Positions 1 through 64,000 of a DNA stretch of 64,000 nucleotides are shown here, piece after piece. The notes beneath the pieces are model-generated. The model saw nothing but the letters and a program-made list of their open reading frames with translations. It did not search any database and had not been told where the DNA came from. Numbering within the stretch: the stretch's first letter is position 1; each line of letters starts with the position of its first letter. Both the position numbers and the translations under genes were made by a program. This stretch comes from a virus: IMG/VR virus record IMGVR_UViG_3300044970_001982, positions 45,101 through 109,100 of that record; one strand, 5' to 3'.

Positions 1-1
1 A

Positions 2-2122
2 TGACTTTATAGATTCTATATAAATATTTCTTTTAATAAAATCTATTTCATTTGGAGTATAATTCGAATAGTCTAACTTATAAGATGCCACAAATAGACT
101 ATTAGGAGAATATACATTGTTTGATAATGTAATAGTTTTTAACTGAGGATTATATGAATAGTTTGCAGTTCCTCTAGTAACTAACATTCCATCTTTATAG
201 ATGGTAATAGAGTCTGGTATTGCATGGAACCTAATTTCAGCTTTATTATTGCTTGAATTAACGAATAAAACTTCAGAATCAATATACTCCAAACCATAAG
301 GGGTTATGGGAATCCAATCTTGCTCTTGATTAGGTACTGATTTGTTTGATACCGATAGTTCGTAAGACGCTAATATCTTTAAATCTTTATCAGCTCTTGA
401 AACATCTACGGAGTTCAAACCACTATTAACCTTTGCCTTAACTGCTAATATTTGTCCGTCAACAGGTATCTTTCTACTTACATAAGCTGCTTTTGTCGTA
501 TTTTGTGATAATGTTTCTATAAACTCTATAGAATTTAAAGAAAAAGAATATTCATAACTATTTTCAGATTCTTGTGTTAAAGTAGAACTAACTGAAGTGT
601 ATTGACTGTTTGCAATAGTTGGAGCTATAGACTGTGTGTTATATCCACTTATGCTATTAGATCCATTTGATTTTATGAAAGATGGATCTGATAAAGAATT
701 TGGCGCGCTGCCAGAACTTAGTCTTTCTATAAATTTTTCATTATTAAATAGATTTAACTTACCGGAAAAACTATCTAACATGTTGTTCATTAAGTTAATA
801 AATATAGGTGTATTGGTGTAGATGTTTCTATCTTCAATAACTAAAGTATTAAAATCTTTTATTTGTTGACTCAAATTTGACAAATAACTATCAAATTCTT
901 GAGGGAATCTATAGCTATAATAGTCAGTATCTGAATAGTTATTTTTTGAAATTCCTGAGATTGTATTTTTTTTCTTAAAGAACCAAAATACTACATCTTG
1001 ATATTTACTGAATCTAGTCTTTCTATCATCAATGATTGATCTGACAAATAGATCTAAAACTTTTGCGTTTAGTTCTGAACTAACCGGCGTTTTATTACTT
1101 CTAATATAATTAGACTGGTTAAATATAAAAGTAACTTTACTAATATTTCTTTTATCAAATTTAAGATCTAATGTACCATTTATAAGTGTTGGTGTTTGAA
1201 GTAATTTGTAATAATTTTCTGATGGGGTTAGATTGTTCGACTGTTGTGGAGAATCCGTGTATACAATAACTTGTAAGAGTTGTAAGTTATTTGAATAATT
1301 AGGATTAACTCTTATTGTATCAATAGATACCGGTCTTTCAAATTCAACCTCAGATAAAGTTGCTGCTCCTGATAATAATGTATAGTCATATCCAAGCAAG
1401 GACTTATACTCTTCTAGTTGCGCATTTAGTATTGCTGGCGACTTTACTGTGATCGTCCATGAGTCTGAAAAATTCTCATTAAATAGATTTTCAAAATCAG
1501 TTTTTGTCGTAATATAATTGTTGTAATTATTTTTTATTTTTATAGATTTTATATTTCTAATTACATTTTTTGAATCTTGAGTTTTACCAATTTTTAAAAC
1601 TCCAGCCTTACCATCTATGAAAGAATTTCCATTTTCTACAAAAGCAGCTCCGTCTCTATCTGGAATGGAAATAATTAAATTATCAAACTTATAATCATTA
1701 ACAAAACTATCGAACTTTTCTATATAATTAGAATTGTATAAATCATCTTTTCCTGAGATAAATTCATAATTATCTATAAATAGTTCTAGTTTGGAAAGAT
1801 CATTTTCAGCTTTTTCTATTTCAGAAGAAAATACATCCACCATAGAACTTAATGCTATACCTGTAGCATTTGCTGCTGAATAAAAACTTTGTAATCTCAA
1901 AAAGATATTTCTAAATGAGTCGATCATTATTTCTTTAGATAGGACAGAAAACATTGGAATGTTTGCTGCAGAGAAATTTTGGTCAACGACGGTATTAGAA
2001 ACTCTATTAACAAGAGTAGACAAATCAGATTTCCCAACCTTCATTTGTCTAATTAGTGAAGCGACTGTTGTTCTGGTTGAAGACGAGTATTGATTAATTG
2101 TTTCCGGCAAATAGTTTATCAT
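2..2122 (-). CDS. Baseplate/tail structural protein, 3' end truncated by the window edge (over 700 aa); absent from the ORF track
   Basis: ATG at 2122 directly after the upstream TAG. Translates MINYLPETINQYSSSTRTTVASLIRQMK..., and the same frame is still open at the window start (...TPNEIDFIKRNIYIESIKS). The middle was not checked codon by codon. Confidence 0.8.
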   Translation of the reverse strand, partial: MINYLPETINQYSSSTRTTVASLIRQMKVGKSDLSTLVNRVSNTVVDQNFSAANIPMFSVLSKEIMIDSFRNIFLRLQSFYSAANATGIALSSMVDVFSSEIEKAENDLSKLELFIDNYEFISGKDDLYNSNYIEKFDSFVNDYKFDNLIISIPDRDGAAFVENGNSFIDGKAGVLKIGKTQDSKNVIRNIKSIKIKNNYNNYITTKTDFENLFNENFSDSWTITVKSPAILNAQLEEYKSLLGYDYTLLSGAATLSEVEFERPVSIDTIRVNPNYSNNLQLLQVIVYTDSPQQSNNLTPSENYYKLLQTPTLINGTLDLKFDKRNISKVTFIFNQSNYIRSNKTPVSSELNAKVLDLFVRSIIDDRKTRFSKYQDVVFWFFKKKNTISGISKNNYSDTDYYSYRFPQEFDSYLSNLSQQIKDFNTLVIEDRNIYTNTPIFINLMNNMLDSFSGKLNLFNNEKFIERLSSGSAPNSLSDPSFIKSNGSNSISGYNTQSIAPTIANSQYTSVSSTLTQESENSYEYSFSLNSIEFIETLSQNTTKAAYVSRKIPVDGQILAVKAKVNSGLNSVDVSRADKDLKILASYELSVSNKSVPNQEQDWIPITPYGLEYIDSEVLFVNSSNNKAEIRFHAIPDSITIYKDGMLVTRGTANYSYNPQLKTITLSNNVYSPNSLFVASYKLDYSNYTPNEIDFIKRNIYIESIKS

Positions 2123-2123
2123 A

Positions 2124-5100
2124 CTAGCTCCAAGAGTTTCCTTCTAGATCTTGTAGATCAAAAACCACTCCAGCTGTTAAGTTATTCCGAATAACATCAT
2201 AAATTTGTTTAGGATCAACAAAGTTTTCTTTTACTTCTTGTGGAATTTGAATAATCACGTAGCCACCTCTGTTATAAGTATTTCCCTGTGGTGGATAAAC
2301 GTCCCAATAAGATAGTACATCATATTCCTCTGTCAACGAGTTATTGTTTAGAGAATCTAAAATTTCCGAATTATCCAAATCACCTCTTAATCCGCCACCT
2401 CTAACTCTTAGGTCTACGAAGTTTGTTGCTATAGAATTTGGCTTATTGGTGACATAGATAACTGCTATTGTTAAAGCAAATGGATTATAGTTTATTGATG
2501 TGCTGTCGAAAATGGAAGAATCATATGTAAAGTTTATACCACTATTATATGAATAATCATCTATTTTTTCATAAGCTAAACTAGAAACTGGAATTCCATT
2601 TAAAAGCGATTCATTGTAGTTTGCGTATCTATATACGTTATTTGGAAGAATATAAATATAAAGTGGTTTATCAAAACGAATCGTTTCTTGATTAAGAAGC
2701 GGATTTAATGGAATTGGAAAACCATCCACTTCTCTTAATAGAAGGTTATTATTTTCTGTACTATAATTAACCTTTATTAATGATCTGCTAGATGGAACTA
2801 TAGCCTTTTTAAAACTAATTAATCCAGTATAACAATTTACATCCTTTATTATTGAATAATCTACTTCTACCCATGCACTAGATATGGATTCTCTTGTATA
2901 TATTTTTATTTCTGGCTTAATTATTCCAACTATAGAATTCAGATTATCTGTAGGATGATTCCATGCAACTATTGGAGCTCTTCTAACTTGAATTGTTTTT
3001 GTATCTATAATTGATGGATTTTCATCAACAACATCATAGTATCCATAGCCAAATACTGTTGACCAAGCTATGTTTGGTGTATCCAAAGTAGAATACTGGC
3101 CAACTAAACGTTGTCCCATATAATTCCACTTCCAATCGTGCCATTTAATATTTGGATCTATATATATTTCCTTATTAAAGGATCCGTTAGAAACTGGAAG
3201 CTCCCAAGTATCAAACTTAGAAATGTTTTGACTAATAGAGCCGACATTTATAGATGTATTTGATTTGTATTTAACAGAATATACAGGCACTAAGTATTTT
3301 AGTGGAACTCTTGATGGAATAAATGTATTTGTATTGTTTAAGCCAAAGAATTCACCATCTCCACTTTGTCCATCAGCATCTAGTGCGCATATAGCTATGT
3401 ATATGTTTGCTGAACTCCTAGAGAATGCTTCCCCTGACCTTGAATACAAATCAATATAGTTTATATAATTTCCTAAGAACTTTCTTTCGGAAACATCATA
3501 GAAGCCATATCTAATTCCATCATCTGGTAATTCGTTATAAACAGAGAAGTAACCATATCTTAGATCTGTTTCTTGAGAAGATATATTTTGGTAGGTCGAC
3601 GCATCAATTGCGGCTCTGATCTGCGAGTAAGTTGGTAGCCCAACTGGTGCGCCCGCGTCATTGCATAATAATAAAACGCCATCTCCATAATTAATAGTAT
3701 TCTTACCAGAAGGGAGAATGTTACCAGATAGTGTTTTGAGTCTAAAATTACTTGATAGATCTATTGGTTGAGTTCTAACCAAAGATGTTCCATAGTATGT
3801 TGCTGATGTGTCAAATGTTATTGTATTTGAAGTATTTGTGTATGAAACGGCGTTTGAAGAAACTTCTGCCCCAGTTGAAGTTCGTATGTTAGATACGGAA
3901 AGGTTGCTAAGAGTTACTGATCCAGTGCTATTTGTAAAAGACTCTACTTTGATTCTGGAGTTTTCAAAACCATCAGACCCAATTTCTAATTCACCTTCAT
4001 CTATCTCTATTGTGGAATTGCCAAAAGATAAAGAGGTAATATAATTAGATAATCTAGACAGCTCGTTAACGTTTCTTACATTTAAATTCTTTGGAACGCT
4101 TGGAGATAAATCAGATATAGAAGTACTAAAAACAACTTCTACATCTACAGATATTGGAGTATTTTCATCCTCATATCCAGTTTCTGTTCCACCATCAACT
4201 GTTCCATTAATTTTAATTCCAGAAATTCCGAAACCTTCACCTTGACCAAAGCCAGGAGAAATTGCCAAACCCTCTATTCCTACAATTATATATCTACAGC
4301 TATTTGCTTCTAGATTATTTATTGGTATATTTATATCTCCTGAGGCAGCCGATAGGTTAAGGGCTTCAAGTTTAGAATATTTAAATATATTTGTTTCAAA
4401 TGTTGGACCCCAGCCAACTGAAACTACTTTGAAGTTTCTCCATCTAGCGTCTTGTTGATCAGGGGTAATTGTTATCCCAGTAACATTTATCATTGAACTT
4501 GGAACTTGCATAAACAAGATGTCTGCTCCGAGTTTAGGTCCAACTGTTCCTGTGAAAGTTATCTTTCTGTATGGTCTTCCGGAGTTAACATCTGGCGCTA
4601 AAGACATTGTTTCAACTTTAGATATATATTTTCTTATGTCTGGAGTAGCAAATGCTTTCCAATCATCTAAAGCTTTTTGTCCCTCAAAAGCTCTTTTTAT
4701 TAACCACACAAGAGCTAAATACCATTTAGTCTCACTATCAACTTTGTAATCTTTAAATCTTTGATTATTAGCTACTTGGAAATTGTATACAGCCTGAGCA
4801 GTAACTGGCCCATATGATCCATCTATAGCCCCTTTATATTTCCCAGCTGCTGCTAAAGTATACTGTATATATTTTACATATTCATGTGTTGGCGAACCTT
4901 GAACCCAAATTCTAGGATCTCCATGTATATCTATATCACCTGTGTAAGGGAATATGTTTGAGGCATCTGCTACGTTAGTTGATCTACTGGTTTGATAGTC
5001 ATCGATTCCAGACTTTACATTTTCTGCGGGAAGTGTAGCTGGTTTTGGTCCAACAGGAATGTCTATTTCTTTTTTACCCTTGTATGTGGCGTTGACAGTG

Positions 5101-7595
5101 TAGTTTGCTTTTCCTGTAAAATTGAAGTTAAAGCTGTAAGGAACATCGCTTCCTTCATACATGGTATATAGGGACTTTAGTCTAAATGGATATGAATTAA
5201 ACCCTAAAGATGGACTTAATAAGTTTGTTAAAGATCTTGATGAACTACTATTAACTGGCCTTTCGAGCAATATATGTGGGCCCAAACCTAGTATTCTTGA
5301 CAACGATCTACTATATTTTTGCGTGTATGCATATAGTGGTCTTGTGGCTGGATTTGAAGAACTTGAAGTATTTATCTTATATAACGTATAAGAAGAAGGA
5401 ATATCTACAGAAGCAGAATTTGGATCAGCTACTTTTGTAGAGTCTTTAATTGTTACATCTGGATTAGTAATTTCAACATAGAATTCAATGTCGTCTACAG
5501 ATAATTCTTCTATTATTGACCTTTGGAATTGCGACATCTTTAATGTAAGCTGTGATTTAAAGTAGTCAAATATGCTTGTATTAGTAGATGCTGAATTTTT
5601 CGTTAAATTCCTTGCATAAAGAGACGTACTAGAGTTTATTGATATAAGATCAAAATCCGGCTTTTCACTGTCTTCAAGAGCTGAGGAATACATAACCCAA
5701 GAGGAAGACCAGTCTGTAATAAAATTGATTATTGAAGAGGCCAAACTTGTTTGTCTCATCGACAGAGCTTTGCAATACATGGCGTATGAGATGGAGTTAA
5801 ACAACAACTTGAATGGCCCTTCTATAACAGAAGAAAATAGAGTTGTACTACTATTAATTGTACCAAAATGTGATGTTCCATTATTAATATTTAATACTTT
5901 GTCTGGATTTGCAATATCATAAATACTGTTACAGTATGACATTAGCCCAAATGTTGTGGCTAATATATTTCCTTTTGTAAGGCTATCATTTTGACGCGGA
6001 TATGATAATAGAACGCCAATTGACTTAAGATCAGAAGAACTAGGTCCAGCTTTAACAAATGTATTTGAACTTACTGCATTAGCAAAGTACTTATAGCTTT
6101 TGGGTGAAACTCCATTTATTTTACTAGAGCCTATAACGCTATAATAATTTTTTTCAAATATTGTATCATTTATAGTCCATCCACCATTTTTTGTTGCATC
6201 AATACAGATACTGCTATCTATCATGTCAACATTATTGGCTACTACAGAAGATGTCATATTTAGTTGTCCTCCGGAGTTTACATTAGATGCATTAGGGCAG
6301 AAGGACAGGTCTAGGATAAGTGTTCCAAAATTATTGGCAACAAAGTTATTTATAAGACTAGCTTGACTAGAAGTTATTGTAGAGTCAGGAGACCAAAGAA
6401 GCACATCGAATTGACTTAACTGGGCTGAAGTAACTGAGTCTATATTTACTTTCCAATAATTAGCTAAAGATTTGTCTGTTAATGTCGTAAGTGGATTTTC
6501 AAATACAAGCTTAGTTAAATTAAATGGAGAATTTTCTAATCTATACAAAACGTATGGATTAATATTTTGATTTGTTGAGCCTGAATAAAGAATTCCAGCT
6601 TTGACAGTTCTTATTCTAACTGGAGAATCTGGATTAGAATCTATTTCATAATCTATGTCTTGTAAATTAATATTTCTTCTTATTTTTCCTATTATTCTCC
6701 AATTGAAAACTTCATAATTTCTATAGTCTTTAATTGCCTTGCTTGGTACAAGAGCTTGATATCCGTTTGTTATAGAAACATGACCTGTGTTTACACTGGA
6801 ATAATTTTCGTCAATCTTTTTAATTGAAAAATTTCTAGATCCATAATAATTAGGATCTATAACAAAAGACTCTTCTGGAATATTATTAAAGTATTTAACA
6901 GCATTTATAGTTTCTGTATATCTTAACTGTTGATTGCTAAATTTTCCGTTTTCATCAGATTCAACTTTATTGTACATTAACTTAAGGTTTAAAGGATAGG
7001 AGCTATCCAGTACAACTATAACTCTGTATGGTATTTCCTCTAGATTAACGTTTGCACTAGTTTTATATGGTTCTAATAGAATCTTATATTTTTTTCTATT
7101 TGTATTTAGATCAATATAATCTTTTCCAAATTCATCTAAAACCTTTATGCCAAGATTATATATTTGATCTTGGTCAGGAAGATTGTTGTAAGATGTAAAA
7201 TTAAAAATTGCAGGAGCGGCAGTAAAGTATCTACTTATATAAACATAGTGACCAAAATCGTTAGCGTTTATTTCGGTAGGATTCAGTGTTTCAGATACTG
7301 TTGGCCTGTGTAGAAATAGGTTACTTATCGTAATGTCATCAGTTGATAATACTGATGATCCGTTCATTCTTCTTAAGATTCCCAACTCATCTGCGTACAT
7401 TAGTTCTGCGTCATAGGATTCTTTTATTTTATTTTCTAGAATTGTTTCTGAAACATTTACTGTAACTATGTTATTTTTTGGAGAAATTGATTCTGATGTA
7501 TACCAAGATAAAACTGCTGCGTCTGCAGGAACGTTTGTTCCTATTTTGATTGCTTTTTCATTTTCGTTTGTAGTAATGTTGGTAAATTTTTTCAT
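2124..7595 (-). CDS. Large baseplate/tail protein with an internal peptidoglycan-binding (PG_binding_1-like) domain
   Basis: 1823 aa, beta-rich. Segment VKYIQYTLAAAGKYKGAIDGSYGPVTAQAVYNFQ...DYKVDSET (~4720-4885) matches the PGBD DGxYGPxTxxAVxxFQ signature. Confidence 0.7.
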   Translation of the reverse strand: MKKFTNITTNENEKAIKIGTNVPADAAVLSWYTSESISPKNNIVTVNVSETILENKIKESYDAELMYADELGILRRMNGSSVLSTDDITISNLFLHRPTVSETLNPTEINANDFGHYVYISRYFTAAPAIFNFTSYNNLPDQDQIYNLGIKVLDEFGKDYIDLNTNRKKYKILLEPYKTSANVNLEEIPYRVIVVLDSSYPLNLKLMYNKVESDENGKFSNQQLRYTETINAVKYFNNIPEESFVIDPNYYGSRNFSIKKIDENYSSVNTGHVSITNGYQALVPSKAIKDYRNYEVFNWRIIGKIRRNINLQDIDYEIDSNPDSPVRIRTVKAGILYSGSTNQNINPYVLYRLENSPFNLTKLVFENPLTTLTDKSLANYWKVNIDSVTSAQLSQFDVLLWSPDSTITSSQASLINNFVANNFGTLILDLSFCPNASNVNSGGQLNMTSSVVANNVDMIDSSICIDATKNGGWTINDTIFEKNYYSVIGSSKINGVSPKSYKYFANAVSSNTFVKAGPSSSDLKSIGVLLSYPRQNDSLTKGNILATTFGLMSYCNSIYDIANPDKVLNINNGTSHFGTINSSTTLFSSVIEGPFKLLFNSISYAMYCKALSMRQTSLASSIINFITDWSSSWVMYSSALEDSEKPDFDLISINSSTSLYARNLTKNSASTNTSIFDYFKSQLTLKMSQFQRSIIEELSVDDIEFYVEITNPDVTIKDSTKVADPNSASVDIPSSYTLYKINTSSSSNPATRPLYAYTQKYSRSLSRILGLGPHILLERPVNSSSSRSLTNLLSPSLGFNSYPFRLKSLYTMYEGSDVPYSFNFNFTGKANYTVNATYKGKKEIDIPVGPKPATLPAENVKSGIDDYQTSRSTNVADASNIFPYTGDIDIHGDPRIWVQGSPTHEYVKYIQYTLAAAGKYKGAIDGSYGPVTAQAVYNFQVANNQRFKDYKVDSETKWYLALVWLIKRAFEGQKALDDWKAFATPDIRKYISKVETMSLAPDVNSGRPYRKITFTGTVGPKLGADILFMQVPSSMINVTGITITPDQQDARWRNFKVVSVGWGPTFETNIFKYSKLEALNLSAASGDINIPINNLEANSCRYIIVGIEGLAISPGFGQGEGFGISGIKINGTVDGGTETGYEDENTPISVDVEVVFSTSISDLSPSVPKNLNVRNVNELSRLSNYITSLSFGNSTIEIDEGELEIGSDGFENSRIKVESFTNSTGSVTLSNLSVSNIRTSTGAEVSSNAVSYTNTSNTITFDTSATYYGTSLVRTQPIDLSSNFRLKTLSGNILPSGKNTINYGDGVLLLCNDAGAPVGLPTYSQIRAAIDASTYQNISSQETDLRYGYFSVYNELPDDGIRYGFYDVSERKFLGNYINYIDLYSRSGEAFSRSSANIYIAICALDADGQSGDGEFFGLNNTNTFIPSRVPLKYLVPVYSVKYKSNTSINVGSISQNISKFDTWELPVSNGSFNKEIYIDPNIKWHDWKWNYMGQRLVGQYSTLDTPNIAWSTVFGYGYYDVVDENPSIIDTKTIQVRRAPIVAWNHPTDNLNSIVGIIKPEIKIYTRESISSAWVEVDYSIIKDVNCYTGLISFKKAIVPSSRSLIKVNYSTENNNLLLREVDGFPIPLNPLLNQETIRFDKPLYIYILPNNVYRYANYNESLLNGIPVSSLAYEKIDDYSYNSGINFTYDSSIFDSTSINYNPFALTIAVIYVTNKPNSIATNFVDLRVRGGGLRGDLDNSEILDSLNNNSLTEEYDVLSYWDVYPPQGNTYNRGGYVIIQIPQEVKENFVDPKQIYDVIRNNLTAGVVFDLQDLEGNSWS

Positions 7596-10500
7596 CAGTA
7601 TTCCTCATGATCCGGATGCAATAGCGAGTAGTCAACGACTATATTTGGAGTTGTTCCCATTATTCCCATCTGATACTGTGTATATTTATTTAACATAGTC
7701 CATACTGGGGGTTGCCAGTTTGGTGTTGTATCTAATGAATATAGTACCGATGGATTAGTGTGGTTGTAAACAAAATTAGGAGTTGCTATTAGCTCTGAAT
7801 TGTCTTGCTTGTTTACTGTATATATGTTTGGAAGCGGGATATCCGATTCATTGCTATATTGAATTGGGTCATAGGATTCATACCAATATATAACATCTCC
7901 AGCTATAGTAACGTCTGTTGAATCAACAGTTTCCCCATCTTCTTCTAAAAGATTTCGAACAATTTCATCATTAACTATATTAACTCTAGCAAACCAATAT
8001 CCTGGAGCGCCAACTTCCTGTGAAGTCATTGCAGTATCTATTTCAAAACTACCATCAGCCTGTGAGGTAATTAAATAATCTGGTGTTGCAGCAAAGAGGT
8101 CTTTTAGGGTTCTTGCCTTATTCCAAGCTATCTGAACTTCGTGGTTAAATGAATCATTTTTCCACAATATTTTTCCAGATATTCCTATTGAGCTAACTCC
8201 GTCGGCATTTACTATAAAATCTGTGGGAGCTGCTTTTATCCAAACTCTATTTGGTTCAGTTCTTCTAATATTAAAGGGTATACTTTCAACGTAAGATCCT
8301 GTCTGGCTATTAGATCCACCATTTGGTGTAGCCGATCCTATACCAGTAATGGTAATTGTTGAAGAAGTTACCTCGGCTGGCTGAGGACCTGTATATCTTA
8401 TGAGTGTTTTTGCTAATCCATTATCATTCGTTGTTACATAATTTGGTGTAGCTAATATTAGGTTACCTGAAATTTCAAAAGTTTGACCAGGCTTTATGTT
8501 ATCATTTTCATCATAAGAAACTATGGAGAGGTGCATTATGTCAGAGTATGCGTCGGAGATATACCCTGGAGATAGGTATGTTTCTGTATGAGAGAAATCA
8601 TATTCACTTAATGATACATAAACATACCCCTCATCAATGGGGTTAACATCTGGGCTTACATCTAAATCTATTGTCTGAGTATTGTCATTAATTGCTGATT
8701 CATATGTAATTGAATATATTTCTTCATAGTTAGGTGTTGTACTAAAGTAAATATATGTATTATATTCATCGTTTACAGAATCATAAACACGATTATCTAT
8801 ACTCCATGCCTGATTAACTGTATAAGTTACTTCATATTCTCTTCCAATAATTGATGGAGTTGACTGATCGAAGCACTCTAGCTTATTTGTTGCGGTTGAT
8901 AAATCTGAGAATAATATTTCGCCAGTATATTTATCTGCAACCGTAATATTAAATACATCTTCATAGGCTAAGTATAGCGAGTTGCCAAAATTCCCATAAA
9001 CAGACTCTGTATTTACAAAGGATAAATTACCAGGTGTTGCGCTATCTTCAAAAACTATATTTCTATACTGTGTTTCATGAACATTAACAATAATTGGAGA
9101 TCCGTTGGTAGGCGTAGAGTTCAACTTTATAGAGAAGAATTGACCATTAAATGTCTCTGTAACTGGTTCTGAATAAACGTAATATTCATCTTCATTTAAG
9201 AACAGATGGCCAGTGTGAATTGCTCTTCTCTTGGCCATTAGTGCAGCTGTGTCTTTTTTAGCATGCAAAGAGACTTCTATTGAATCAGAGTTTTCTACAG
9301 CGTTGTTTATGTTTTCAACTAGTTGATCCTTATTTTCTACGTATACAATAATATCATTTGTATCAGAAAGAAAGTTAATGTCTTTAATATCATATATATA
9401 TTCCAAGTTCAAATTAAAACTATTTGAATCTAAATTAATAGTCTTTAAAAATGTGTCTGAGTTGAAATAAGAAACTAAATATTGTTCCTCATTTTCATAA
9501 ACATTATCTAAAGAATCTATAAATCCACTGAACAACTGAGGTGTTGTTTGCGCTGAAAAAGAAAAATATTCCTCTCTATATAGAGGATAATAATTTCCAG
9601 ATGCCGACTCAAATTTAATATAACTTGGAGTAGATGAGAAGTTAATTGTTGCAGAATCAAAATACTGCGGAGTGGTTAGCTGAACTCCACTTTCATCATA
9701 AAATGAGTATAATATATTTGGCGAAGATGGAACAAGATATCTATTATTGTCTACAAAATCAACAACAGCACCACCAGCAGTGTTGTTAATTATATTGTCT
9801 GTGCCAAAGTAAGCCAACCCTACTGGTGCAGCAGAATTAATATACAAATACTCTGGAGTAGCGTTAGGTGGATATATGATTAGATCAACTAGATCATCTA
9901 CATATATAATTGGTGTTGTTAAACTCTGCTCAAACCTACTATTTCCTTCGTTCAAGTACACATAAGAAGATATTTGGTTAGTGTCTTGAATAAAGACATC
10001 ATCATTATATATGGTAGATCCTATTCTAAGATTAACATTATCTGCAGTTATATTTGGAGATGCTATAGATGTTTCTGTTCCAGCAGAAGGATTTACATAG
10101 TAGTTTGGAGTGGATAGATTAAATCCCCCCCAATAATCGCCAATGTCAATAGTTGTATCATAATCTTGAGTTAGATAATCCCAACCACCATTAGAAAATA
10201 CTATCTTAACTTGAGATACATCTTCTATAGATATAGAAGAGAAATTAGGGGATGATGGGTTGTTGTATACTTCATTGTATGTTTTATCTCTAAACTCAAT
10301 ATCATTTAAAGTATTACCTTCTTGCGTGAATATCTTAATAAGATTAAATTCTGGACTTGATACATGATCCTGTCCATATCTATTGTAAACATAAAAATCT
10401 TCTCTATTCAAATAGTTAAGATTTGCATAGAATGTCGATGGAGTGGCGTAATTTGCATGCGCTTTGGTTGTTACCTCATAGGTAAGCCCAACTCCACCAT

Positions 10501-12160
10501 CTATACTTTCTACTGAATAACTACTTGCTGTTTGCAAGTAAGATAGATACCAAGAAAAATCTAACTTAATTGGATTATAATAAGTTTTGTCAGCGCTTCT
10601 GTATACACCAGATATCTCAGCATAGCCGTCAAAAGATATGGTAGATTTTTCTACTGACTCAACTATAAGTCTTGCATCAGAGAAATCTCCAATACCAGGT
10701 TGATATAGATCTGTTAATGGAGAAGATGCCGCATCATATATTGCAGATATTCTAGATACGCCTTCATTTTCCATTCCAGCGTAATCCCAGATTCCCTCTT
10801 CCCATCTTACGTATCCAATATTTGTGGGATATCTTTTATTTATGTCTAATACTATGTCTTTAAATTTTTGAAGAGGTATTCCAGAATCACTAAAATATGG
10901 AGTTGATACTTCCATATCTGAAATTTCAATAATTTCTGGAGTTGCACCTGCGTAGTCAGAGTCTGGAGTAGCTCCATACGCTTTCCATATGTCCAGTTCT
11001 CGTCTTAAGGTTCTTTGAAGTGCTTCTTTGTATACTCCAGGTAAATTTCTGTAAACGTCTAATATTCTCTTTTTATATCTCGAATTATCTTCAAGGAATA
11101 ATCTTGGCAGACCGACTCTGACTCCAAACTCATCAAAAATATTAAAAACATTTGTTGGATATTGATCAAACGCAATTCCATTAACCAATAAAGAATCATA
11201 TTGTCTAATGGTTAAAATTTGCTTATCTATAGGATTATAGAAATACGCATGATCTGTTGGTTTTAAGTTGTAAAAATAACCAAGATCATGAACTGCAGAT
11301 AGCTTTACGCCATCTCCAACTACACCAATTACATTGACGGGAATATTATACGAAACATAAACCCAGGTTAATATTTCCTCATTCGCGCTTGCTATATAAT
11401 TATTTATATTTTGTAAATCTATTTTAGTTACAAATTGATCTATAGAATCTTGCAAAAGTGCTGAAAGGAACTTTCCTCCAGAAGAATTTGGAGTAGCTGT
11501 ACTTGGTGTAGCATTTTCTTCTGAGTCTTCAAAAAGCGAAGTCCATGTAGGGAATCTTCTTAATATATTTTTAGTATTTTGAGATACTACAGGAGACGTA
11601 ATATCGTGAATGCCAATCTCTAAATAAAATAGCAAACCTAAGTCAGATGTATTTCCAGTTTCTGTAAATATTTCTAACTCAATTTTAATCCAAGGCTTAG
11701 AGTTTCTAATAAATATTGCATTAGAATCAAAGGAAACTTTAGACTGAAGCCATGGACCATTTTCTTCGTCTGATTCATATATTTGAATATTAAAAGTTGG
11801 GACTTCGTCTCCGGCAACATTGGTAAATGTATGCTTATAGGCTAAGATATCTATTCTAGAACTTGTATCTACGAACCTGAGTAAGTCAGGGGTTGCAGCA
11901 TCATATATAACTTCTCCGGCATCTGTCATATAAACAGAGTTCTGGACTAATGGTGTTGCGTGGTCTTCCGAGAAAGAGGGGGAGGTTAACTCTATTCCGG
12001 TATAAATATTGTCACCAATAAGGTTTAAGCCATATCTAGACCGAGTGTATGAATAGTTGGTATAAGCTGTATTATGGTACAGGTTAATTGGATTACTGGT
12101 CCAGACATTACTGGACTTATTAAAATCTGAACTTCTCAGAAGTAACAAATATTGTTTCAT
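7595..12160 (-). CDS. Large baseplate wedge/tail protein with Ig-like regions, rich in Ala-Thr-Pro motifs
   Basis: Follows baseplate J; FDEFGVRVGLPRLFLEDNSRYKKRI resembles the wedge LDxxGxxxGxxR...ExDxxYRxRI motif; ATG at 12160 preceded by AAGG. Confidence 0.65.
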   Translation of the reverse strand: MKQYLLLLRSSDFNKSSNVWTSNPINLYHNTAYTNYSYTRSRYGLNLIGDNIYTGIELTSPSFSEDHATPLVQNSVYMTDAGEVIYDAATPDLLRFVDTSSRIDILAYKHTFTNVAGDEVPTFNIQIYESDEENGPWLQSKVSFDSNAIFIRNSKPWIKIELEIFTETGNTSDLGLLFYLEIGIHDITSPVVSQNTKNILRRFPTWTSLFEDSEENATPSTATPNSSGGKFLSALLQDSIDQFVTKIDLQNINNYIASANEEILTWVYVSYNIPVNVIGVVGDGVKLSAVHDLGYFYNLKPTDHAYFYNPIDKQILTIRQYDSLLVNGIAFDQYPTNVFNIFDEFGVRVGLPRLFLEDNSRYKKRILDVYRNLPGVYKEALQRTLRRELDIWKAYGATPDSDYAGATPEIIEISDMEVSTPYFSDSGIPLQKFKDIVLDINKRYPTNIGYVRWEEGIWDYAGMENEGVSRISAIYDAASSPLTDLYQPGIGDFSDARLIVESVEKSTISFDGYAEISGVYRSADKTYYNPIKLDFSWYLSYLQTASSYSVESIDGGVGLTYEVTTKAHANYATPSTFYANLNYLNREDFYVYNRYGQDHVSSPEFNLIKIFTQEGNTLNDIEFRDKTYNEVYNNPSSPNFSSISIEDVSQVKIVFSNGGWDYLTQDYDTTIDIGDYWGGFNLSTPNYYVNPSAGTETSIASPNITADNVNLRIGSTIYNDDVFIQDTNQISSYVYLNEGNSRFEQSLTTPIIYVDDLVDLIIYPPNATPEYLYINSAAPVGLAYFGTDNIINNTAGGAVVDFVDNNRYLVPSSPNILYSFYDESGVQLTTPQYFDSATINFSSTPSYIKFESASGNYYPLYREEYFSFSAQTTPQLFSGFIDSLDNVYENEEQYLVSYFNSDTFLKTINLDSNSFNLNLEYIYDIKDINFLSDTNDIIVYVENKDQLVENINNAVENSDSIEVSLHAKKDTAALMAKRRAIHTGHLFLNEDEYYVYSEPVTETFNGQFFSIKLNSTPTNGSPIIVNVHETQYRNIVFEDSATPGNLSFVNTESVYGNFGNSLYLAYEDVFNITVADKYTGEILFSDLSTATNKLECFDQSTPSIIGREYEVTYTVNQAWSIDNRVYDSVNDEYNTYIYFSTTPNYEEIYSITYESAINDNTQTIDLDVSPDVNPIDEGYVYVSLSEYDFSHTETYLSPGYISDAYSDIMHLSIVSYDENDNIKPGQTFEISGNLILATPNYVTTNDNGLAKTLIRYTGPQPAEVTSSTITITGIGSATPNGGSNSQTGSYVESIPFNIRRTEPNRVWIKAAPTDFIVNADGVSSIGISGKILWKNDSFNHEVQIAWNKARTLKDLFAATPDYLITSQADGSFEIDTAMTSQEVGAPGYWFARVNIVNDEIVRNLLEEDGETVDSTDVTIAGDVIYWYESYDPIQYSNESDIPLPNIYTVNKQDNSELIATPNFVYNHTNPSVLYSLDTTPNWQPPVWTMLNKYTQYQMGIMGTTPNIVVDYSLLHPDHEEY

Positions 12161-12176
12161 CAATTAACCTTAATTT

Positions 12177-13346
12177 TTAATAAACTGAAGTACCCATTAT
12201 AACAGAATTTACCGTTATAGTTCCAGCTGCTAAGTATTTTTTAACACCATCTGGAGTATAATCTGTCAAAGGAATTTCTCTTCCATCAGCTGTCATTGCA
12301 GTTATTACTACACCCCTAATGTAGTCGGAAGCTGTCTTTATTTGACGCTCTAACTCACCAACGGAGAGAGTTTCTCCAACAGATAGAGAATTTAAATACC
12401 TTTTAACGAATAGCACAGATTGATTTCGTATACCAGCTGCCAATGTTTCGTTTACTCCCATAGGAATTCTTATTGTATAAGACAATCCTATCCCAACTTT
12501 TTCGGCTATTCTTACATTAAATTTAACACCAACTGGTTTTACTTGTGAAGTTGCAAGTATGATGTTTTGAGGTAAATTTGATAAGGCTGAAGAATTTTCA
12601 GGAACAACAATAATGTCACAAGAACCAACCCCATAAGATCCTTCTCTAATTTTTACATCCCTAACACCTCTAACAGACAAGGCTGCGAAGCGTACGGACT
12701 CAACTGTTCCAACAGCTTTAGACTTTATAGATGCTACTATTCTTCTTCTATAATTAGAATCTGACTCTGAATTTACATTTGAATAAACTTCTTTTGGATT
12801 ATTACAAAACAGTATTACTCCAGCTGGAGAAAAAAAGCTATGTTTAGTTAGCGAATTAACTGGTGCAACGTAGGCATTGTCAGTGAAATTTGGCTCTACT
12901 CTACCATAAGCTTTTAGATTTCCCCTGGCGATAGTGACGTCTCCAACTAGCTTAAATGAATACTGTTTTGTAACAAAGTTGCTAACATCATTGTAAACAA
13001 GTGTTCCGCTAGGAATTAGTACATCAGAGCTGTGAGCTTTATTTATAAAAAATTCTATATTGAAAGACTGTCTATCTTCTGCGGAATAATCTGTTATAGT
13101 TTTTCTTTGTATCCCATAAAGATCGCCAATAAGGTCTAAATTTTTTCCAGAAGCTGTCAGTAAGTTATTTTGATTAATATTAAATCTAAGAGACTCATAA
13201 AGGTCAGATATTTCAGAAGTAAATGCCTCAGCAAACGCTCTAGCTATCGACCCTGGATATATCGCAGTAATTCCTGCGTCTTTCTGGAGTGAGTTTAGTA
13301 CATTTACTAAAATATCAGACTTATTTTTAATACCGTATACAGTCAT
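12177..13346 (-). CDS. Baseplate J-like wedge protein (T4 gp6 / Mu gp47 family)
   Basis: PGSIARAF, ASGKNLDLIGDLYGIQRK, ESDSNYRRRI, VKPVGV motifs; 389 aa. Confidence 0.85.
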   Translation of the reverse strand: MTVYGIKNKSDILVNVLNSLQKDAGITAIYPGSIARAFAEAFTSEISDLYESLRFNINQNNLLTASGKNLDLIGDLYGIQRKTITDYSAEDRQSFNIEFFINKAHSSDVLIPSGTLVYNDVSNFVTKQYSFKLVGDVTIARGNLKAYGRVEPNFTDNAYVAPVNSLTKHSFFSPAGVILFCNNPKEVYSNVNSESDSNYRRRIVASIKSKAVGTVESVRFAALSVRGVRDVKIREGSYGVGSCDIIVVPENSSALSNLPQNIILATSQVKPVGVKFNVRIAEKVGIGLSYTIRIPMGVNETLAAGIRNQSVLFVKRYLNSLSVGETLSVGELERQIKTASDYIRGVVITAMTADGREIPLTDYTPDGVKKYLAAGTITVNSVIMGTSVY

Positions 13347-13347
13347 T

Positions 13348-13728
13348 TTAATCTCCTAAATTTTGACTGACAGATAGCATGATTGGTTCATCTATATCGG
13401 ATATAATATGTATATCAAATCTTATTGTATCTGGACTTGTTGGAACTGCTTTTATTTGAATATTTCTTCCCTTAAAAAGACCTTCCCTCTGTATCCCAGC
13501 TCTAATTAGAGCTTTTCCAAACTCTGCCGTTTCTCTAGACTGTGGCATTCCGTATAGCCTGGATAAGTCTATTCCTAACTGTGGATATATATAAAAATCT
13601 CCTGGCTCTGTCATCATCCTTAAGTATATTTGCTGAATGTCTTCATGCATAGATGAAGGAGCTAACGCTATATCTTTTAATCCAGATATAACAATATCTC
13701 CATCTAAAGTAAAATATAAATCACTCAT
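13348..13728 (-). CDS. gp25/gpW-like baseplate wedge (sheath initiator)
   Basis: 126 aa immediately upstream of baseplate J; QQIYLRMMTEPGDFYIYPQLGIDL matches the TxxGE..xPxxG motif. Confidence 0.75.
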   Translation of the reverse strand: MSDLYFTLDGDIVISGLKDIALAPSSMHEDIQQIYLRMMTEPGDFYIYPQLGIDLSRLYGMPQSRETAEFGKALIRAGIQREGLFKGRNIQIKAVPTSPDTIRFDIHIISDIDEPIMLSVSQNLGD

Positions 13729-14368
13729 TACTTTCCCTTAAAGCGGTGATGTGTGCCTCCTCAAAAGTAAGGCCTGTTTTTATTAAATCGACTACTCGTA
13801 GAATATGTTCTGGGGAATAGTCTGTTCTATAAGCCTCTATAAGTTTTATTTGCTCTTCTGTCAAACCATCAGTGCTATATTTGGATATATAATCCTGTGT
13901 AGGAACTGTTTGATTGTCTGAAGATAATCTATAGTCACCAGTAATAGTAATGGGAGTTTGGCTTTGTTCTTGTTCATTTTCAATAATAGCTTGAAGATAA
14001 TGTGTTACTCCATTTTGGGATGAATGGATAAGTTTGTTATTTAATTTAACTAAAGTAGGCTCCACATATGTAGAGGCAGAGTAGTTAAAATTAAAACTAT
14101 TCCATCTCAATCCGTCTTCTTTTGTAAACATTTTGATAGAGTCTGCAAATAATGATATTGACTTTCCTTTTGCACTGATTATTATTCCAATTCCAGGAGC
14201 TGCAAATATTTCAATGTCTCCGTCATCCGTAAGACGAATAAAGCTACTTAAATCTGGATGAGTCAATCCGACTTCTCTGTCAGAGAATTCTTTTCTTTTT
14301 TTTATTTCAGAAGAAACTGGGTAGGTTTTTTGCTGATAATTTATTCTATCTATAGAGTCTTTAGTCAT
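13721..14368 (-). CDS. Putative central spike, beta-strand portion
   Basis: EVGLTHPDLSSFIRLTDDGDIEIFA resembles gp5/gpV beta-helix repeats; located between the OB-fold gene and the gp25-like gene. Confidence 0.45.
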   Translation of the reverse strand: MTKDSIDRINYQQKTYPVSSEIKKRKEFSDREVGLTHPDLSSFIRLTDDGDIEIFAAPGIGIIISAKGKSISLFADSIKMFTKEDGLRWNSFNFNYSASTYVEPTLVKLNNKLIHSSQNGVTHYLQAIIENEQEQSQTPITITGDYRLSSDNQTVPTQDYISKYSTDGLTEEQIKLIEAYRTDYSPEHILRVVDLIKTGLTFEEAHITALRESNE

Positions 14369-14736
14369 CAGTACACCATAAATTTCGGTATTCCAGTATT
14401 AAGAGTATAATTATAATTGTAGTTAGCGTTAGATCCAAGATCTTGATAGATATTTATAATATAAGGTTTTGCCTCATTATTATCTCTAAATCCTACTAAA
14501 CATCTTTCTCCAGGAACTGGAGAAACAAATTGGACTCCTCTAGTATAAGGGCACGCAACATTTTTGATTACATTTCCTACACTGTCAGAGTACTGATCTT
14601 CTAAAACTACTATTGCAGTATTTGTTACTTTATCATAAGACATAATAACACCAGGCCTTGTTCTAGCCTTCTGCATTTCTGTTGTTGTTATTTGGTCTTG
14701 TATTTTTTTGTCAAATTTTGGATAATTTACTGGCAT
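14368..14736 (-). CDS. Putative spike OB-fold protein (gp5/gpV N-terminal domain-like)
   Basis: PGVIMSYD...AIV...NVACP...PVPGERCLVGF pattern typical of spike OB folds. Confidence 0.6.
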   Translation of the reverse strand: MPVNYPKFDKKIQDQITTTEMQKARTRPGVIMSYDKVTNTAIVVLEDQYSDSVGNVIKNVACPYTRGVQFVSPVPGERCLVGFRDNNEAKPYIINIYQDLGSNANYNYNYTLNTGIPKFMVY

Positions 14737-14750
14737 ATGCTTCTCCTTAA

Positions 14751-17030
14751 TTACGGATTAGTAAACAATTGACCATTCAGCCATTGATCAATGTATGGCC
14801 TAGACCAAACTGTATCTCCAAATGTAGCTGGGTCATCACGATAAACGGCTTTGACCCATTCTTTAAGATCATTTTCTGTTTTTCCTATAGTTTTATAAAC
14901 CTCTACACAATGCACAAACTGTACACCGCTTATCCATCCATAAGGTTGCTTCCCCCTATAGTCTCCCCATGCCCCAAATTGATAACCATTAGAAGGTTGG
15001 GTTCCCAATCTCTGTAGGCCAAACTGAGGAGGCTGTCCAGTTCTAAATGTATATAAAGCCCATGCCTGATTAATCGGTATCCAAAATCTATGATCAACCA
15101 ACTCTCTCATGATCTCTACAGTTGCATTGTAACTTCCTGTATAAAATCTTAGTGTTTCATATTTTTCTGTCATAACTCTATTGTAGTTATCTATGGTTGG
15201 TTTTGTTTCTCCAGGAAAAACAGTGTCCCAGTTTTTAATTGCAATTTGCCAACCTTGAAGAAGTTCTTTACCATTAGAATCTGTTAATTCATATGTTTTT
15301 TTTCCATGAGCTGCTCCAGATGAGGCGCTGGTGCTAACTTCACCTTGTCTATTTTTTCTATAACCACCAACTCCCATGTTTATTTGAAAAATACCTAAAG
15401 ACATAAAGTCTCCACTAAGTGCATTTGGATTGCATGATGTTGGGTGGCCATTACTTTCTCTAACTATAATTCCAGCAAATATAGCAGCTACTTCATCAGA
15501 GAAAGCTGTTGTCCTTAACATATTAAATACATCTAAACGAGTTAGCTCAGCACCCCAGTCACCATAATAATTTTTTCTTATATTCTCTGGAGTTGGATTA
15601 TATGGAACAACGCCTATTCCTGGAATTTCCACATTTATAGTCCCATACGTAGATGTCCCTCCTGATGTTCCTGTACCAGTATTCGTTCCAGCAATTGCCA
15701 TTGCTCCTCCAGGGCCAACATATCTACCAGATCTCATACCGCTAAAACTAAGGTGTATGTGATTTCTATGGTCAGCATCTCCCATAAAGTTAATATACTC
15801 TAGATATGGTTTATTTAACTTTAAAGCAGATGTCATTGGTTCAAGGCCAGAATCAAGAAGTCCATAATCAGAAATTAAATCACTACTAACAACAACCAGA
15901 TCTGGCAATAGATATTGGGGAACCTCAGCCAAAGCTTCAATTAATATTTGAACAGCCTTATCGTAGGTTTCTTTTGGCGGAATAGTAGATAGTTCTATTA
16001 TTTCTCCATTTATTTTTCCAACCCGCTTAATATCTATTGCTCTACCAAAAACATGATCGCTTAAAAATGTCCTGTCTTTTCCTGCTGCAACAGCTTTGTC
16101 ATAATATCTTTGCGGACTTCTTCCAGCATCTAAGCCACCACCTATGTATATATTTTTTTCATGCATAAGTAACAAAAATTCTATTAAGGCTGGGCATATA
16201 TATGCGTTTGCTCCGCCACCAGGTGAGTCTAAAATTACATCACTTGATAAAAATCTTTCTTCACTAGGAATTTTTGCGTCAGGGAAGAATGTATCTTCGC
16301 CATTACCTATTCTTATTGGTCCATTCGCCCATTCATTTGGAATGTCAAATCTAAATCCACCTATTTTAGCGTTGTCTGAAATAACTGACTCATATTTACT
16401 TCTAAGAAGTGTTAATCTTTCTTGAAACCAGGCGTTTTCTTCTGCTGACAATTCTGATATATATGCAACATTTCTTTTTCCAGCGCTTTGCATTTCTGCA
16501 CTTGGCTGACCTGCATTTCCGTTTTTAGAGTTATTTCCACTATCGCCAGTTGCTGCAGATTCTCCAAGTTTTCTTTCAATTTCAATCTGCTGCATATTTT
16601 GTATGGACTGATCTACGAATGAGGCTCCTAGGTTTTTTCCGGCTATAGATTGAGCTATTATTCTATTATAGGCTGCGGCACCAGTTAATTTTATACTATC
16701 TTCACTTTCATATTGTGTTTCAGGATTGTTAACGGGTTGATCAAAAGATTCGCTAGCAACAGATGCTCCACCAGTTATTAGTGTATTAAGTGAAGTAGAC
16801 ACAGACATACTTAAAGCTTTTGTTGCGTATTTTGGATGCCTATTAAAGATATCTCCATTTATCATGGAGCTAACAGTTGAGGTACTTAAGGTTCTACCTA
16901 AAACTGGAGCAGCTTTTGAAGCGCTTGTATTTTTTACTGGAGACTTTCCACCAGGATAATAATCATTAAATACTGTATTTGCAAAAGATACAGAATCAGA
17001 CAGAGCTGCATTATTAATATTAAAACTCAC
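14751..17030 (-). CDS. Tail-associated cell-wall hydrolase: M15-like Zn peptidase plus SLT/lysozyme-like domain
   Basis: SDHVFGRAIDI ... HRNHIHLSF (H-x6-D and HxH Zn ligands); IIVRESNG ... SLGIFQIN (lytic transglycosylase ES and GxFQ motifs). Confidence 0.75.
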   Translation of the reverse strand: MSFNINNAALSDSVSFANTVFNDYYPGGKSPVKNTSASKAAPVLGRTLSTSTVSSMINGDIFNRHPKYATKALSMSVSTSLNTLITGGASVASESFDQPVNNPETQYESEDSIKLTGAAAYNRIIAQSIAGKNLGASFVDQSIQNMQQIEIERKLGESAATGDSGNNSKNGNAGQPSAEMQSAGKRNVAYISELSAEENAWFQERLTLLRSKYESVISDNAKIGGFRFDIPNEWANGPIRIGNGEDTFFPDAKIPSEERFLSSDVILDSPGGGANAYICPALIEFLLLMHEKNIYIGGGLDAGRSPQRYYDKAVAAGKDRTFLSDHVFGRAIDIKRVGKINGEIIELSTIPPKETYDKAVQILIEALAEVPQYLLPDLVVVSSDLISDYGLLDSGLEPMTSALKLNKPYLEYINFMGDADHRNHIHLSFSGMRSGRYVGPGGAMAIAGTNTGTGTSGGTSTYGTINVEIPGIGVVPYNPTPENIRKNYYGDWGAELTRLDVFNMLRTTAFSDEVAAIFAGIIVRESNGHPTSCNPNALSGDFMSLGIFQINMGVGGYRKNRQGEVSTSASSGAAHGKKTYELTDSNGKELLQGWQIAIKNWDTVFPGETKPTIDNYNRVMTEKYETLRFYTGSYNATVEIMRELVDHRFWIPINQAWALYTFRTGQPPQFGLQRLGTQPSNGYQFGAWGDYRGKQPYGWISGVQFVHCVEVYKTIGKTENDLKEWVKAVYRDDPATFGDTVWSRPYIDQWLNGQLFTNP

Positions 17031-20000
17031 TAGATCACTCTCCTTGGCATAAGGGCTGATTCTTCTGCAGAAATAACAGACTCAGATTCTATCTGCACTT
17101 GCTTAGCGTATACTTGAGCTAAATTATTGGATACTAGTTCCCAGTTTAATGTAACTGGATATCCATCTTCATAATATTCATCCCAGAATATAGTAGGCCA
17201 TTCGCTTGTTTTTTCGTAAGTTGCGTTTAAGATTCTGTATGCAACTAGAGCATTATACAGTTTAACTACGTCATCTTCAGATATTCCATAATTGGTCTGA
17301 GCGTTGTCTCTTAAATATTCGGGAGCAAAGTAAGACAATTTACTATTAATAATTTCATTATATATTGAAAGTTTCTTTACATTCATTGGAGAATCTTCGT
17401 AAATTCCCTTAAAGAACTCTAAACATATAAGATTATTAATTGAGTCTACACTTCCTATATTTTTTTCTTTATTCTTTATAAAGCAGGATGTAACAAATTG
17501 TTCGGCCTGTTGAACAACTGATTCGGGCTGGTAATACCAAATTGTGCCCAAAACTCTTTCTGATGCGGTGACGTCCTTGGCATAATTTGCCACTGTATTT
17601 TCATTTGCACCGGGTTGAAATTGTTGCTCAAATATAACATCATCAGTTGCTGAGTTACTTATTTTTGTTCTAAGAACAAATATTCTATTCTTAAGCTTTT
17701 CTTCTGTATAGAGTTTTGCCCTTCCACCAGGAGTACTTATTGAAGTAAGCTGCGTTTGATTATCTTGATTACCTGGTTCATTTGGAATGCCGCCAACTCT
17801 AATTGTATTAGTTTCTCCAGTATTTATTCCATCAAATCTAACCTTAAATGTAGATCCAGAAATTATATCTTGAACCCAGAAAGTGTCACCGTCAATAAAT
17901 TCGGTAACTTTTACGATCACCCTGAATAGTGATGGTTGGAGATCTGCTTTTTCTGGACCAAGACCGCTTAATTGCAAAACTCTTGCGTGTGTTATTGCAT
18001 TTTCATAGTCTATATGTCTAACTAAATCTTTTATTTCTACTTCTTGCCAGCCAAGACTCTTTAATAAATCGTCACTTCTAATGAATACATTTCCTTCTGG
18101 AGTTTTTACTTTAGTTCTTGCTCCCAACAAACCTGGAAGAAGTGCCTTGGAATGATATCTACCTACAACCATGCCTTGATTATATGACAAGCCGGCATCC
18201 ATTGGCTGGCCATTCTTATTTAGGTATTGTATATAACAACCATGCTGATCAAGTACGTTGTCCCTAATCCATTTCCAGCCCTTCCAAGCTAGCTGTCCAA
18301 CTATAGGAAGTGCAATTGCTGCGGCTGCTCCGCCTGCTGCAGCTGCTATTAGGCCAGAACCAGCTATTAATCCACCAGCAACTGCCTTAAATCCAGTATC
18401 TGAACCACTCTTATTTGCGTCAATTAACTGTTGAGCTTTTTGTGGTAATGTTAATGCAGTTTGATTAGCCATAATATCTTTAACTAAAGATGTAGATCCA
18501 TGCGTATATTCAATTCCACCCATCATTTGTGGCATTAGGGCATCTGATAGGGCGTCTACTGATATATCACCGCCAACATTTATTCCAGTATTTGACGCCA
18601 TAATATTGTCTATATAGAATCTAGTATCATTTCTAATATTTTGTAGCCCCAGCCAGGATCTTAACCATGAAGATAGGAACCAGCGCGATGGGTCATTAAC
18701 AGTAACTAAAGCGTTGGGTGTAATTGATGTTATGTAGCCCATTTCCGGAGTAAAGTGATGAACAACCTGTTCAACTTCAAATAGTCCATACATTCTTTCA
18801 TAGACGTCTGAGAGATATACTAGGTCATGCGGTCTAATATCTGCATTTCCTATGATGATTAGTTCGCCACCATAAATATCTTTAATAGATTCTTTTAGGT
18901 GTGCTAGTGCTATTCTTCTAGCAGACAATTCATCTGGTGTACCTTGAGCATTTTTTGCCACTCCTCTAAATGTTTCAAGGGGATGCATTAATGGGTGCAG
19001 TACTCCAAGGAATCCAGAACCAATCATATTGTCATAATATATTCCTGTTTCAACAGTTATTTCAGTTTGACGTTCTGGTGGCGCACCTTTATCAAGAGCG
19101 ACTGTAACCGGATGCTTTCCATCTGATACCGCAGTAACTACAGTTGCTACGTTATTTAGATTCTCTTGTATTTGATTTGAAATAATATGCGAGAAAGAAC
19201 TAACGTAATGTAGTCGCTGAAATGGCTGTCGTACTTCTAGTACTGGTTCGCCATATTCTCTTGTGAATGGATTATCTACTGCTCTTAATAAAGTGCCAGG
19301 TCTACCCAAGGAATAATAAATTGAATCATTTAAAACCTTATTTAAGATATGTGCTTGTTTTCCAAAGTTTCCAACTTCAGATATAGCGTAACCCATCTGC
19401 ATCATGTTTAATTTAAACATTCCGAGAAGTCCACTAAGACCATCCCCAATTGCAGTAAATATTGGTCCTATATTTCTTTGATAGAAGTCAGATACGTCTT
19501 CACCTATTCCACCTATCCAAGTTGAAGAATTGCTACCCTCTGAAGCGGTAGAAACTAGTAGCTGTAGGAATTTTTCGCTACCTTTTGCATACTGCGAATA
19601 TGGACTTATGAATGCTTCGAAAACCTTATCTACTGGCTTAAATGACCAAGAGCCTTCTGAGCCCTTACCGTTTCCAAAAGGACCTTTCTTTCTGTCTGGC
19701 TTGAGAACTAACCAAGCTCTACCATAAGCTGTGCTCCAAAGTTTTTGCCTAAACAATCCAACCATTAATAAGAATAACTGCTTAGGTGTTTTTATTTGAT
19801 CCGATAACTTTATTGCCTCACTCTGATTATCGGTATTCTCAATAGAATACTGCAGTAGGTTATTTATTATTTGGTTTTCAAAAAAGTTAACTCTAATATT
19901 ATCTAAAGATTTAGATATAACATTATTAAAGTATTCAATGACACCAGCATCTCCGCTTATTCCCTGACTTGTTGCATCAATGTAATTTGTTCTTATAAAT

Positions 20001-23000
20001 TCTATTGTTTGCTTCCTGGCTTCTAATTGAGAAGTTCCTTGTTGCGTACCTTGCCTATTAGAGTCTGTAAAGAAATCTGCGCCTAACAAGATTACTAGTT
20101 CATCAACACCAGTATTTTCTATATTTCCTACATTTTCTAATCCAGGTACATCTACAGTATTATCTGAAAAATTAGAAAATATTTTTGAATTAGTTTTATC
20201 TAAAATTCTCTTGAATTCTTCAGGGAACTCTGTAGTGTCGTCAGGATCTAAACCATATGTTTTTGCAAATATATTTTTTACACTTTCGTATGTGTGGTAA
20301 CCAAATCTAAATTGATCCCATATATCATTAGCCTGTGATAGAGTTCTGCCGTTTCCGGCTATAACAGATACGTTTGGATCAAAATTTTCATCATAGAATG
20401 ATCGCGCCTCAACACTAACAGAATCCATCATGGAATAAACTGGAGCAAATCCAACTCTTCCAGAACCAGTATCGTCGTCTCCAGTTGTATATAGTTCGCC
20501 ATCTAATCTGTCATACAAAGTACTTCTACTTAAAACATCTGTATCATTAGATATTTTTGTAATATCTAATATGGCTTCAAAATATCCCAGGTCATCACCG
20601 CTCTTAAGAACATTTCCACCATATGTATAATCAATATCGGAAATACTTGCATTAGATGCTGACCACTCTGCAAATATTCCACTTGATTCTGCTAATTGTC
20701 TTTCTAAACTATCAGCTGAACCTGTTAGCTGTTTTCTTTGAGCAGTTAGAGTTTCTCCATTTGTTGCCGTGTAGTTTCCAAATCCAATAATATACTCTTC
20801 ATTAACAGCTTTATCATCGCCAACTAAAAATCTCTTTACTGGCGCTAATTCAGAAGATACTACTCCAACTGGAACATCATCCGGAACAAACGCAAAGAAG
20901 CAATCTACTAGCCTTGGTTGAATTGCAATTCCACTAGACTCTTCTAATGTATATAGTGGATTTCTAGAATCGCCGCCAGAATGTTTAAAATTTATAGAAA
21001 CGTCTTCTGATTCAGTTGATCCGATACTAGCCCAATTTGGTAAATTATTTTTTAATTCATCAGGAACTTTATCTACTAAACTAGAGACAAGTGAGCCTAA
21101 GTACCAGGCGGCATCGGGAGAGACCACGGCAGCAACGTCTTCATCTGAATCTTCACCCCACATAAAGTATGCTGGTGCGCATACAACTGCCCTTTGAGTT
21201 AATGGGCTAAATACTAAAACTTTTCTATTTTTATAGTCTTCCGCAGTACCATAGAGGTTTACAAAACCATACTGTTCCTTAAACTTTTCTAGAGATTCTC
21301 CTTGTATTAATTTATCAGAAGAACCTGGTTTATATGGCCATTTCATAGCAATATAAAACTGCTCTTCCAATAGACCCTTAGGAGAACCCCATTCTTGATA
21401 CGATATCTGCTCATTTAATTCATATTCAAAAGAATAATCATCTGCATTTTCAGCAGCGTCTATCGTTGTTACTGTTAACGCTCCAATATCATTTTCTCCA
21501 CCACTAGCAAATATTGATACTGATGGTAGTGGCATTCTTACTATGTTTATTTCTCCAAATAAACTTTGTTCACCAAGATTTAATTGATCTGTTAAACTAG
21601 CTAGACCTAAAGGTCTATCTAATTCATAGGTAATTTCAGAAGATGGTATAATCGTTATGGAGTTTTCTTTTATAAAATTAATTTCCTCTTGCATCAATGC
21701 AAGAATGCCCTTTGTAAACTCCAGCCCTCCCGATACGCCTGTTTTTACAGTATCTCCATCTTCTACATATCTATCTATTAAATCATCGGTAGCTATTTCA
21801 ACTGAGCCTACCTTAAGAGAAACTGGGAAACCTTGTGTATCTGCACGAAGATCTATATATGTTCCTTCTAATAATCCACCATCTCGAATCTCTGTTGAGT
21901 ACTTATTGAGTATTACATTTTCATTAACAGTATAAAATGGGTATCTAAATCTTATTGGAAGGTTGTCTATTTGAGCATGACCCTGAGCATTGTCGTTTCC
22001 TCTGTCTGCAAATGTTTTAGTTGGATCTCCTACGGGTAAGTGAAATCCCATTCTAACTTTTCCAACATTTACTGGTAATTTACAAACTACGTTATAAACT
22101 CCATTCTCATTTCTTTCCGAATAAGAAGATGCCAAATTAGAATTAAAGTTAATCAATCTACCATTAACAGATGCAGTTGGGGCATATATTCCTCTGGAAT
22201 TAACCTGATCTTGCACCAAATCAGATATAACATCTGAAAGTTCAGTTGATCTCTTAAAGGCCTCATAATCTGCTAAAGAGTTGGTTTGTGAACTTACTTG
22301 ATTAATAATATTTTCTATATCATTATTTGGCTGAACTATCTTTGGATATCCAGGAAGATTTAGCTGAGCCGCTTTTTCGTCACTTGGAAAACCCGTTGTT
22401 ACTGGAACTACACCAGAAGTATATAGCCAATGTGGTTTTCCGTAGAAAATTGTTGATCTATCTTCAAATGGTCTAACTGCAACTATGTAGTTTGGAAGTA
22501 GACGTGCACAGGTTTGGAATAAATCCCAAACAGTTCTCATGTATGTTTGAGCCCTAAAGGATACCTCATCAAATCCCTGCAAATCATCGTCAGCGTTGGG
22601 CGATATAATTCCCATAGTTCTAAATAAGTTGTTTCCACCACGCCCCCTTAGAAGACCAAATAGTCCTGCACCAGCTACTGCGCCAGCTACTGGATTTAGT
22701 GCTGCAAGGCCTATTGTTGCAGCACCTTTAAGGACACCTGCGACCAATCCAGCTCTACCTTCAGCGGAAACTAACTTATTGTCTTCTACTAAGTTTTCTA
22801 TTGTTTGAGTAGATGCGGTTGAACCAAGTTCTGCTTCTACTATTAAGCGGTTCCAAGATCTATCTGTAGCGGATTCAATATATCTTTGGCCAGCAAGTCT
22901 AAGACTATCAGTTGAATCCTGTGAAAATGAAGAAGCTGTAGACCAACCATCATCAAGGTCTCCTCCAAGGAATTGAGCAAAGCCCGTTCCATTTCCTGGA

Positions 23001-26000
23001 TAAATATTTCTCTTAAATAATTCTAGGTCTACATCAGAGCAATAGTTAGAGACTAGTTGACCCATACTAGTCATTAAGCTACCATTGCCGAATAGTCCAC
23101 TAACGGGATCTCTACTGAAAACATTAGAAATTCTAAATGCTGCGGAGTTAGCTGCTCCTCCAATATTTAGTTCAGAAAGATTATTATAAACTCCGGCAAC
23201 TGTTTGTCTAATTCCATCTGCACGAGCTCTTTCTATATCATTAAGTGGCTCATACAACATTGTGCCGAAGTGTCTAATGCCGAATCTATTTTCAGAAAAT
23301 ACGGTTCCGTTAGTTGCTCTTGCATAGGCTTCCTTAAATCTACTGGCACCCATGCTAAGAAGTCTAACCATAAGATCTCGTGGCTCCGATAGATACATTC
23401 CAGTATCTACTCCACCATCTATTTTTCCAGTATCTCCCTTTTTATTAGTTGAGTTAACTACAGCGCCTAGCTCAATTGCATCTGATTGAGCAGTGATTGT
23501 TACAATCTCTCCCTGCTCAACATTTGTTATCACTCCATTGAAAACGGTTTGCAAAGAATTTGGATTTGCTCCATATCCACATCTTAAGTGAACTCTAACT
23601 CCTGGCTTGAGTCTTATATTGTTGATATCAACAACATAGTTATTTCTCATTCCAGAAATAATATTTCTAGCGACATTTAATGTTCTATCAAGTATTGCAC
23701 TTATGCCATCGGTTAGATTCAAAGGATCATTGCTGAATTCATCATTATTTGCATTAAATATTTCTGTGGATGGCCGAGTTGTTAACTTAGAATACATATT
23801 TGACATTCTTAAAATAAGAGTGTCACCCAAAAGATCTTCAGAACTTACAACAGAAAAATCAACAATAGATTGTAGTCCGTAGAAATTATCAAATAATTTA
23901 ACACCTGCAAACATTCCACCTTCATCTATTAACCACAGCATGTAAGTTGGAAAGGCTCTAAGCATTCTTCCGGAGATGTCGCGATACTGAATATCATTTA
24001 ACATTTTCTCCATATGGCCGTTAAAGTCACCGCTATATGCTTGCTGATATTGATTCAGTGAACTAACTCCAGCTACTCCTGTTAGAGAGTTTGTGCATCC
24101 CCTATCTGGTGTTTGTGTATCTTCTACGAAATTAGATTGTAACTTTATTTTTGTTCCATTAGAACTATTCTCATCATTTTCTATAGTTACATTGGATCCA
24201 TCTATTGTTAGATAAAATCTTCCATTTTCTTTATTGATATATCCAAAATGAGTTCCAAGTGCAGTCTGCATAAAAGCTGGGATTTCATTTGGATTCTGTT
24301 CTTCTGGATCCATTCCGGGAATTATTGTTATTACTTTATGAAACTCTACTTCATCAGGATCAAAGCTAACTTGGGTTTCATTTTCTAAATGAGAATTAGC
24401 TAAAATATATTTTATTAGATCTTCTGTAGATGTATTTGTTACGCCAACGTTTCCCACTAAATATGGAGCACCGTTTATGTCTTCAAATATTTGCAAATCT
24501 TCACTTGAAGAAGCTGATAAAAAGATAAAATCAGTCAGCAGTGCTTGTTTCCTTACTGATGACTGCCCTTCTGTATTTGCAGAAACAACATCCTGAAATA
24601 TGCTTACAAAATTGTGGACACTAATTCCAGTACTCTGAACATAGTCAATCATTTCGTTTATTAACTGCTCATTAGTAAGTGCCCTTTGCTCTCGGGCATC
24701 TTGGTTATTAGCGTTTGTATAGGAATATCTTGTAATAAAATCTAATATTGTATTTCTAACTGATTGTATTTTTCTCTCTAAGTTATCAGATGTCCCCAAT
24801 GCCCAGTCATCTGAATTATCAAATTCAAACTTTTCAGTTAGATCTAATTGTATTTTTGTATTGTTAATAATATCAGAATCAAACATTGAGAAACTTCTAA
24901 AATAGAAGTCTGGATCTAGATTACCTACAACGCCCCCGTCCTTGTCTTTTATGGACAAAGGAAGATCTGGATACGCATTGAAAGATCCCCACATCTGCTT
25001 AATTCTTAAGAATGGATTTCTTTTTGTTCCAAAATGTTCTATTAATTTTGTTTGTTGGTCTGATGATATCTTCTCTCTTTTTTGCTGGAATATATCAAAG
25101 TCAACAAAACTTAACTGAACAGAATAAACATGTGGATAGTTGGGTATTGTATCTACTCTATAGTTAAGAGGTAATACATACTTAACTCCAGCTAAAGCTG
25201 ATATGATATTTTTAATTCCTAGGAAACCTATAACACCGGTAGAGTGCTCTAATCTAGCTAAACCATTTGCATGATCGAAAATATTCTTTATTTTAATTAA
25301 TTCTTTTTCACCAAAAACAGTTAAAGAAATATTTATATATGTATCTTTGCCACCTATAAATTGATAAGTTGGTTCGTCCTGCATTTGAACTTGCAGCTTT
25401 GCCAAATTGTTACCCATAGTAACGCTTACACCATTAACAATGGCCTCTTTAGGGTTTAGGTCAACTCTAGTCATAGGAACTTCCCATTCGTTAAAATGGT
25501 AGTCACCTTCTCTTAATCGAACTGCTTCCATTAAGTTCTTTACGAATCCATCCTTAAAGAATCTTTCATATAGATTTACCTGGAAAGCGTCAGTTATTTG
25601 TTGACGAATTTTATCTTGATCTACTTCAGTAATACCAGTGCTCTTTTGTTGACGAAGAACTTCTTGATTAACCAATTCATCTACTATTGATCCAGAGGCA
25701 GACGACTCATTGTAAATAGAGTACTTAATATAATTAAGACTTGCGTTATCTCCTTCTGGATTTTTAACAATCTCATTATTTCTATAATAAGATTCAGAAC
25801 CAATTGTTGGATATTGATTAAAATGAAGAGATGGAATTGCATTTTCGCCAGGATAATTTCTTAACCAACTTGCTTGTTCTGAATCTATTCTAGTTATATT
25901 TTCTGAAATAAATGATTGTACTTTATACGCATATACTTTTTCTCTAAAGTCGTCAGTACTGGTGCCTGCTGTCATAATGTCAATTGCTTGACGAACAAAC

Positions 26001-28267
26001 TTTTTAGTGGATAATGGATAAGTTGATTCTAACGAAAGAGAAGATATGTCATTAATATCTTTTATTAATGGTGTAAGACTTGTACGATCAATTCCAAAAT
26101 TTTCTAGAATTCTATCCCAAAGACCAGAACTAGTTTCGTTTAATATTTTTTCTTGCTCACTTCTAAAAGAAGTGCTGTCTGGTAGGAATATTTTTGTTTG
26201 TGTCTCTGCTGGAACAAACAAAGTTAGATTGCTTCCATCTTTCCATTGAGTAACTATATTTGTAGACAGTACATCATTATCGTAAGTGTTAACATATTCT
26301 AAGTTTTCTGCCAAGATGCCATCTTCATCAGTTGTATCTACTGGCATTGCGCCGTATGGACTAACCTCATACGTATCCGCTTGATTTGTAGCTTTATCAT
26401 CTGATGTCTTTAATAAAAACGCCTCACTAACATATCTATGCATTTCTCCTGCGGCTTTGCCCATATATTGACGATATTTACCCCAGTGAATAGCCTGATT
26501 AAAATCTTTAATCATTGGCAAGAATGGCTTGTGATTATAACTGTATAATTCTAAGTCAACTACTAATGCAAATGGATAACTTGGTATTGTTGATATAGAC
26601 ATAGCGGATAGTGCAACAGCTGTAATTCCGTGCACAGAGTTTATATACTGATTCTTGATTGGTAGAATTGGAGAATACTTAAACGCTGCAATTAATCCTC
26701 TGAGTGAGGATAAGAACTTATCTATTTTATCTTCTGAGTCTCCACCATTTTTGAAATCTATAGTAAAGTTTTCATTTAAATCTAAGCTAGAAGCGTCGTC
26801 TATTGAGAGACCCCATATTTCTTCATAGTTAGGGAAAAATAATCTTAACGATACCGTGGTTTCTTTGTATCCAGCATTAAACTTTGGAGTGTTTCTTTGA
26901 CGTATTGCACCACCTGTAAGGGATCCAGTTTTAAATGCAGAATTAACACTAACAGAAACTGGTGGAACATAAAAGTTTGCAGCTCCTAGTCTTAAATGAA
27001 AGATATCTGGTTTTCTAGGTGGTATATTTGCCCTGAATGGAAAATCTTGTAAAGCTTTTTTAATTCTTTCTGAAGTTGTATAAAACTTTTCTGTGCCAGC
27101 TAAAGTAAATATTGGCTTACCAGATTGACTAACGCCAAATGCTTTTTCTAGCGAAAGAATAGCGTCTGCCATATTATTAAGAGTATCCTCTTGGCCTCCA
27201 CCCTTTCCGTTATTTGAATAGTCGCCAACAACAGCTATAGCATCAAAAACAAACGTCAGCAATGATGGGAAATAGTGGTTTATTATAGAGAATGAAATAG
27301 GATCTTGCTGAAGACTATAAACAACTTGACTTAGTTGTTGTAACCATGGAGTATCTACCGATGGATCTATAAAATCATTTGCAGATTTTTTAACTGTTGC
27401 TATATTTTGCAATCTTTTCTTAGCGAACTCTCCTATTTCATAGGCATAGGATGCCAGGTAGATTAAACCCGTAGATTCTAACCTGGAATATATACTTCTA
27501 GCTAAAGTTTCTTCTTCTGAAGTATTTAAAAGATTTTTAATATCTATGCCAAAAACCCTCGAAGTTGCTCTTACATTTTTTTCTGTAATTTCATCTTTTC
27601 TTGTCTTTTGGAAAAATTCTTCCATTGGGTCTACTTGAGTTCCGTCGTTGGCGCCAAAATATATTAAACTAAAGAACCTCTGAACTTGGTAAATTGCTTC
27701 ATCTTCTTCATAATTTTTTTCGTCTTCTACTGTTTCTTCGGAAACCAATCTTTCTTCAAATGCAAGAAGCTGCTCTAGCATTTCATCATTAATGCCAACA
27801 TCTATAGATGTTTCATACCATATTGTTATTCTTTCCAATATTTTAGATGCTAAAAATTTAGTTACCTTTTCATCCGCATCCGTATATGCATAGTTTGTTA
27901 CAAAGTGATTTATTATATCTGCTTCAGTAGAAAGACCTGGATTTTGCAAAACCCCAAATCTAGCGCTTATAACACTAAGATATTCATCTAATACTAAAGA
28001 CGTATTTATTGCTGTTCCAGATATAAAAATCGATACAGATTTTTTGTATAAGGCTAAAGAATATTTATCATTAAAGTCTAAATTAATTAACTGTGAACCG
28101 GTTATATCTGGAGTAGATAAATCTACGTTATCGCCAAACTGAAGGAACGCAGATAGGCTAGATGTAGAAACGGACTGATCTGATAGATAGGCACTTAGGG
28201 TAGTATAGTCTAAGTCGCTTTCAGCTATATATGTAAGAGCTTGTCGTGCTATTGAATTTATTGCCAT
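17030..28267 (-). CDS. Giant baseplate hub protein with an RlpA-like barrel, hydrophobic helices and a C-terminal thermonuclease (SNase) domain
   Basis: 3745 aa. Hub-like GELIIIGNADIRPHDLVYL...FEVEQVVHHF; SNase-like VTEFIDGDTF...VRFDGINTGE...RVLG...LNWELVSNNLAQVY; RlpA-like YIAMKW...RKVLV...VSPDAAWYLG. Confidence 0.7.
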   Translation of the reverse strand: MAINSIARQALTYIAESDLDYTTLSAYLSDQSVSTSSLSAFLQFGDNVDLSTPDITGSQLINLDFNDKYSLALYKKSVSIFISGTAINTSLVLDEYLSVISARFGVLQNPGLSTEADIINHFVTNYAYTDADEKVTKFLASKILERITIWYETSIDVGINDEMLEQLLAFEERLVSEETVEDEKNYEEDEAIYQVQRFFSLIYFGANDGTQVDPMEEFFQKTRKDEITEKNVRATSRVFGIDIKNLLNTSEEETLARSIYSRLESTGLIYLASYAYEIGEFAKKRLQNIATVKKSANDFIDPSVDTPWLQQLSQVVYSLQQDPISFSIINHYFPSLLTFVFDAIAVVGDYSNNGKGGGQEDTLNNMADAILSLEKAFGVSQSGKPIFTLAGTEKFYTTSERIKKALQDFPFRANIPPRKPDIFHLRLGAANFYVPPVSVSVNSAFKTGSLTGGAIRQRNTPKFNAGYKETTVSLRLFFPNYEEIWGLSIDDASSLDLNENFTIDFKNGGDSEDKIDKFLSSLRGLIAAFKYSPILPIKNQYINSVHGITAVALSAMSISTIPSYPFALVVDLELYSYNHKPFLPMIKDFNQAIHWGKYRQYMGKAAGEMHRYVSEAFLLKTSDDKATNQADTYEVSPYGAMPVDTTDEDGILAENLEYVNTYDNDVLSTNIVTQWKDGSNLTLFVPAETQTKIFLPDSTSFRSEQEKILNETSSGLWDRILENFGIDRTSLTPLIKDINDISSLSLESTYPLSTKKFVRQAIDIMTAGTSTDDFREKVYAYKVQSFISENITRIDSEQASWLRNYPGENAIPSLHFNQYPTIGSESYYRNNEIVKNPEGDNASLNYIKYSIYNESSASGSIVDELVNQEVLRQQKSTGITEVDQDKIRQQITDAFQVNLYERFFKDGFVKNLMEAVRLREGDYHFNEWEVPMTRVDLNPKEAIVNGVSVTMGNNLAKLQVQMQDEPTYQFIGGKDTYINISLTVFGEKELIKIKNIFDHANGLARLEHSTGVIGFLGIKNIISALAGVKYVLPLNYRVDTIPNYPHVYSVQLSFVDFDIFQQKREKISSDQQTKLIEHFGTKRNPFLRIKQMWGSFNAYPDLPLSIKDKDGGVVGNLDPDFYFRSFSMFDSDIINNTKIQLDLTEKFEFDNSDDWALGTSDNLERKIQSVRNTILDFITRYSYTNANNQDAREQRALTNEQLINEMIDYVQSTGISVHNFVSIFQDVVSANTEGQSSVRKQALLTDFIFLSASSSEDLQIFEDINGAPYLVGNVGVTNTSTEDLIKYILANSHLENETQVSFDPDEVEFHKVITIIPGMDPEEQNPNEIPAFMQTALGTHFGYINKENGRFYLTIDGSNVTIENDENSSNGTKIKLQSNFVEDTQTPDRGCTNSLTGVAGVSSLNQYQQAYSGDFNGHMEKMLNDIQYRDISGRMLRAFPTYMLWLIDEGGMFAGVKLFDNFYGLQSIVDFSVVSSEDLLGDTLILRMSNMYSKLTTRPSTEIFNANNDEFSNDPLNLTDGISAILDRTLNVARNIISGMRNNYVVDINNIRLKPGVRVHLRCGYGANPNSLQTVFNGVITNVEQGEIVTITAQSDAIELGAVVNSTNKKGDTGKIDGGVDTGMYLSEPRDLMVRLLSMGASRFKEAYARATNGTVFSENRFGIRHFGTMLYEPLNDIERARADGIRQTVAGVYNNLSELNIGGAANSAAFRISNVFSRDPVSGLFGNGSLMTSMGQLVSNYCSDVDLELFKRNIYPGNGTGFAQFLGGDLDDGWSTASSFSQDSTDSLRLAGQRYIESATDRSWNRLIVEAELGSTASTQTIENLVEDNKLVSAEGRAGLVAGVLKGAATIGLAALNPVAGAVAGAGLFGLLRGRGGNNLFRTMGIISPNADDDLQGFDEVSFRAQTYMRTVWDLFQTCARLLPNYIVAVRPFEDRSTIFYGKPHWLYTSGVVPVTTGFPSDEKAAQLNLPGYPKIVQPNNDIENIINQVSSQTNSLADYEAFKRSTELSDVISDLVQDQVNSRGIYAPTASVNGRLINFNSNLASSYSERNENGVYNVVCKLPVNVGKVRMGFHLPVGDPTKTFADRGNDNAQGHAQIDNLPIRFRYPFYTVNENVILNKYSTEIRDGGLLEGTYIDLRADTQGFPVSLKVGSVEIATDDLIDRYVEDGDTVKTGVSGGLEFTKGILALMQEEINFIKENSITIIPSSEITYELDRPLGLASLTDQLNLGEQSLFGEINIVRMPLPSVSIFASGGENDIGALTVTTIDAAENADDYSFEYELNEQISYQEWGSPKGLLEEQFYIAMKWPYKPGSSDKLIQGESLEKFKEQYGFVNLYGTAEDYKNRKVLVFSPLTQRAVVCAPAYFMWGEDSDEDVAAVVSPDAAWYLGSLVSSLVDKVPDELKNNLPNWASIGSTESEDVSINFKHSGGDSRNPLYTLEESSGIAIQPRLVDCFFAFVPDDVPVGVVSSELAPVKRFLVGDDKAVNEEYIIGFGNYTATNGETLTAQRKQLTGSADSLERQLAESSGIFAEWSASNASISDIDYTYGGNVLKSGDDLGYFEAILDITKISNDTDVLSRSTLYDRLDGELYTTGDDDTGSGRVGFAPVYSMMDSVSVEARSFYDENFDPNVSVIAGNGRTLSQANDIWDQFRFGYHTYESVKNIFAKTYGLDPDDTTEFPEEFKRILDKTNSKIFSNFSDNTVDVPGLENVGNIENTGVDELVILLGADFFTDSNRQGTQQGTSQLEARKQTIEFIRTNYIDATSQGISGDAGVIEYFNNVISKSLDNIRVNFFENQIINNLLQYSIENTDNQSEAIKLSDQIKTPKQLFLLMVGLFRQKLWSTAYGRAWLVLKPDRKKGPFGNGKGSEGSWSFKPVDKVFEAFISPYSQYAKGSEKFLQLLVSTASEGSNSSTWIGGIGEDVSDFYQRNIGPIFTAIGDGLSGLLGMFKLNMMQMGYAISEVGNFGKQAHILNKVLNDSIYYSLGRPGTLLRAVDNPFTREYGEPVLEVRQPFQRLHYVSSFSHIISNQIQENLNNVATVVTAVSDGKHPVTVALDKGAPPERQTEITVETGIYYDNMIGSGFLGVLHPLMHPLETFRGVAKNAQGTPDELSARRIALAHLKESIKDIYGGELIIIGNADIRPHDLVYLSDVYERMYGLFEVEQVVHHFTPEMGYITSITPNALVTVNDPSRWFLSSWLRSWLGLQNIRNDTRFYIDNIMASNTGINVGGDISVDALSDALMPQMMGGIEYTHGSTSLVKDIMANQTALTLPQKAQQLIDANKSGSDTGFKAVAGGLIAGSGLIAAAAGGAAAAIALPIVGQLAWKGWKWIRDNVLDQHGCYIQYLNKNGQPMDAGLSYNQGMVVGRYHSKALLPGLLGARTKVKTPEGNVFIRSDDLLKSLGWQEVEIKDLVRHIDYENAITHARVLQLSGLGPEKADLQPSLFRVIVKVTEFIDGDTFWVQDIISGSTFKVRFDGINTGETNTIRVGGIPNEPGNQDNQTQLTSISTPGGRAKLYTEEKLKNRIFVLRTKISNSATDDVIFEQQFQPGANENTVANYAKDVTASERVLGTIWYYQPESVVQQAEQFVTSCFIKNKEKNIGSVDSINNLICLEFFKGIYEDSPMNVKKLSIYNEIINSKLSYFAPEYLRDNAQTNYGISEDDVVKLYNALVAYRILNATYEKTSEWPTIFWDEYYEDGYPVTLNWELVSNNLAQVYAKQVQIESESVISAEESALMPRRVI

Positions 28268-28272
28268 AAAGC

Positions 28273-28719
28273 CTACTTAAACATCATGTTATTTCTAATA
28301 ATAGTTTTTAATCTATCGCTGGAAGAATCCTTCATAGTTGAAGAACTGTAGTTATTAATTATACTAGATTTTGTTTCCAAATTAAAGGAATTTTGAATAA
28401 AATTTGCATTTACTCTGTTGCTGACATCTTTTGAATACCTGGCTTTTTGTTGAGATTTATTATCATAGCCAGTACCATTCATTTGTATATAGGTAGAAGA
28501 TGAGTTGTCCATTCCTTCAAATGAACCTTTAAGCTTGTCAGACTTACCTGTAGCTTGTATCTTTTGTCTAGAATCAGAGACTACATTTCTTGCCGGTGAT
28601 TTAGAAGATGATATTTTAGCTGCGTACTTATTGGCAGTGAGAGTTCTATGAGAGGTGTCTTTAGGCTGTTTTCCAGCAGCGCTTAGTGCTTTATTTTGAT
28701 CTTTTACACCTAAAATCAT
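28273..28719 (-). CDS. Small basic, S/K-rich hypothetical protein
   Basis: 148 aa ORF filling the gap between adjacent genes, same strand. Confidence 0.7.
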   Translation of the reverse strand: MILGVKDQNKALSAAGKQPKDTSHRTLTANKYAAKISSSKSPARNVVSDSRQKIQATGKSDKLKGSFEGMDNSSSTYIQMNGTGYDNKSQQKARYSKDVSNRVNANFIQNSFNLETKSSIINNYSSSTMKDSSSDRLKTIIRNNMMFK

Positions 28720-28730
28720 AGTTAATTATC

Positions 28731-31700
28731 CTAAAAAGATCCGGCAATTTCCTGGTACGGATTTGAAGCTACATCAGGGATTCTATTATACATAGTACTG
28801 TTAATATTTCCATTAGTAAGTCCTGAAGCAGCTTGTCTAAAACTTTCTACCTGATCTCTATTTCCATAGAGGGAAACTTTATAATTCATACCTGGATTAT
28901 AGCTTTTTCCTGACATTGCAGCAATTTCTGATAACTTTCTAGGATAGTCTGATTCATATGCAGATCCTCCAGGTAGTAGTGGTGGACCACTTATATCCTC
29001 AGCAGTTCTATCCTTAGACCCTTGATATATAAAACTTGCAGCTACGGCAAGTCCTGTTCCAATAGCAATATTTCTAACAGTGGGCTTAGCTAACTGTTCC
29101 GATAAGTATTCTTTAGTAATCCTTTGGAATCTTGCCTTTTTTGTCGGAGATCTTTCATCTGAAAGAGCTCGAAGAGTATCTGCAACTACGTCTGGTGTAT
29201 CATCAGCGATTTGATCAGCCGACCTTAATACATTCCCTGATGCATTTGATCCATTAACAAAGGCAGCTGCTTTAGAGTCATTTATTTGAGCTTGCTCATA
29301 AACAACCCTTGCCCTAATCGCACTACTAATTTGAACCTCTTGTGCGGTTGCCTCTGCAGCTTCTTTATCTAATAGTAAGCTCTTAATGACATCAGCCCTG
29401 CCATACTGTTCTCCATTTGAGGAGAAAAATCCATCTACAAAATCAAAATCCATAGAGGTATTTAATATGCCGGCTCTTTGTTCTGGGCTAAAAGTTAATG
29501 ATTCAATAAAATCTTTTAATGCAACATTTGAAGTTGCTCGTTGATAATTTCTTCTTTTTTGCGCCATATCTAAGTATCTATGTAGAGTATGTGCCCTTTC
29601 AACACCATCTCCAATCAAAGTTGTGTCTGGTAGTTTTTCTAATAAACCAAGTGGATATTTTCTTTGAGAAGAAACATATTCCAAAGAGCTAATTAATTCA
29701 TAGCCACTTATGCCCATGGTCCTACTTACATCTTCCATGTCTGCAAGAAGTCTGTCACCAAGTTGGAACTTTAAATTTTCCATACGATACTTGGCCATTT
29801 CTTCTAAGTTTGCATCACCTTGTTGATCCATTATTTCTTTTATAGAGGAAATAATTTGACTATTGCGATCTAAGATATTTTCTGCAGCTATTCTAGACTC
29901 TCTAGTAATATCTGCTGCTAATAGTTGTTCTTGTGATGCGCTTCTTGTCGAATATAGCTTAAATAGTGCGCTACTGTATCTTTCTGATATGTTTGCTGCT
30001 GCTTCCATTTCTGATAGTTTTCCAACACCTATAAATCCTCTTGATCTTAGTAGCTTCTCAACTTCTTCGTGACCACCAGCAACTGCGTCATTAAACTGCT
30101 TAATATCTTCAGCGTTTGCACCGCCTTCAACCATTCCTTGAGAAATTCCTTCAGCGATTATTGTTAGATCTGATTTACTCAATTTTCCACTGGATAATAG
30201 AACTTCATCAATCTTTGCATCAAAGCCTTGATATTGAGATAGAAAGCCAAATAACTTTCCGTACTGGCGCATTGTTGTTTCTCCAAATTGTCCTAAATTA
30301 AGAGCTTGTTGTCCATATATTCTTTCTAAAGCTGTTTTTGCTATACTTGGATCAGATGCAGCGAGTTCAGAAGTATGCTTTAATATTAAACGTCCAGAGG
30401 TAAACGTTTGAGTCATGTCAATTGCGGTTTCAGCTGGAAGCAAGCCAAGCATTATGTTTTTTTGTTTTAATATTTCCTCTATATTTGCAGGCAGTTTATT
30501 TCCTTTAAACATTTGCTCAAATTCATATAAACCTTGACCAATAACAGTAGACCTATTGACATATACGCCAAGTATATTTTCATTTTCTATTGCAGTTTGA
30601 ACACTTCTCTTTAAGAAATCTTCAGACACTACTTGATTAAGTATCTTGTAGTCTATAGAGCTTACTGCCTTATAGAGTGCTTCGGAATCGCCTGCTTTTG
30701 CAAGATCTTTCATTGACTGTATTTGAGTCGCAGACAAATGTGGAGATAGCTTATTAAATAACTCATCAGCAACTTGCATGGTCTCCACTTCTGCCTTTAA
30801 TCTTTGGAAACCTAATGACATAAGCATTGGGTCTTCAGCACCACGTGCAATTAATTGTGTTGCTGAAAGATTTTCTGATGCCGTTCTTCCAAGTCTTTGA
30901 AGAAAAGCGGCGTCAAATTTTCTTCCTTTATTTTGATATAGTTGATCCCAGACTCTTATAGCAGTTTGTTCTATATTATTCATATCAAACATATCATCTA
31001 TAAAATCTTTACCAGTTAATGCTGTTTTTAAAGTAGATAAATCTGAATCACTACTAGCAACTAACATTTCATCTAATTGACGCATAAATAGTTTATTATT
31101 GCCAAATAATTCCTGATAAGTTTCAAGGTCACTAAATCTAGTTAAGCCTATTAATTCTCCAGCTGCTGTTGGTTGACGAGCCATCGCAGCTGCAAATCTT
31201 CTTTTACCACCTGATTCAAAGGTGCCTAAAATTGGCAAACCCTTGTCGTCAAGGTCGAATCCACCTAGGGCATGGTAAAATCTTCTGATGTCATTTTCAT
31301 GGAATAAAATATTATGATTAGATATTCTAAACTTGGCCATCTCAACATTTGTTCCACCAATGTCAAATGCTTCAGCGGTTCCAGAAAGAATGTTCATATT
31401 ACCCTTAACTCCGGTCATAGCATTAGCTTCTGAGTTAATTGCATATCTATAAACTTCTGGAAGAACTGGAAGTTTCATTCCCTTTCTGCTTACAAATAAT
31501 TCTGAATCATAATATACTTTTAATAAGTTTAAATACTCATTTGAATCTCTAATTGAAACTCCACTTTGATGAAGTTCAAGAACTCTTTTTGCCCAGTCTC
31601 TGTTTAACATCTTACTAAATTGTTGCTCTTCAGGTAAGGCATCTATATCCTGTGAGGAAATTTTTCTAATTGCCTTCATGACATTATGGTCTTCATTAAT

Positions 31701-33380
31701 TCTTCCTCTTGCTAAAAGAGCTTCAAATTCATCAAGAACTCCTTTTCTATATTTTTCTATCATAGCAAGTTCTTCTGGTTCGCCAAAAATAGATTGATGA
31801 AAAGCTGTTAACATTGGATCAGAGTAGACTCTACTTGTAGATTCTGCTGCACCGCTGAAGTTTAGAATTGCAGTACCTGCTGCAATTGATGTATCTCTTT
31901 TCAATCCAGCTACACTTGTTATAATTCCATACTTATCAAAACGATCTAGAAAATCAACAACTTGTGCGGCTGATTTATAGTTAACGTCTCTATTGCCTAT
32001 TCTTACAGAACCACGAACAGTCATTTGAGACATCTGTTCGTTTAACTGAGTTAATTGTCTGTCTATTTCTATTCTTCTAGTTATTGAATCTTCATCAAAT
32101 TTTGTAGCTAAACTACTTTTTTCTTTTCTTAATTGAGCTTTAAGATTATTAATATTTTTTCTATTAATTAAAGAAGAACCGTCATATCCCTTTTCAATTT
32201 CATCAAATAAATTACCAATAATACCTTTTTCTGATGAACTAAATGATTTAGACTCTTTTAATTTCTTCTTTGCTATATCTATTCCATATTCACCGGTTGC
32301 AGCATCTATTTGACCAGAATTTGCTATTTCATTTATAAAAGTTTTTAACCTATTCTGAACATCATCTATGTCCAATAAAGCTTTTCCTTCTGCAGCAAGT
32401 TTGCTATTTTCAACATCTATTAATTCTGATAAAGGTGATTTAATTACAGAAAGAGCATCAGCTTGAGATCTATTTGTTCTTATATATGACATTACGTCGG
32501 CCTGTTTTCCAACAGAAGATAACAATCTAGTATCGTTTTCTTCAAAAGCGTAAGCCATTATTTCGAATACATTATCAACATTTAAAGTAGCGTTTGCTAG
32601 AGCAGTCATTCTACTAACAGAATTTGCTGCGCCAGTTGGGTCTAGGAAATTAAATCCTAAAAATGAATCAATTAAAGATCCAGAAAGAGATACATCTCTA
32701 GGAGACAAAACACCCTTGAGTCGTTTTGGCAATTTTGCAAACAATTTGCTTAGACCTTTGTCACCTTGTGATATAGCCCTAAGTAATTCTTCTTCTTCAA
32801 AAAGCCCTCTTCCAGTATCTTGTAAAACTTCTATCGCTTCAGATGTGCTAAGAACTTTATCTCCCAATATAAAATTAAGAGCCATTCCACCTTCATCTGT
32901 AGGGAAAACGAAACCAGTTCCATTGTCGGTCATGCTTTTTAGGAAGTCACCTATAGATTTACTTCCTTGTCTAGCTTTGTGAATTGCTATCTGAGCACTT
33001 AGTGTTTTGCCTTTATATCTATTATTAGTTTTTAGCGCGCTATTCATTTCTGCGAGAACTTGCTCATAACCCCTAAATGTAGATGGGCTTAGTTCGTCTG
33101 CAAAGTTTATATTTGCTAACTCTGTTATTCCAAAACCAGAAACATACGTTGCAGCTTCGTCTACTGTAGAAAATACTTGTTGTGCCGATATTCCTGGAAT
33201 ACCAGATAGTTTTGGATTAAAATAACTTGCCTTAAATTTTAATCTTCCGTCTTCAACAACTGGTTCTATTAATCTTTTTTGTCCAAAATATGTTTTAGAT
33301 AGCGATTGTTTTGCGATCAACATTTGCCTGTCTATTGACAGGTTATTCAAATAAGATGTAACATCTATTATCGGTTCCAC
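28731..33380 (-). CDS. Putative single-subunit two-barrel RNA polymerase (QDE-1/YonO-like), probably virion-associated
   Basis: Ordered motifs: YDG (D400), R456, K469, K494, LGGFDLDD (706-712), RQPTAAGE (R735), LGVYVN (937-942), AID (D988); C-terminal hydrophobic helix. Confidence 0.65.
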   Translation of the reverse strand: MEPIIDVTSYLNNLSIDRQMLIAKQSLSKTYFGQKRLIEPVVEDGRLKFKASYFNPKLSGIPGISAQQVFSTVDEAATYVSGFGITELANINFADELSPSTFRGYEQVLAEMNSALKTNNRYKGKTLSAQIAIHKARQGSKSIGDFLKSMTDNGTGFVFPTDEGGMALNFILGDKVLSTSEAIEVLQDTGRGLFEEEELLRAISQGDKGLSKLFAKLPKRLKGVLSPRDVSLSGSLIDSFLGFNFLDPTGAANSVSRMTALANATLNVDNVFEIMAYAFEENDTRLLSSVGKQADVMSYIRTNRSQADALSVIKSPLSELIDVENSKLAAEGKALLDIDDVQNRLKTFINEIANSGQIDAATGEYGIDIAKKKLKESKSFSSSEKGIIGNLFDEIEKGYDGSSLINRKNINNLKAQLRKEKSSLATKFDEDSITRRIEIDRQLTQLNEQMSQMTVRGSVRIGNRDVNYKSAAQVVDFLDRFDKYGIITSVAGLKRDTSIAAGTAILNFSGAAESTSRVYSDPMLTAFHQSIFGEPEELAMIEKYRKGVLDEFEALLARGRINEDHNVMKAIRKISSQDIDALPEEQQFSKMLNRDWAKRVLELHQSGVSIRDSNEYLNLLKVYYDSELFVSRKGMKLPVLPEVYRYAINSEANAMTGVKGNMNILSGTAEAFDIGGTNVEMAKFRISNHNILFHENDIRRFYHALGGFDLDDKGLPILGTFESGGKRRFAAAMARQPTAAGELIGLTRFSDLETYQELFGNNKLFMRQLDEMLVASSDSDLSTLKTALTGKDFIDDMFDMNNIEQTAIRVWDQLYQNKGRKFDAAFLQRLGRTASENLSATQLIARGAEDPMLMSLGFQRLKAEVETMQVADELFNKLSPHLSATQIQSMKDLAKAGDSEALYKAVSSIDYKILNQVVSEDFLKRSVQTAIENENILGVYVNRSTVIGQGLYEFEQMFKGNKLPANIEEILKQKNIMLGLLPAETAIDMTQTFTSGRLILKHTSELAASDPSIAKTALERIYGQQALNLGQFGETTMRQYGKLFGFLSQYQGFDAKIDEVLLSSGKLSKSDLTIIAEGISQGMVEGGANAEDIKQFNDAVAGGHEEVEKLLRSRGFIGVGKLSEMEAAANISERYSSALFKLYSTRSASQEQLLAADITRESRIAAENILDRNSQIISSIKEIMDQQGDANLEEMAKYRMENLKFQLGDRLLADMEDVSRTMGISGYELISSLEYVSSQRKYPLGLLEKLPDTTLIGDGVERAHTLHRYLDMAQKRRNYQRATSNVALKDFIESLTFSPEQRAGILNTSMDFDFVDGFFSSNGEQYGRADVIKSLLLDKEAAEATAQEVQISSAIRARVVYEQAQINDSKAAAFVNGSNASGNVLRSADQIADDTPDVVADTLRALSDERSPTKKARFQRITKEYLSEQLAKPTVRNIAIGTGLAVAASFIYQGSKDRTAEDISGPPLLPGGSAYESDYPRKLSEIAAMSGKSYNPGMNYKVSLYGNRDQVESFRQAASGLTNGNINSTMYNRIPDVASNPYQEIAGSF

Positions 33381-36300
33381 TATCTAACACCTGCGCTTAT
33401 ATCAATTTGCTGAGAACCAAAAGGATTCATTACTGGAGTAACTGTTCCTGTTACGCCCATCCCATTCATTAGCGACCTTAACTGATAGGCTATGTCAGCC
33501 CCAGAATTGGATTGTCCAAATTTTGGATAACTTGGGTTTGTAAGATTTGCTTCTTGTATCTGTTGTGGATAGTAACCCATTTGCGACATTTGTAGACCCA
33601 TTGATTGACCCATCTTAATTTTTACTTGATCCATATTGGTATTTGGGTGCCAACCCTCCCAATGTTCAGCAGGTAGTTCGTGTCTGCTAAAGTAATCCAC
33701 TAAGTCTGGTCTACGTTCTACATTCATTCCCCAAGCAGCCTGATATATTCTTCTTTCTAGTCTCCCGGCTGTAGAAAGTATTTGTTGACGTTCTTCAACC
33801 GGAGCATTTATCATCGCTTTAAAGTGTTCTCTTTTTCTTTTTGGAATAGCTAAAGATAAACTTTCTATATCAGTTCCATATTTACCGGAATTAATATCTT
33901 CTATAGGAGCTCCATACATTGTTCTTTTTGCTGCAGATCTAAATTGGAAAGCTGCGCCTCTGTCGCCAGAAGCCTCTGCCATATTTGCCAACCTAGTATT
34001 CTTTACATATGTTAATATGTCTGCATACTCTTCTAGTGCTAGTTCCTTTTTTCTAGTTTCTGGAATAAATTTTTCTCCAGTTATTGCTTCTTTAGCTTGA
34101 TTAAAAGAAGAAACAACTAAACCTGTAATTGCTCCTACTGCAGATGAGATTAACTTTCCTTTTGCAGTTTTGCCAAAAAATGTTCCCGTAACTGCTAAAG
34201 CAGAGGCTGCTGCTAATGGATTTCTATTTGCAGCTTTGTTGATCATTGGTTCTATGAAGCTTTCTACTGGCCTTTGCCATTCTGGGAAAGTTGCCCCATA
34301 AACATTGTTTCTTTCCCAATCCTCAACAGCAGTAGTTTTGTTTAAAAATTTTCTATTTATAAAAGTATCTCTGTGAGCTATATATTCGGCTGCTCTTCCA
34401 AGCGCATATGGCAGTGGATGAGACCCTGCCTCTTGGGCTGATTGATATCTATATTTATAATCTGTAAATTGACGTTTCTGCTGTGCTGCCAATGTTCTTT
34501 CCCTAAGATCTTGAACATATATACGATCAGCAGGGTCATTAACCATCGTGTCAATTTTTTTATCTAAAGCTCTATACTGCCTAGAGTAAGGAGCAACATC
34601 TCCTAATATTTTATATTGATCCAATAGCCCGTATCTACCAGTTTCATCAGACCTAAGTCTATTTAATCTTTCGTACGCAACTCCGGGTAGTCTTAGTTCG
34701 CCTTCTTGAACTTTGGCAAATGGGTCACCGGTCGTAAAGTCTGTAAAATACTCAGGTCCTGGCAAGAATGGATATTGTTGTCCCATAAGATTTCTTATTG
34801 GATTAATGTAATTAACGTCTGTTCTTTCTTTCGGTATGAATCTTCTTGTTACTTCAGAAAATTCTAAAGACCCTACTTGAGAACCAGACATAAGTGGGAT
34901 ATCTCCCAATCCACCAAGATTAAGATCCCAAAATTGACGACTTGTACCATAAGCTTTAGATGCTGCCTGCAAAACAGATCTTTGTGGAGCAAAATCTGAT
35001 TGTCCATATCCAAAATTTTCACGCAAAGTACCTATTCCGAAACCATAAATACCTAGCATTTCTTGAGTTCTATAGCCTAGCTCCTGTGACTGAACCTGAA
35101 CATTTCCAACACTTAGAGGAGCTCCTGCTGGTATTATTCTTTGTGGCATTACGCCAGATACCTTGCTTGGACCATAGGCCATCTGCAAATATTGGTTATT
35201 AATACTTGATATTGTATTTCTTGTATCTGCTTGAGCCGTATTTAAGGCCCCAGCTCGTCCTGCTAACATTGCATTTGTAGATGCTTGCATTCCGCCAGCT
35301 CCACTAGATGATACTCCTCCGACTGGGATTGGCATTCCTGATCCAAGTGGTCCTCCTGGAACTGATCCCTGAGTCATTCCACCAGATATATAGGCTGCTG
35401 CATTATATGCTCCGGACTGGCCAGCTGGAGCATAATTAGCTAATCCGGCTGCTAACTCTCTTTCGTGCATTAGGGTTTCTGGTTTTAGAATTCTTCCAAC
35501 TGTTGCATTTAGGGCCGGGACTAGAGGTCCAAATGGACCACTAAAGTATTCTCCAGTTACAGGGTATGGTCTATCGACAAAGTGTTTTCTTTCAAATCTA
35601 TAAGGATCAAATGGTCTAAGTGGAGATATGTCAGTATAAAATAAAGCTTTTTCTATTGGGCTTCCATATGTATCTGAGGTAAACATTGCCCCAGCTTCTA
35701 TCTTTCTATAGATGCTCGGACGATAATACATAATCTTTCCGCCCATAAATGGCGTATTACCCAATGGCCAGAAACGTCCTTGGCGAATAGCTACTTCACC
35801 TTCAAATAATTGTTCTTTTTTCTCTTGAAAATTCATTCCACCAGGAGTTATTCCAGCCCCAAGTGCATGTAGATTTCCGGCTACTTTAGCTGCACCACCG
35901 ATAAAGAATGGAGAGTATACTCTTTCTCCCCTTTCATCTTTTTCATTAACCATTCCGCCAATAGTTCTATCTACTGTCATTATTCCTGTTCCGGCGGCGT
36001 ATATTGGAAGAACTCTTTTTCCAACCATGCCAGAAGCAAATAGACTTAATGGAGATGAGTATTTATTTACATCAAGCTGCAGTCCAAGTGTACCAAAATA
36101 TTTATTTAATCTTTCCACTCCATGAGAGATAGCTGCTGATGCACTTGAATAACCTTGGGTATTATTAAATGTGTTTATGCCTAGAACACTCTTTATTGCT
36201 GCAAAAGGGTCTCTACCAAAAACAGTGCCAAACGTAGGCGTTAATAACACGTCTGCGCCGGGTCCTCTTGTAGAGCCTAAGGCATCTGAAGCAAAGTCTG

Positions 36301-39300
36301 ACATTGAATATGGCGCTGTGCTGAGCTTTGGATATAAGAATTGCTTGAATAAGCCAGACTTTCCAATTTCACCTATTCTAGCTGTCGTTCCTTTGACGTA
36401 TGGATCCAAAAGTTTTTCGACACCAGATACACCCTTTTCTGCGTTACCTCTTATTATAGAAGCTGCTTCTCTTACAGAGCCTCTTTGTACTGCCAGGTTA
36501 CTAAGGTTGCTTCTATTGGCCCTGAATGAACTTAGGTTTAGCAAGGTAGAAAAGGCCGCAGCTTGTGCTTCCGCTAATTGACCAGCTGGTAATTGTCCGG
36601 CCATTTCTGATATTGCCTGGTTAATCTGTATAAATGCATTTCCATAAGATCTACCAGTTGCACCTGCCGCCCCTTGTGCAAGTAGTTCATCTCTTTGTAT
36701 TAAGTATCTAAATATCTCATTTTTTAACTGATCTTCTCTAGTTAAAATAGTCGGGCTTTTTGCTCTAATATGCGAACCAGACATCAAGTCTGCTTCTTCT
36801 AGCATCTTTCTGATTCTACTACCCATCATGTAGAAGGTGTCGGTATCAAAGCCTCTACTTCTTAATTGTGCTGCGTCGTCTGTAGATCTAGCCAGAATTC
36901 TTTGAGCAAACGCTATGGTATCTTGAACATTATTTAATTCTGAAGTTCTTTGACCATAAAATGTGCCTACTCCACGATCCTCTATTGACTTCATTACTTT
37001 TCTCGGCATTGCTGTGCCAAAAGTGGACTTTCTAAATCTTTCAAAAGCCCTTAAAAATTCTCCCTCAGAAATCATTTCTGCGCCAGAATCATCAACTATT
37101 CTTACAGCGCTACTTGCTTCAGCTCCAACATCTAATTTGTAGTTTTTTCCTTTTACGTTTACTGTTTCGCCTTTTAGTATTCTTGCAAAAAAAGCTGGAT
37201 TGTCTACATCTGTTTTTCTTTGGGCAAATCTTTTTAATAGACCTGGTAGTGAATTTGGTTGCTCAAAGTCAATGTCAAATTTTTCTCTAAACTGTAATTC
37301 TTTTTGTGGAGAAACTCTTAGAGCCTTAAATAACTTAGATCTATTTATGGGGTTTCCATTTTCGTCTAATTTAAGAGCGTTTAATTGATTTAGAGATTTC
37401 ACATCTCTTTCTGAGGCTGCATTTCTAGCTTGCCTTGAGAGCATTTCTGAACTAGTTCTTGATAAAGGTCTATAGAATCCTTCTAATTGCCTGGATTGAT
37501 ATTGTCCAGTCATAGCCTCTCTATTAAAGGCCATAACCTGTCCCTTAGTTCTTCCTCCACTAAAGAATAAGTAGAAATCAGCTGCTTGATCAGTTTCACT
37601 TAAAAATGGTTGAGCCACTTTTCCTTGAACAATTTGAAATGGTGCTCGACCAGCCATTTCATCAAAAGAACCTTTGCCCAACATTTGCGCTGGGTTAAAG
37701 TTAAGAATAGGAATTTTCAAATCTCTTGCAAAGAAATTTCCTACATTACTTATGGATTGTCTTATTCCAGAAAAGTCTAATACATTTCCGGACCTAGTAA
37801 CATAGGTGTCTCTTAATACTGAAACGCTAGCAGAAGTTGTTGTTGGATCTTGAAGTGCTACTCTTTTTCCAATATCTCTAATTATATTTTGACTATCGTC
37901 TGTTAAATTGGAGAATATTCCTTTTTCAAATCCCTCGTCTAATGTCATTGGCCTAAGGCCAAGGATGTTATACCCTCCAGCAAATATGCCTGAGCTTATT
38001 TGTTTTTCTCTAACTAGAAATGACCTCATCTGAAGTAAGTTGGAGGTATCTATTCCTAGACCGGCTAATCGATTTGATAAAACTGCCTCTGAAACGTCTC
38101 TACCATCAGAATGTTTTAGCTGAACACCCATTCTTTGAGCTGATCTTTTTATTAAGAAGTCTCTTTTAGCGCTGGTTAAATTATTTAAATCGCTAAAATC
38201 TTCAAAAGATGCTTTTTTAGTTTTTAGTATCTTTGATGCAACTGCGGGAAAACCCTGATCTGACACAGCTGACCAAGCTTTTTCGGCCCTTCTTCTCAAT
38301 TGGGCTTGAAATTCTCTACCTTCAAAAACTCTGGTAGCGTCATCAATGGATGATCTTAGGGCATCAGTAGTTAAGAATCCTCCTGGAATATTTGTGTTTG
38401 CAGTACCAGAGAATCTTGTTAATATTTCTTCAAAAGCTTCATCGCCTTCTTTCAATATTTTTGTTTTGCCAATAGTAATTTTTCTACTGACTTCAGTTAC
38501 GCCTCTTTCAACGTGAATCTGATTAACAAAATTATTGGTTAGCTTTTCAAAAGCTTCATCATTTGTTCTTCCTGCATTTTTTAATATTGCTCTTTGCAAT
38601 ACTTCTTTGTAGGCAGATTGTTCTTGCCCTCTAAAAAATTCAGAAGTATAAAAAGATCCAGATCCTACTCCACCACCACCAGTGGACTCTATCTTTTGTG
38701 CCAATCTGGACATTCTATTTCCATATCCAGATTGAATTCTTTTGATAACTGAAGTTAAATCACTAGCGTCTGATATTATTCCCCTGGATGCACCAGAACG
38801 AACCATGGTATCAAATTCAACAGATCTGTTAATTACATCGTAGCCTGCACCGACTTTTCTAAATTCATTTATACCCTGACGAACAGAAGATCCTAGACCC
38901 CTTAGTCCGGGAAGTAGATCTATATATCCAAAGCTCCCATCTGCTCCATCACCAAATGCTAATCTTCTACCAAATGTAGCTGCTCTTTTTAAGGTGTTTT
39001 GTCCTGATGAGGCGGCCCATGCCTCTCTAGCTCTAGTATTTCTTGCTGCTGATAATATAGCAGGTAAGTTTGGCCTGTCTGCGTAGTATTGCTTAGTAGC
39101 TGCCTGTATGCCACCAGAGGTTTGTGCAGATATTTTTAAAGCTTGATTAGCTATCTTACTAAGATCGTGTCCAACTTCAGATAAAACATCGCTTAAATCT
39201 ACAAACTTTTGTGCTGCTCGTGTCTTAAATGTATTTACACCCATTGACCTGGTAACATCACCCATTGACTGCCTGAAGGTCATTATAGAGTGACGAGCAT

Positions 39301-40042
39301 TACCAGCAGCTGCGCCGGCTGCCTCAAATGGCAGCATCATTGTTACTAGGGCGGTGCTTGATTCTTTAACAAAGTCTGTAACTACGTCTACTGGATTATA
39401 CCAATTAACCTTAGCCTTATCTTCACGACCACCAAATATTGGGTCTACTAATGCTTTTTGTCCGACATAAAGTGCTGGCAATTCATAGGGAAGCCTTCTG
39501 GCAGATTTGACCATTCTAGCTTGAAATGAATCTCTTGCAGACCATATGGCAGCTGGTTCATATTCTGTACCTTTACCTGCCTGAGCTAATTCATTTTTTG
39601 TAAAATACTGATTGTTTTTTATTGTTCCAGTTGTTAATTTTCCGCCACGCTCAAAAACAAGTTGACTATACGGATCCAACTGATTTGGATCAACGCCATC
39701 AATACTTCTTGATACACCTTCTAGTGCATCTAACTCTCTTCGGAATTCAGTTAAGCTACGAAGAGCTCTTGAAGAAAGTCCATCAGGTTTTACTGATGCC
39801 TGGTCTTGTAAAGTCTTTGCAAGTCTTAAACCACCCTGTTTGGTGACTTTACTGAGCACAAACATGCTACCCATTGTGGCAGCAGCGGTTCCCAGGAATC
39901 TCAGGACTGGGTGGTTATTTAAAGCTCTACTGACAAATGTAGAATTGGGAGCGTCTCCACGCTCTTCATCCTGAGTATTAGGAATATCCCTTGAGGTTAC
40001 ACTGTAGCCTAAATTTTTAATTGGGCCAGGATCTCTTATCAA
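33380..40042 (-). CDS. Tape-measure-like / ejected internal virion protein
   Basis: 2220 aa, A/G/R-rich and helical with several hydrophobic segments; directly downstream of the tail chaperones; TTG start. Confidence 0.6.
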   Translation of the reverse strand: MIRDPGPIKNLGYSVTSRDIPNTQDEERGDAPNSTFVSRALNNHPVLRFLGTAAATMGSMFVLSKVTKQGGLRLAKTLQDQASVKPDGLSSRALRSLTEFRRELDALEGVSRSIDGVDPNQLDPYSQLVFERGGKLTTGTIKNNQYFTKNELAQAGKGTEYEPAAIWSARDSFQARMVKSARRLPYELPALYVGQKALVDPIFGGREDKAKVNWYNPVDVVTDFVKESSTALVTMMLPFEAAGAAAGNARHSIMTFRQSMGDVTRSMGVNTFKTRAAQKFVDLSDVLSEVGHDLSKIANQALKISAQTSGGIQAATKQYYADRPNLPAILSAARNTRAREAWAASSGQNTLKRAATFGRRLAFGDGADGSFGYIDLLPGLRGLGSSVRQGINEFRKVGAGYDVINRSVEFDTMVRSGASRGIISDASDLTSVIKRIQSGYGNRMSRLAQKIESTGGGGVGSGSFYTSEFFRGQEQSAYKEVLQRAILKNAGRTNDEAFEKLTNNFVNQIHVERGVTEVSRKITIGKTKILKEGDEAFEEILTRFSGTANTNIPGGFLTTDALRSSIDDATRVFEGREFQAQLRRRAEKAWSAVSDQGFPAVASKILKTKKASFEDFSDLNNLTSAKRDFLIKRSAQRMGVQLKHSDGRDVSEAVLSNRLAGLGIDTSNLLQMRSFLVREKQISSGIFAGGYNILGLRPMTLDEGFEKGIFSNLTDDSQNIIRDIGKRVALQDPTTTSASVSVLRDTYVTRSGNVLDFSGIRQSISNVGNFFARDLKIPILNFNPAQMLGKGSFDEMAGRAPFQIVQGKVAQPFLSETDQAADFYLFFSGGRTKGQVMAFNREAMTGQYQSRQLEGFYRPLSRTSSEMLSRQARNAASERDVKSLNQLNALKLDENGNPINRSKLFKALRVSPQKELQFREKFDIDFEQPNSLPGLLKRFAQRKTDVDNPAFFARILKGETVNVKGKNYKLDVGAEASSAVRIVDDSGAEMISEGEFLRAFERFRKSTFGTAMPRKVMKSIEDRGVGTFYGQRTSELNNVQDTIAFAQRILARSTDDAAQLRSRGFDTDTFYMMGSRIRKMLEEADLMSGSHIRAKSPTILTREDQLKNEIFRYLIQRDELLAQGAAGATGRSYGNAFIQINQAISEMAGQLPAGQLAEAQAAAFSTLLNLSSFRANRSNLSNLAVQRGSVREAASIIRGNAEKGVSGVEKLLDPYVKGTTARIGEIGKSGLFKQFLYPKLSTAPYSMSDFASDALGSTRGPGADVLLTPTFGTVFGRDPFAAIKSVLGINTFNNTQGYSSASAAISHGVERLNKYFGTLGLQLDVNKYSSPLSLFASGMVGKRVLPIYAAGTGIMTVDRTIGGMVNEKDERGERVYSPFFIGGAAKVAGNLHALGAGITPGGMNFQEKKEQLFEGEVAIRQGRFWPLGNTPFMGGKIMYYRPSIYRKIEAGAMFTSDTYGSPIEKALFYTDISPLRPFDPYRFERKHFVDRPYPVTGEYFSGPFGPLVPALNATVGRILKPETLMHERELAAGLANYAPAGQSGAYNAAAYISGGMTQGSVPGGPLGSGMPIPVGGVSSSGAGGMQASTNAMLAGRAGALNTAQADTRNTISSINNQYLQMAYGPSKVSGVMPQRIIPAGAPLSVGNVQVQSQELGYRTQEMLGIYGFGIGTLRENFGYGQSDFAPQRSVLQAASKAYGTSRQFWDLNLGGLGDIPLMSGSQVGSLEFSEVTRRFIPKERTDVNYINPIRNLMGQQYPFLPGPEYFTDFTTGDPFAKVQEGELRLPGVAYERLNRLRSDETGRYGLLDQYKILGDVAPYSRQYRALDKKIDTMVNDPADRIYVQDLRERTLAAQQKRQFTDYKYRYQSAQEAGSHPLPYALGRAAEYIAHRDTFINRKFLNKTTAVEDWERNNVYGATFPEWQRPVESFIEPMINKAANRNPLAAASALAVTGTFFGKTAKGKLISSAVGAITGLVVSSFNQAKEAITGEKFIPETRKKELALEEYADILTYVKNTRLANMAEASGDRGAAFQFRSAAKRTMYGAPIEDINSGKYGTDIESLSLAIPKRKREHFKAMINAPVEERQQILSTAGRLERRIYQAAWGMNVERRPDLVDYFSRHELPAEHWEGWHPNTNMDQVKIKMGQSMGLQMSQMGYYPQQIQEANLTNPSYPKFGQSNSGADIAYQLRSLMNGMGVTGTVTPVMNPFGSQQIDISAGVR

Positions 40043-40055
40043 GGTTTTGTCCTAT

Positions 40056-40685
40056 CTAACCTACACCCCACAACTTACGAGCAATGGGGTCTTCATATTT
40101 TGCTTCTCCATCTTTAATGGACATATTGTGGCGAGCTGCTCTAATCTTCTCTTTTTCTTCTTCTTCTTCAGGATCTATTAATTGCAAAGTAAGATTTGTT
40201 GGCTCTATACCATTTATTCCTTGTTTAATTTCTATGATTTTTTCTGCTAGTGCAACTTTTTCAGCTAATTCAGAAAATGTCATTTCATCTAAATTTTCAG
40301 GAGTATATGTACTTATAGTAGCGAGAACAAAGGCTTTCATTAAATTTTTAACTTCTGTTGCTTCAAATCTTTTTGATTCTAAAGTAGCCTTCGCTACTTT
40401 TACGCTAAAGAATCCAGATATATCTAATATCTCTTGAGCTAAAGAAGATACTGCTCCTGGAGGAATTCTCATTGTATCAAATTGCTCTGGGTATATTATG
40501 GCAAAAGATAATATTAGATCTTCCATATCAGCTGATGAAAAATCTTCTAATTCTTGCAAATAAAGAATTTTATTATATTCTTTAAATGTCAACTCTCTAA
40601 ATATAAGAGTCTGCCCTTTGATATCAACGCTATAGATATTTCCATATTTGTTTTTTAAAGCAAAAACTAAATCTGAATCTATCAT
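40056..40685 (-). CDS. Tail assembly chaperone 2
   Basis: KNKYGNIYSV...IFRELTFKEY...SLAQEILDISGF is paralogous to the upstream gene; lies between tube and tape-measure genes. Confidence 0.65.
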   Translation of the reverse strand: MIDSDLVFALKNKYGNIYSVDIKGQTLIFRELTFKEYNKILYLQELEDFSSADMEDLILSFAIIYPEQFDTMRIPPGAVSSLAQEILDISGFFSVKVAKATLESKRFEATEVKNLMKAFVLATISTYTPENLDEMTFSELAEKVALAEKIIEIKQGINGIEPTNLTLQLIDPEEEEEKEKIRAARHNMSIKDGEAKYEDPIARKLWGVG

Positions 40686-40688
40686 TTC

Positions 40689-41231
40689 TTATAACTGTCT
40701 TACCTCTAAAGCCACGAATCCAGAAGCCTCTAAAACCTCTTGGGCGATTAGCGATGGCAATCCTGCCATAAATCCAGTGGAGTTATTCTTATCAAATTTT
40801 GGATACAACATGCATAGCTCTGCAATTGTCTCTTCATTCCAGAGATTTGCCTCAGCAGTTGAAAGCTGTCCAGCCTGAACTAACTGTTCCATCTTTTTGA
40901 CAATTTGCTTATACTCTGCTCTATTTAATACTCTCCATACAACATGCTTATCATATGTAATAGAGGTTACATATATGTCGCCATATTGCTTTTTCCAGTC
41001 TTTGACCAGGCCAGCCTTTGGTCCATTTTCCCAGATTTCTTCATCATCGGGAACGTCTTCAATGTCTTTATAATCTGCTTCATCGTCAGAATCCATTGAC
41101 TCTTCAACGAAAGAGATATCGTCATTCAAGTTACTAACGTCCTCTAAAGATAGGTCAATTGTTGCTGTTTTAGAATCTTCATTTGATTCAATGTCTATAT
41201 TCGAAACTACAACTTTTCTTTTATTATCCAT
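40689..41231 (-). CDS. Tail assembly chaperone 1
   Basis: WKKQYGDIYV...VWRVLNRAEY...LIAQEVLEASGF; acidic N-terminus; typical position. Confidence 0.65.
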   Translation of the reverse strand: MDNKRKVVVSNIDIESNEDSKTATIDLSLEDVSNLNDDISFVEESMDSDDEADYKDIEDVPDDEEIWENGPKAGLVKDWKKQYGDIYVTSITYDKHVVWRVLNRAEYKQIVKKMEQLVQAGQLSTAEANLWNEETIAELCMLYPKFDKNNSTGFMAGLPSLIAQEVLEASGFVALEVRQL

Positions 41232-41260
41232 AACATGTTCTCCTTTGTCAGAACTAAATT

Positions 41261-41289
41261 ATTATATCACATTACATTTTTCTATACAA
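41261..41289 (-). promoter_or_regulatory. Sigma70/sigmaA-like promoter TTGTAT-17-TATAAT with extended -10 (TGn)
   Basis: Minus strand TTGTAT(41289-41284), 17-nt spacer, TGATATAAT(41269-41261); intergenic, 30 nt before an ATG with AGGAG RBS. Confidence 0.7.
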
Positions 41290-42261
41290 CTAGAAACTTA
41301 AATTTTGACCATTCTGCTGCTGAAAATCTTGCCAATTGCTTGTTGAGCTAACTGGAACCTGCGACTGAGTCTGCCTTGCAGAATTGGGGGTATTTGATGC
41401 TACAAATGTAGTACTTGTCTTTATTAAGTCATCAGGAACTTCAGAGAAATAATGATCTCTTGCTATAAACTGATATGTTTCAGCTAAAGCCTGACCACCT
41501 GGGGTATAAACCATAGACATATTCATTAAGTTAACTTCTTGAATAATAATTTTCATGGGGGTTGTTAAATTACTTGATTTAACGGTTCTTTGATTATAAT
41601 CTGAAATCATCATTTGATCTGTTAGATCTGTCCTTTTTTCATCCTGATTTTGAAATGCGTTTGTAGGTGTAAGGGCAATTTCTTCTAATCCATAGACTAT
41701 AACAAAATTAAATGGTGGGTGGGCGCTAAAGATGTTTCTATTTGAATTTTGAACATTCTTAGCAAAGGGGTCCTGACTGACTCTATCTAGTTGACTACGC
41801 GCCCAGTATTTATCCATCAATCTTTCGTCTTCTTCGTTTTCAAATGTAGAGCGTAAGTTTGATGCTATTTTATTTGGAGAATTTTTATCTTTGGCAGCAG
41901 CTACTCTCATTTGTGCTGCAATTTCTAGAAGTTCTGTCATTCTTCTGGGATATCTTGTGAAGATAGTTATTTCTCCATTTATAATTCTTGAACCATACAT
42001 CATGGCGTCATAATTGTATGACCAAAATCCATATAAAGGCTGCTTTTCTTGTCTGACATTAAAGCCAAATGTTGCGATGTCTAATTCGTATTCTGGAGCA
42101 AATAGTCCATCAATATAGACTCGAATATCTTCGCCACTAAAATAATAGTCGTAATAATTAGTAAACCTTAGGTCATTCTTTGCTCCACCACCCCATACCA
42201 AATCTAGCTTTTCATGAAGTGGGTCAAACTCTCTTATTCCATCATTATTTCTTATCGTCAT
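41290..42261 (-). CDS. Tail tube-fold protein 3 (tube initiator-like)
   Basis: YFSGEDIRV...FNVRQEKQPLYGF...GSRIINGEITI...PPFNFVI aligns by eye with the tube protein. Confidence 0.65.
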   Translation of the reverse strand: MTIRNNDGIREFDPLHEKLDLVWGGGAKNDLRFTNYYDYYFSGEDIRVYIDGLFAPEYELDIATFGFNVRQEKQPLYGFWSYNYDAMMYGSRIINGEITIFTRYPRRMTELLEIAAQMRVAAAKDKNSPNKIASNLRSTFENEEDERLMDKYWARSQLDRVSQDPFAKNVQNSNRNIFSAHPPFNFVIVYGLEEIALTPTNAFQNQDEKRTDLTDQMMISDYNQRTVKSSNLTTPMKIIIQEVNLMNMSMVYTPGGQALAETYQFIARDHYFSEVPDDLIKTSTTFVASNTPNSARQTQSQVPVSSTSNWQDFQQQNGQNLSF

Positions 42262-43019
42262 ATTGGCTTAACTTCTTTAGTCTTAGTCACCTTGTTATAC
42301 TTTTGATTATAGTATTCGGCCTCATTTAACTGAGCTAATTCATCTATAATTAAATCGCCAAACACATTGGTGCTTATTTGATCTCGGGCTTTCATTTCAT
42401 CAGTATAAGAATCATCCCTAGAAACAAGAGCATCATCTGGCATCTTGATGAGTGGCTGTATTCCTCTTGCCATATATGTATATGTTTGCTCTGTAATCAA
42501 GTCATCAATAGATAGAGTTTGACCTTCATCTACTATAGTAACTCCATACAGTTTCATTTTTGCACCTAATCCATACTCATTAAAAAATGTAATGACTATA
42601 TCAAAGGGTGGCAACATATCTGCAAGAGGAGCAAAGAATCCCTTTTTTCTTGATAGATATTCTTTGAACTGCTTTATTCTATAGAACGCATATTCATTAA
42701 ACACTGTGAATATTAGGCTGCCGGCGATTGTTCTTCCACCTTTTACGAAACCTTTTACGTTTACATGTCCAAGAGTTCTTATTGGCGAGTTTTCTCTATG
42801 TATAGAGTATGATATTGTCTGCAATTCACCTAAGGTAATTACATCTCCAGATCCATCTATGTTTCCATCTTTGCCAATTACTGGAATAATGATTGTTGCG
42901 ACTGCGTCAGCCCCAGAAAATGACATTGTTGATAAAAATTTATCTGGATCAAATAAATCATTTTTTTGATTTTCTATTTTTTTATTTTCGCTTAAACTGA
43001 ATATTTTTGGACCTACCAT
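42258..43019 (-). CDS. Tail tube-fold protein 2
   Basis: SFSGADAVAT...SIHRENSPIRTLG...GGRTIAGSLIFTVF...ADMLPPFDIVITFFNEYG, a clear paralogue of 43092..43754. Confidence 0.75.
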   Translation of the reverse strand: MVGPKIFSLSENKKIENQKNDLFDPDKFLSTMSFSGADAVATIIIPVIGKDGNIDGSGDVITLGELQTISYSIHRENSPIRTLGHVNVKGFVKGGRTIAGSLIFTVFNEYAFYRIKQFKEYLSRKKGFFAPLADMLPPFDIVITFFNEYGLGAKMKLYGVTIVDEGQTLSIDDLITEQTYTYMARGIQPLIKMPDDALVSRDDSYTDEMKARDQISTNVFGDLIIDELAQLNEAEYYNQKYNKVTKTKEVKPI

Positions 43020-43036
43020 ATTATTCTCCTATAACT

Positions 43037-43071
43037 AAAAAGGTGCACGGAATATACATCCATGCACCTTT
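43037..43071 (-). terminator. Rho-independent terminator after the major tube gene
   Basis: Minus strand AAAGGTGCATGGA-TGTATAT-TCCGTGCACCTTTTT: 13-bp stem with one U.G pair, followed by a U-tract. Confidence 0.8.
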
Positions 43072-43091
43072 GTTAGAGAGTGATAAAACTA

Positions 43092-43754
43092 TCAGGGTCT
43101 GATAATTGTAGTATTAAGACCTTCTGGTGTTATTCCTACAAGATTAGTGGGATCAACCATGCTATCGTTTCTGATGGTATACATAGGCCCTAATTCGCGA
43201 GCTACATATGTCATTGTTTCTTCGATAACGATGTCATCCATCGATGCACCTGAACCTTCATTAAGAAGTTCTACACCATAGATTGATCTTACTGCTGCTT
43301 GACCATACTCATTGGCAAAGGTTACTGTAATATCGAATGGGGGAATTTGGTCAGCGTAGAAAGGAACTTTTCTTACCACACCAGTCTTCTGCTCATTAAC
43401 ATCTACAATACCTCTCTTGTGACCGGGATCACCAGGAAGTGTGTTACTGGTTCTTGTATAGAAGTCCATTGGTCTTTCATTGGTATAGTTCTGTTCCAAC
43501 ATCTTGTATAGTGCTGGACGATCAAAAACTGTAAATATTAGTGATCCAGCAATACCTCTTTTTCCTCTTGAGAAAGAACGAGGGTTGGGTGAACCCATTG
43601 TGTAGATGGGTGCCTTTTCTCTTGTTACTGAGAAAGTAATTCCAGAAAGTGCACCTATTTCAACTCCACCAAATGTAGCTACAATATCTGCTCCAGAGAA
43701 TGTAGTATAGGTGTTGAGATATTTATTTACTGATGTGTATTCTTCGGCTGCCAT
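43092..43754 (-). CDS. Major tail tube protein
   Basis: 220 aa directly after the sheath gene; strong RBS (GGAGGG) and its own terminator; FSGADIVATF...TREKAPIYTMG...RGIAGSLIFTVF. Confidence 0.8.
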   Translation of the reverse strand: MAAEEYTSVNKYLNTYTTFSGADIVATFGGVEIGALSGITFSVTREKAPIYTMGSPNPRSFSRGKRGIAGSLIFTVFDRPALYKMLEQNYTNERPMDFYTRTSNTLPGDPGHKRGIVDVNEQKTGVVRKVPFYADQIPPFDITVTFANEYGQAAVRSIYGVELLNEGSGASMDDIVIEETMTYVARELGPMYTIRNDSMVDPTNLVGITPEGLNTTIIRP

Positions 43755-43781
43755 TTAAGTTACCCTCCTAATCGGTAATTA

Positions 43782-45017
43782 TTATAGATTAATGGCTACT
43801 CTGACTTCGATTTCTTTGAGCTCGAAGGCAGGTGTTAAAATGAGGTCTACAATCGCCTTATTTTCGTTTGGTATATAAGAGACTGTAAAGTCACTACCAA
43901 GTAAGGCTCCTACTATTTGCATTCCTCTCAAGCCAGATGTTATTGCTGTTTCCATTGCATTGCGTGTTTGAATGTTTGATGGCTCACCAACAAATCTCTG
44001 GCAGGCTTGTCTTACAACTGATGTTGCGTCGTCAACAATTCTCTTTGTTGAGAGACGTGTGTAATCTGATGTTGACCAAGCAAATGTTAGGCCTTCACCA
44101 AATACTGGAATCTTGTTAAAGTTTATAATTACAGAGTTAACGCCCTTTGTTCCCAAAGCTGCCTGCTGAGTTCTTGTTGGAGCGTAGCGAACAGAATCTA
44201 TGTTGTACAAAGGCTTATTAACTACTGAGCTATAAGAAGGATTTAGGCTCATAGTTGCAGCTAAGTTAGCTGCACCATTTGAGTATCCAAATTCTGTTGT
44301 GCCAGATACATAATTAACTGGCTTAACCTCTGATGCTACGATTGTAACATATGGTCCAACTTCCTTAAGAAGATCACTGGCGTCACGATCTGGCAATGAG
44401 CTAACAGCTAAGTGTGAGTTAACCTGACCAGGAGTCATTGTTTCTGAAGCTCCTGTATAGGGCTTGATTCCCATAACGGCGACGCATGGGTTAATATTCT
44501 CTGAAATGTCCTTAACCTTAGCTGCTACCTTATAGGCCCAGTTGCTAGTTACTGTGGCACTATTATCTGCATAGAAACCAAATTCTGGAGAACTTGGAGT
44601 AGCTGCCCATTCATCTGGATGAGCGCCTCTTCCCCATGGAATAATAACATCAGGAATAACAGCTTCAGCTGCAATGAATGCAGCGTCAAAAACACTGCCG
44701 CCATATGAGCTACTTGTTACTGTTCCGGTACTATGGGTCCATGTTGTATCGCTTGGCAACGGAACAATATACACTCTGCCGGCACCAGCTAAAATAAGTT
44801 CTAGGTAGGCGCGGTGAGCATCTGAGCCATCGCCAAATGCAGTGATAACATCAGCCTCATTAGAGGCTCTAACGACATCAAGATCAGCTACAGAACCTGT
44901 GCCACTGGCGGTACTACGCTTGGCAATCGCAACGATTCTGGGACCAACTGGTGTGTCCTGACGTGAGACGCTATAGAAGCGATCTCTTATTAAAGTTTTT
45001 ACTCCAGGTGTAGCCAT
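43782..45017 (-). CDS. Major tail sheath protein
   Basis: N-terminal MATPGVKTLI (PGV motif); C-terminal DYTRLSTKRIVD...FVGEPSN...LTPAFELKEI; GGAGG RBS. Confidence 0.88.
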   Translation of the reverse strand: MATPGVKTLIRDRFYSVSRQDTPVGPRIVAIAKRSTASGTGSVADLDVVRASNEADVITAFGDGSDAHRAYLELILAGAGRVYIVPLPSDTTWTHSTGTVTSSSYGGSVFDAAFIAAEAVIPDVIIPWGRGAHPDEWAATPSSPEFGFYADNSATVTSNWAYKVAAKVKDISENINPCVAVMGIKPYTGASETMTPGQVNSHLAVSSLPDRDASDLLKEVGPYVTIVASEVKPVNYVSGTTEFGYSNGAANLAATMSLNPSYSSVVNKPLYNIDSVRYAPTRTQQAALGTKGVNSVIINFNKIPVFGEGLTFAWSTSDYTRLSTKRIVDDATSVVRQACQRFVGEPSNIQTRNAMETAITSGLRGMQIVGALLGSDFTVSYIPNENKAIVDLILTPAFELKEIEVRVAINL

Positions 45018-45061
45018 GTTGTATTTTATCCTCCAAATTAAAAGACGTATTTGAATCTTTC

Positions 45062-45071
45062 TTTATAGTAA
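45062..45071 (-). promoter_or_regulatory. Putative late promoter box TTACTATAAA (sheath)
   Basis: Intergenic, about 45 nt upstream of the sheath ATG; the motif recurs before other structural genes. Confidence 0.6.
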
Positions 45072-45131
45072 CACCTAAGTTATAAAAACAACTACATACT
45101 TAAATTGACTATCTTCAGAATATATAGGCTT

Positions 45132-46094
45132 TTATGTATTGGGTGTTGCATTTTGGAATAGATCAACTATATTTCCAGTTGTTCCTTCAATATTTGGTGT
45201 AGCCAATTGATTTCTTAATAGATCTCGTTCATATGCCATCCACATTCTTGCATCTACAGCTATCGACTCTATTCTTTCATTCTTAATTGCATACGTCTTT
45301 TCTGTTGTTAACATATATGTAACAGTTCTTTTGTGTATGTCACTTCCAGCTCTATTAATTTCTGAGTCAGCCAATCTTCTAGAATAGAATAACTCCGATG
45401 CTCCAGCTGCTTTAAATATTGGAGTATACTCAATCATAAAATCTTCAAATGCCTCAATAATCTGATCACACAAAACTGCAGCGTCTAGATCGTCTCTTGT
45501 TGTTGTTTCTCCATTAAATCCCTGAAAAGTTCCAACTTTAGCCATTACAGTAAAGCCAATTACATTTTGAAATCTTTGGCCATAAATTGTGTAATGATTA
45601 TTAGCTGAACTAACAATATTTTGTCTCATTCTTGGTTTTGGTTCTGTTGTATGAGATTTTCTTAACTCTAGGTGATATCCAATTATTGCTGGATATTCAC
45701 CAATATTTGGAACGGTATCATTTGGTGCGGAAGAAATATCTGACACACCTGATGATGAATTAAATCCGACTCCAGATGTTGAACCCTGAGAATATAAGTC
45801 TCCATCTCCTAGTGTCTTTGCTTGCCAAACATTTGTTGAGTCTTGATAAGAAACGCTTGACTCACGATTTATTGACATTGGCAAAATGGGTATTAATGGA
45901 TTTGAATCTTCCCATAGTTTTTTAACTAAACTAATAAATTCTAAGTATGTTAAATTACCAGAATAGATTTCTTCAATTCCATCTTCATCTACTCTTCTAT
46001 AACCGGGAGCTTGCAATGATTCGACTCCAAACTGTCTTTGAACACCATAGAAGTGAGTTTGATAAGTGGGAAAGCCTCTGTTTATATAAACCAT
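45132..46094 (-). CDS. Putative tail completion/terminator (neck) protein
   Basis: Position between adaptors and sheath; KPRMRQ...GQRFQNVIGF pattern. Confidence 0.5.
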   Translation of the reverse strand: MVYINRGFPTYQTHFYGVQRQFGVESLQAPGYRRVDEDGIEEIYSGNLTYLEFISLVKKLWEDSNPLIPILPMSINRESSVSYQDSTNVWQAKTLGDGDLYSQGSTSGVGFNSSSGVSDISSAPNDTVPNIGEYPAIIGYHLELRKSHTTEPKPRMRQNIVSSANNHYTIYGQRFQNVIGFTVMAKVGTFQGFNGETTTRDDLDAAVLCDQIIEAFEDFMIEYTPIFKAAGASELFYSRRLADSEINRAGSDIHKRTVTYMLTTEKTYAIKNERIESIAVDARMWMAYERDLLRNQLATPNIEGTTGNIVDLFQNATPNT

Positions 46095-46095
46095 T

Positions 46096-47691
46096 TTATG
46101 CTCCGGGTCCTGCTGCTAAACTAAAGTTTACCCTCTTTAATCCAAGAGAAGAAATTAGTTCAATTTCAAATATTAATTTTCCTGAATTTATTTCACTAGT
46201 GTCTATTCCAAGTGAAAAATCTATAATTATATTTTTATTCTTTAAACTCAATAAGAATAGTTTAGTGTCAGAAATTATTCTGTCATAATTAATCATGTCA
46301 AAATTTGACAAACATATACCTTTTACTTCACTAACGACTAAAGAAACTAATCTCATCTGCGCAGTTTTTGAAAAAACAGAATCTGGACTAGCCATTGTGT
46401 ATTCATTGGTTAAATATACTTCAAATGGAACTGCTCTTCTTGTCTTCTTTCCTCTGTATAGAGTATTGATACCAAGCTGTTCTAATTGCTCATACTCTGA
46501 GAAAGTTAAATCAGCTCCATATAAAGACATTGCTCCGGGAATTCTTGTTCTTATTAAAGACTTATTTAAGCTTGCTGATGCTAACATTCCAGCAACAGCG
46601 GTAGCAGCAGTTGAGGTATAACTAACCTTAAGTTGAGGATGCTGAAAAACAAGTTCTCCATAAACTGGAATAACATATCTTCCTTTATCAGAAATTATTT
46701 GAGTACCGTAAGCGTACTGAGTGAGTTTATCTGTAAAAATATAATCTTCTTTTAAAAGATCTATATCTGATGATTTTATTCCGTTTGAACGAGAGCCAAT
46801 AATTCCCATCTGAACATTTCCTGTTGTATTATGAAAATTATTTAGATAATCTGCTAACTGTATAATAAAATCAACATCTCCAGTATTTATAATAGACGTT
46901 TCTAGTGGAACTATTATGTCTATAAAATCTAAATTAATAATAGATTCATAGGTTTCTGCTAACCGATCATAATATCTCTCGTAAAAGTTTTGAGAACTGG
47001 GGGTTGCATCATTTAAACTAAATAAAGTTGTTTCTATTAATCGATTATCGTATTTATCTACATACTCTATCATTGGCGCAGCAGCGCATATCATAATGTC
47101 TCTAGCTCCACAAGAGTATGCGTCTAATACACCTCTTAATAATGGACTATTAATATTTCCATTTAACAGATCAATTGCGTGCTGAATGGAATTTATTTTT
47201 ACTGGAAAATTTAATTCTATTCCATCTGCGTGGCCTACTAAAAGTATCGTATTTGTATTAGATCTATTTAATTGCTCATATGTTGGATTATAATTTATAA
47301 TACCAGATTTAGGAGCAACAACTGAAGTTGGAGATAATGAAGATGTTCCAGCTTTTACCTGAAAAGGTGAGGCTACATTAATTGTTTGTACCTCAGAAGA
47401 TGTTCTTGCTATTACTGAATATTTATATTCAAATAAACTTTGAGGAACTGTGTAATGAAAAGTATATTCTCCAGCAGAAATTCGTTCTATTCTATTTCCA
47501 GTTTCTTCTGGATCCTGATTCAAAAGAGAGTATGGCCCATCTATTAGTGCGCCACCTGCGGACTCACCTCTCAAAACATATACTACTACATCTACTGGGG
47601 TAGCTAATCCTGCTGGATCGTATATACTTCCATCATAATCTGTAAATATGAATTTGAACTGAGCGGATTGTCCCTTAGTTAAAACTAACAT
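46096..47691 (-). CDS. Second sheath-like protein with N-terminal Ig-like domain
   Basis: ILLVGHADG...SPLLRGVLDAYSCGARDI...LEQLGINTL...MRLVSLV resembles the sheath; likely ATG at 47691. Confidence 0.65.
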   Translation of the reverse strand: MLVLTKGQSAQFKFIFTDYDGSIYDPAGLATPVDVVVYVLRGESAGGALIDGPYSLLNQDPEETGNRIERISAGEYTFHYTVPQSLFEYKYSVIARTSSEVQTINVASPFQVKAGTSSLSPTSVVAPKSGIINYNPTYEQLNRSNTNTILLVGHADGIELNFPVKINSIQHAIDLLNGNINSPLLRGVLDAYSCGARDIMICAAAPMIEYVDKYDNRLIETTLFSLNDATPSSQNFYERYYDRLAETYESIINLDFIDIIVPLETSIINTGDVDFIIQLADYLNNFHNTTGNVQMGIIGSRSNGIKSSDIDLLKEDYIFTDKLTQYAYGTQIISDKGRYVIPVYGELVFQHPQLKVSYTSTAATAVAGMLASASLNKSLIRTRIPGAMSLYGADLTFSEYEQLEQLGINTLYRGKKTRRAVPFEVYLTNEYTMASPDSVFSKTAQMRLVSLVVSEVKGICLSNFDMINYDRIISDTKLFLLSLKNKNIIIDFSLGIDTSEINSGKLIFEIELISSLGLKRVNFSLAAGPGA

Positions 47692-47692
47692 A

Positions 47693-48064
47693 TTACTTCT
47701 CTCTTGTAGCGCCAACTACCCAATAATTAATTTTCCCCTGACGACCCCTTACTGCTGTAACTGCGTCTATTCTAAATAAGGTGTAATTCTTAGATGCTTT
47801 TAAGGAGAAGTTTTCGTATATTCTATCTCCTTCTTTGGGATATATGTGATCCTCAAAATAATAAACGGCGTCATAATTAGTGTAAAGACCTTCTGGAAAT
47901 TCTTGAGAAGCGTTGGCGTTTGATGTTCCTGATTGACCTACCTGTCTGGTGGTCACTCTTTCAAATTGATTAGCGTGGTTGCCATTAGCCAATATTCTTT
48001 GAACATAAACGTCATGACCCCATTCACGAAGTATTTTCTTAAATGATCTTCTAATATCAATCAT
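47693..48064 (-). CDS. Head-closure / head-tail adaptor (SPP1 gp16-like)
   Basis: About 123 aa from MIDIRRSF; PKEGDRIY...FRIDAV beta pattern; neck position. Confidence 0.55.
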   Translation of the reverse strand: MIDIRRSFKKILREWGHDVYVQRILANGNHANQFERVTTRQVGQSGTSNANASQEFPEGLYTNYDAVYYFEDHIYPKEGDRIYENFSLKASKNYTLFRIDAVTAVRGRQGKINYWVVGATREK

Positions 48065-48944
48065 ACTTCTTGAACCCTCTCTTAGGCATCGGGTCATCAT
48101 TTAGTGATGTTGTTGTTCCATTCGGATCGTAAAGTTCTCTTCCGGAAGGATAAACAATTTTATCATTTAGTTTGCTATCATAAATAGAAAGTCCTGGAAG
48201 ACTCTTAGGTTGAAAGCCTTTTGGACCGACCTTACCTGCTAATATTTCTTTTCTCAATGATGCCGCTATTTGACACCAGGTTGTGGCATTGTCTCTTGTT
48301 ACCTTATTTCTTGGCATTGATCTATTCATGATCGATAGATCACCCAATCTTACTGATACTTCGTCATCTCCACCAAATCCATATGTTCTACTTAATTCAC
48401 ATGCAGTAGCAGCTTTGATGTATTCTAAAACTGTAAAAGATAGGTTACTTCCATCTTCTTCATCTAACAGATTATATAAAGCCTTAACTTCATTAGAATA
48501 ATTGTGTATTATCTCTCCTATTTCAAGCAGGGAGGCATCCGGAAAATAAGGAATGAGCGACTCTGGATCAAGGTATAGTGGATCAACGTCAGGCGCAAAA
48601 GCTATAATTTCTTCTGTTTTTAATATAACTGTTGGCTTAAATTCTTCTTCTAAAGAAGAAACATATAATTTTTGCTGAACTATTACATTATTTCCAGAAT
48701 CTAATGTCCCAGTAAATTTTACACTGTATGTATCAGCTGATGTTGGCGTATAATCATAGTACCATACAGATGGTGTTAATTCTTCCGCGCTTTCAGATAT
48801 AAGCTGGTTATTGTCAGAGTCATATATCTTAACATTTACAGCGGCTGGATATATATCAACTTGTTCGCCAGTTGTGGGATCTGTATCTACAAACTTAACC
48901 CGAATTCTTACTGTATCATTAACCAATATTTTTTCTGTAGACAT
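48057..48944 (-). CDS. Head-tail adaptor with N-terminal Ig-like domain
   Basis: Beta-sandwich N-terminus; C-terminal EYIKAATAC...SVRLGDLSI typical of gp15-like adaptors. Confidence 0.55.
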   Translation of the reverse strand: MSTEKILVNDTVRIRVKFVDTDPTTGEQVDIYPAAVNVKIYDSDNNQLISESAEELTPSVWYYDYTPTSADTYSVKFTGTLDSGNNVIVQQKLYVSSLEEEFKPTVILKTEEIIAFAPDVDPLYLDPESLIPYFPDASLLEIGEIIHNYSNEVKALYNLLDEEDGSNLSFTVLEYIKAATACELSRTYGFGGDDEVSVRLGDLSIMNRSMPRNKVTRDNATTWCQIAASLRKEILAGKVGPKGFQPKSLPGLSIYDSKLNDKIVYPSGRELYDPNGTTTSLNDDPMPKRGFKKYD

Positions 48945-48958
48945 ATTTAACCTCTATC

Positions 48959-49336
48959 TTAAGCAGTTGGTATTATAGTAACGTCTACAGTGCCAGCTGA
49001 ATTTTCACTTAAAATAATTGTCTCTGCTTGAGATATAGCAAACGCGTCATCTTCCAAGACATTGAATACAATAAAACCCTCTTGATTATTTAATGTACTA
49101 AAACTCATTGATGAAGTTGAATTAGTGATATCAACTAATCCAGTAGAGGAAACTATATTGTGAGTACTTACAAATACAAGTGTAGAATTAATACTTTCTG
49201 GAGATATTAATAATACACCTAATATTTTAGGATTATTAAGTACAGCTGTTGGGCCGAATGATTCTGGAGCTACTACCCTTATTCCATTATATTGGAAATA
49301 AGGTTCATTATAATTAATTTCTCCATTATAAATCAT
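48959..49336 (-). CDS. Hypothetical virion protein
   Basis: 125 aa; YN repeats at the N-terminus; in operon. Confidence 0.65.
   Translation of the reverse strand: MIYNGEINYNEPYFQYNGIRVVAPESFGPTAVLNNPKILGVLLISPESINSTLVFVSTHNIVSSTGLVDITNSTSSMSFSTLNNQEGFIVFNVLEDDAFAISQAETIILSENSAGTVDVTIIPTA
48973..48981 (-). promoter_or_regulatory. Putative late promoter box TTACTATAA (neck genes)
   Basis: Inside the 3' end of the upstream ORF, 29 nt before ATG 48944. Confidence 0.45.
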
Positions 49337-49351
49337 CTAAGTATCTCTCTA

Positions 49352-51709
49352 TTAGAAAGAACCGCCATCTATTGTAACGTTATCTATGCTTCCACCAGTA
49401 ATAGACACATTGTTTGAATTTTGTGTAGCTATTGTTCCCAAACCTAATGTTGTTCTAGCTGTCGAAGCATCAGCGTCATCTACTAGTGACCGACCAAAGG
49501 AGGTAAATGTGGCAAGAGCTGCTGTTCCACTTCCAGTGAAGTATGGCAATTTATCAGTTGCCGATGCAAGACCTGCTATTGCAGCAAGCTCTGCATCGTA
49601 AGCCTGAACATCTGTTCCGATTACCAAACCTAGATTTGATCTAGCTGTTGATGCGTCTGTTGCTCCGGTTCCACCATTTGCTATAGCAATGGTTGTACCA
49701 TTCCATGTACCAGTAGTAATTGTACCCAGTGTCGTGATACTTGACTGTCCAGCGTATGTTGATGCAATATCTATTGCGTCTGATGTAACGCTTATTCTAT
49801 CTGAGGTACCACCAATTGCAATAACACCATTTGAAAATGTTAAACCATTTCCAGCTATTGTGCTATTTACCTGAAGTTCATCTGAAGTTATAAGTAGTCC
49901 ACTATTAGATGCTAGATTAATATTAAAGGTAGAACCATCTAATACTAATCCGCTTCCAGGAAGGTATGTTCCTGCACCAGAGAACTGAATCCAGTTTACT
50001 GCGTCTGTTCCAACAGTTCCAACTTCGTCTGCAGTAACCCAGCCAGTATTACCATAATTATCTCCGCTATCAACGAAAACAAAGTCTCCACCAGCAATTT
50101 CTGCTGCTGTATCAAAGTCAGTAGCTCTTGTTAATACTGTACCGCCTGTTGCCCATGTGTAAATACCGTTATGAGCTGCAGTTGCTTGATTCTTAACTAG
50201 GATTCTGTCTCCATTTTGGAGGTTATAGTTATCAAGTGCAGTTAATGCTGTACCTAGAGTAAGAGTAGCTCCAACTCCATCGGTTCCATTGCTATATGTA
50301 ACAGAGCCACCAGTTATGCTGGCTAAAGTAGCTCCAGTTGCTGCCTTAACGGTGGCATGAATGTGTAGTCCTTGAGTAGCTGAATCTACATAAGCTTTTG
50401 TTGCAGCGTCTTGTGGATTTTCTGGATTTGCAAGATTTTCTATTCTTGCACTATTAACAGAAATGTGACCTGTTCCGTTTGGATCTAATGAAATTCCACC
50501 GTTTGTATCTGTTGCAGAAATTGTATTTCCATCTATTCTAATATTATCAACATCTAGCTGCTGTAGTCCAGCTAAAGTGTTGCTAGTAGCTCCAAGTGCT
50601 GTTGAAGTTGTACCAATTGTTATAGATGAATTTGTAAGTGAACCATTTCCAATATTTGTAATTGTGTTATTTGAACCACTAATTGTCTTATTAGTTAATG
50701 TATCAGTTGTTGCTTTACCGACGAGAGTGTCAGTTGCAGCAGGTAATGTTAGAATTCCTGATGCGGTTGCACTAGCAATAACATTGGTTGTTCCAGATGT
50801 AGAACCAGTGAAGTACATACCAGTACCAGTGGTATAAAGGTTTGTAATGGTTGGACTGGATGAAAGGACTACATTAGCGCCAGAACCAACATATGAAGTA
50901 ATAGAGTTACCTTGAATCTGAAAAACGTTTCCAGTTCCTGTGGCTACATCTATAGTTTTATTTGTTAAAGTTTGAGTACCAGTTAAAGTGGCTACAGTGC
51001 TATCGATATTTACTGTAATCGTATTATTTGTTACAGCTGTATCGATACCAGTTCCACCAGTAAATGTTAGAGTATCTGTGCCTAAAGCGACAGAATCAGC
51101 TGTACCACTATCTGCACCAACAGTTAATGAGGTTGATATAGATGCTGTTCCAGCTGCTGTTAAGCGGCCCTGTGCATCTACTGTAAAAGTTGGAATTTCT
51201 GTGGCTGAACCATAAGAGCCAGCAGTAACACTGGTATTGTCCAGGTTAATTGTTAGTGTATTTGTATTACTAGCAACAGAAGAAAGACCTGTTCCACCTG
51301 AAATTGTTACTGTCTCTGCATCTACAATTTCTTGTGAACTTCCAGAATCTCCAGCTAAAGTAAAGCTATACGATGCAGTAGTCACTGCACTGTCTACATA
51401 GGCTGTAGTAGCAACTTTTGTACTATTATCTCCTGCTGTTTGTGTTGATGCTGTTGCGCTTGAACCAAGTGCAACAGTTCCAGAGAATGTTTTATTACCA
51501 CTGATTGTCTGTTCTGTAGAAAGAGTGGCGAATGCACCAGAACCAGCTATAGCTTCAACGGTCGAAGCGGTACCTCCAGCACCACCTGTTCCTTTTCCAT
51601 AATAAAGTGTATTATCAACTTCATTAAACGCCAGTTCTGCGTTTTCTAGACTACTAGGTGCACCAGATGAACCAGACGCCCTTCTTTTAATTCTAATTGT
51701 ATTAGCCAT
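49352..51709 (-). CDS. Head/neck fibre protein
   Basis: 785 aa, G/T/S-rich; N-terminal IRIKRR...PSSL..AELAFNE; [25 protein letters not shown]...NGIY and TLTNKTI repeats. Confidence 0.75.
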
Positions 51710-51711
51710 TT

Positions 51712-52050
51712 TTAAAAGTTTCCTCCATCTACAAGATTTTCTTCGCTATAATTAACCCATGCAGTGCCGTTATAGCGTAAAACATCGCCACTAGCAGCTA
51801 AACCTATAGTAACATCTGTTAAACCATTTAAAACAGATTGATCATCTATTGCTGATTCTACTGCTATTATTCTATCTTTTACAGTTAAATGAGATCCAGC
51901 TGGCGATAAACCGAGAACCGTTTGTATTGCCTCAACAGCGTCGTTTAAGTCGGTGTGCTGTTGATGATGTGGAACTGAGACAGAATTTAGCTTATCTGTT
52001 GCAGTTGGATTAACAAAATTGTCCAAGGATGCAGGATACTGTGTAGACAT
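51712..52050 (-). CDS. Small fibre/decoration protein
   Basis: YPASLD...[28 protein letters not shown]-terminal DGGNF. Confidence 0.6.
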
Positions 52051-52058
52051 ATTTATTC

Positions 52059-52469
52059 CTATAGTGTAAATATTTTATTAATTGCATTACTCCAGTTTAT
52101 AGTAATTGATATTGCTGAAGAACTAGATGAAACTGGTAAACCATCTGCTGTATCTATATAAGCTATTAATCTGGATGTAGATGCTACTCCAGTGTCTTTA
52201 AATAAAACTACATAATTAAAACCACTTGTGCCATAATCTTCTATGGTAATATTATCCGCGTCGAAAATACCGTTTGCGGTAGTTTTATCTACTAATGCGC
52301 TGCTAGTTGCAGCTATATTACTAGATCCTATGTCAGATAAAAATTGATGCGCTTCCAAATCAACAGTGTAACTATTTTTTACTAAACATACTTTTAATGT
52401 ATCATCAGTTAAGTCTAATAAGCCTTCTAAAAAGGCTTCCTTAGCTTTTTTGTATAGTGAATTAGCCAT
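52059..52469 (-). CDS. Small virion structural protein
   Basis: 136 aa; DLTDDTLKVCLV...FDADNI...LIAYID...ITINW pattern common in phage structural modules. Confidence 0.6.
   Translation of the reverse strand: MANSLYKKAKEAFLEGLLDLTDDTLKVCLVKNSYTVDLEAHQFLSDIGSSNIAATSSALVDKTTANGIFDADNITIEDYGTSGFNYVVLFKDTGVASTSRLIAYIDTADGLPVSSSSSAISITINWSNAINKIFTL
52096..52105 (-). promoter_or_regulatory. Putative late promoter box TTACTATAAA
   Basis: Inside the 3' end of the 136-aa ORF, 46 nt before ATG 52050. Confidence 0.4.
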
Positions 52470-53242
52470 TAAATACCTACTTCAGCGGAAACTATTACTC
52501 TGTATTTATATCCTGTTTCAAAGTATTCTTTATCTTCGGTGTAATAAACAGGTGTTGCATCTGTTGATGGAAAGTCAACGTAAACATCTGGTTTCCAAGA
52601 GTGTAGCGAGATTTGCGCATTAACACTTTCCCATCTAGATGGCGTCTTTTGGATTTTTTTCCTCTGAGCCTTAAAGTATTTAGATGTTAGAAAGTTTGAT
52701 GCCGGACGTGAACTGAATGTTATTGTCACTCTACCATTGTTTTCATCATTGTTAAGATAAAAATCTCCACTAGTAGGATTTGTTGACTCTATATAGAAAT
52801 TTGGATTTTTAGCTAATATTTGATATCCAGTTTCTATATCTACCCTAACAGACTTATCTTCAATTAAGACTTCATTAATAACCGTACCCTGAGTTTCTTG
52901 AAGAATTGAGGGTGTGGCAGAACTTGTCTGGCTAGTGAATGTTATTCTTTCTTCTGGAACAGTTAAACCTGATGAGTCTAATAAGTTATTTATCTTTAAA
53001 ACATAATCTGTATTTGAACTTAATACAGTGTTCCAATAAAGAGTTAATGTTCTGCTTATTTGATTATAATCAGTTAGTGTATTTATTGTTCTAAAAGGAG
53101 AAGACACCGAAACTGGAGTAGCTGTATCTGTTTGTACAGTAAAGTTAGCATTAACTAATGATGCTATTTTTATGGTTCTACCAAACTTAATGTTTACTGT
53201 ATTGATAGTTACAGTTGCATTATCAATTAAATATAGCGCCAC
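52469..53242 (-). CDS. Ig-like domain virion (head decoration) protein
   Basis: Two beta-sandwich-like halves (VNIKFGR...LSSNTDYVLKI; VTITFSSRP...YKYRVIV); GTG start with GGAG RBS. Confidence 0.6.
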   Translation of the reverse strand: MALYLIDNATVTINTVNIKFGRTIKIASLVNANFTVQTDTATPVSVSSPFRTINTLTDYNQISRTLTLYWNTVLSSNTDYVLKINNLLDSSGLTVPEERITFTSQTSSATPSILQETQGTVINEVLIEDKSVRVDIETGYQILAKNPNFYIESTNPTSGDFYLNNDENNGRVTITFSSRPASNFLTSKYFKAQRKKIQKTPSRWESVNAQISLHSWKPDVYVDFPSTDATPVYYTEDKEYFETGYKYRVIVSAEVGI

Positions 53243-53271
53243 TCAACACACTCCATAATCAAAACTATAAA

Positions 53272-53280
53272 TAATAGTAA
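53272..53280 (-). promoter_or_regulatory. Putative late promoter box TTACTATTA
   Basis: Intergenic, just past the capsid terminator and 30 nt before GTG 53242. Confidence 0.55.
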
Positions 53281-53294
53281 CAAATTACTCAGAT

Positions 53295-53334
53295 AAAAGC
53301 ATAGGGGACGGCAGATTTCTCATACCGTCCCCTA
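53295..53334 (-). terminator. Rho-independent terminator after the major capsid gene
   Basis: Perfect 10-bp inverted repeat TAGGGGACGG (53302-53311) / CCGTCCCCTA (53325-53334), followed on the minus strand by TGCTTTT. Confidence 0.8.
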
Positions 53335-53376
53335 GCTTTAGGGCTTATTCGTAACTATAACAACCCTAAGGTTTTA

Positions 53377-54435
53377 TCAGGCTGTTTCGTTGGTAACCAT
53401 TACCTCGTAGTTACGGCTGAGTCTTACATTCTTAGCGACTGTAATACCCTCACCGTCACCCAACATAACGATGTCGTAACGCTCTTTCATCTTGAGTGAG
53501 CGGAGGTCACGGCTAGGATCATCGAACTGATCTGTGCTCATGTCATCCTTAACGAGGAGAGTACCTACCTCGTTACGATCAATCAAGAAGAGGTCTGACT
53601 TGGCTGGTGTAGCGCCACTCTTAGCGGTGAAGCTAACGAATGGTGAAACCAGTACATTTAGACCCATGGGAGCGGTTGCGTTTAATGCACCCTCTGCCGA
53701 CTGAGGACGATAACCCCAGCTAGTTCCAACAGCTGAAGCTGCACCACCAGCGTGGAAGATCGAATCCTTAAGGAAGACCGACCACATGAGGGGGTGAAGA
53801 ATGAAATCTGTTGGAATATGATTTTCAGCCATTAGAACGGCAGCCATGTCAATGATGTCATCCCAGGTGATTGTCTTGTTGGCTGCGCCATCAATGTCCA
53901 AACCTGTTGTGTCATCATATGAACCACTGTCGTTGTCGAAAACGATAGTAGCTGCATCCTTGAAGCGGCTAAGAGCAATTTGCTCCTTTAGGCGAGCCAT
54001 GGCACGGCCTGCTGCACGAACGTGCAGACCGACAATGTCCCAAAGTGAGTCAGCGATAACTTCCTCAGTGAAAGCTAACTTTACACCCTTCTTTGAAACT
54101 TTGCCTTCTACCTGCTTTGCGAAGGCGAGTGCTTGCTCTGGATATTCTTGTCCTTCTGGAATCTCTGCTGCTTGGATTGCGTTGACTGCTGGGAACTCCA
54201 AAGAACGCCCCTTACCGAGGCGAACAGTGGAAAGCAGAGGAGTCACGAGAAGTTGTGGCTCAGCTGCTTCTTTTAGCGTACGAGAGAGCACCTTGGGGAA
54301 AAGGGCAGCTGCGTCTGGCGAAGCAAATGCCTCCTTAATGGTTACTCTATTGTCTGCATCAATGTACCCGTCCTCAGTCAGTGCCGCCTCCCAAGCTGGG
54401 AGACCCGAGAGGAGCTCTTGGATTGTCTTACTCAT
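53377..54435 (-). CDS. Major capsid protein (HK97 fold)
   Basis: 352 aa; AAEIPEGQEYPE, KKGVKLAFTEEVIADSLWD, ILHPLMW, KMKERYD; GGAGG RBS; distinct codon bias; follows protease and decoration genes. Confidence 0.92.
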   Translation of the reverse strand: MSKTIQELLSGLPAWEAALTEDGYIDADNRVTIKEAFASPDAAALFPKVLSRTLKEAAEPQLLVTPLLSTVRLGKGRSLEFPAVNAIQAAEIPEGQEYPEQALAFAKQVEGKVSKKGVKLAFTEEVIADSLWDIVGLHVRAAGRAMARLKEQIALSRFKDAATIVFDNDSGSYDDTTGLDIDGAANKTITWDDIIDMAAVLMAENHIPTDFILHPLMWSVFLKDSIFHAGGAASAVGTSWGYRPQSAEGALNATAPMGLNVLVSPFVSFTAKSGATPAKSDLFLIDRNEVGTLLVKDDMSTDQFDDPSRDLRSLKMKERYDIVMLGDGEGITVAKNVRLSRNYEVMVTNETA

Positions 54436-54474
54436 CTTAGGATTATTCCTCCTGTGTTATTGTTTTTGTTATTA

Positions 54475-55245
54475 TCAGAGTGTCAAATTGACGCGGAAGG
54501 CACCAATGACATGGTCTACATCTAGGTTTGCACGAATGCCAAGCTTGCCGTTGTATGTTCCACTACGGGTAAGCTCGTACACTGTCTTAAGTGCACCTGG
54601 ATCTGATGGTAGCTGCATGTAGCTAAGGAGGCCGTCATCGAAGTTTGTAGCAAACTTTTCGACTTCAACAACCTTACCAACCTGCAAGTAGGCGTATACA
54701 GCTGAGCTATTATAGAAATCAGCTGCAGCTGCTGCTACTGGGCGTCCCATGTGGTCGGCGCGAATTAACGAACCAACTGTCACGTCTGCATTAATGCCAT
54801 CCACCATTGGATACTCTACATAACCATGAGTAATGAAACCTGCACCTTGTGAGGTACCCTTATCAAAGGGTCTGTAGAGATCATATTGTGCGCAGCCGAT
54901 TGGAATCGAACGAGCTGGAACTGTGACTGTGTCATCTGAACCAGTTGTCGATGTTGGTGTAGCGCCATCAAGTGGATCCCAGCTTGGCATTACATCGCCC
55001 CAGCCCTTGCTGGATGATGTACCGTTAGCTGGTACTACTCTGGCGTCACCGTTTGAATCGGCAACCACGGAAAGAATGGTACCCTTAGGAATGACGATCT
55101 CAAAGCGATCATCTTCGCTATCCAAATACCATGTAGGAAGACCTGGGTGTGGAAGCAAGTATGCTGAGGGAGCGACGCCCTCAGAAACAACAAAACGTCC
55201 TGAACCGGTCTTGCTATGTACCTTGCGGAACTTTGCTAAACTCAT
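54475..55245 (-). CDS. Capsid decoration/cement protein
   Basis: 256 aa between scaffold and MCP; IVIPKGTILSV...VVPANG, PIGCA, QVGKV; same codon bias as MCP. Confidence 0.7.
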   Translation of the reverse strand: MSLAKFRKVHSKTGSGRFVVSEGVAPSAYLLPHPGLPTWYLDSEDDRFEIVIPKGTILSVVADSNGDARVVPANGTSSSKGWGDVMPSWDPLDGATPTSTTGSDDTVTVPARSIPIGCAQYDLYRPFDKGTSQGAGFITHGYVEYPMVDGINADVTVGSLIRADHMGRPVAAAAADFYNSSAVYAYLQVGKVVEVEKFATNFDDGLLSYMQLPSDPGALKTVYELTRSGTYNGKLGIRANLDVDHVIGAFRVNLTL

Positions 55246-55263
55246 TTTATTTCTCCTTAATTA

Positions 55264-56898
55264 TTAAAGTTTACGTCTACCCATTAGGGCGTCTACTAGA
55301 ACTTGCTCAAAAGAGTTGACAGGAGAAACAGGTGTCTGTGACTCAGCCTTGTCCACTGTTAATACATTTACTTCTTCTGCAACTTCTGCTTCTGAAGTTA
55401 CTTCGGGAACGCTAAAGAAGTTAGAAAGTCTCTTGCCAACTTTAGCTGGGACCTTAGCTAGATCTCTTAATGAATCAGCTAATGAAGATGCTGTTCTTGG
55501 TGCATGTTCTTCGATTAGTTTTTCGCGATCATCAACAGATTCGTAGCCTAGGCCAATCTTTGTATCAACAACTCTCTCTACTAATGTTCTGTGTAGAGCA
55601 TTCTTGAGTTTTGTATTTTCTTCTTCAAGAGACTTGATAGTTGCCTTTAAGAGCTCTAGTTCTTGCTCAACGCCCTCTTTGTTATCGCTGAGATTGCTAG
55701 ACTCTTCAGCGGTCTCTTGATCTACATCACCATTTTCAGATGATGACTCTTCTGGCTTTTCAGCATTTTCGGAATCTACGCTTTGTACATCCGCCTCTTC
55801 TGAATCGTCAGCTGAGTTATTGTTTTCTTCTGAATCAGATACTTCTGATTCTTCAGAAAGTTCTTCTGAGTCCTTATCTGAAGACTGCTCTTCAGAAACA
55901 TCTTCAGTCTTTTCATCTGATTCCTCAGATGTTTCTGCTTCAACAGAAGCTGAAGCTGCAATATTAGAAAGATCTTCGCTTAAGCCTTCAGCTACAGCTA
56001 GAATATCTTCGCCATTATCGACATTATCCATGCTATGAGTCTCCTCAGATTTTGTATTTTCAGAATCTTCATTAGATAGTAATGATTCTGTCTTATTTAT
56101 ATAACTTTCGCTCTCTTGCAAGGCTAAAGCTGTTAGAAATGCACCTTTTAAGTGCAAATAAATTGGCTTTGATTCTTTTTTCTTAAGATTAGAAAGAATT
56201 GATTTATTTTCTTCAATTGAAAATATATCTTCATTATCCATACTTAAAACAAAAGCTGAACTCTTAGCAACCCAGCCTTCTGAGTCTGTAAGCTCCGCTT
56301 TGCCATCAGCAGACTTTAGTGATCTGACACCTGACTTTTGATCAGCTGGCTGATTAACAAAAGAATACTCTTTAAAGGAAATGTCTTGCATGTCTATATA
56401 AGCAAGCTTGCCCTTATAAACTTTTCCTCTTCTATACTTTGGCATTCTGGGTCTTCCGGAGTCATCTTCGGAAGCTAAATCTTCGCCAGAAATGCTGCAC
56501 AGTGCCTTAGCAGCTCTTCCGCCAACAGAACCTGTTAGATACCTTTTGTCTAGAACTTTTTGTGCTGCGACTGGATCAGTGATTGCAATTTGCAGTCTTA
56601 CGAAAGCGGAACCATCTTCCTCTTTATCCATCCTTGCTGCCATTACTCTACCAATTGGCTCTGTATTTAAGTCATGATTTAATATGATTGGCTTAGGATA
56701 AGGCTCAACCCATGATTGCAGAGCTTTTTCCAGCTCTTGTGCTGAGTAATTATTATAATTGGCTGTAAGACCTTCATGAATAGCTGCTACTTCTATAATC
56801 AGCCCATGTCTGGAATTGAATGATTCTGAAAAATCTAAGTCTACCTTTGAAAAATCTGGTAGCTTTAAAGTAAAGTTTTCTACGAAATCAAAAGACAT
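55264..56898 (-). CDS. Prohead protease fused to an acidic scaffold domain
   Basis: ILNHD...PIGRV...TGSVG...EYSFVNQPAD protease motifs; E/S/D-rich linker and C-terminal coiled coil. Confidence 0.85.
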   Translation of the reverse strand: MSFDFVENFTLKLPDFSKVDLDFSESFNSRHGLIIEVAAIHEGLTANYNNYSAQELEKALQSWVEPYPKPIILNHDLNTEPIGRVMAARMDKEEDGSAFVRLQIAITDPVAAQKVLDKRYLTGSVGGRAAKALCSISGEDLASEDDSGRPRMPKYRRGKVYKGKLAYIDMQDISFKEYSFVNQPADQKSGVRSLKSADGKAELTDSEGWVAKSSAFVLSMDNEDIFSIEENKSILSNLKKKESKPIYLHLKGAFLTALALQESESYINKTESLLSNEDSENTKSEETHSMDNVDNGEDILAVAEGLSEDLSNIAASASVEAETSEESDEKTEDVSEEQSSDKDSEELSEESEVSDSEENNNSADDSEEADVQSVDSENAEKPEESSSENGDVDQETAEESSNLSDNKEGVEQELELLKATIKSLEEENTKLKNALHRTLVERVVDTKIGLGYESVDDREKLIEEHAPRTASSLADSLRDLAKVPAKVGKRLSNFFSVPEVTSEAEVAEEVNVLTVDKAESQTPVSPVNSFEQVLVDALMGRRKL

Positions 56899-56925
56899 TA
56901 TAATCCCCTGTAAAATAATTCTATT

Positions 56926-56935
56926 TTTATAGTAA
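56926..56935 (-). promoter_or_regulatory. Putative late promoter box TTACTATAAA (protease-decoration-capsid operon)
   Basis: Intergenic, 28 nt before ATG 56898. Confidence 0.6.
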
Positions 56936-56974
56936 GTTTCTTTTTATAACATTGAACAATTTTATATAAATATA

Positions 56975-57754
56975 TCACACTTTAGCATAGTTTTTATTTG
57001 CTATCAAATTTCTGTCGTCACCATTCTTTAAAAAAGAGTCATACATAAATTCAGACATTATGTGAGGAGCATAAATATAAGATGCGGAGTATAGTTCATA
57101 ACCTTTATTTTTACAATTTAAAGACCAACCAACATCTTCACCTTGTTCATGAACAGAATACTCAATATTTTGATATACATTTTTGCTCATCATTTTGGCG
57201 GCCATAATAACATCTGACTTAAAATAAGTTCCTAAGTCATACTTTTCTTTTCTATATGCTTTATTTGGAACATCTTCTCTCCAATTCATGACGCTTGGAT
57301 ACATTGTTCCAATTGGAGTCATAAACATAAGTGGACTTACTGCATCTGCTCCGGACTTAATATGTGCTATTAATAATTCCATAGTATTTGGATTTGTTAA
57401 TAGAATATCTGAGTCTAAGCTAAAGTAGTATTCTGGAGAAACATCTCTAACAGTTTCTAATAGAGAGTTTCTTAACGACACCATATTTACATATTTAGAC
57501 ATAGTCCATTGTCTGCCATTATTTTCGTGCTGAAAATGAGGAATGTCTTCTCTAATCTTTATGTTGAAGTAAGGAATTCTCTTATCAAATCTTTTCCATG
57601 CCTCTAATGAATTAATTGTGTCTTGATCATCAGGGGAAACTTCAAAAATAAAACCAACATCTTTTAAAGATACAGATTGATTTATTAGGCATCTAATCCA
57701 GTGTGGCAAAAGCCATGTTCTCTTGTAAGTTGGACAGCCTATTACTAACTTCAT
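56975..57754 (-). CDS. GT-A fold (family 2-like) glycosyltransferase
   Basis: LVIGCPTYKR N-terminus, LRNSLL, YYFSLDSDILL (DxD), GEDVGWS, C-terminal His. Confidence 0.85.
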   Translation of the reverse strand: MKLVIGCPTYKRTWLLPHWIRCLINQSVSLKDVGFIFEVSPDDQDTINSLEAWKRFDKRIPYFNIKIREDIPHFQHENNGRQWTMSKYVNMVSLRNSLLETVRDVSPEYYFSLDSDILLTNPNTMELLIAHIKSGADAVSPLMFMTPIGTMYPSVMNWREDVPNKAYRKEKYDLGTYFKSDVIMAAKMMSKNVYQNIEYSVHEQGEDVGWSLNCKNKGYELYSASYIYAPHIMSEFMYDSFLKNGDDRNLIANKNYAKV

Positions 57755-57757
57755 ATA

Positions 57758-58042
57758 TTATATATTATTTTCTAACTCAGAACTATTCTGCTCTACTTTT
57801 TGTTTTGCCTGCTGCTTTTCTGGAGCTACCTTGGTTTCTTCAGATTTCTTTAATGGCTTTTCCTCAATAGGACTTTTTTCGACATTAATACTATTGTTAA
57901 GATCCTCTATTATTTCAACAAGAATTTGTAAAGCAATTCTTACTTGACCATTATTAACACTATTGGATAGTGCCTTGATTGCATCGTCAGTATTTAAATA
58001 TGATGCTATTTGTTCATTCTTCAGGGTTATCTTTCTTGACAT
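57758..58042 (-). CDS. Hypothetical protein (~94 aa), co-transcribed with the glycosyltransferase
   Basis: Likely ATG at 58042 (MSRKITL) with AAAGG upstream; overlaps the 3' end of the portal gene. Confidence 0.6.
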   Translation of the reverse strand: MSRKITLKNEQIASYLNTDDAIKALSNSVNNGQVRIALQILVEIIEDLNNSINVEKSPIEEKPLKKSEETKVAPEKQQAKQKVEQNSSELENNI

Positions 58043-59678
58043 CGTTTGTGCCTTTCTCGTCATTTGTATATATAACATTATACTCTGACTCTAAAAGATT
58101 TTCAACTAAAGATAACCATGTATTATCAGATCTTCTAATATTTGGAGAATTATTTCTACCCTGTTGGTTTGCTGGTCTTACTGTATTTCCAGGGCCACGT
58201 CTTCTATTTGGTAGATTTCTTTGACCTTCTGGGGCGGACGCCTGTTTATCCCCATCTTTTTTAACGTCTGTCATTTGATTTTTTGCTGTTATTTGAGCTT
58301 GATTTTTAGCTATGTCCATTTGTATATTGGCTTGGATCTTTGCGAACAAGTCATCTTCGTCATAATCAGCTTCTAAACCTAGCTCTAATCTAGCTTCACT
58401 TAGCCCAATAATGTTATTTACATATTTTTGTATAATATGAGTCTCTTTTTTAACCTGAGTATCAACATCTATTTCATTAAACTTGAAATAACAACGATCT
58501 GAAACTCCATTTTCCATTGGATTAGAAACTGGATCAAATCCACCTTCTAAAAGAAGCTCATTGAATATGTGCACTCTTACCATTTCAGCAAATAGCTTTT
58601 GATATTGCTTGATCTTGTCGTATAACGCTGTGTCCAATCTATCTGTGACAGAACGGTTGCCACCATTCATCATCATGCCTAAATGGTGTGGGGCAACTCC
58701 GAGTCCAACAGCAACTCTTTCTTTAAAGTGCTCAAGATACGATGTAGCGTCAAGTGCGGCGTTGTTTGCTCCAATTACTTCTATATTATGTCTATAAGGA
58801 AGTATTAAACCACCTTCTGCTCTTAAGTTTTCTATCTCAGCAGAAGCCTTGTCTATTTCATCTGGCTCTGCTGGTTGGTCTGCTGTTCCAATTGTGTATT
58901 TGTACAGAGGGAATAATTCTCTATGCACTAGGTTTTGTATATCCTCTTCTATTTGACGAAGAGCGACGACATCATCTAAAACAGAACTTAAAAATGGTGT
59001 GCCAAAAGCGCGTCCAGTTTTTTTCTCCAAATACATATGTATGACTCTATCAGCGTTCCATACTGGATCTCTTTCAGTTGGAGCATAGGTTAGCGGATCG
59101 CTAGCCTGCTGATAAGATTTAGGTCTATTAAATTTATCTCTAAGAATTCTAACTTGTTCTGTTGGAATTAGATAATAGCCAACAACTGGCATTTCTGCAT
59201 TAACGCCTTGTATCTGTGTTGGAAAATATTCTGAAATATCTCCTCTAGCTTTTACCACAAAAACATTTGCATACTTAAATAAATGCTCAGTTACTTCTAT
59301 CAAAAAGTCTAGAAATGGTCTTTTCATAGCCATTTCCATATAATCTATTCTTTGGTATAGATAAGAAACAGCCTCTTGATTTTCTCCTACTATAGTCCAG
59401 TTTTCTTTCCAGAATAATTCTTTGTATTTATTTAAAGCCTGCCTAACATAGGAGTCTGTATCAGTAGCTTGCATTATTCTTTCAAAGTCATATGGAGATG
59501 GCTCGAATGTAGCTCTATTGTTGTAATAGAAAGTATTACCCTGAAAACCCAGGGCAAGGGCAGCAACTTTCATTGCCTTTCCTATTGTTCTAATTTCTTC
59601 AGGCTGAAGAGCCTTAGCTAGAGCATTATTATTTTGCTTATCTATTTGCCTAAATGGCAAAAAATCTAATACGGCCAT
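58014..59678 (-). CDS. Portal protein
   Basis: 554 aa; VIHMY...AFGTPFLSSVLDD...IE; VAVGLGV; FKFNEID...EARLELG; first gene of the head module. Confidence 0.88.
   Translation of the reverse strand: MAVLDFLPFRQIDKQNNNALAKALQPEEIRTIGKAMKVAALALGFQGNTFYYNNRATFEPSPYDFERIMQATDTDSYVRQALNKYKELFWKENWTIVGENQEAVSYLYQRIDYMEMAMKRPFLDFLIEVTEHLFKYANVFVVKARGDISEYFPTQIQGVNAEMPVVGYYLIPTEQVRILRDKFNRPKSYQQASDPLTYAPTERDPVWNADRVIHMYLEKKTGRAFGTPFLSSVLDDVVALRQIEEDIQNLVHRELFPLYKYTIGTADQPAEPDEIDKASAEIENLRAEGGLILPYRHNIEVIGANNAALDATSYLEHFKERVAVGLGVAPHHLGMMMNGGNRSVTDRLDTALYDKIKQYQKLFAEMVRVHIFNELLLEGGFDPVSNPMENGVSDRCYFKFNEIDVDTQVKKETHIIQKYVNNIIGLSEARLELGLEADYDEDDLFAKIQANIQMDIAKNQAQITAKNQMTDVKKDGDKQASAPEGQRNLPNRRRGPGNTVRPANQQGRNNSPNIRRSDNTWLSLVENLLESEYNVIYTNDEKGTNDVKKDNPEE
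58077..58105 (-). promoter_or_regulatory. Sigma70-like promoter TTGAAA-17-TATAAT inside the portal 3' end
   Basis: TTGAAA(58105-58100), 17-nt spacer, TATAAT(58082-58077); 35 nt upstream of ATG 58042. Confidence 0.6.
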
Positions 59679-59702
59679 TGTGTCTCCATTTATAAAGCTA
59701 GT

Positions 59703-59712
59703 TTAATAGTAG
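59703..59712 (-). promoter_or_regulatory. Putative late promoter box CTACTATTAA (portal)
   Basis: Intergenic, 25 nt before the portal ATG. Confidence 0.5.
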
Positions 59713-59735
59713 CTTAATATATGGCTTTTCGTAAT

Positions 59736-59915
59736 TTACTCAGCTTTTTCGCCAGATACCTTATCGAAAGCGTTCTTTAAGATTAATGTTTTTACAGATT
59801 CCATCCAAAAAATGGTCTCAGCTTCATTAAAGTCACTTCTATATTGAAGATTTGCGTCTGAGATTTTAATCTCAATTGTAAATTCTTTTTTTGGCTCTAC
59901 TGTTTCATCTGACAT
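59736..59915 (-). CDS. Small hypothetical protein (59 aa); absent from the ORF track
   Basis: MSDETVEPKKEFTIEIKISDANLQYRSDFNEAETIFWMESVKTLILKNAFDKVSGEKAE; GAGGT RBS; fills the intergenic gap. Confidence 0.75.
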   Translation of the reverse strand: MSDETVEPKKEFTIEIKISDANLQYRSDFNEAETIFWMESVKTLILKNAFDKVSGEKAE

Positions 59916-59923
59916 TTTTTACC

Positions 59924-60121
59924 TCACTCAAAATCATCTGTTTGTTTCTTGTTATCATTTTTTGCTTTTTCTACTTTAGCAGGATATGCTGCTGCTGATA
60001 GAATCTGAATTTTTGTATTTAATTGTTTTATTGTAGCTTCTTTTACAATTAGTTCTGTTGTTAACTGAGCTAATTTTTCATTAAAAGTTTGAATTAAAAC
60101 ATTAACATCTAGTTCATCCAT
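59924..60121 (-). CDS. Small coiled-coil hypothetical protein
   Basis: 65 aa, heptad pattern, GGAG RBS. Confidence 0.7.
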   Translation of the reverse strand: MDELDVNVLIQTFNEKLAQLTTELIVKEATIKQLNTKIQILSAAAYPAKVEKAKNDNKKQTDDFE

Positions 60122-60145
60122 AATTTCTCCATTAAGTAAAATGAT

Positions 60146-60158
60146 ATTATATCACATT
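60146..60158 (-). promoter_or_regulatory. Extended -10 promoter AATGTGATATAAT
   Basis: Same 13-mer as at 41261-41273; 25 nt before ATG 60121. Confidence 0.6.
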
Positions 60159-61315
60159 TCATATGAATCTGGAATATAGTCTACATGAACATTTTCATTT
60201 TCTTGTACGTGTGTAAATAAATAATATATTTTATTTATCCACTTAGAAAAGGCCTCTGGGCATTCTATGCCATCCTCATACTCTATGAGAGTGTCTTCTT
60301 GATTTAATATAAATTTACCAACTTGTTGTGGCCTTATCTGCATCAAAGAATCTCTAACATGCTTTGGCATTTGAAGTACTCTTAGCACTTTGTCACAAGT
60401 TTCTGCCATTGGTTCATTATTGTTAAATTCTCTATATGAATAAGCCCATTCTATTATTAATCTAAACAGTTCATGTATTGTTCTAGAAAAAAACTGAGGA
60501 TGAGTTGCGTATAATTTTTCAAATAATTCTGTTGCATTTTGATTGCATTCGGAGTATGTAATAATTGCTATTGGAGAGAGATCAATTACAACTTCATGAA
60601 GATTTATTGCTGCGTATTTTCTTGGGTTTTCGTTTTCTTCTACACACTTTTTGCCATATTCAGTAATCAAATTTTCTATGAATCTTGTTGAGTGCGTTAT
60701 ATTTTCTGCGGATTTGATCATATACTGCCTAGTTGAACATGCGTCCATAAAAGCTGAAGATCCATCTGGGCTTGCAGCTAGCCATAGTTGATAGGCTCTA
60801 TTTTTTTGAGGAGTAATATCTCTTTCAAATGATATATTCCAACACATGTCCTCATTATTCCAGCCTATAAAAAAATTATGATTTAAGTTTGGCTTAAGTA
60901 TTGGAGGAGACCAGTGCTGATCTTCATTATTCCATACCCACCCATTAAAAGGTTGGATGTTTATATTTTTATGGTCAGTCAAATCGTTAAATGGTGGAGG
61001 ATCTATTATGGCTATACTTTCTTTTCCATCAGAACCCAAAACAATATCAAGAGAATAATGCGTGTAACTTTCAATGTATTGTTTTAATTCGCTGCTATTA
61101 AATATATTTATATCATATAAATTAATAATAAATTCCGTTAAATAGGAAGTATCATAATTATCTTGTAAAAAACTAATATACAAAGTACAATCATCAGTCA
61201 AAAGATTAAATTTAGTATTTGATAGTATGTCATTATCTGCTCCAAGATAATCCTTAAAATAAGGATACTCTCCAACGCCATCATGTTTAGGATCTTTATA
61301 TGTTATATATTTCAT
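60152..61315 (-). CDS. Hypothetical protein
   Basis: 387 aa, GAGG RBS; short QPFNGWVWN..WSPP motif seen in small fibre-associated proteins. Confidence 0.7.
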   Translation of the reverse strand: MKYITYKDPKHDGVGEYPYFKDYLGADNDILSNTKFNLLTDDCTLYISFLQDNYDTSYLTEFIINLYDINIFNSSELKQYIESYTHYSLDIVLGSDGKESIAIIDPPPFNDLTDHKNINIQPFNGWVWNNEDQHWSPPILKPNLNHNFFIGWNNEDMCWNISFERDITPQKNRAYQLWLAASPDGSSAFMDACSTRQYMIKSAENITHSTRFIENLITEYGKKCVEENENPRKYAAINLHEVVIDLSPIAIITYSECNQNATELFEKLYATHPQFFSRTIHELFRLIIEWAYSYREFNNNEPMAETCDKVLRVLQMPKHVRDSLMQIRPQQVGKFILNQEDTLIEYEDGIECPEAFSKWINKIYYLFTHVQENENVHVDYIPDSYEM

Positions 61316-61334
61316 TATTTCCTCTACCTGTATA

Positions 61335-63224
61335 TTATACCAAAATTTGATAGCTATATCTTATTTTAACTTCTGTAATAGTAGAATACAATAAAGATCC
61401 ACTGGTGCCAGATCTGACCGTTAAAGCCAAATACCAACAATTACTAACACCTAGATTCGTTGTATTTGGAGCTATACCACTTGGCACTGACCATGTATCT
61501 GTTGCATTTGCGGCCAAACCTGAACTTAAAGTTCTAGTAGCAGCTGTTCCATTTACTTCTATTACAATTCTTGGAGAAGCTACTGGACCACATCTAGTTT
61601 GTATTGACTCTAACTGAGCGTTTATTGCTCCTGTTGGCAAGTCTGGCTGAAAAGCCAGTCTCAGAGTTTCATCATTTGTACCTGATTTTGCAACTTGTTG
61701 CGTAGTATATACTGTATATGTAACACTTCCAGACGCTGCTGTTTGATTTATTTGTCCACCAGTGGTTTCAAATCTTGTAAATAAAGTTGTGCTACTACTT
61801 GTATAAATAGCCGATTCGCCAGGTCCACCACCAAGAGAGCTAATATTAGATCCATTTACCGTTCCACTAAAAATAGAACTTCCTTTAGATCCACCTGGAG
61901 CAATACCTGACGGAACACTAGAAGGCCTAGAGATTCTGATTCTTCTATTTCCATTAGCTGTTCCCACCTGATTTATAGTCCAAGATCCATTAAAATAGCT
62001 GGCATTTGTTCCACTTGCGCCATTTATTGTTACCGTTCCACCAAAAGCGGATGGAGCGTTTATGTCTATTTCTATAACAATATATAAGCTATCTGTATAT
62101 AAAGCTATGTTTGAATAAATTAAATTACTTATTGTTACACTTGAATAGTTTAATGTATTTGTATTTAATGGTAAGTTGTGTGATGCACTAGTCCTATATT
62201 CAGCTATTCCAAAGCTACTGTCTCTAGAAATTCTATTTATTGTTTTTGTTTCATTTGATGGAACACTTTGAGTTGTGTATGCATTAGAATACCAGTGTGT
62301 CGCAGTATCATTATCTGATCCTTTTGCGTAATCTGAGTTAGCGTCTTTAAATGATGTTCCAGACGCACCATAGGCGCTGAAGTATGCAGTTTCATTGGCT
62401 GCAGCGTGTCCTGTGCTAGATGGTTTATATTGTGTTTCATAGTATTTAGTTTGTACTGAGCTTGAGTAAGCGCTCCATGCACTAGTTTGGCTTATGCCAG
62501 AATAAACAGTTCTAGCCCTACATCTAAATGTGTCTCCAGAATTAAGGCCTGTAATAGTTGCAGTTAGTGTTTGGTCGATGTCATTTGCAGTTAAGTTTCT
62601 ATTGACACTTGTATAATAAACCCATCCAGAGAAAATATCTAATTGATAAAATTCAAATTCAATATAAGCAGCGCTTCCGTTCCTAGTATATTCTGGGTTG
62701 CTAGTTGACTGAAAACTTAAAGAAGATGTTGTTCTAGCGGAGTTAGTGGGAGTTGTTGGGGTTGTTATAATATAAGCTAAAGTAGAAAATGTTGCTGTTA
62801 CGGTTGCGCTTTGCCCAACTTGCTCGTTGGTTGACGCATCATAATATGTGGCGTACGCGCTGAATTCATATGAAGTATTTGGAGATAAACCTGTTTCTGT
62901 TTTTGTTCCAGATATAGATCCTACCGCAGCTGTTGCCGGAACAAAAGATGCTCCGAGTACATTACTTGTTCTATAAACTGTTATTTGAGTTTTATATGGA
63001 GAACCAGTAGGAAGTGTTACCTGAACAGTTATTGAATTAATAGTTCTAGAACTTAATGTGATAGTTGGATTGTTTATTGTTCCACTAAATCTAGTGAAAA
63101 AAGTTCTCCAAGAGGATCCATCATAAACTTCACCTTTTTGAACATTTTGCCAAGAAGATCCATCGTAAACTTCTGGATCTGAAATATTTACCCATGTACT
63201 ACCGTTATATACTTCAATAGACAT
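61335..63224 (-). CDS. Fibronectin type III-containing fibre/virion protein
   Basis: N-terminal EVY(N/D)GS(S/T)W x3; TGLSPNTSYEFSAYA and TGLNSGDTFRCRAR...SAWS FN3 signatures. Confidence 0.7.
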   Translation of the reverse strand: MSIEVYNGSTWVNISDPEVYDGSSWQNVQKGEVYDGSSWRTFFTRFSGTINNPTITLSSRTINSITVQVTLPTGSPYKTQITVYRTSNVLGASFVPATAAVGSISGTKTETGLSPNTSYEFSAYATYYDASTNEQVGQSATVTATFSTLAYIITTPTTPTNSARTTSSLSFQSTSNPEYTRNGSAAYIEFEFYQLDIFSGWVYYTSVNRNLTANDIDQTLTATITGLNSGDTFRCRARTVYSGISQTSAWSAYSSSVQTKYYETQYKPSSTGHAAANETAYFSAYGASGTSFKDANSDYAKGSDNDTATHWYSNAYTTQSVPSNETKTINRISRDSSFGIAEYRTSASHNLPLNTNTLNYSSVTISNLIYSNIALYTDSLYIVIEIDINAPSAFGGTVTINGASGTNASYFNGSWTINQVGTANGNRRIRISRPSSVPSGIAPGGSKGSSIFSGTVNGSNISSLGGGPGESAIYTSSSTTLFTRFETTGGQINQTAASGSVTYTVYTTQQVAKSGTNDETLRLAFQPDLPTGAINAQLESIQTRCGPVASPRIVIEVNGTAATRTLSSGLAANATDTWSVPSGIAPNTTNLGVSNCWYLALTVRSGTSGSLLYSTITEVKIRYSYQILV

Positions 63225-63235
63225 TATTATCTCAC

Positions 63236-64000
63236 TTAATATCTTAAATAAATGTCACCAAGTGCCGCACCCGATGGTTGACTAGTGCTAGTGCCAATAG
63301 ATATATTTCTTAGCCTATATGCTGCTAGGCCAGCACCGCCTGTTTTAACGCCATCACCAAAACCAGTTATTTGGGTAGTCACAACTCCGGAGCTAAACCA
63401 TGCTAATCCAGTTGGTGACATGAGTGACAGATCTGAACCATTTTGAACATAAATACTACCAGCAAAACCAGATGCTGTACCAATATTCCAACCACCTATT
63501 GTTCCAGATGAAGCTGTAATCGTACCCTTAAAATAAGCGCTGCCCGAACTATCAATAGCAAAGTTTTTAGATGTTATTGATCCATTATCAAGATTTATTT
63601 GAGTACCACTTGTAGAAAATTGATCTACGCCAGAAAAAGAGTATCCTGTAGACTCTATCGTTCCTGTTCTAATTTTTCCACCGGAAATAGTTGTTGAATT
63701 TGAATTTACATCTGATGCTGCTTCACCTGGCTGTAAAGCCGTAGCTCCACTAGCTGCACCAGAAGCTATTGTTGAACCAGATGTACTTCCTATTGTTACA
63801 TCACCAGCTATAGTTAAGGATGTTCCATTCCAAACAAATTTATCTTTTAGAGAAAATTGACCACTATTATCTACATAAAATGATGTATTTGAATTGTTAA
63901 AAGTTCCAGTTCCAATATACAATTTTGTAGATGATATTGTCACGCCTCCAACAGTTCCCGCTTGGATTGTTCCCTGAACTACTAAAGAGGTACCATTCCA
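63236..64000 (-). CDS. Tail fibre/tip protein, C-terminal part (5' truncated by the window edge)
   Basis: Frame open to position 64000 (WNGTSLVVQGTIQAGTVGGVTISSTK...); repeated WNGTSL, GTIGGWNI; C-terminal PSGAALGDIYLRY. Confidence 0.75.
   Translation of the reverse strand, partial: WNGTSLVVQGTIQAGTVGGVTISSTKLYIGTGTFNNSNTSFYVDNSGQFSLKDKFVWNGTSLTIAGDVTIGSTSGSTIASGAASGATALQPGEAASDVNSNSTTISGGKIRTGTIESTGYSFSGVDQFSTSGTQINLDNGSITSKNFAIDSSGSAYFKGTITASSGTIGGWNIGTASGFAGSIYVQNGSDLSLMSPTGLAWFSSGVVTTQITGFGDGVKTGGAGLAAYRLRNISIGTSTSQPSGAALGDIYLRY

What the first reader, a model, noticed from the sequence alone, without database searches (positions are those of the whole stretch)
7595..57754. Ala-Thr-Pro motif enriched in outer virion proteins plus a head-module glycosyltransferase: possible sequon-directed virion glycosylation system
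Seen (manual count): ATP occurs 13 times in the 1522-aa baseplate protein, where roughly 0.3 is expected from composition, plus about 11 STP/TTP. It also occurs 3x in the 257-aa Ig protein, 2x each in the sheath, second sheath and 320-aa neck protein, and once each in the MCP (SGATPA), decoration protein (DGATPT) and 1823-aa protein. I found none in the ~7500 aa of the three giant putative ejected/hub proteins. Codons vary (GCA ACA CCA, GCT ACT CCA, GCC ACT CCA, GCA ACC CCT), so it is a protein-level signal and not a DNA repeat. A DxD GT2-like enzyme sits between portal and protease. Established: some mycobacteriophages glycosylate capsid and tail proteins using glycosyltransferases encoded among structural genes, and O-glycosylation often favours Thr next to Pro. 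Inference: A-T-P is a recognition sequon for O-glycosylation across the virion surface. It could instead be a docking site for a decoration protein or another modifying enzyme.
Basis: partly seen in the sequence, partly recalled or inferred. Interest (0 to 1): 0.85.

Follow-up and report, generated by a model that had tools for sequence, protein, structure and literature searches.

The report
Candidate sugar-attachment motif on phage virion
Six particle proteins of this uncultured aquatic phage carry the short word Ala/Ser/Thr-Thr-Pro far more often than chance, and the excess travels with three phage sugar-transferase genes, so it is probably a sugar-attachment tag, although no chemistry has been done.

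Summary
The counts are correct. The 1522-aa protein has 13 ATP, 6 TTP and 5 STP. All 24 of its Thr-Pro pairs follow Ala, Ser or Thr (P about 3e-16). ATP is the most enriched tripeptide in the genome.

The signal sits in six virion proteins, not across the virion. ATP in the capsid protein and the 1823-aa protein is chance. Its absence from the three giant proteins is not significant.

The motif holds at the protein level across more than 120 homologs down to 36% identity. It also keeps arising at new positions and lies in loops before beta-strands. At the same positions, relatives without the glycosyltransferase (GT) lack it but often keep the Pro.

The gene between portal and protease is a real GT-A enzyme with an invariant DxD. 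Two GT2 genes outside the window travel with it. One resembles GmaR, the Listeria flagellin O-GlcNAc transferase.

These three GTs are the only genes shared with an unrelated phage group, and that group also has ATP-biased tail proteins. Three relatives without the head-module GT show no bias. Two phages with only remote or partial GT sets also show none.

Verdict: a candidate O-glycosylation sequon, well supported by comparison but chemically unproven. Other agents of this scan noted analogous motif-plus-GT cases, with different motifs, on other DNA.

The parts
7595..12163 (-). 1522-aa peripheral baseplate or fibre-arm protein. The N-terminal part is homologous to 0305phi8-36 gp162. The rest is a chain of Ig/FN3-like beta-sandwich domains. 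It carries 24 [AST]-T-P sites (13 ATP, 6 TTP, 5 STP).
   Evidence: Counts. Family-wide enrichment in 120 homologs. Positional conservation and T-to-S swaps. Turnover (71 alignment columns). AF2 model with sites in loops. Foldseek matches to lambda gpJ, intimin/invasin Ig domains and an S-layer. gp162 homology.
52469..53242 (-). 257-aa Ig-like virion protein just downstream of the MCP, with three ATP sites.
   Evidence: Three ATP are conserved in 35 unique relatives. Relatives at only 35-40% identity still carry 2-3 [AS]TP. There is a weak Big_5 Pfam hit.
54475..55245 (-). 256-aa protein between the protease/scaffold gene and the MCP, in the position of the 0305phi8-36 head-decoration protein gp124. 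It has one G-A-T-P site.
   Evidence: ATP is invariant in 41 unique relatives and sits inside a variable loop. In the wider clade it has 1/1 or 2/2 TP as [AS]TP in nearly all members, with one exception. Synteny with gp123-gp125.
45132..46094 (-). 320-aa virion structural protein with two C-terminal ATP sites.
   Evidence: Two ATP are conserved in G006, G008 and G010 (47-67% identity). It hits the PHROG 'virion structural protein' family.
43782..45017 (-). 411-aa tail-sheath-like protein with two ATP sites, one at residues 2-4.
   Evidence: PHROG tail sheath hits. One to two ATP in the three relatives. The aligned position in the Moorella phage reads ALP.
46096..47715 (-). 539-aa tail-sheath paralog with two ATP sites. 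It is the least conserved carrier.
   Evidence: Pfam and PHROG sheath hits. Zero to two ATP in relatives.
56975..57754 (-). 259-aa GT-A fold glycosyltransferase with a DxD motif (S112-x-D114-x-D116), inserted between the portal and protease/scaffold genes.
   Evidence: AF2 pLDDT 94.6. Foldseek top hits are COLGALT1, the LH3 GT domain, mimivirus R699 and Mnn9. Profile hit to COLGALT1 at 4e-8. Homologs hit Pfam GT2 and Anp1. Invariant residues. It is 66-95% identical in 80 IMG/VR relatives. In 0305phi8-36 the portal and protease genes are adjacent, so this gene is an insertion.

Best explanation
[Ala/Ser/Thr]-Thr-Pro is an acceptor signal for O-glycosylation of a defined subset of virion proteins. 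It often follows Gly or Ser and precedes Asn/Ser/Asp and a hydrophobic beta-strand.

The proposed machinery is a cassette of three phage-encoded, soluble, cytoplasmic glycosyltransferases:
- the GT-A enzyme in the head module (window 56975-57754);
- a GmaR-like GT2 (genome 29310-30002, outside the window);
- a chondroitin-synthase-like GT2 (genome 31503-32294, outside the window).

Proposed mechanism, all inferred. Late in infection one enzyme puts the first sugar on the Thr hydroxyl in a short exposed loop just before a beta-strand. The best candidate is the GmaR-like GT2, with the head-module GT-A as the alternative. The other two enzymes extend the glycan. The result is a sugar coat on the baseplate arm, an Ig-like head protein, the head-decoration protein, a 320-aa structural protein and the sheath proteins.

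What is shown: the motif statistics, its conservation and turnover, its loop location, the nature of the GTs, and the co-occurrence of motif and GTs.

What is inferred: that Thr is modified, which enzyme starts the chain, what the sugar is, and what the coat does.
For: 1. Statistics. 24 of 24 TP follow A/S/T in the 1522-aa protein (P = 3e-16). The five smaller carriers have 10 ATP against 0.54 expected (P = 3.5e-10). All other proteins are at baseline, 5 against 5.65.
2. Family-wide conservation. 120 homologs at 36-92% identity each have about 20-25 TP, 80-100% of them after A/S/T. Some sites are nearly invariant (88/88, 87/88). Where the motif changes, the replacement is often A/S-Ser-Pro.
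3. Continuing creation. ATP occupies 71 alignment columns, 35 of them in three or fewer sequences. Its five permutations occupy 6-31 columns and other xTP 3-17.
4. Not required by the fold. None of 11 aligned motif positions in relatives without the head-module GT is [AST][ST]P. Several of those positions keep the Pro (ILP, VLP, ALP, GKP).
5. Location. 13 of 14 sites in confident model regions lie in loops, usually 2-5 residues before a strand (P = 5e-4).
6. Enzymes. The head-module gene is a GT-A with DxD, and its best fold matches are protein (collagen) glycosyltransferases. The profile of the 230-aa GT2 matches the whole GT domain of GmaR, the flagellin O-GlcNAc transferase, at E = 8.5e-12, followed by SunS-type peptide glycosyltransferases (GmaR function from PMC9638930).
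7. Co-occurrence. The three GTs are the only genes shared with 9-10 of 10 contigs of an unrelated phage group. In that group, four contigs carry tail proteins in which TP is almost always ATP: 6/6, 5/6, 4/6, and in G001 4/6 and 6/11. In the wider clade related to the window (GT identity 43-79%), the decoration and Ig-like proteins keep the motif while the portal has almost none.
8. Negative controls. 0305phi8-36, Moorella MTATph1 and Acinetobacter ME3 lack the head-module GT and show no bias.
Against: - No chemical evidence exists, and no cultured member or host is known.
- The archaeal virus PhiF1 has a 25%-identical homolog of the head GT in the same head-module position but shows no enrichment.
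- GX15bay has the GmaR-like and the second GT2 but no detectable head-type GT, and shows only 11 ATP against 5.8 expected.
- G002 carries all three GTs and is estimated complete, yet has no strongly biased protein.
- The co-occurrence rests on only two GT-positive lineages and one GT-negative lineage.
- A bare tripeptide would be a promiscuous target for a cytoplasmic enzyme, yet ATP is neither avoided nor enriched in non-virion proteins (3 against 2.6).
- The likely distal fibres lack the motif.
- Loop location before a strand is also what a Pro-containing structural motif would show.
- Phage GT clusters can instead modify DNA or host glycans (discussed in PMC12619734).
- The COLGALT1 match covers its N-terminal GT domain (chain residues about 42-160). 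From my own knowledge this may be the non-catalytic domain.
Confidence: 0.5

Rival explanations
1. The motif is structural or assembly-related and carries no modification. [AST]-T-P would be a lineage-specific loop or beta-strand N-cap device in beta-sandwich and other virion domains, or a docking or chaperone-recognition element. The GTs would then do something unrelated.
For: The sites sit in loops immediately before beta-strands, and hydrophobic residues follow. Pro is kept at several equivalent positions in relatives without the GT. Many sites are positionally conserved. The 1522-aa protein is a chain of similar beta-sandwich domains.
Against: The same tripeptide is enriched in at least six unrelated folds here and in non-homologous tail proteins of a second lineage. 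The fold tolerates other residues in relatives without the GT: 0 of 11 positions keep the motif. New sites keep arising. There is no periodic position within domains. No generic structural rule requires A, S or T before Thr-Pro, and control phages show the expected 21%.
Confidence: 0.2
2. The motif is recognised by a different enzyme or partner, and the GTs are coincidental. Candidates are a proline-directed Ser/Thr kinase, a prolyl hydroxylase or isomerase, or another host or phage modifying enzyme.
For: Thr/Ser-Pro is the classic core of proline-directed kinase sites (own knowledge). T-to-S swaps fit any hydroxyl-directed modification. G000 is probably only about half of the genome, so other enzymes may be unseen.
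Against: No kinase, hydroxylase or isomerase is shared between the two motif-bearing lineages. Only the three GTs are, even when the 84%-complete G010 is used. A host enzyme would have to be shared by the hosts of two unrelated phage groups with GC contents of 36% and 41-51%.
Confidence: 0.12
3. The GT cassette modifies phage DNA or a host envelope glycan, and the ATP motif is an unrelated lineage peculiarity.
For: Virus-encoded GTs commonly hypermodify DNA or alter host serotype (PMC12619734 and the papers it cites). Two of the three GTs lie among replication and nucleotide-metabolism genes (RNR, ThyX, helicase). The 263-aa GT2 resembles sugar-polymer synthases.
Against: One GT is embedded in the late head operon in this clade and in PhiF1. 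One resembles a protein O-GlcNAc transferase and peptide glycosyltransferases. No hydroxymethylase-type base-modification gene was seen among the genes scanned (the scan was not exhaustive). This reading does not explain why the motif and the GTs co-occur.
Confidence: 0.13

Closest known systems
Mycobacteriophage virion glycosylation (Che8-type; Freeman et al. 2023, Cell Host Microbe; known here only through its citation in PMC12619734, because the paper itself is not held)
   Same: Phage-encoded glycosyltransferases located with structural genes are proposed or shown to put glycans on virion proteins.
   Different: As summarised in PMC12619734, those glycans sit at the C-termini of the capsid and tail-tube subunits. 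Here the candidate sites are an internal tripeptide in loops of baseplate, decoration, Ig-like and sheath proteins, and the capsid protein is not a conserved carrier. Homology between the GTs was not tested. The host phylum differs or is unknown.
GmaR of Listeria monocytogenes (flagellin O-GlcNAc transferase; PMC9638930; PDB 22ao)
   Same: The phage 230-aa GT2 family aligns over the whole GmaR GT domain (E = 8.5e-12). Both are soluble cytoplasmic enzymes that would act on a protein destined for an extracellular assembly.
   Different: The phage protein is the GT domain alone. It has no TPR, linker or antirepressor domains. No [AST]-T-P acceptor rule for GmaR came up in what I read.
SgtA-BclA3 of Clostridioides difficile (PMC7157674)
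   Same: A GT-A-type cytoplasmic enzyme adds O-GlcNAc to Thr (Ser is also accepted) in a short repeated Pro-containing context (Gly-Pro-Thr) of a surface structural protein. Several phages carrying these GTs also encode (Gly-Ala-Thr)n collagen-like proteins.
   Different: In SgtA substrates Thr follows Pro within collagen triplets. Here Thr precedes Pro in globular beta-sandwich loops. SgtA has TPR repeats. Sequence similarity to SgtA was not tested.
COLGALT1 / LH3 collagen hydroxylysine glycosyltransferases and mimivirus R699 (PDB 9evj, 8zgc, 6fxr, 9dyt)
   Same: These are the best fold matches of the head-module GT (TM-score 0.73 on the query, E = 2e-17). They are protein-directed GT-A enzymes.
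   Different: Sequence identity is only 11-17%. Their acceptor is hydroxylysine in collagen. No lysyl hydroxylase was seen here. The aligned COLGALT1 part is its N-terminal GT domain.
Chlorovirus PBCV-1 major capsid protein glycosylation
   Same: Virus-encoded cytoplasmic GTs glycosylate virion proteins at virus-specific, non-canonical sequons.
   Different: That is a eukaryotic virus with N-linked glycans on the capsid protein and unrelated enzymes.

Membership tests
GT-A fold, metal-dependent (DxD) glycosyltransferases | Single Rossmann-like GT-A fold | tested here: met
   The AF2 model has pLDDT 94.6. At least 500 Foldseek matches have E <= 0.001, and all those listed are GT-A enzymes.
GT-A fold, metal-dependent (DxD) glycosyltransferases | DxD motif after the fourth beta-strand | tested here: met
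   S112, D114 and D116 are invariant in 69 homologs. E206, D207 and H231 are also invariant.
GT-A fold, metal-dependent (DxD) glycosyltransferases | Sugar-nucleotide-dependent transfer activity | not testable with these tools
   This needs an enzyme assay.
GmaR-type cytoplasmic protein O-GlcNAc transferases | Sequence homology across the GT domain | tested here: met
   The profile of 10 phage sequences matches GmaR residues 11-191 at E = 8.5e-12. A single sequence gives 1.3e-6.
GmaR-type cytoplasmic protein O-GlcNAc transferases | TPR substrate-recognition domain following the GT domain | tested here: not met
   The phage protein is 230 aa and Pfam finds GT2 domains only. It is therefore not filed as a GmaR orthologue, only as a relative of its catalytic domain.
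GmaR-type cytoplasmic protein O-GlcNAc transferases | O-GlcNAc on Ser/Thr of a structural protein | not testable with these tools
   This needs mass spectrometry.
Phage virion glycosylation systems (mycobacteriophage type) | GT gene(s) encoded among or next to virion structural genes | tested here: met
   The GT lies between the portal and protease/scaffold genes in all 80 IMG/VR relatives and in the wider clade.
Phage virion glycosylation systems (mycobacteriophage type) | Glycans on the C-termini of the capsid and tail-tube subunits | tested here: not met
   The candidate sites are internal. The MCP site is not conserved. Only the 320-aa protein has C-terminal sites.
Phage virion glycosylation systems (mycobacteriophage type) | Glycan chemically detected on virions | not testable with these tools
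   No isolate exists and no proteomics is available.
Glycosylation sequon (short acceptor motif) | Over-representation restricted to substrate proteins | tested here: met
   The six carriers have 23 ATP against 0.8 expected. The other proteins have 5 against 5.65.
Glycosylation sequon (short acceptor motif) | Conservation of the motif beyond its flanks, plus gain and loss at new positions | tested here: met
   T and P are more conserved than their neighbours. The GATP of the decoration-like protein is an island of conservation in a variable loop. ATP occupies 71 alignment columns against 6-31 for its permutations.
Glycosylation sequon (short acceptor motif) | Sites solvent-exposed | tested here: inconclusive
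   13 of 14 sites lie in loops of the model. Coordinates and solvent accessibility were not available.
Glycosylation sequon (short acceptor motif) | Motif present only where the enzyme is present | tested here: inconclusive
   For: two GT-positive lineages carry it and three relatives without the head-module GT do not. Against: PhiF1, GX15bay and G002 show little or none.

The most novel reading that the evidence does not exclude
A portable cassette of three small soluble glycosyltransferases, together with the tripeptide code [A/S/T]-Thr-Pro, forms a programmable virion-glycosylation system. It has spread between unrelated aquatic phage lineages. Phages write new glycan sites onto existing x-x-Pro loops of baseplate, head-decoration and sheath proteins by point mutation.
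Probability: 0.4. Interest if true: 0.8.

Novelty: new variant of a known kind. Interest (0 to 1): 0.62.

Why it matters
Virion glycosylation has been shown chemically only for a few mycobacteriophages, and my literature searches found no defined acceptor motif.

If this reading is right, it would give:
- a simple, testable sequence rule for which phage proteins are glycosylated, and where;
- a minimal three-enzyme set that could be tested in E. coli;
- a way to predict glycosylated virions directly from metagenomes. The family is abundant in freshwater and marine data, with hundreds of contigs.

A sugar coat on baseplate arms and head decorations could affect adsorption, particle stability, protease resistance or recognition by grazers and immune systems. 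A compact sequon and transferase pair would also be of use for glyco-engineering. If the reading is wrong, the strict A/S/T-Thr-Pro rule still needs a structural or enzymatic explanation.

Tried and rejected
- DNA-level motif or repeat. Rejected: the pattern is in frame in 13 of 14 cases, absent from the opposite strand of the gene, and uses the gene's ordinary codons.
- Tandem or periodic protein repeat. Rejected: site spacing is irregular (5 to 175 residues) and the flanks are unrelated.
- MCP and 1823-aa protein as carriers. Rejected: their ATPs are not conserved in relatives.
- Depletion in the giant internal proteins. Not significant: 0 against 1.2 expected.
- Pfam and PHROG scans of the head GT itself gave nothing significant. 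Its identity came from homolog profiles and structure.
- Single-protein scans of viral contigs with P0123 and P0150 found nothing. The scan of genome contigs with alignment A1 failed for lack of a conserved stretch.
- With alignment A2, only 7 MAG contigs in 185,579 species genomes carry the family, so no cultured host system was found.
- The Freeman et al. 2023 paper is not held.
- PhiF1 and GX15bay were tested as possible further positive lineages, and neither shows the enrichment.
- No homolog of the 1522-aa protein exists in the second lineage, so the two lineages' carrier proteins are independent.
- The model gave secondary structure only, so solvent accessibility could not be computed.


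Full report
**What the window is.** The window is the right-hand 64 kb of a single 109.1-kb viral contig. All genes lie on the minus strand. The major capsid protein is about 40% identical to those of Bacillus phage 0305phi8-36 and its relatives. Gene order matches that phage: portal, protease/scaffold, decoration protein, capsid, sheath proteins, giant internal or hub proteins, baseplate, fibres. Related IMG/VR contigs of 98-177 kb are rated only 47-84% complete. The contig is therefore probably about half of a genome near 200 kb.

**The observation.**
- The 1522-aa protein (window 7595-12163) has 13 ATP, 6 TTP and 5 STP. These are all 24 of its Thr-Pro dipeptides, and P = 2.9e-16 given 22.5% A+S+T.
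- Over the whole contig, ATP is the most enriched of about 8000 tripeptides: 28 observed against 6.5 expected.
- The excess is confined to six proteins. These are the 1522-aa protein plus the 411-, 320-, 539-, 257- and 256-aa proteins; the five smaller ones have 10 ATP against 0.54 expected.
- Every other protein taken together is at baseline, 5 against 5.65. The 45-kb non-structural part has 3 against 2.6.
- The signal is at the protein level. The DNA pattern is in frame in 13 of 14 cases, and codons at the motif follow the gene's general usage.
- Zero ATP in the three giant proteins is not significant (P = 0.30).
- The likely distal fibre proteins have many TP that are not preceded by A, S or T.

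**Conservation and turnover.**
- In 120 homologs of the 1522-aa protein (36-92% identity), each has about 20-25 TP against 4-7 expected. Typically 80-100% of them follow A, S or T.
- In an alignment of 88 full-length members, some sites are nearly invariant: query T1143 in 88/88, T219 in 87/88, T1043 in 82/88. A, S and T interchange at position -1.
- Where the motif is lost, the commonest replacement is A/S-Ser-Pro.
- T and P are more conserved than their neighbours. The extended logo is [S/G]-[A>S>T]-T-P-[N/S/D/G]-hydrophobic.
- ATP occupies 71 different alignment columns, 35 of them in three or fewer sequences. Its five permutations occupy 6-31 columns and other xTP 3-17. New sites therefore keep being created.
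- The three ATP of the 257-aa Ig-like protein are conserved in close relatives. So is the single GATP of the 256-aa decoration-like protein, where it is an island in a variable loop.
- Both persist across a much wider clade whose GT is only 43-79% identical to the window's. In that clade the portal protein has almost no [AS]TP among its 1-5 TP.
- The ATPs of the capsid protein and the 1823-aa protein are not conserved.

**Structure.**
- An AF2 model of residues 330-1522 has mean pLDDT 75.7 and is good between about residues 500 and 1430. It is a chain of beta-sandwich domains.
- Its fold matches are the lambda gpJ tail tip, intimin/invasin Ig domains, an archaeal S-layer and FN3 arrays.
- Thirteen of 14 motif sites in confident regions lie in loops, usually 2-5 residues before a strand (P = 5e-4).
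- This fits an exposed acceptor, but it also fits an ordinary Pro-containing turn. Solvent accessibility could not be computed.

**Is the motif required by the fold?** No. Eleven motif positions are covered by alignments to Bacillus phage 0305phi8-36 or Moorella phage MTATph1. None is [AST][ST]P there. Several keep only the Pro (ILP, VLP, ALP, GKP) or are deleted. The A-T part looks as if it was written onto pre-existing x-x-Pro loops in this lineage.

**The enzymes.**
- The 259-aa gene between portal and protease has no significant Pfam or PHROG hit of its own.
- It has 590 homologs, and some of these hit the GT2 and Anp1 families.
- A profile of the family hits COLGALT1 at 4e-8.
- The AF2 model (pLDDT 94.6) is a GT-A fold. 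It is closest to COLGALT1, the LH3 glycosyltransferase domain, mimivirus R699 and Mnn9.
- S112, D114 and D116 (the DxD), E206, D207 and H231 are invariant.
- In 0305phi8-36 the portal and protease genes are adjacent, so the GT is an insertion.
- Outside the window the contig encodes two more GT2 enzymes and a GT-D-like protein.
- The 230-aa GT2 family matches the whole catalytic domain of GmaR, the Listeria flagellin O-GlcNAc transferase, at E = 8.5e-12. SunS-type peptide glycosyltransferases follow (GmaR function from PMC9638930).
- The 263-aa GT2 resembles chondroitin and heparosan synthases, which transfer sugar to sugar.
- The GT-A family is essentially virus-only. It gives 7 hits, all on MAG contigs, among 185,579 species genomes.

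**Co-occurrence: the second lineage (group B).**
- Distant homologs of the head GT (29-35% identical to the window's GT) lie in a second group of phages. Its members share 10-58 proteins with each other but only 3-6 with this contig.
- The only genes shared with 9-10 of 10 of those contigs are the three GTs.
- There the GTs sit together in clusters of up to eight GTs with a UDP-glucose dehydrogenase and an FkbM methyltransferase.
- These phages have no homolog of the 1522-aa protein.
- Four of the ten contig fragments nevertheless have tail-fibre-like proteins in which TP is almost always ATP:

| Contig | Protein | ATP of TP | Bonferroni P |
|---|---|---|---|
| G011 | 903 aa | 6 of 6 | 5e-7 |
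| G005 | 603 aa | 5 of 6 | 5e-5 |
| G014 | 607 aa | 4 of 6 | 1e-3 |
| G001 | 463 aa | 4 of 6 | 4e-3 |
| G001 | 798 aa | 6 of 11 | not calculated |

- The first three proteins are homologous to each other. The G001 proteins are not homologous to them. The other fragments lack these proteins.

**Co-occurrence: close relatives and controls.**
- In three further contigs of the window's own family, ATP is again the top-ranked tripeptide.
- Negative controls were the first 100 kb, including the structural modules, of 0305phi8-36, Moorella MTATph1 and Acinetobacter ME3. All three lack the head-module GT.
- They show ATP at 4/5.0, 14/7.9 and 7/4.0, A/S/T before TP at exactly the expected rate, and no biased protein.

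**Counter-examples.**
- Methanobacterium virus PhiF1 has a 25%-identical GT homolog in the same head-module position but no enrichment.
- GX15bay belongs to the second group and has the two GT2s but no detectable head-type GT. It shows only a weak excess.
- G002 carries all three GTs and is rated complete, yet has only a diffuse excess of [AST]TP, 51 against 31.7.
- The association therefore rests on two positive lineages and one negative lineage. It is suggestive, not proven.

**Interpretation.**
- The best reading, at about 50%, is a phage-encoded O-glycosylation system whose acceptor is Thr in [A/S/T]-T-P loops of six virion proteins.
- One enzyme would start the glycan. The GmaR-like GT2 is the best candidate and the head-module GT-A is the alternative. 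The others would extend it.
- Precedents for soluble GT-A/GT2 enzymes glycosylating Thr in short Pro-containing contexts of surface structural proteins are GmaR with flagellin (PMC9638930) and SgtA with BclA3 (PMC7157674).
- Virion glycosylation itself is known from mycobacteriophages (Freeman et al. 2023, as cited in PMC12619734). No acceptor motif of this kind turned up in the literature searches.
- The rivals are: a purely structural or assembly motif (about 20%); recognition by another enzyme (about 12%); and GTs that act on DNA or host glycans with an unrelated motif (about 13%).
- Other agents of this scan have reported analogous sequon-plus-phage-GT cases with different motifs on other genomes. 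I treat these as unverified leads, not support.

Noticed in passing
outside the window: genome 29310-30002, 31503-32294 and 28664-29299 (L160:4310-5002, 6503-7294, 3664-4299, minus strand): There are three more glycosyltransferase genes among the replication genes. One is a GmaR-like GT2, one is a chondroitin-synthase-like GT2, and one is a GT-D-like protein (Pfam hit just below the curated cut-off). The first two travel with the head-module GT in an unrelated phage group.
   Followed up: yes
G004:C1:39102-40691 and 60902-62965; G011:C1:36887-39013; G015:C1:24906-27032; G008:C1:1-1809: Phages carrying these GTs often encode collagen-like proteins dominated by Gly-Ala-Thr triplets, with up to 95 G-x-y repeats. 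The best fold matches of the head GT are collagen glycosyltransferases. These repeats may be a second class of acceptor, by analogy with BclA3 and SgtA.
   Followed up: partly
window 49352-51709 (minus strand): This 785-aa fibre-like protein is very rich in Thr (17.8%), Gly, Ala and Ser, has only 1.1% Pro, and has no Thr-Pro at all. The syntenic gene in relatives (L109:18030-20705, L117:10038-13019) is not homologous by BLAST and carries six [AS]TP sites.
   Followed up: partly
L239 (MK994522.1) 14903-15610: The archaeal myovirus PhiF1 has a homolog of the head GT in the same place, between the putative packaging/portal genes and the capsid gene, but its proteins show no [AST]TP bias.
   Followed up: yes
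L094 (G001:C1:36503-57201): This is a large phage glycan-synthesis island. It has at least eight GTs (GT2, a GT11-like fucosyltransferase and one with a Glyco_transf_7C domain), a UDP-glucose dehydrogenase and an FkbM methyltransferase.
   Followed up: partly
whole contig (G000, 109.1 kb): CheckV estimates for related contigs (98-177 kb rated 47-84% complete) imply that this record is roughly half of a jumbo-phage genome near 200 kb. Genes reported as absent here may simply be off the contig.
   Followed up: no
window 2-7595 and the upstream 714- and 733-aa genes (genome 40266-44608): The likely distal tail-fibre proteins (867 aa, of which 707 aa lie in the window, and 733 aa) have 9 and 7 Thr-Pro, of which only 0 and 1 follow A, S or T. 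The motif skips the parts most likely to bind the host.
   Followed up: partly
L244 (JBDNFI010000110.1, 35-kb contig of a Cyclobacteriaceae MAG): A contig with a GT of this family (34% identical to the group-B query P0150) is binned with a Bacteroidota (Cyclobacteriaceae) MAG. This is a weak hint at the host phylum.
   Followed up: no

Follow-up and report, generated by a model that had tools for sequence, protein, structure and literature searches.

The 1549-residue protein encoded within the window (the whole 64,000-nucleotide stretch of viral DNA that was analysed) is probably a very divergent single-chain two-barrel polymerase, which would be delivered by the virion for transcription of the first phage genes. 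The evidence in hand comprises residue conservation, a predicted fold, co-linearity with known polymerases, and synteny (positions in Table 1); from these we infer catalysis, template, packaging and injection.

Predicted fold and nearest structures

AlphaFold models were made of residues 1-1200 (pLDDT 82.5, pTM 0.81) and of a 320-residue core, 441-760 (pLDDT 87.8). In Foldseek searches of the PDB, the virion RNAP of phi14:2 (6vr4) was the sole match at E<=0.001 (E 7.9e-4, prob 0.93), with several QDE-1 chains and RDR2 among the next ranks. VIA re-alignment of the Foldseek list gave a top ten consisting of two-barrel single-chain RNAPs only; AtRDR2 scored Z 6.8 (473 aa), QDE-1 Z 6.1-6.6 (492-522 aa, rmsd 4.3-5.4), the gp64-type nvRNAP 8f72 Z 5.3 (398 aa) and gp66 Z 5.0 (580 aa). 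An unbiased search of the core against 48,161 PDB chains returned, as ranks 1-5, QDE-1 (Z 6.5, 227 aa), ZmRDR2 (Z 6.1, 209 aa), P74-26 gp62 (Z 5.7) and P23-45 gp96 twice (Z 5.1 and 5.0), the match after these being short and helical (Z 4.1); AtRDR2 against the core gave Z 7.2 over 210 aa, with 17% identity. In BFVD, two uncharacterised phage proteins came first, followed by pieces of crAss-like vRNAPs. Structural Z-scores are modest overall (5-8).

The single-chain two-barrel RNAP fold proposed in the initial annotation is thus supported, as a prediction, by confident models and by searches topped by QDE-1/RDR2, phi14:2 gp66 and P23-45 gp96/gp64-type enzymes. Of the checks it had suggested, structure searches placed two-barrel RNAPs on top, whereas profile searches did not connect the family with RNAPs: Pfam, PHROGs and a PDB profile search gave no sequence link to any RNAP, and an HHalign comparison with the crAss vRNAP family was not significant (prob 2%). 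Foldseek with the isolated core only likewise returned nothing significant, RDR2 being rank 4 (E 0.31).

Table 1. Features of the gene, its protein product and its neighbours (window positions)
Feature	Position	Strand	Basis or remark
Upstream 2220-aa gene	33380..40042	-	Homologue of virion protein ORF145, Bacillus phage 0305phi8-36; TAG stop overlaps GTG
Whole RNAP-like gene (P0001), tape-measure slot	28731..33380	-	1549 aa; ORF and translation
N-terminal region (aa 1-440) containing invariant K216/K219/R220 plus the D400-G401 motif	32061..33380	-	Conservation
Putative DPBB-B (beta-like barrel), the first beta-rich domain, aa 452-512, with R456, K469, K494	31845..32027	-	Model strands and conservation
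Helical connector joining the two barrels, aa 522-626	31503..31817	-	Both models predict four helices
Putative catalytic DPBB-A (beta-prime-like barrel), the second beta-rich domain, aa 629-723	31212..31496	-	Model element order and alignments
F684-R685-x-S-x-H689	31314..31331	-	Probable counterpart of classical RxPxxH, ahead of Asp loop
Metal-binding-type loop G706-G-F-D709-L-D711-D712-K713	31242..31265	-	Conservation; preceded by helix 695-700, followed by strand 713-723
R735-Q-P737-x4-E742, an invariant, family-specific motif beyond the extra hairpin strand E726-736	31155..31178	-	Conservation
Candidate bridge helix: long helix pair aa 911-959, L937-G938-x3-N942-R943	30504..30650	-	Helices 911-932, 936-959; conservation
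Candidate start of trigger-loop region, E984-x-A-I-D988	30417..30431	-	D988 shared by at least 90% of the sequences or by all
Helical C-terminal arm, long and poorly conserved, aa 1121-1420	29121..30020	-	Modelled only to aa 1200
Hydrophobic Gly/Ala-rich segment (~aa 1433-1452) plus C-terminal domain of high conservation (aa 1449-1549; GPPLLPGGSAYE, TMYNxIP)	28734..29036	-	Block conservation
148-aa conserved gene	28273..28719	-	Between RNAP-like gene and hub in 13/13 related loci; no family match
3745-aa baseplate-hub-like protein, peptidoglycan-hydrolase-type domain	17030..28267	-	phrog_20474, E 3.7e-121

The structural alignments to gp66, QDE-1 and RDR2 begin within the N-terminal region, at model residues 22-90. 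The putative DPBB-B, with predicted strands at 453-461, 464-475 and 505-509, falls within the stretch that aligns co-linearly with QDE-1 and RDR2, and the connector (~105 aa) is comparable in length with those of gp66 (~140 aa) and QDE-1 (~127 aa) (10.1101/2020.03.07.982082). In gp66 the bridge helix spans residues 1529-1559, with conserved G1546 and N1552, and V1611-D1612 lies within the trigger loop, 1598-1636 (10.1101/2020.03.07.982082); by comparison, the helix pair 911-959 is a candidate bridge helix and E984-x-A-I-D988 may mark the start of a trigger loop.

Conserved residues and the order of elements around the Asp loop

The homologues, at first 36 and later 138 cluster representatives, are all unnamed metagenomic proteins. 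In an alignment of 115 sequences that match the query at 18-76% identity, G706, D709, D711, D712, R735, P737 and E742 are invariant (115/115), while K216, K219, R220, D400, G401, R456, K469, K494, D521, R645, F708, G938, N942 and D988 are conserved in at least 90%, as are each of F684, R685 and H689; the string LGGFDLDDK occurs in 84 of the 115. The motifs quoted in the initial annotation all lie at the residues given there (GYDGSSLI 398-405, TVRG 454-457, YKSA 468-471, KLPVLP 636-641, GGFDLDDK 706-713, with GGFDLDD at nt 31265-31245, RQPTAAGE 735-742, NILGVYVN 935-942 and TAID 985-988). Its two departures from the canonical pattern also hold up, in that the residues of GGxDxDD and RxP..GE are invariant or nearly so in more than 100 divergent homologues and the metal loop is DxDD, not DxDxD, in every one. 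Judged from these sequences, the motif conservation is far beyond chance.

Among the 169 family proteins fetched, 162 have G-x-[FYHM]-D-x-D-D followed 21-32 residues on by RxPxxxxE, so that the order of Asp loop and then RxP..E is real at the sequence level. The remaining seven are mostly short fragments that apparently do not span the site. In gp66, gp96 and the RDRs, by contrast, RxP precedes the loop, and the initial annotation took this difference to mean that the catalytic barrel is circularly permuted, the RxP..GE half following the Asp-loop half.

Such a permutation now appears highly improbable. Sequential structural alignments are co-linear from barrel 1, via the connector, to the strand after the Asp loop; 209-227 of 283 core residues, over both barrels, align with QDE-1/RDR2, and the alignments end 8-29 residues past the Asp loop in query and target (+8 vs +8 for RDR2, +29 vs +29 for gp96, +11 vs +15 for QDE-1). 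The GGFDLDD loop is thereby put at the canonical Asp-loop position, which argues that the barrel is not permuted. The predicted order of elements in DPBB-A (E, strand; H, helix) is E635-639, E646-650, H651-655, E670-674, E677-687, E690-693, H695-700, the Asp loop and E713-723, i.e. a canonical strand-hairpin-helix-loop-strand arrangement around the loop in both models, and alignments to four RNAP families stop just past E713-723. With the loop in its canonical position and the element order canonical, circular permutation of the double-psi barrel is not supported.

The conserved FRxSxH, at the end of strand E677-687 and 24 aa ahead of D709, is at the canonical place for a motif that lies 37 aa ahead of DFDGD in gp96 (FRNPVMGH) and 39 aa ahead of DFDID in gp66 (YRIPNQ). 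It probably matches the classical RxPxxH, as an equivalence of position rather than residue by residue. The RQP strand pairs in a hairpin with the last barrel strand and, from the fold topology, would run antiparallel to it, unlike the RxP strand of a double-psi barrel. Beyond their Asp loops, gp66 and gp96 have no counterpart of RQPxxxxE; as far as the homologues tell, it is an extra, family-specific motif.

The protein would thus have a beta-like barrel with R456, K469 and K494, a helical connector, and a beta-prime-like barrel of ordinary topology in which GGFDLDDK takes the place of DxDxD as the metal-binding loop, with FRxSxH ahead of it at the RxPxxH place and the additional RQPxxxxE after a hairpin beyond the last barrel strand. 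Each of the three Asp residues is needed in all characterised two-barrel RNAPs (10.1101/2020.03.07.982082). The triad here departs from DxDxD, so activity with DxDD is only putative. We found no paper describing this family.

Tail-module setting and proposed role

The gene is unannotated, in an uncultured, contractile-tailed phage. Its GTG start shares its G with the last base of the TAG ending the upstream 2220-aa ORF (a 1-nt overlap), and AGGTG lies 10-14 nt upstream of the GTG; the ORF and the overlap at 33380 are both where the initial annotation placed them, and the translational coupling that it named is supported. So is the place of the gene within the tail module, as homologies of its neighbours bear out. 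The 3745-aa protein has co-linear BLASTP matches to the 'baseplate hub protein' ORF147 of 0305phi8-36, in which ORF145, the homologue of the 2220-aa protein, is known as a virion protein from mass spectrometry, with a putative tape measure, ORF146, lying between the two; the RNAP-like gene fills the equivalent slot. The order [253][323][180][209][2220][RNAP-like gene][148][hub] is constant in 13 divergent IMG/VR contigs, with the start/stop overlap mostly retained.

Occupancy of this slot is also what would be expected of a structural tail protein (tape measure or tail-lumen/ejection) with an N-terminal part derived from a two-barrel polymerase that no longer polymerises, its conserved residues serving only folding, assembly or nucleic-acid binding. 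Features consistent with this alternative are the long helical arm (predicted helices 1121-1155 and 1160-1187; block conservation low, 0.45-0.54), the very conserved C terminus (two blocks, 0.75-0.79, which rank next after block 701-750 and contain many invariant residues), the missing canonical DxDxD triad, and the faster divergence of the gene (23-47% identity across related loci) than of its neighbours (40-68%). The Gly/Ala-rich segment at ~1433-1452 is below the standard TM threshold in hydropathy. We nonetheless consider a purely structural role unlikely: the three acidic residues, together with R735, P737, E742, K494, D400 and D988, are kept in all, or at least 90%, of sequences of only ~20% overall identity, as in an active site and unlike a scaffold, and gp96 of P23-45 is an active tape-measure-linked RNAP (PMC10770324).

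In gp96 of Thermus phage P23-45 (homologues in P74-26, G20c and TSP4), a virion two-barrel RNAP is fused to the N terminus of the tape measure (PMC10770324; PDB 8h2m/8h2n). The likeness extends to the single-chain two-barrel fold (144-149 aa co-linear), to the tape-measure position in the tail module, and to an N-terminal polymerase with a long helical part C-terminal to it. By contrast, gp96 has the canonical DFDGD, is much larger (5002 aa), is part of a very long, non-contractile tail, and has metallopeptidase and TM domains, whereas no peptidase domain was detected here; sequence similarity between the two was not detectable. The injected gp66 of phi14:2 (10.1101/2020.03.07.982082) is a further precedent. 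It shares two barrels with a helical connector (576-580 aligned residues), a non-glycine fourth loop position, the loop form G-x(5)-D-K, and a location beside the tail genes of a ~100-kb phage, but has 2180 aa and comes from a podovirus-like crAss phage. The non-virion RNAPs P23-45 gp64 and P74-26 gp62 (8f72, 8f5m) are similar as compact single-chain two-barrel enzymes (Z 5.3-5.7, 183-398 aa), but are of ~590 aa, are early gene products rather than tail-module proteins, and have a canonical Asp triad.

On the reading favoured here, of a virion-delivered polymerase, the protein, with its long helical arm and highly conserved C-terminal domain, would be made together with the tail proteins; most likely it would be built into the tail or particle, be delivered with the DNA and carry out transcription of the first phage genes. 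Later on, the host polymerase with a phage sigma-like factor, which the genome encodes, would take over. No other large ORF with DxDxD was found in the genome, and a search for a distinct early-promoter motif found none.

Archaeal PolD is a DNA-synthesising two-barrel enzyme, and it may be that the present protein is likewise an active two-barrel enzyme with another job (for example priming, DNA synthesis or RNA-dependent RNA synthesis), its re-wired DxDD/RQP..E centre reflecting a change of substrate or of chemistry. By Z, its nearest structures are the eukaryotic RNA-silencing RdRPs QDE-1/RDR2 (2j7n, 7y7p, 7eu1, 7w84; full model 6.1-7.9, core 6.1-7.2; 10-17% sequence identity in the alignments), which share the GG ahead of the acidic loop, but have DLDGD/DYDGD with RNPCLHPGD ahead of it, and are cellular enzymes using RNA/ssDNA templates. 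From all transcribing relatives examined, the protein differs in its metal loop and in the additional invariant motif. QDE-1 is described as accepting both DNA and RNA templates (PMC9508822). Such another job is decidedly unlikely, since a DnaE-type polymerase, a primase and a helicase are already encoded by the phage, making a replicative role unnecessary, and the known phage members of the clade all transcribe phage genes (PMC10770324). The tail-module position, moreover, fits an early enzyme delivered with the particle.

Sequence isolation and predicted fold

Searches with the RNAP-like protein gave no meaningful match in Pfam or PHROGs, with either the whole protein or three pieces of it, or in a profile search of all PDB sequences; five long distant homologues likewise had no Pfam match. 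Searches for a TMP family, a peptidase or a clear TM segment in the protein were likewise negative, and its C-terminal 400 aa matched only unnamed clusters, with scores <0.8, in the ESM Atlas. A word-indexed search yielded 36 homologues, and phmmer, run exhaustively with residues 381-1000 against 1.84 billion representatives, gave 138 homologue clusters (72 of them <1e-30), all of which are metagenomic and none of which carries a name. No cultured relatives were found by tblastn in 50,697 phage records, nor was a paper on the family found in the literature. Comparison of the family with a profile of crAss-like virion RNAPs (41 sequences, i.e. gp66 of phage phi14:2 and 40 homologues) by HHalign was not significant, whether global, local or barrel-only (probability 2% for the full core, 0.6% for the barrel only). 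Such a failure is usual among two-barrel RNAP families, since they have little in common outside the Asp-loop region (PMC10770324).

AlphaFold2 models made with a 50-sequence alignment were obtained for residues 1-1200 (the full model; mean pLDDT 82.5, pTM 0.81) and for residues 441-760 (the core model; pLDDT 87.8, pTM 0.80). The sole Foldseek match of the full model in the PDB at E<=0.001 is the phi14:2 virion RNAP (6vr4, E 7.9e-4, probability 0.93), with several chains of QDE-1 and Arabidopsis RDR2, both RNA-silencing polymerases, among the subsequent ranks. On VIA re-alignment of the Foldseek list, single-chain two-barrel RNAPs fill the first ten ranks, followed from rank 11 onward by nothing but short helical matches. 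A Foldseek-free comparison of the full model with 48,161 representative chains gave long alignments only with ZmRDR2 (Z 7.9, 492 aa), QDE-1 and gp66. Foldseek gave no match at E<=0.001 for the isolated core; against the same 48,161 chains the core ranks QDE-1, ZmRDR2 and two Thermus phage proteins highest, and rank 6 is already down to Z 4.1. AtRDR2 aligns with the 320-residue core at Z 7.2 (210 aa, 17% identity). In a viral model library the top matches are two uncharacterised phage proteins (E 7.6e-11 and 2.1e-9), followed by pieces of crAss-like virion RNAPs.

Structural matches of the two models
Match	Comparison	Z	Aligned (aa)	rmsd
AtRDR2	VIA, full model	6.8	473	
QDE-1, six entries	VIA, full model	6.1-6.6	492-522	4.3-5.4
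gp64-type non-virion RNAP 8f72	VIA, full model	5.3	398	
gp66	VIA, full model	5.0	580	
QDE-1	core vs 48,161 chains, rank 1	6.5	227	
ZmRDR2	core vs 48,161 chains, rank 2	6.1	209	
P74-26 gp62	core vs 48,161 chains, rank 3	5.7	183	
P23-45 gp96	core vs 48,161 chains, ranks 4-5	5.1 and 5.0		

The top structural matches come solely from the single-chain QDE-1/phage clade and are co-linear over 209-580 residues, at modest Z values of 5-8. The initial annotation had proposed a two-barrel polymerase, and the models predict two putative barrels in one chain with a helical connector, superposable on that clade within the same Z range. The match with QDE-1 (517 aa, 11% identity, 4.5 Å) is of the same order as the published superposition of gp66 on QDE-1 (479 residues, 8.6% identity, 3.5 Å; 10.1101/2020.03.07.982082). 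These predictions give good support to assigning the RNAP-like protein the fold of the single-chain two-barrel RNAPs, and in them it resembles QDE-1/RDR2, gp66 and the gp96/gp64-type enzymes. Judged by sequence, it is not a member of any of these families. It has neither detectable homology with the crAss-like virion RNAP (gp66) family nor the DFDxD motif of that family.

Active-site motifs and order of the catalytic barrel

The reading frame, its TAG/GTG overlap and all of the motifs quoted in the initial annotation are correctly placed. Conservation was assessed with alignments of 26 sequences, in which every residue originally named is invariant, and of 115 sequences with 18-76% identity to the query. 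In the larger alignment G706, D709, D711, D712, R735, P737 and E742 are invariant, and K216, K219, R220, D400, G401, R456, K469, K494, D521, R645, F708, G938, N942 and D988 are >=90% conserved. The first β-rich domain carries R456, K469 and K494, each >=90% conserved or invariant, as candidates for the pair of basic residues that in this superfamily face the Asp loop from the β-like barrel. Of 169 homologues fetched, 162 carry both the acidic loop and RxPxxxxE; the remaining seven are mostly short fragments, apparently not spanning the active-site region. The conservation of these motifs is not due to chance.

The acidic loop was described at the outset as DxDD rather than DxDxD, and this description holds throughout the family: G-x-[FYHM]-D-x-D-D, with Gly or Thr at the second position (G-[GT]-[FYHM]-D-x-D-D), occurs in the same 162 proteins, i.e. 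all those spanning the site, and DxDxD is absent from every homologue that spans the loop. The protein thereby lacks the DxDxD triad of the two-barrel superfamily, although the loop itself is at the right place. Three acidic residues are kept, with the carboxylates occupying loop positions 4, 6 and 7 rather than 3, 5 and 7 (GGFDLDDK, compared with GSDFDIDK in gp66 and GG-DLDGD in RDR2), and the flanking Gly and Lys and the loop length are common to the RNAP-like protein and the compared loops. In gp66 every Asp of the triad is essential (10.1101/2020.03.07.982082). Any binding of the catalytic Mg by the DxDD loop would perhaps be helped by E742, D400 or D751. The full-model alignments reach as far as model residues 1138-1158. 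In this downstream part a long helix bears the conserved LGxxxNR, with AID 50 aa beyond it, the same order as G1546/N1552 and V1611/D1612 of gp66; the two are candidates for the bridge helix and trigger loop that follow the catalytic barrel in this superfamily.

The order of the acidic loop and RQPxxxxE is real, and had been taken to reflect a circular permutation of the catalytic barrel. In gp66 YRIPNQ lies 39 aa before DFDID and in gp96, the virion RNAP of P23-45, FRNPVMGH lies 37 aa before DFDGD, whereas the true RxP of the RNAP-like family is located after the loop, as RxPxxxxE, 21-32 residues on. The structural alignments, which are sequential, are co-linear over both barrels and the connector between them, and stop just past the strand after the acidic loop. 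With core-model residue n corresponding to protein residue n+440, the AtRDR2 alignment (core 1..280 with 563..842) ends 8 residues past D712 and 8 past D834 (830-DLDGD-834), and that of P23-45 gp96 (core 1..301 with 518..812) ends 29 past D712 and 29 past D783 (779-DFDGD-783). The QDE-1 alignment (core 1..283 with 724..1026) ends 11 past D712 and 15 past D1011, which we take to be the last Asp of an acidic loop at 1007-1011. From the end of the connector to the loop there are 83 aa in the RNAP-like protein, compared with about 88 in QDE-1 and 123 in gp66.

A canonical double-psi barrel has its metal loop after the second short helix and ahead of the last strand. The models give strands 635-639 and 646-650, helix 651-655, strands 670-674, 677-687 and 690-693, helix 695-700, the acidic loop and then strand 713-723. 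RQP is at the end of strand 726-736, which pairs in a hairpin with the last barrel strand and lies beyond the ends of the QDE-1, RDR2 and gp62 alignments. Upstream of the loop, strand 677-687 ends in a nearly invariant F684-R685-x-S-x-H689, which lacks Pro, precedes D709 by 24 aa and parallels FRNPVMGH of gp96 by position. Because the alignments are co-linear, the order of elements is canonical, FRxSxH precedes the loop and the RQP strand lies beyond the alignment ends, a permuted barrel is rejected, and we conclude from the models that the catalytic barrel is not permuted. On the same models the classical Arg motif is probably kept upstream of the loop in the degenerate form FRxSxH, and RQPxxxxE is concluded to be a new, family-specific invariant element.

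The tail module

The source genome (109.1 kb) encodes a contractile tail, and the RNAP-like gene lies in a minus-strand block that runs sheath, tube paralogues, 323-, 180- and 209-aa proteins, a 2220-aa protein, the RNAP-like protein, a 148-aa protein and a 3745-aa protein. Its GTG start and the TAG stop of the 2220-codon ORF ahead of it have one base in common, with AGGTG 10-14 nt upstream of the start. The 3745-aa protein contains a peptidoglycan-hydrolase-type domain (phrog_20474, E 3.7e-121) and is co-linear with the baseplate hub ORF147 of Bacillus phage 0305phi8-36, and the 2220-aa protein has a homologue in the same phage, ORF145, which mass spectrometry identified as a virion protein. 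Since ORF146, a 'hypothetical tape measure protein', stands between ORF145 and the hub in 0305phi8-36, the RNAP-like gene fills the tape-measure slot; a profile search against ORF145-147 found ORF146 and the RNAP-like protein to be unrelated.

Features of the source genome and of related contigs (window coordinates unless otherwise stated)
Feature	Coordinates	Strand	Remark
RNAP-like gene, 1549 codons	28731-33380	minus	ORF and translation
GGFDLDD	31265-31245		acidic loop
148-aa gene	28273-28719		no family match
Two tube-like paralogues and two sheath-like proteins	42258-43754, 43782-47715		tube-like: phrog_9206, 'major head protein' in PHROGs
1823-aa distal tail protein	2124-7595		PF01471 at residues 904-946
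TTACTATA(A)	45064-45071, 56928-56935 and seven other sites		one copy ~50 nt before sheath gene
672-aa protein	genome 1583-3601 (L001:1583-3601), outside window	plus	sole large plus-strand gene found
Portal, major capsid protein, two sheath-like and two tube-like paralogues, baseplate J-like protein	source genome		
DnaE-type polymerase, primase, DnaB helicase, ribonucleotide reductase	source genome		
Sigma-like factor	source genome		
RNAP-like gene in two or three ORFs	L048:9611-14267, L063:9908-14229, L073:9998-14627, L075:9344-14603		IMG/VR loci

Thirteen divergent IMG/VR contigs (36-210 kb) share the gene order [253][323][180][209][2220][RNAP-like gene][148][hub] without change, and most of them retain the one-base start/stop overlap. 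Within this block the RNAP-like gene evolves fastest, with 23-47% identity compared with 40-68% for the 2220-aa and hub genes (loci L007-L075), and its active-site motifs are invariant despite this much faster divergence. Within the protein, residues 701-750 and the last 100 residues are the best-conserved blocks, the C-terminal domain following a helical arm of low conservation and a hydrophobic stretch rich in Gly and Ala. A conserved C-terminal domain behind a variable arm fits a conserved structural contact in the tail.

The 148-aa gene is found between the RNAP-like gene and the hub in 13 of 13 related contigs; its product has 44-70% identity across them (100% in the near-identical L006) and may be a partner or chaperone of the RNAP-like protein or of the hub. 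In four loci the RNAP-like gene is interrupted, giving two or three ORFs, beside flanking giant genes that are mostly intact, those in L063 being fragmented too; this could reflect assembly or frameshift error or genuine splitting. The pairs of sheath and tube paralogues mirror those annotated in 0305phi8-36, and the tail module looks related to that of this jumbo phage, though the source genome is only 109 kb. The distal tail protein, besides its peptidoglycan-binding domain, has weak endolysin-family matches.

A possible role in early transcription

We infer packaging and injection of the RNAP-like protein, as envisaged in the initial annotation, from its gene position and its coupling to homologues of virion proteins. 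The protein would be made late, together with the tail proteins, be anchored through its C-terminal domain and remain in or with the tail, where it may also serve as a lumen or tape-measure protein. It would then exit the particle along with the DNA, and its N-terminal ~1150 residues, working as a single-chain two-barrel RNAP, would transcribe the genome as it enters, later genes being transcribed by the host polymerase with the phage sigma-like factor. Precedents are the injected virion RNAP gp66 of phi14:2 (10.1101/2020.03.07.982082) and gp96 of P23-45, in which polymerase and tape measure form one polypeptide (PMC10770324). The RNAP-like protein also resembles gp96 by locus, its gene likewise having the tape-measure position.

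It is conceivable, although we consider it rather unlikely, that this is the first natural two-barrel lineage without the universal DxDxD, having a re-registered DxDD loop that is assisted by a new invariant RQPxxxxE, and that the protein also acts in a contractile tail as its tape measure or lumen protein. Myoviruses would then, like the siphovirus P23-45, combine their transcription machinery with that for tail length and ejection in a single fusion. Injected or virion-borne two-barrel RNAPs are known from crAss-like phages and one Thermus siphovirus group; the RNAP-like family would extend this strategy to a large, wholly uncultured contractile-tailed lineage of at least 138 clusters at 50% identity, found on contigs of 70-210 kb. 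As the gene escapes all sequence tools, phages that carry it are now taken to depend on the host polymerase. The strictly conserved DxDD loop would also provide a natural test of how far the universal Asp triad of cellular-type RNAPs can be rearranged.

No second phage RNAP was found in the source genome. Among the other large ORFs, only that of the portal protein contains a DxDxD-like string, and the 672-aa plus-strand protein was ruled out as an RNAP: it is a Thr/Pro-rich protein with hydrophobic segments at its start and poly-Thr, Pro/Glu-rich and acidic repeat tracts, and looks like a surface or secreted protein. No separate early-promoter motif was found in the source genome. Of all 8-mers genome-wide, TTACTATA(A) alone is enriched in the intergenic regions that precede genes; in the whole window it is unenriched (9 found, 6.1 expected). 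The opening 100 bases of the source contig occur again exactly 177 bases (0-based offset) further on (genome 1-~350, outside the window), which points to a tandem repeat with a 177-bp period at this contig end.

Follow-up and report, generated by a model that had tools for sequence, protein, structure and literature searches.

A conserved hairpin behind the capsid gene of freshwater phages with conserved blocks complementary to helix 69 of 23S ribosomal RNA

Several known systems provide a frame for the element described here. The viral termination-reinitiation signals (TURBS) of caliciviruses and of influenza B segment 7 are short motifs next to the stop codon of a major structural gene that are complementary to a conserved rRNA hairpin and are thought to hold ribosomal subunits after termination; they lie upstream of the stop, pair with h26 of the small-subunit 18S rRNA and serve an overlapping downstream start codon (PMC6393290, PMC3035654, PMC11921876). 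Shine-Dalgarno and other mRNA-16S rRNA complementarity operates from the 5' leader and recruits 30S subunits (for example PMC3310771). Ribosome-associated ncRNAs (rancRNAs), defined by their physical association with ribosomes, are small RNA pieces, some cut from mRNAs, that tune translation, and the examples known to us come from yeast, archaea and bacteria. Loop-loop ('kissing') antisense RNAs such as CopA/CopT and RNA I/RNA II are encoded on opposite strands of one locus and control plasmid replication. On the side of the large subunit, helix 69 (H69) of 23S rRNA is the central bridge between the ribosomal subunits and the handle used by release and recycling factors and by several antibiotics; a synthetic antisense PNA against it is reported to block translation (Kulik et al. 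2017, as cited in PMC12828698), and the same stretch at the DNA level is a homing-endonuclease site of the I-CeuI type (rDNA homing sites in PMC2602781). A natural bacterial or phage mRNA element that pairs with 23S rRNA has not, to our knowledge, been described, and our literature searches found neither a natural anti-H69 RNA nor a described motif behind phage capsid genes.

The locus analysed here lies in a stretch of 64,000 nucleotides (hereafter the window), which is the right-hand 64 kb of a 109-kb IMG/VR contig (IMGVR_UViG_3300044970_001982, positions 45,101 to 109,100) that is judged about half complete, has a G+C content of 35.5% and therefore represents an uncultured jumbo phage. DNA runs holding the stretch are mostly labelled lake or freshwater metagenomes. 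Every ORF of 200 aa or more in the window, other than one overlapping the capsid gene itself, lies on the minus strand, and a run of very large ORFs (3745, 2220, 1823, 1549 and 1522 aa, at 17030-28267, 33380-40042, 2124-7595, 28731-33380 and 7595-12163, minus strand) lies downstream of the head and tail genes. The features relevant to the element are as follows.

53377..54435 (minus strand): major capsid (head) protein gene, 352 aa, ending in tandem stops, UGA at 53377-53379 and UAA at 53374-53376.
53365..53371 (minus strand): block 1 (CCUUAGG on the mRNA), the 5' arm of the hairpin, complementary to 23S 1924-1930.
53362..53364 (minus strand): variable spacer (GUU here), the three positions that mismatch the rRNA.
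53351..53361 (minus strand): block 2 (GUUAUAGUUAC on the mRNA), in the hairpin loop, complementary to 23S 1910-1920, that is, the 9-nt H69 loop plus its closing pair.
53338..53369 (minus strand): hairpin 1, an 8-bp stem (53362-53369 with 53338-53345) and a 16-nt loop (53346-53361).
53292..53337 (minus strand): intrinsic terminator directly abutting hairpin 1, a GC-rich stem of about 13 bp with one bulge, followed by a U-run.
53272..53281 (minus strand): late-promoter-like box (YTACTATWA type) ahead of the next gene (52469-53242), marking the end of the capsid transcription unit.

The capsid assignment rests on a match to phrog_3922 at E 1.7e-25 and, by tblastn, on 38-42% identity to the annotated major head proteins of 0305phi8-36-like Bacillus phages, among them KLEB27-3 and 0305phi8-36 itself, whose head protein was confirmed by mass spectrometry. 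A preliminary description had proposed, from sequence alone, that the 3' untranslated region of this capsid mRNA is complementary to 23S rRNA helix 69/70, and this observation is correct. The rrlH gene of E. coli K-12 carries the corresponding 23-mer at 23S positions 1909-1931, the plus strand of the window at 53350-53372 agrees with it at 20 of 23 positions, and on the mRNA the order is UGA, UAA, one A and then the complement from 53372 downward, that is, 4 nt after the UGA. The three mismatches give G.U pairs, such that a duplex prediction draws 23 contiguous pairs at -31.6 kcal/mol, and the calculated duplex of the naked RNAs is about 16 kcal/mol more stable than the two separate folds. Hairpin 1 and the terminator behind it both appear in the minimum-energy fold (-39 kcal/mol, z -5.3); a simple terminator scan missed the latter because its loop exceeds 8 nt. 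This is the only ungapped hit of at least 20/23 between the window and E. coli 16S, 23S and 5S rRNA on either strand. However, 8 of 60 dinucleotide shuffles of the window also give at least one such hit, so the match alone is not significant (p about 0.13), as the preliminary description had cautioned. What exceeds chance is that the match coincides exactly with a strongly conserved non-coding element.

A capsid-protein search of IMG/VR found about 560 relatives, from which the 80 best (92-98% amino-acid identity) and 80 more centred on an 86%-identical capsid were taken without regard to the motif. Of 142 such loci with enough downstream sequence, 136 carry the element. A lack of conservation in close relatives and common matches of equal quality in shuffled controls had both been named beforehand as conditions that would overturn the proposal; the first does not apply and the second, at 13% of shuffles, is borderline. 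In the 136 loci the major-allele frequency is 0.94-1.0 at all 7 positions of block 1, while in block 2 7 of 11 positions are invariant and the rest are at 0.89 or above, giving 12 invariant positions of 18. By contrast, third-codon positions in the adjacent 53 codons average 0.72, with only 3 of 53 invariant, and the stretch between stop codon and element, the rest of the loop and the terminator stems differ widely among the same loci. The terminator stems have turned over through compensatory changes, with 5 of 10 predicted pairs showing double changes. The three rRNA mismatches fall in the only variable segment, the spacer opposite 23S 1921-1923, for which 26 different sequences of 1-9 nt occur among 90 unique elements. 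A reading in which the element has no function, and looks conserved only because the relatives are close (86-98% capsid identity), can draw on the shuffle result, but it is contradicted by this contrast with neighbouring sites and by the recurrence in a second capsid family described below, and we regard it as very improbable. Five or six close relatives (about 4%) have lost the element, and one relative (L056, 4056-4121) has a degenerate partial copy of block 2 inserted between the stop codon and the real element. Cultured relatives at about 40% capsid identity (0305phi8-36, KLEB27-3, WH1 and MTATph1) have only a plain terminator, and no cultured phage with the motif was found.

The conserved blocks belong to a structured RNA on the capsid-sense strand. 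Block 1 plus the spacer pairs with a 3' arm located after block 2, which places block 2 in the loop. The partners of the invariant U and G residues of block 1 alternate between A/G and C/U, indicating a sequence constraint on the 5' arm beyond the need to pair, and the spacer positions show full compensatory changes (G-C, A-U and C-G at one position; U-A, C-G and A-U at the next). Swapping 3' arms among the unique elements lowers the mean number of arm pairs from 7.4 to 6.0 +/- 0.24 and raises the mean energy from -8.7 to -7.5 +/- 0.19 kcal/mol, and none of 20 permutations reached the native values. These pair counts rest on per-sequence minimum-energy folds, because MAFFT alignments did not align the 3' arm, and such folds lean towards pairing; the arm-swap control is the safeguard. 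The sense RNA folds better than its reverse complement in 63 of 90 unique elements, against 21 where it folds worse (Wilcoxon p 2.5e-7), as expected if G.U pairs matter. The structure therefore belongs to the capsid mRNA and not to a plus-strand transcript. The alternative raised in the preliminary description, that a plus-strand transcript displays the exact H69 loop and acts as a decoy, for which H69-binding factors such as RluD, RlmH or RRF would be the targets, has no support: although the plus strand does carry the exact 9-nt loop, the long ORFs lie on the minus strand, no plus-strand promoter is predicted at this place, G.U pairs become C.A mismatches on the plus strand, and the stem flanking the loop is not H69-like. 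We consider this reading highly unlikely. No Rfam family overlaps the element at E up to 10 in 52900-53800, and nothing reaches gathering score in the whole window.

A pattern scan for the two blocks found at least 119 loci, almost all of them 4-31 nt after the stop of the same capsid family. One group, however, has upstream a 347-356-aa gene of another head-protein family (phrog_1623), which has no significant similarity to the window's capsid except a short C-terminal AKNV(R/K)L patch (window 53395-53410 and L128, a locus of the second family; the last ~10 codons of both genes). In an unbiased set of 80 relatives of this second capsid, 16 carry the element 0-7 nt after the stop, in several sub-lineages with different flanks and with both A and G variants of block 2, whereas the others have unrelated AT-rich spacers. 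The element is thus a module tied to the 3' end of capsid genes that has been gained or lost repeatedly and is dispensable, and the shared patch hints that gene end and element may have moved together by recombination. In L128 and its relatives (L288-L367), the ATG of the gene after the capsid terminator lies only 6-10 nt after a TGnTAnAAT-type -10 element, which suggests leaderless or near-leaderless late messages in that phage group.

Other contexts of the motif are no more than chance would give, since a reversed control pattern of equal length gave 52 hits against 72 for the real pattern, of which about 40 are capsid-linked. These contexts comprise a complete 134-kb phage with terminal repeats (L122, 3130-3205, and its group), in which the two blocks, separated by a 1-nt spacer, sit in a 31-nt loop closed by a 12-bp stem about 45 nt upstream of a small lipoprotein-like ORF, and G-variant matches inside or beside tRNA gene arrays of large phages (L403, L381 and the L413/L378 group), which would be intriguing for a translation-related element. 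Many chance hits of the G-variant pattern (L382, L390, L411, L414, L416, L422, L423 and L427) come from one conserved coding motif read on the other strand (Val-Thr-Thr-Thr-Pro-Lys-Arg), possibly in a terminase-like gene, and represent a trap for motif scans. Block 2 occurs once in the window, and its other copies in four related genomes lie in coding sequence and lack block 1. The exact rRNA complement occurs only once in the viral collection, so rRNA contamination is not an issue.

Several roles that would not require the ribosome were examined. A DNA-level signal is conceivable, as block 2 contains TATAGT preceded by a G at position -14 (GnTATAGT, a -10-like element that could drive a short RNA ending at the terminator), TTAGG followed by TATAG resembles SP6-type promoters (SP6/K11-like), and the plus strand of block 2 matches the YTACTATWA box at 8 of 9 positions and could be an antisense copy of it. 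Boxes of this GTTACTATWA type recur in intergenic spacers ahead of structural genes (53272-53281, 45063-45072, 48973-48982 and 59704-59713, minus strand; the first is an exact box, and near-matches lie in other intergenic spacers), are conserved behind the capsid terminator in relatives, and are probably the phage's late promoter. However, at least 10 unique variants (10 of 90 unique elements) have G in place of the essential -11 A, the TG extension is not conserved, a consensus scan calls no promoter at the element, the distance between the blocks varies, and there is one copy of the element per genome. No T7-like polymerase (PF00940) was found in five phage records, three of them at least 92% complete, although the control genomes were also silent. 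In addition, the 3' arm covaries with G.U pairs that are valid only in the sense RNA, so the upstream block is transcribed and folded, and the second capsid family uses other promoters. A promoter reading is therefore unlikely. A terminator/antiterminator switch (attenuator or riboswitch) fails because the terminator stays intact in the minimum-energy fold when the 23-nt motif is forced single-stranded. A pseudoknot between the loop and the Arg-Asn-Tyr codons about 45 nt upstream (an 8-nt complement) was rejected because those codons vary synonymously in many loci without any change in the loop. A 14-nt perfect complement of the element, spacer included, lies outside the window inside a 644-aa ORF (about 35447-35460 of contig G000:C1; L206, 2448-2461), but it is absent from two 92%-complete relatives and is therefore chance. 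Finally, about 25 nt around the ribosome-binding site in the capsid 5' leader (54436-54462, minus strand) are nearly invariant in the first family and include, just before the AUG, UCCUAAG, which could pair with part of the AGGAGG site and is also complementary to block 1; one clade has CCUACG without compensation and the second family lacks it, so this pairing is not a general explanation.

Contigs from four lake metatranscriptome runs cover the capsid gene, but none covers 53168-53309, and because contigs can neither prove transcription nor define transcript ends we draw no conclusion from this. One record ends at 53337, exactly at the foot of hairpin 1, next to adapter sequence, which is only a weak hint of a defined 3' end there.

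Taken together, the comparisons establish a selected RNA hairpin, placed 0-31 nt after the capsid stop codon and directly before the intrinsic terminator, whose 5' arm and loop are held constant while the spacer and 3' arm change and compensate. Its binding to the ribosome and any effect of that binding are inferred from sequence alone. Our preferred, though tentative, interpretation is that the element works by base pairing in trans with the large-subunit rRNA, the displayed loop making a loop-loop contact with H69 on free or immature 50S subunits not engaged in 70S ribosomes. In this view, a ribosome stopping at the capsid stop codon would melt the stem and also free block 1, which matches the strand leading from H69 into H70, just as the 50S subunit is released. 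The consequence is speculative: the element could tether or titrate 50S subunits at the end of the most abundant late message, or act as an antisense against nascent 23S rRNA. The proposal of the preliminary description, a ribosome-interacting element or a decoy, is thus supported only in part. The conserved positions are exactly the rRNA-complementary ones, which fits a ribosome-interacting element, but the continuous 23-bp duplex is not conserved, since only the two blocks are under selection; the decoy finds no support; and block 1 is normally buried in the stem, so that only the loop block is displayed.

Several lines of evidence lean towards a functional relation to the rRNA. By our calculation, two fixed blocks of 6 and 11 nt with any spacer of 0-8 nt would match somewhere in a 4.6-kb rrn operon, on both strands, with a probability of about 5e-6, and, given a random 20/23 hit lying on the element, the chance that all three mismatches avoid the 18 conserved positions is 10 in 1771. 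Some lineages extend the match to 22 of 23 positions (loci L068 and L136) and the second family reaches 11+11, while two of the three recurrent changes in block 2 are A-to-G and keep a wobble with the rRNA uridines. The reported effect of antisense PNA indicates that H69 can be reached by a complementary strand, but also that binding may inhibit. Against this, the finding was picked for its rRNA match in a scan of about 250,000 windows, in which a few coincidences at the 1e-5 to 1e-6 level are expected somewhere. The third recurrent variant, U to C at position 2 of block 2, creates a C.A mismatch. The target of block 1 lies in the H70 stem of mature 50S, where 1927-1930 are paired, H69 carries pseudouridines and m3-pseudouridine 1915, which should weaken the centre of the duplex, and H69 is engaged in bridge B2a in 70S ribosomes; nor is a benefit of binding 50S subunits evident. 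The rRNA variant that would pair with the G variant of block 2 occurs in only 2 of about 185,000 species genomes, H69 being so nearly invariant that covariation with the host has no power as a test.

Nearly as likely is that the hairpin is a recognition site for a protein or another factor, such as a phage or host RNA-binding protein or a nuclease that sets the stability, 3'-end processing or translation of the capsid mRNA, and that the rRNA complementarity is a coincidence noticed after the fact. A hairpin with a constant loop and one constant arm is typical of protein-binding RNA sites, its position next to the terminator fits a role in stability or processing, the record ending at 53337 is compatible with this as a weak hint, and variation in spacer length is tolerated by a hairpin but not by a duplex. 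This reading, however, requires the coincidences calculated above, both in the match itself and in the placement of all mismatches within the spacer; no candidate protein is known, and the two phage groups share no obvious common factor other than the host machinery.

The most far-reaching possibility, which we consider less likely than not on present evidence though it is not excluded, is that phages place at the end of their most abundant late message a hairpin that base-pairs with host H69, either to capture 50S subunits released at the capsid stop codon for local re-use or to silence free or nascent 50S subunits late in infection. This would be the first natural mRNA element (or 3'-UTR-derived small RNA) addressed to the large ribosomal subunit in bacteria, would show that phages manipulate the large subunit through RNA, and would provide a naturally evolved anti-H69 sequence. 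Even if the complementarity is coincidental, the element is a new, widespread and sharply defined RNA motif, occurring in more than 250 contigs and two capsid families and tied to capsid gene expression in uncultured freshwater jumbo phages.

In comparison with described systems, the element shares with TURBS a position next to the stop codon of a major structural gene and complementarity to a conserved rRNA hairpin, but it lies downstream of the stop and matches large-subunit 23S rRNA, and the next gene is 135 nt away, behind a terminator and its own promoter-like box. With Shine-Dalgarno-type elements it would share function through Watson-Crick pairing between an mRNA and a universally conserved rRNA segment, though it lies in the 3' untranslated region and matches 23S rather than 16S rRNA. 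A processed 3'-UTR fragment carrying the hairpin would fit the rancRNAs, among whose described examples we know of none from a phage. The synthetic PNA targets the same rRNA segment by complementarity but is artificial, strand-invading and meant to inhibit, whereas a natural RNA hairpin would bind more weakly. The I-CeuI-type site, which the preliminary description had pointed to, is the same stretch at the DNA level, yet only 20 of 23 positions agree, the spacer is variable, no endonuclease or intron lies nearby and selection acts on an RNA fold. As in the kissing antisense RNAs, a hairpin loop is fully complementary to the loop of a target hairpin, but here the target would be a ribosomal RNA helix. 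None of these systems addresses 23S rRNA from a phage 3' untranslated region, and the hairpin, if it does bind H69, would be a bacterial counterpart to the rRNA-complementary elements of eukaryotic viruses and a distinct kind of element in its own right.
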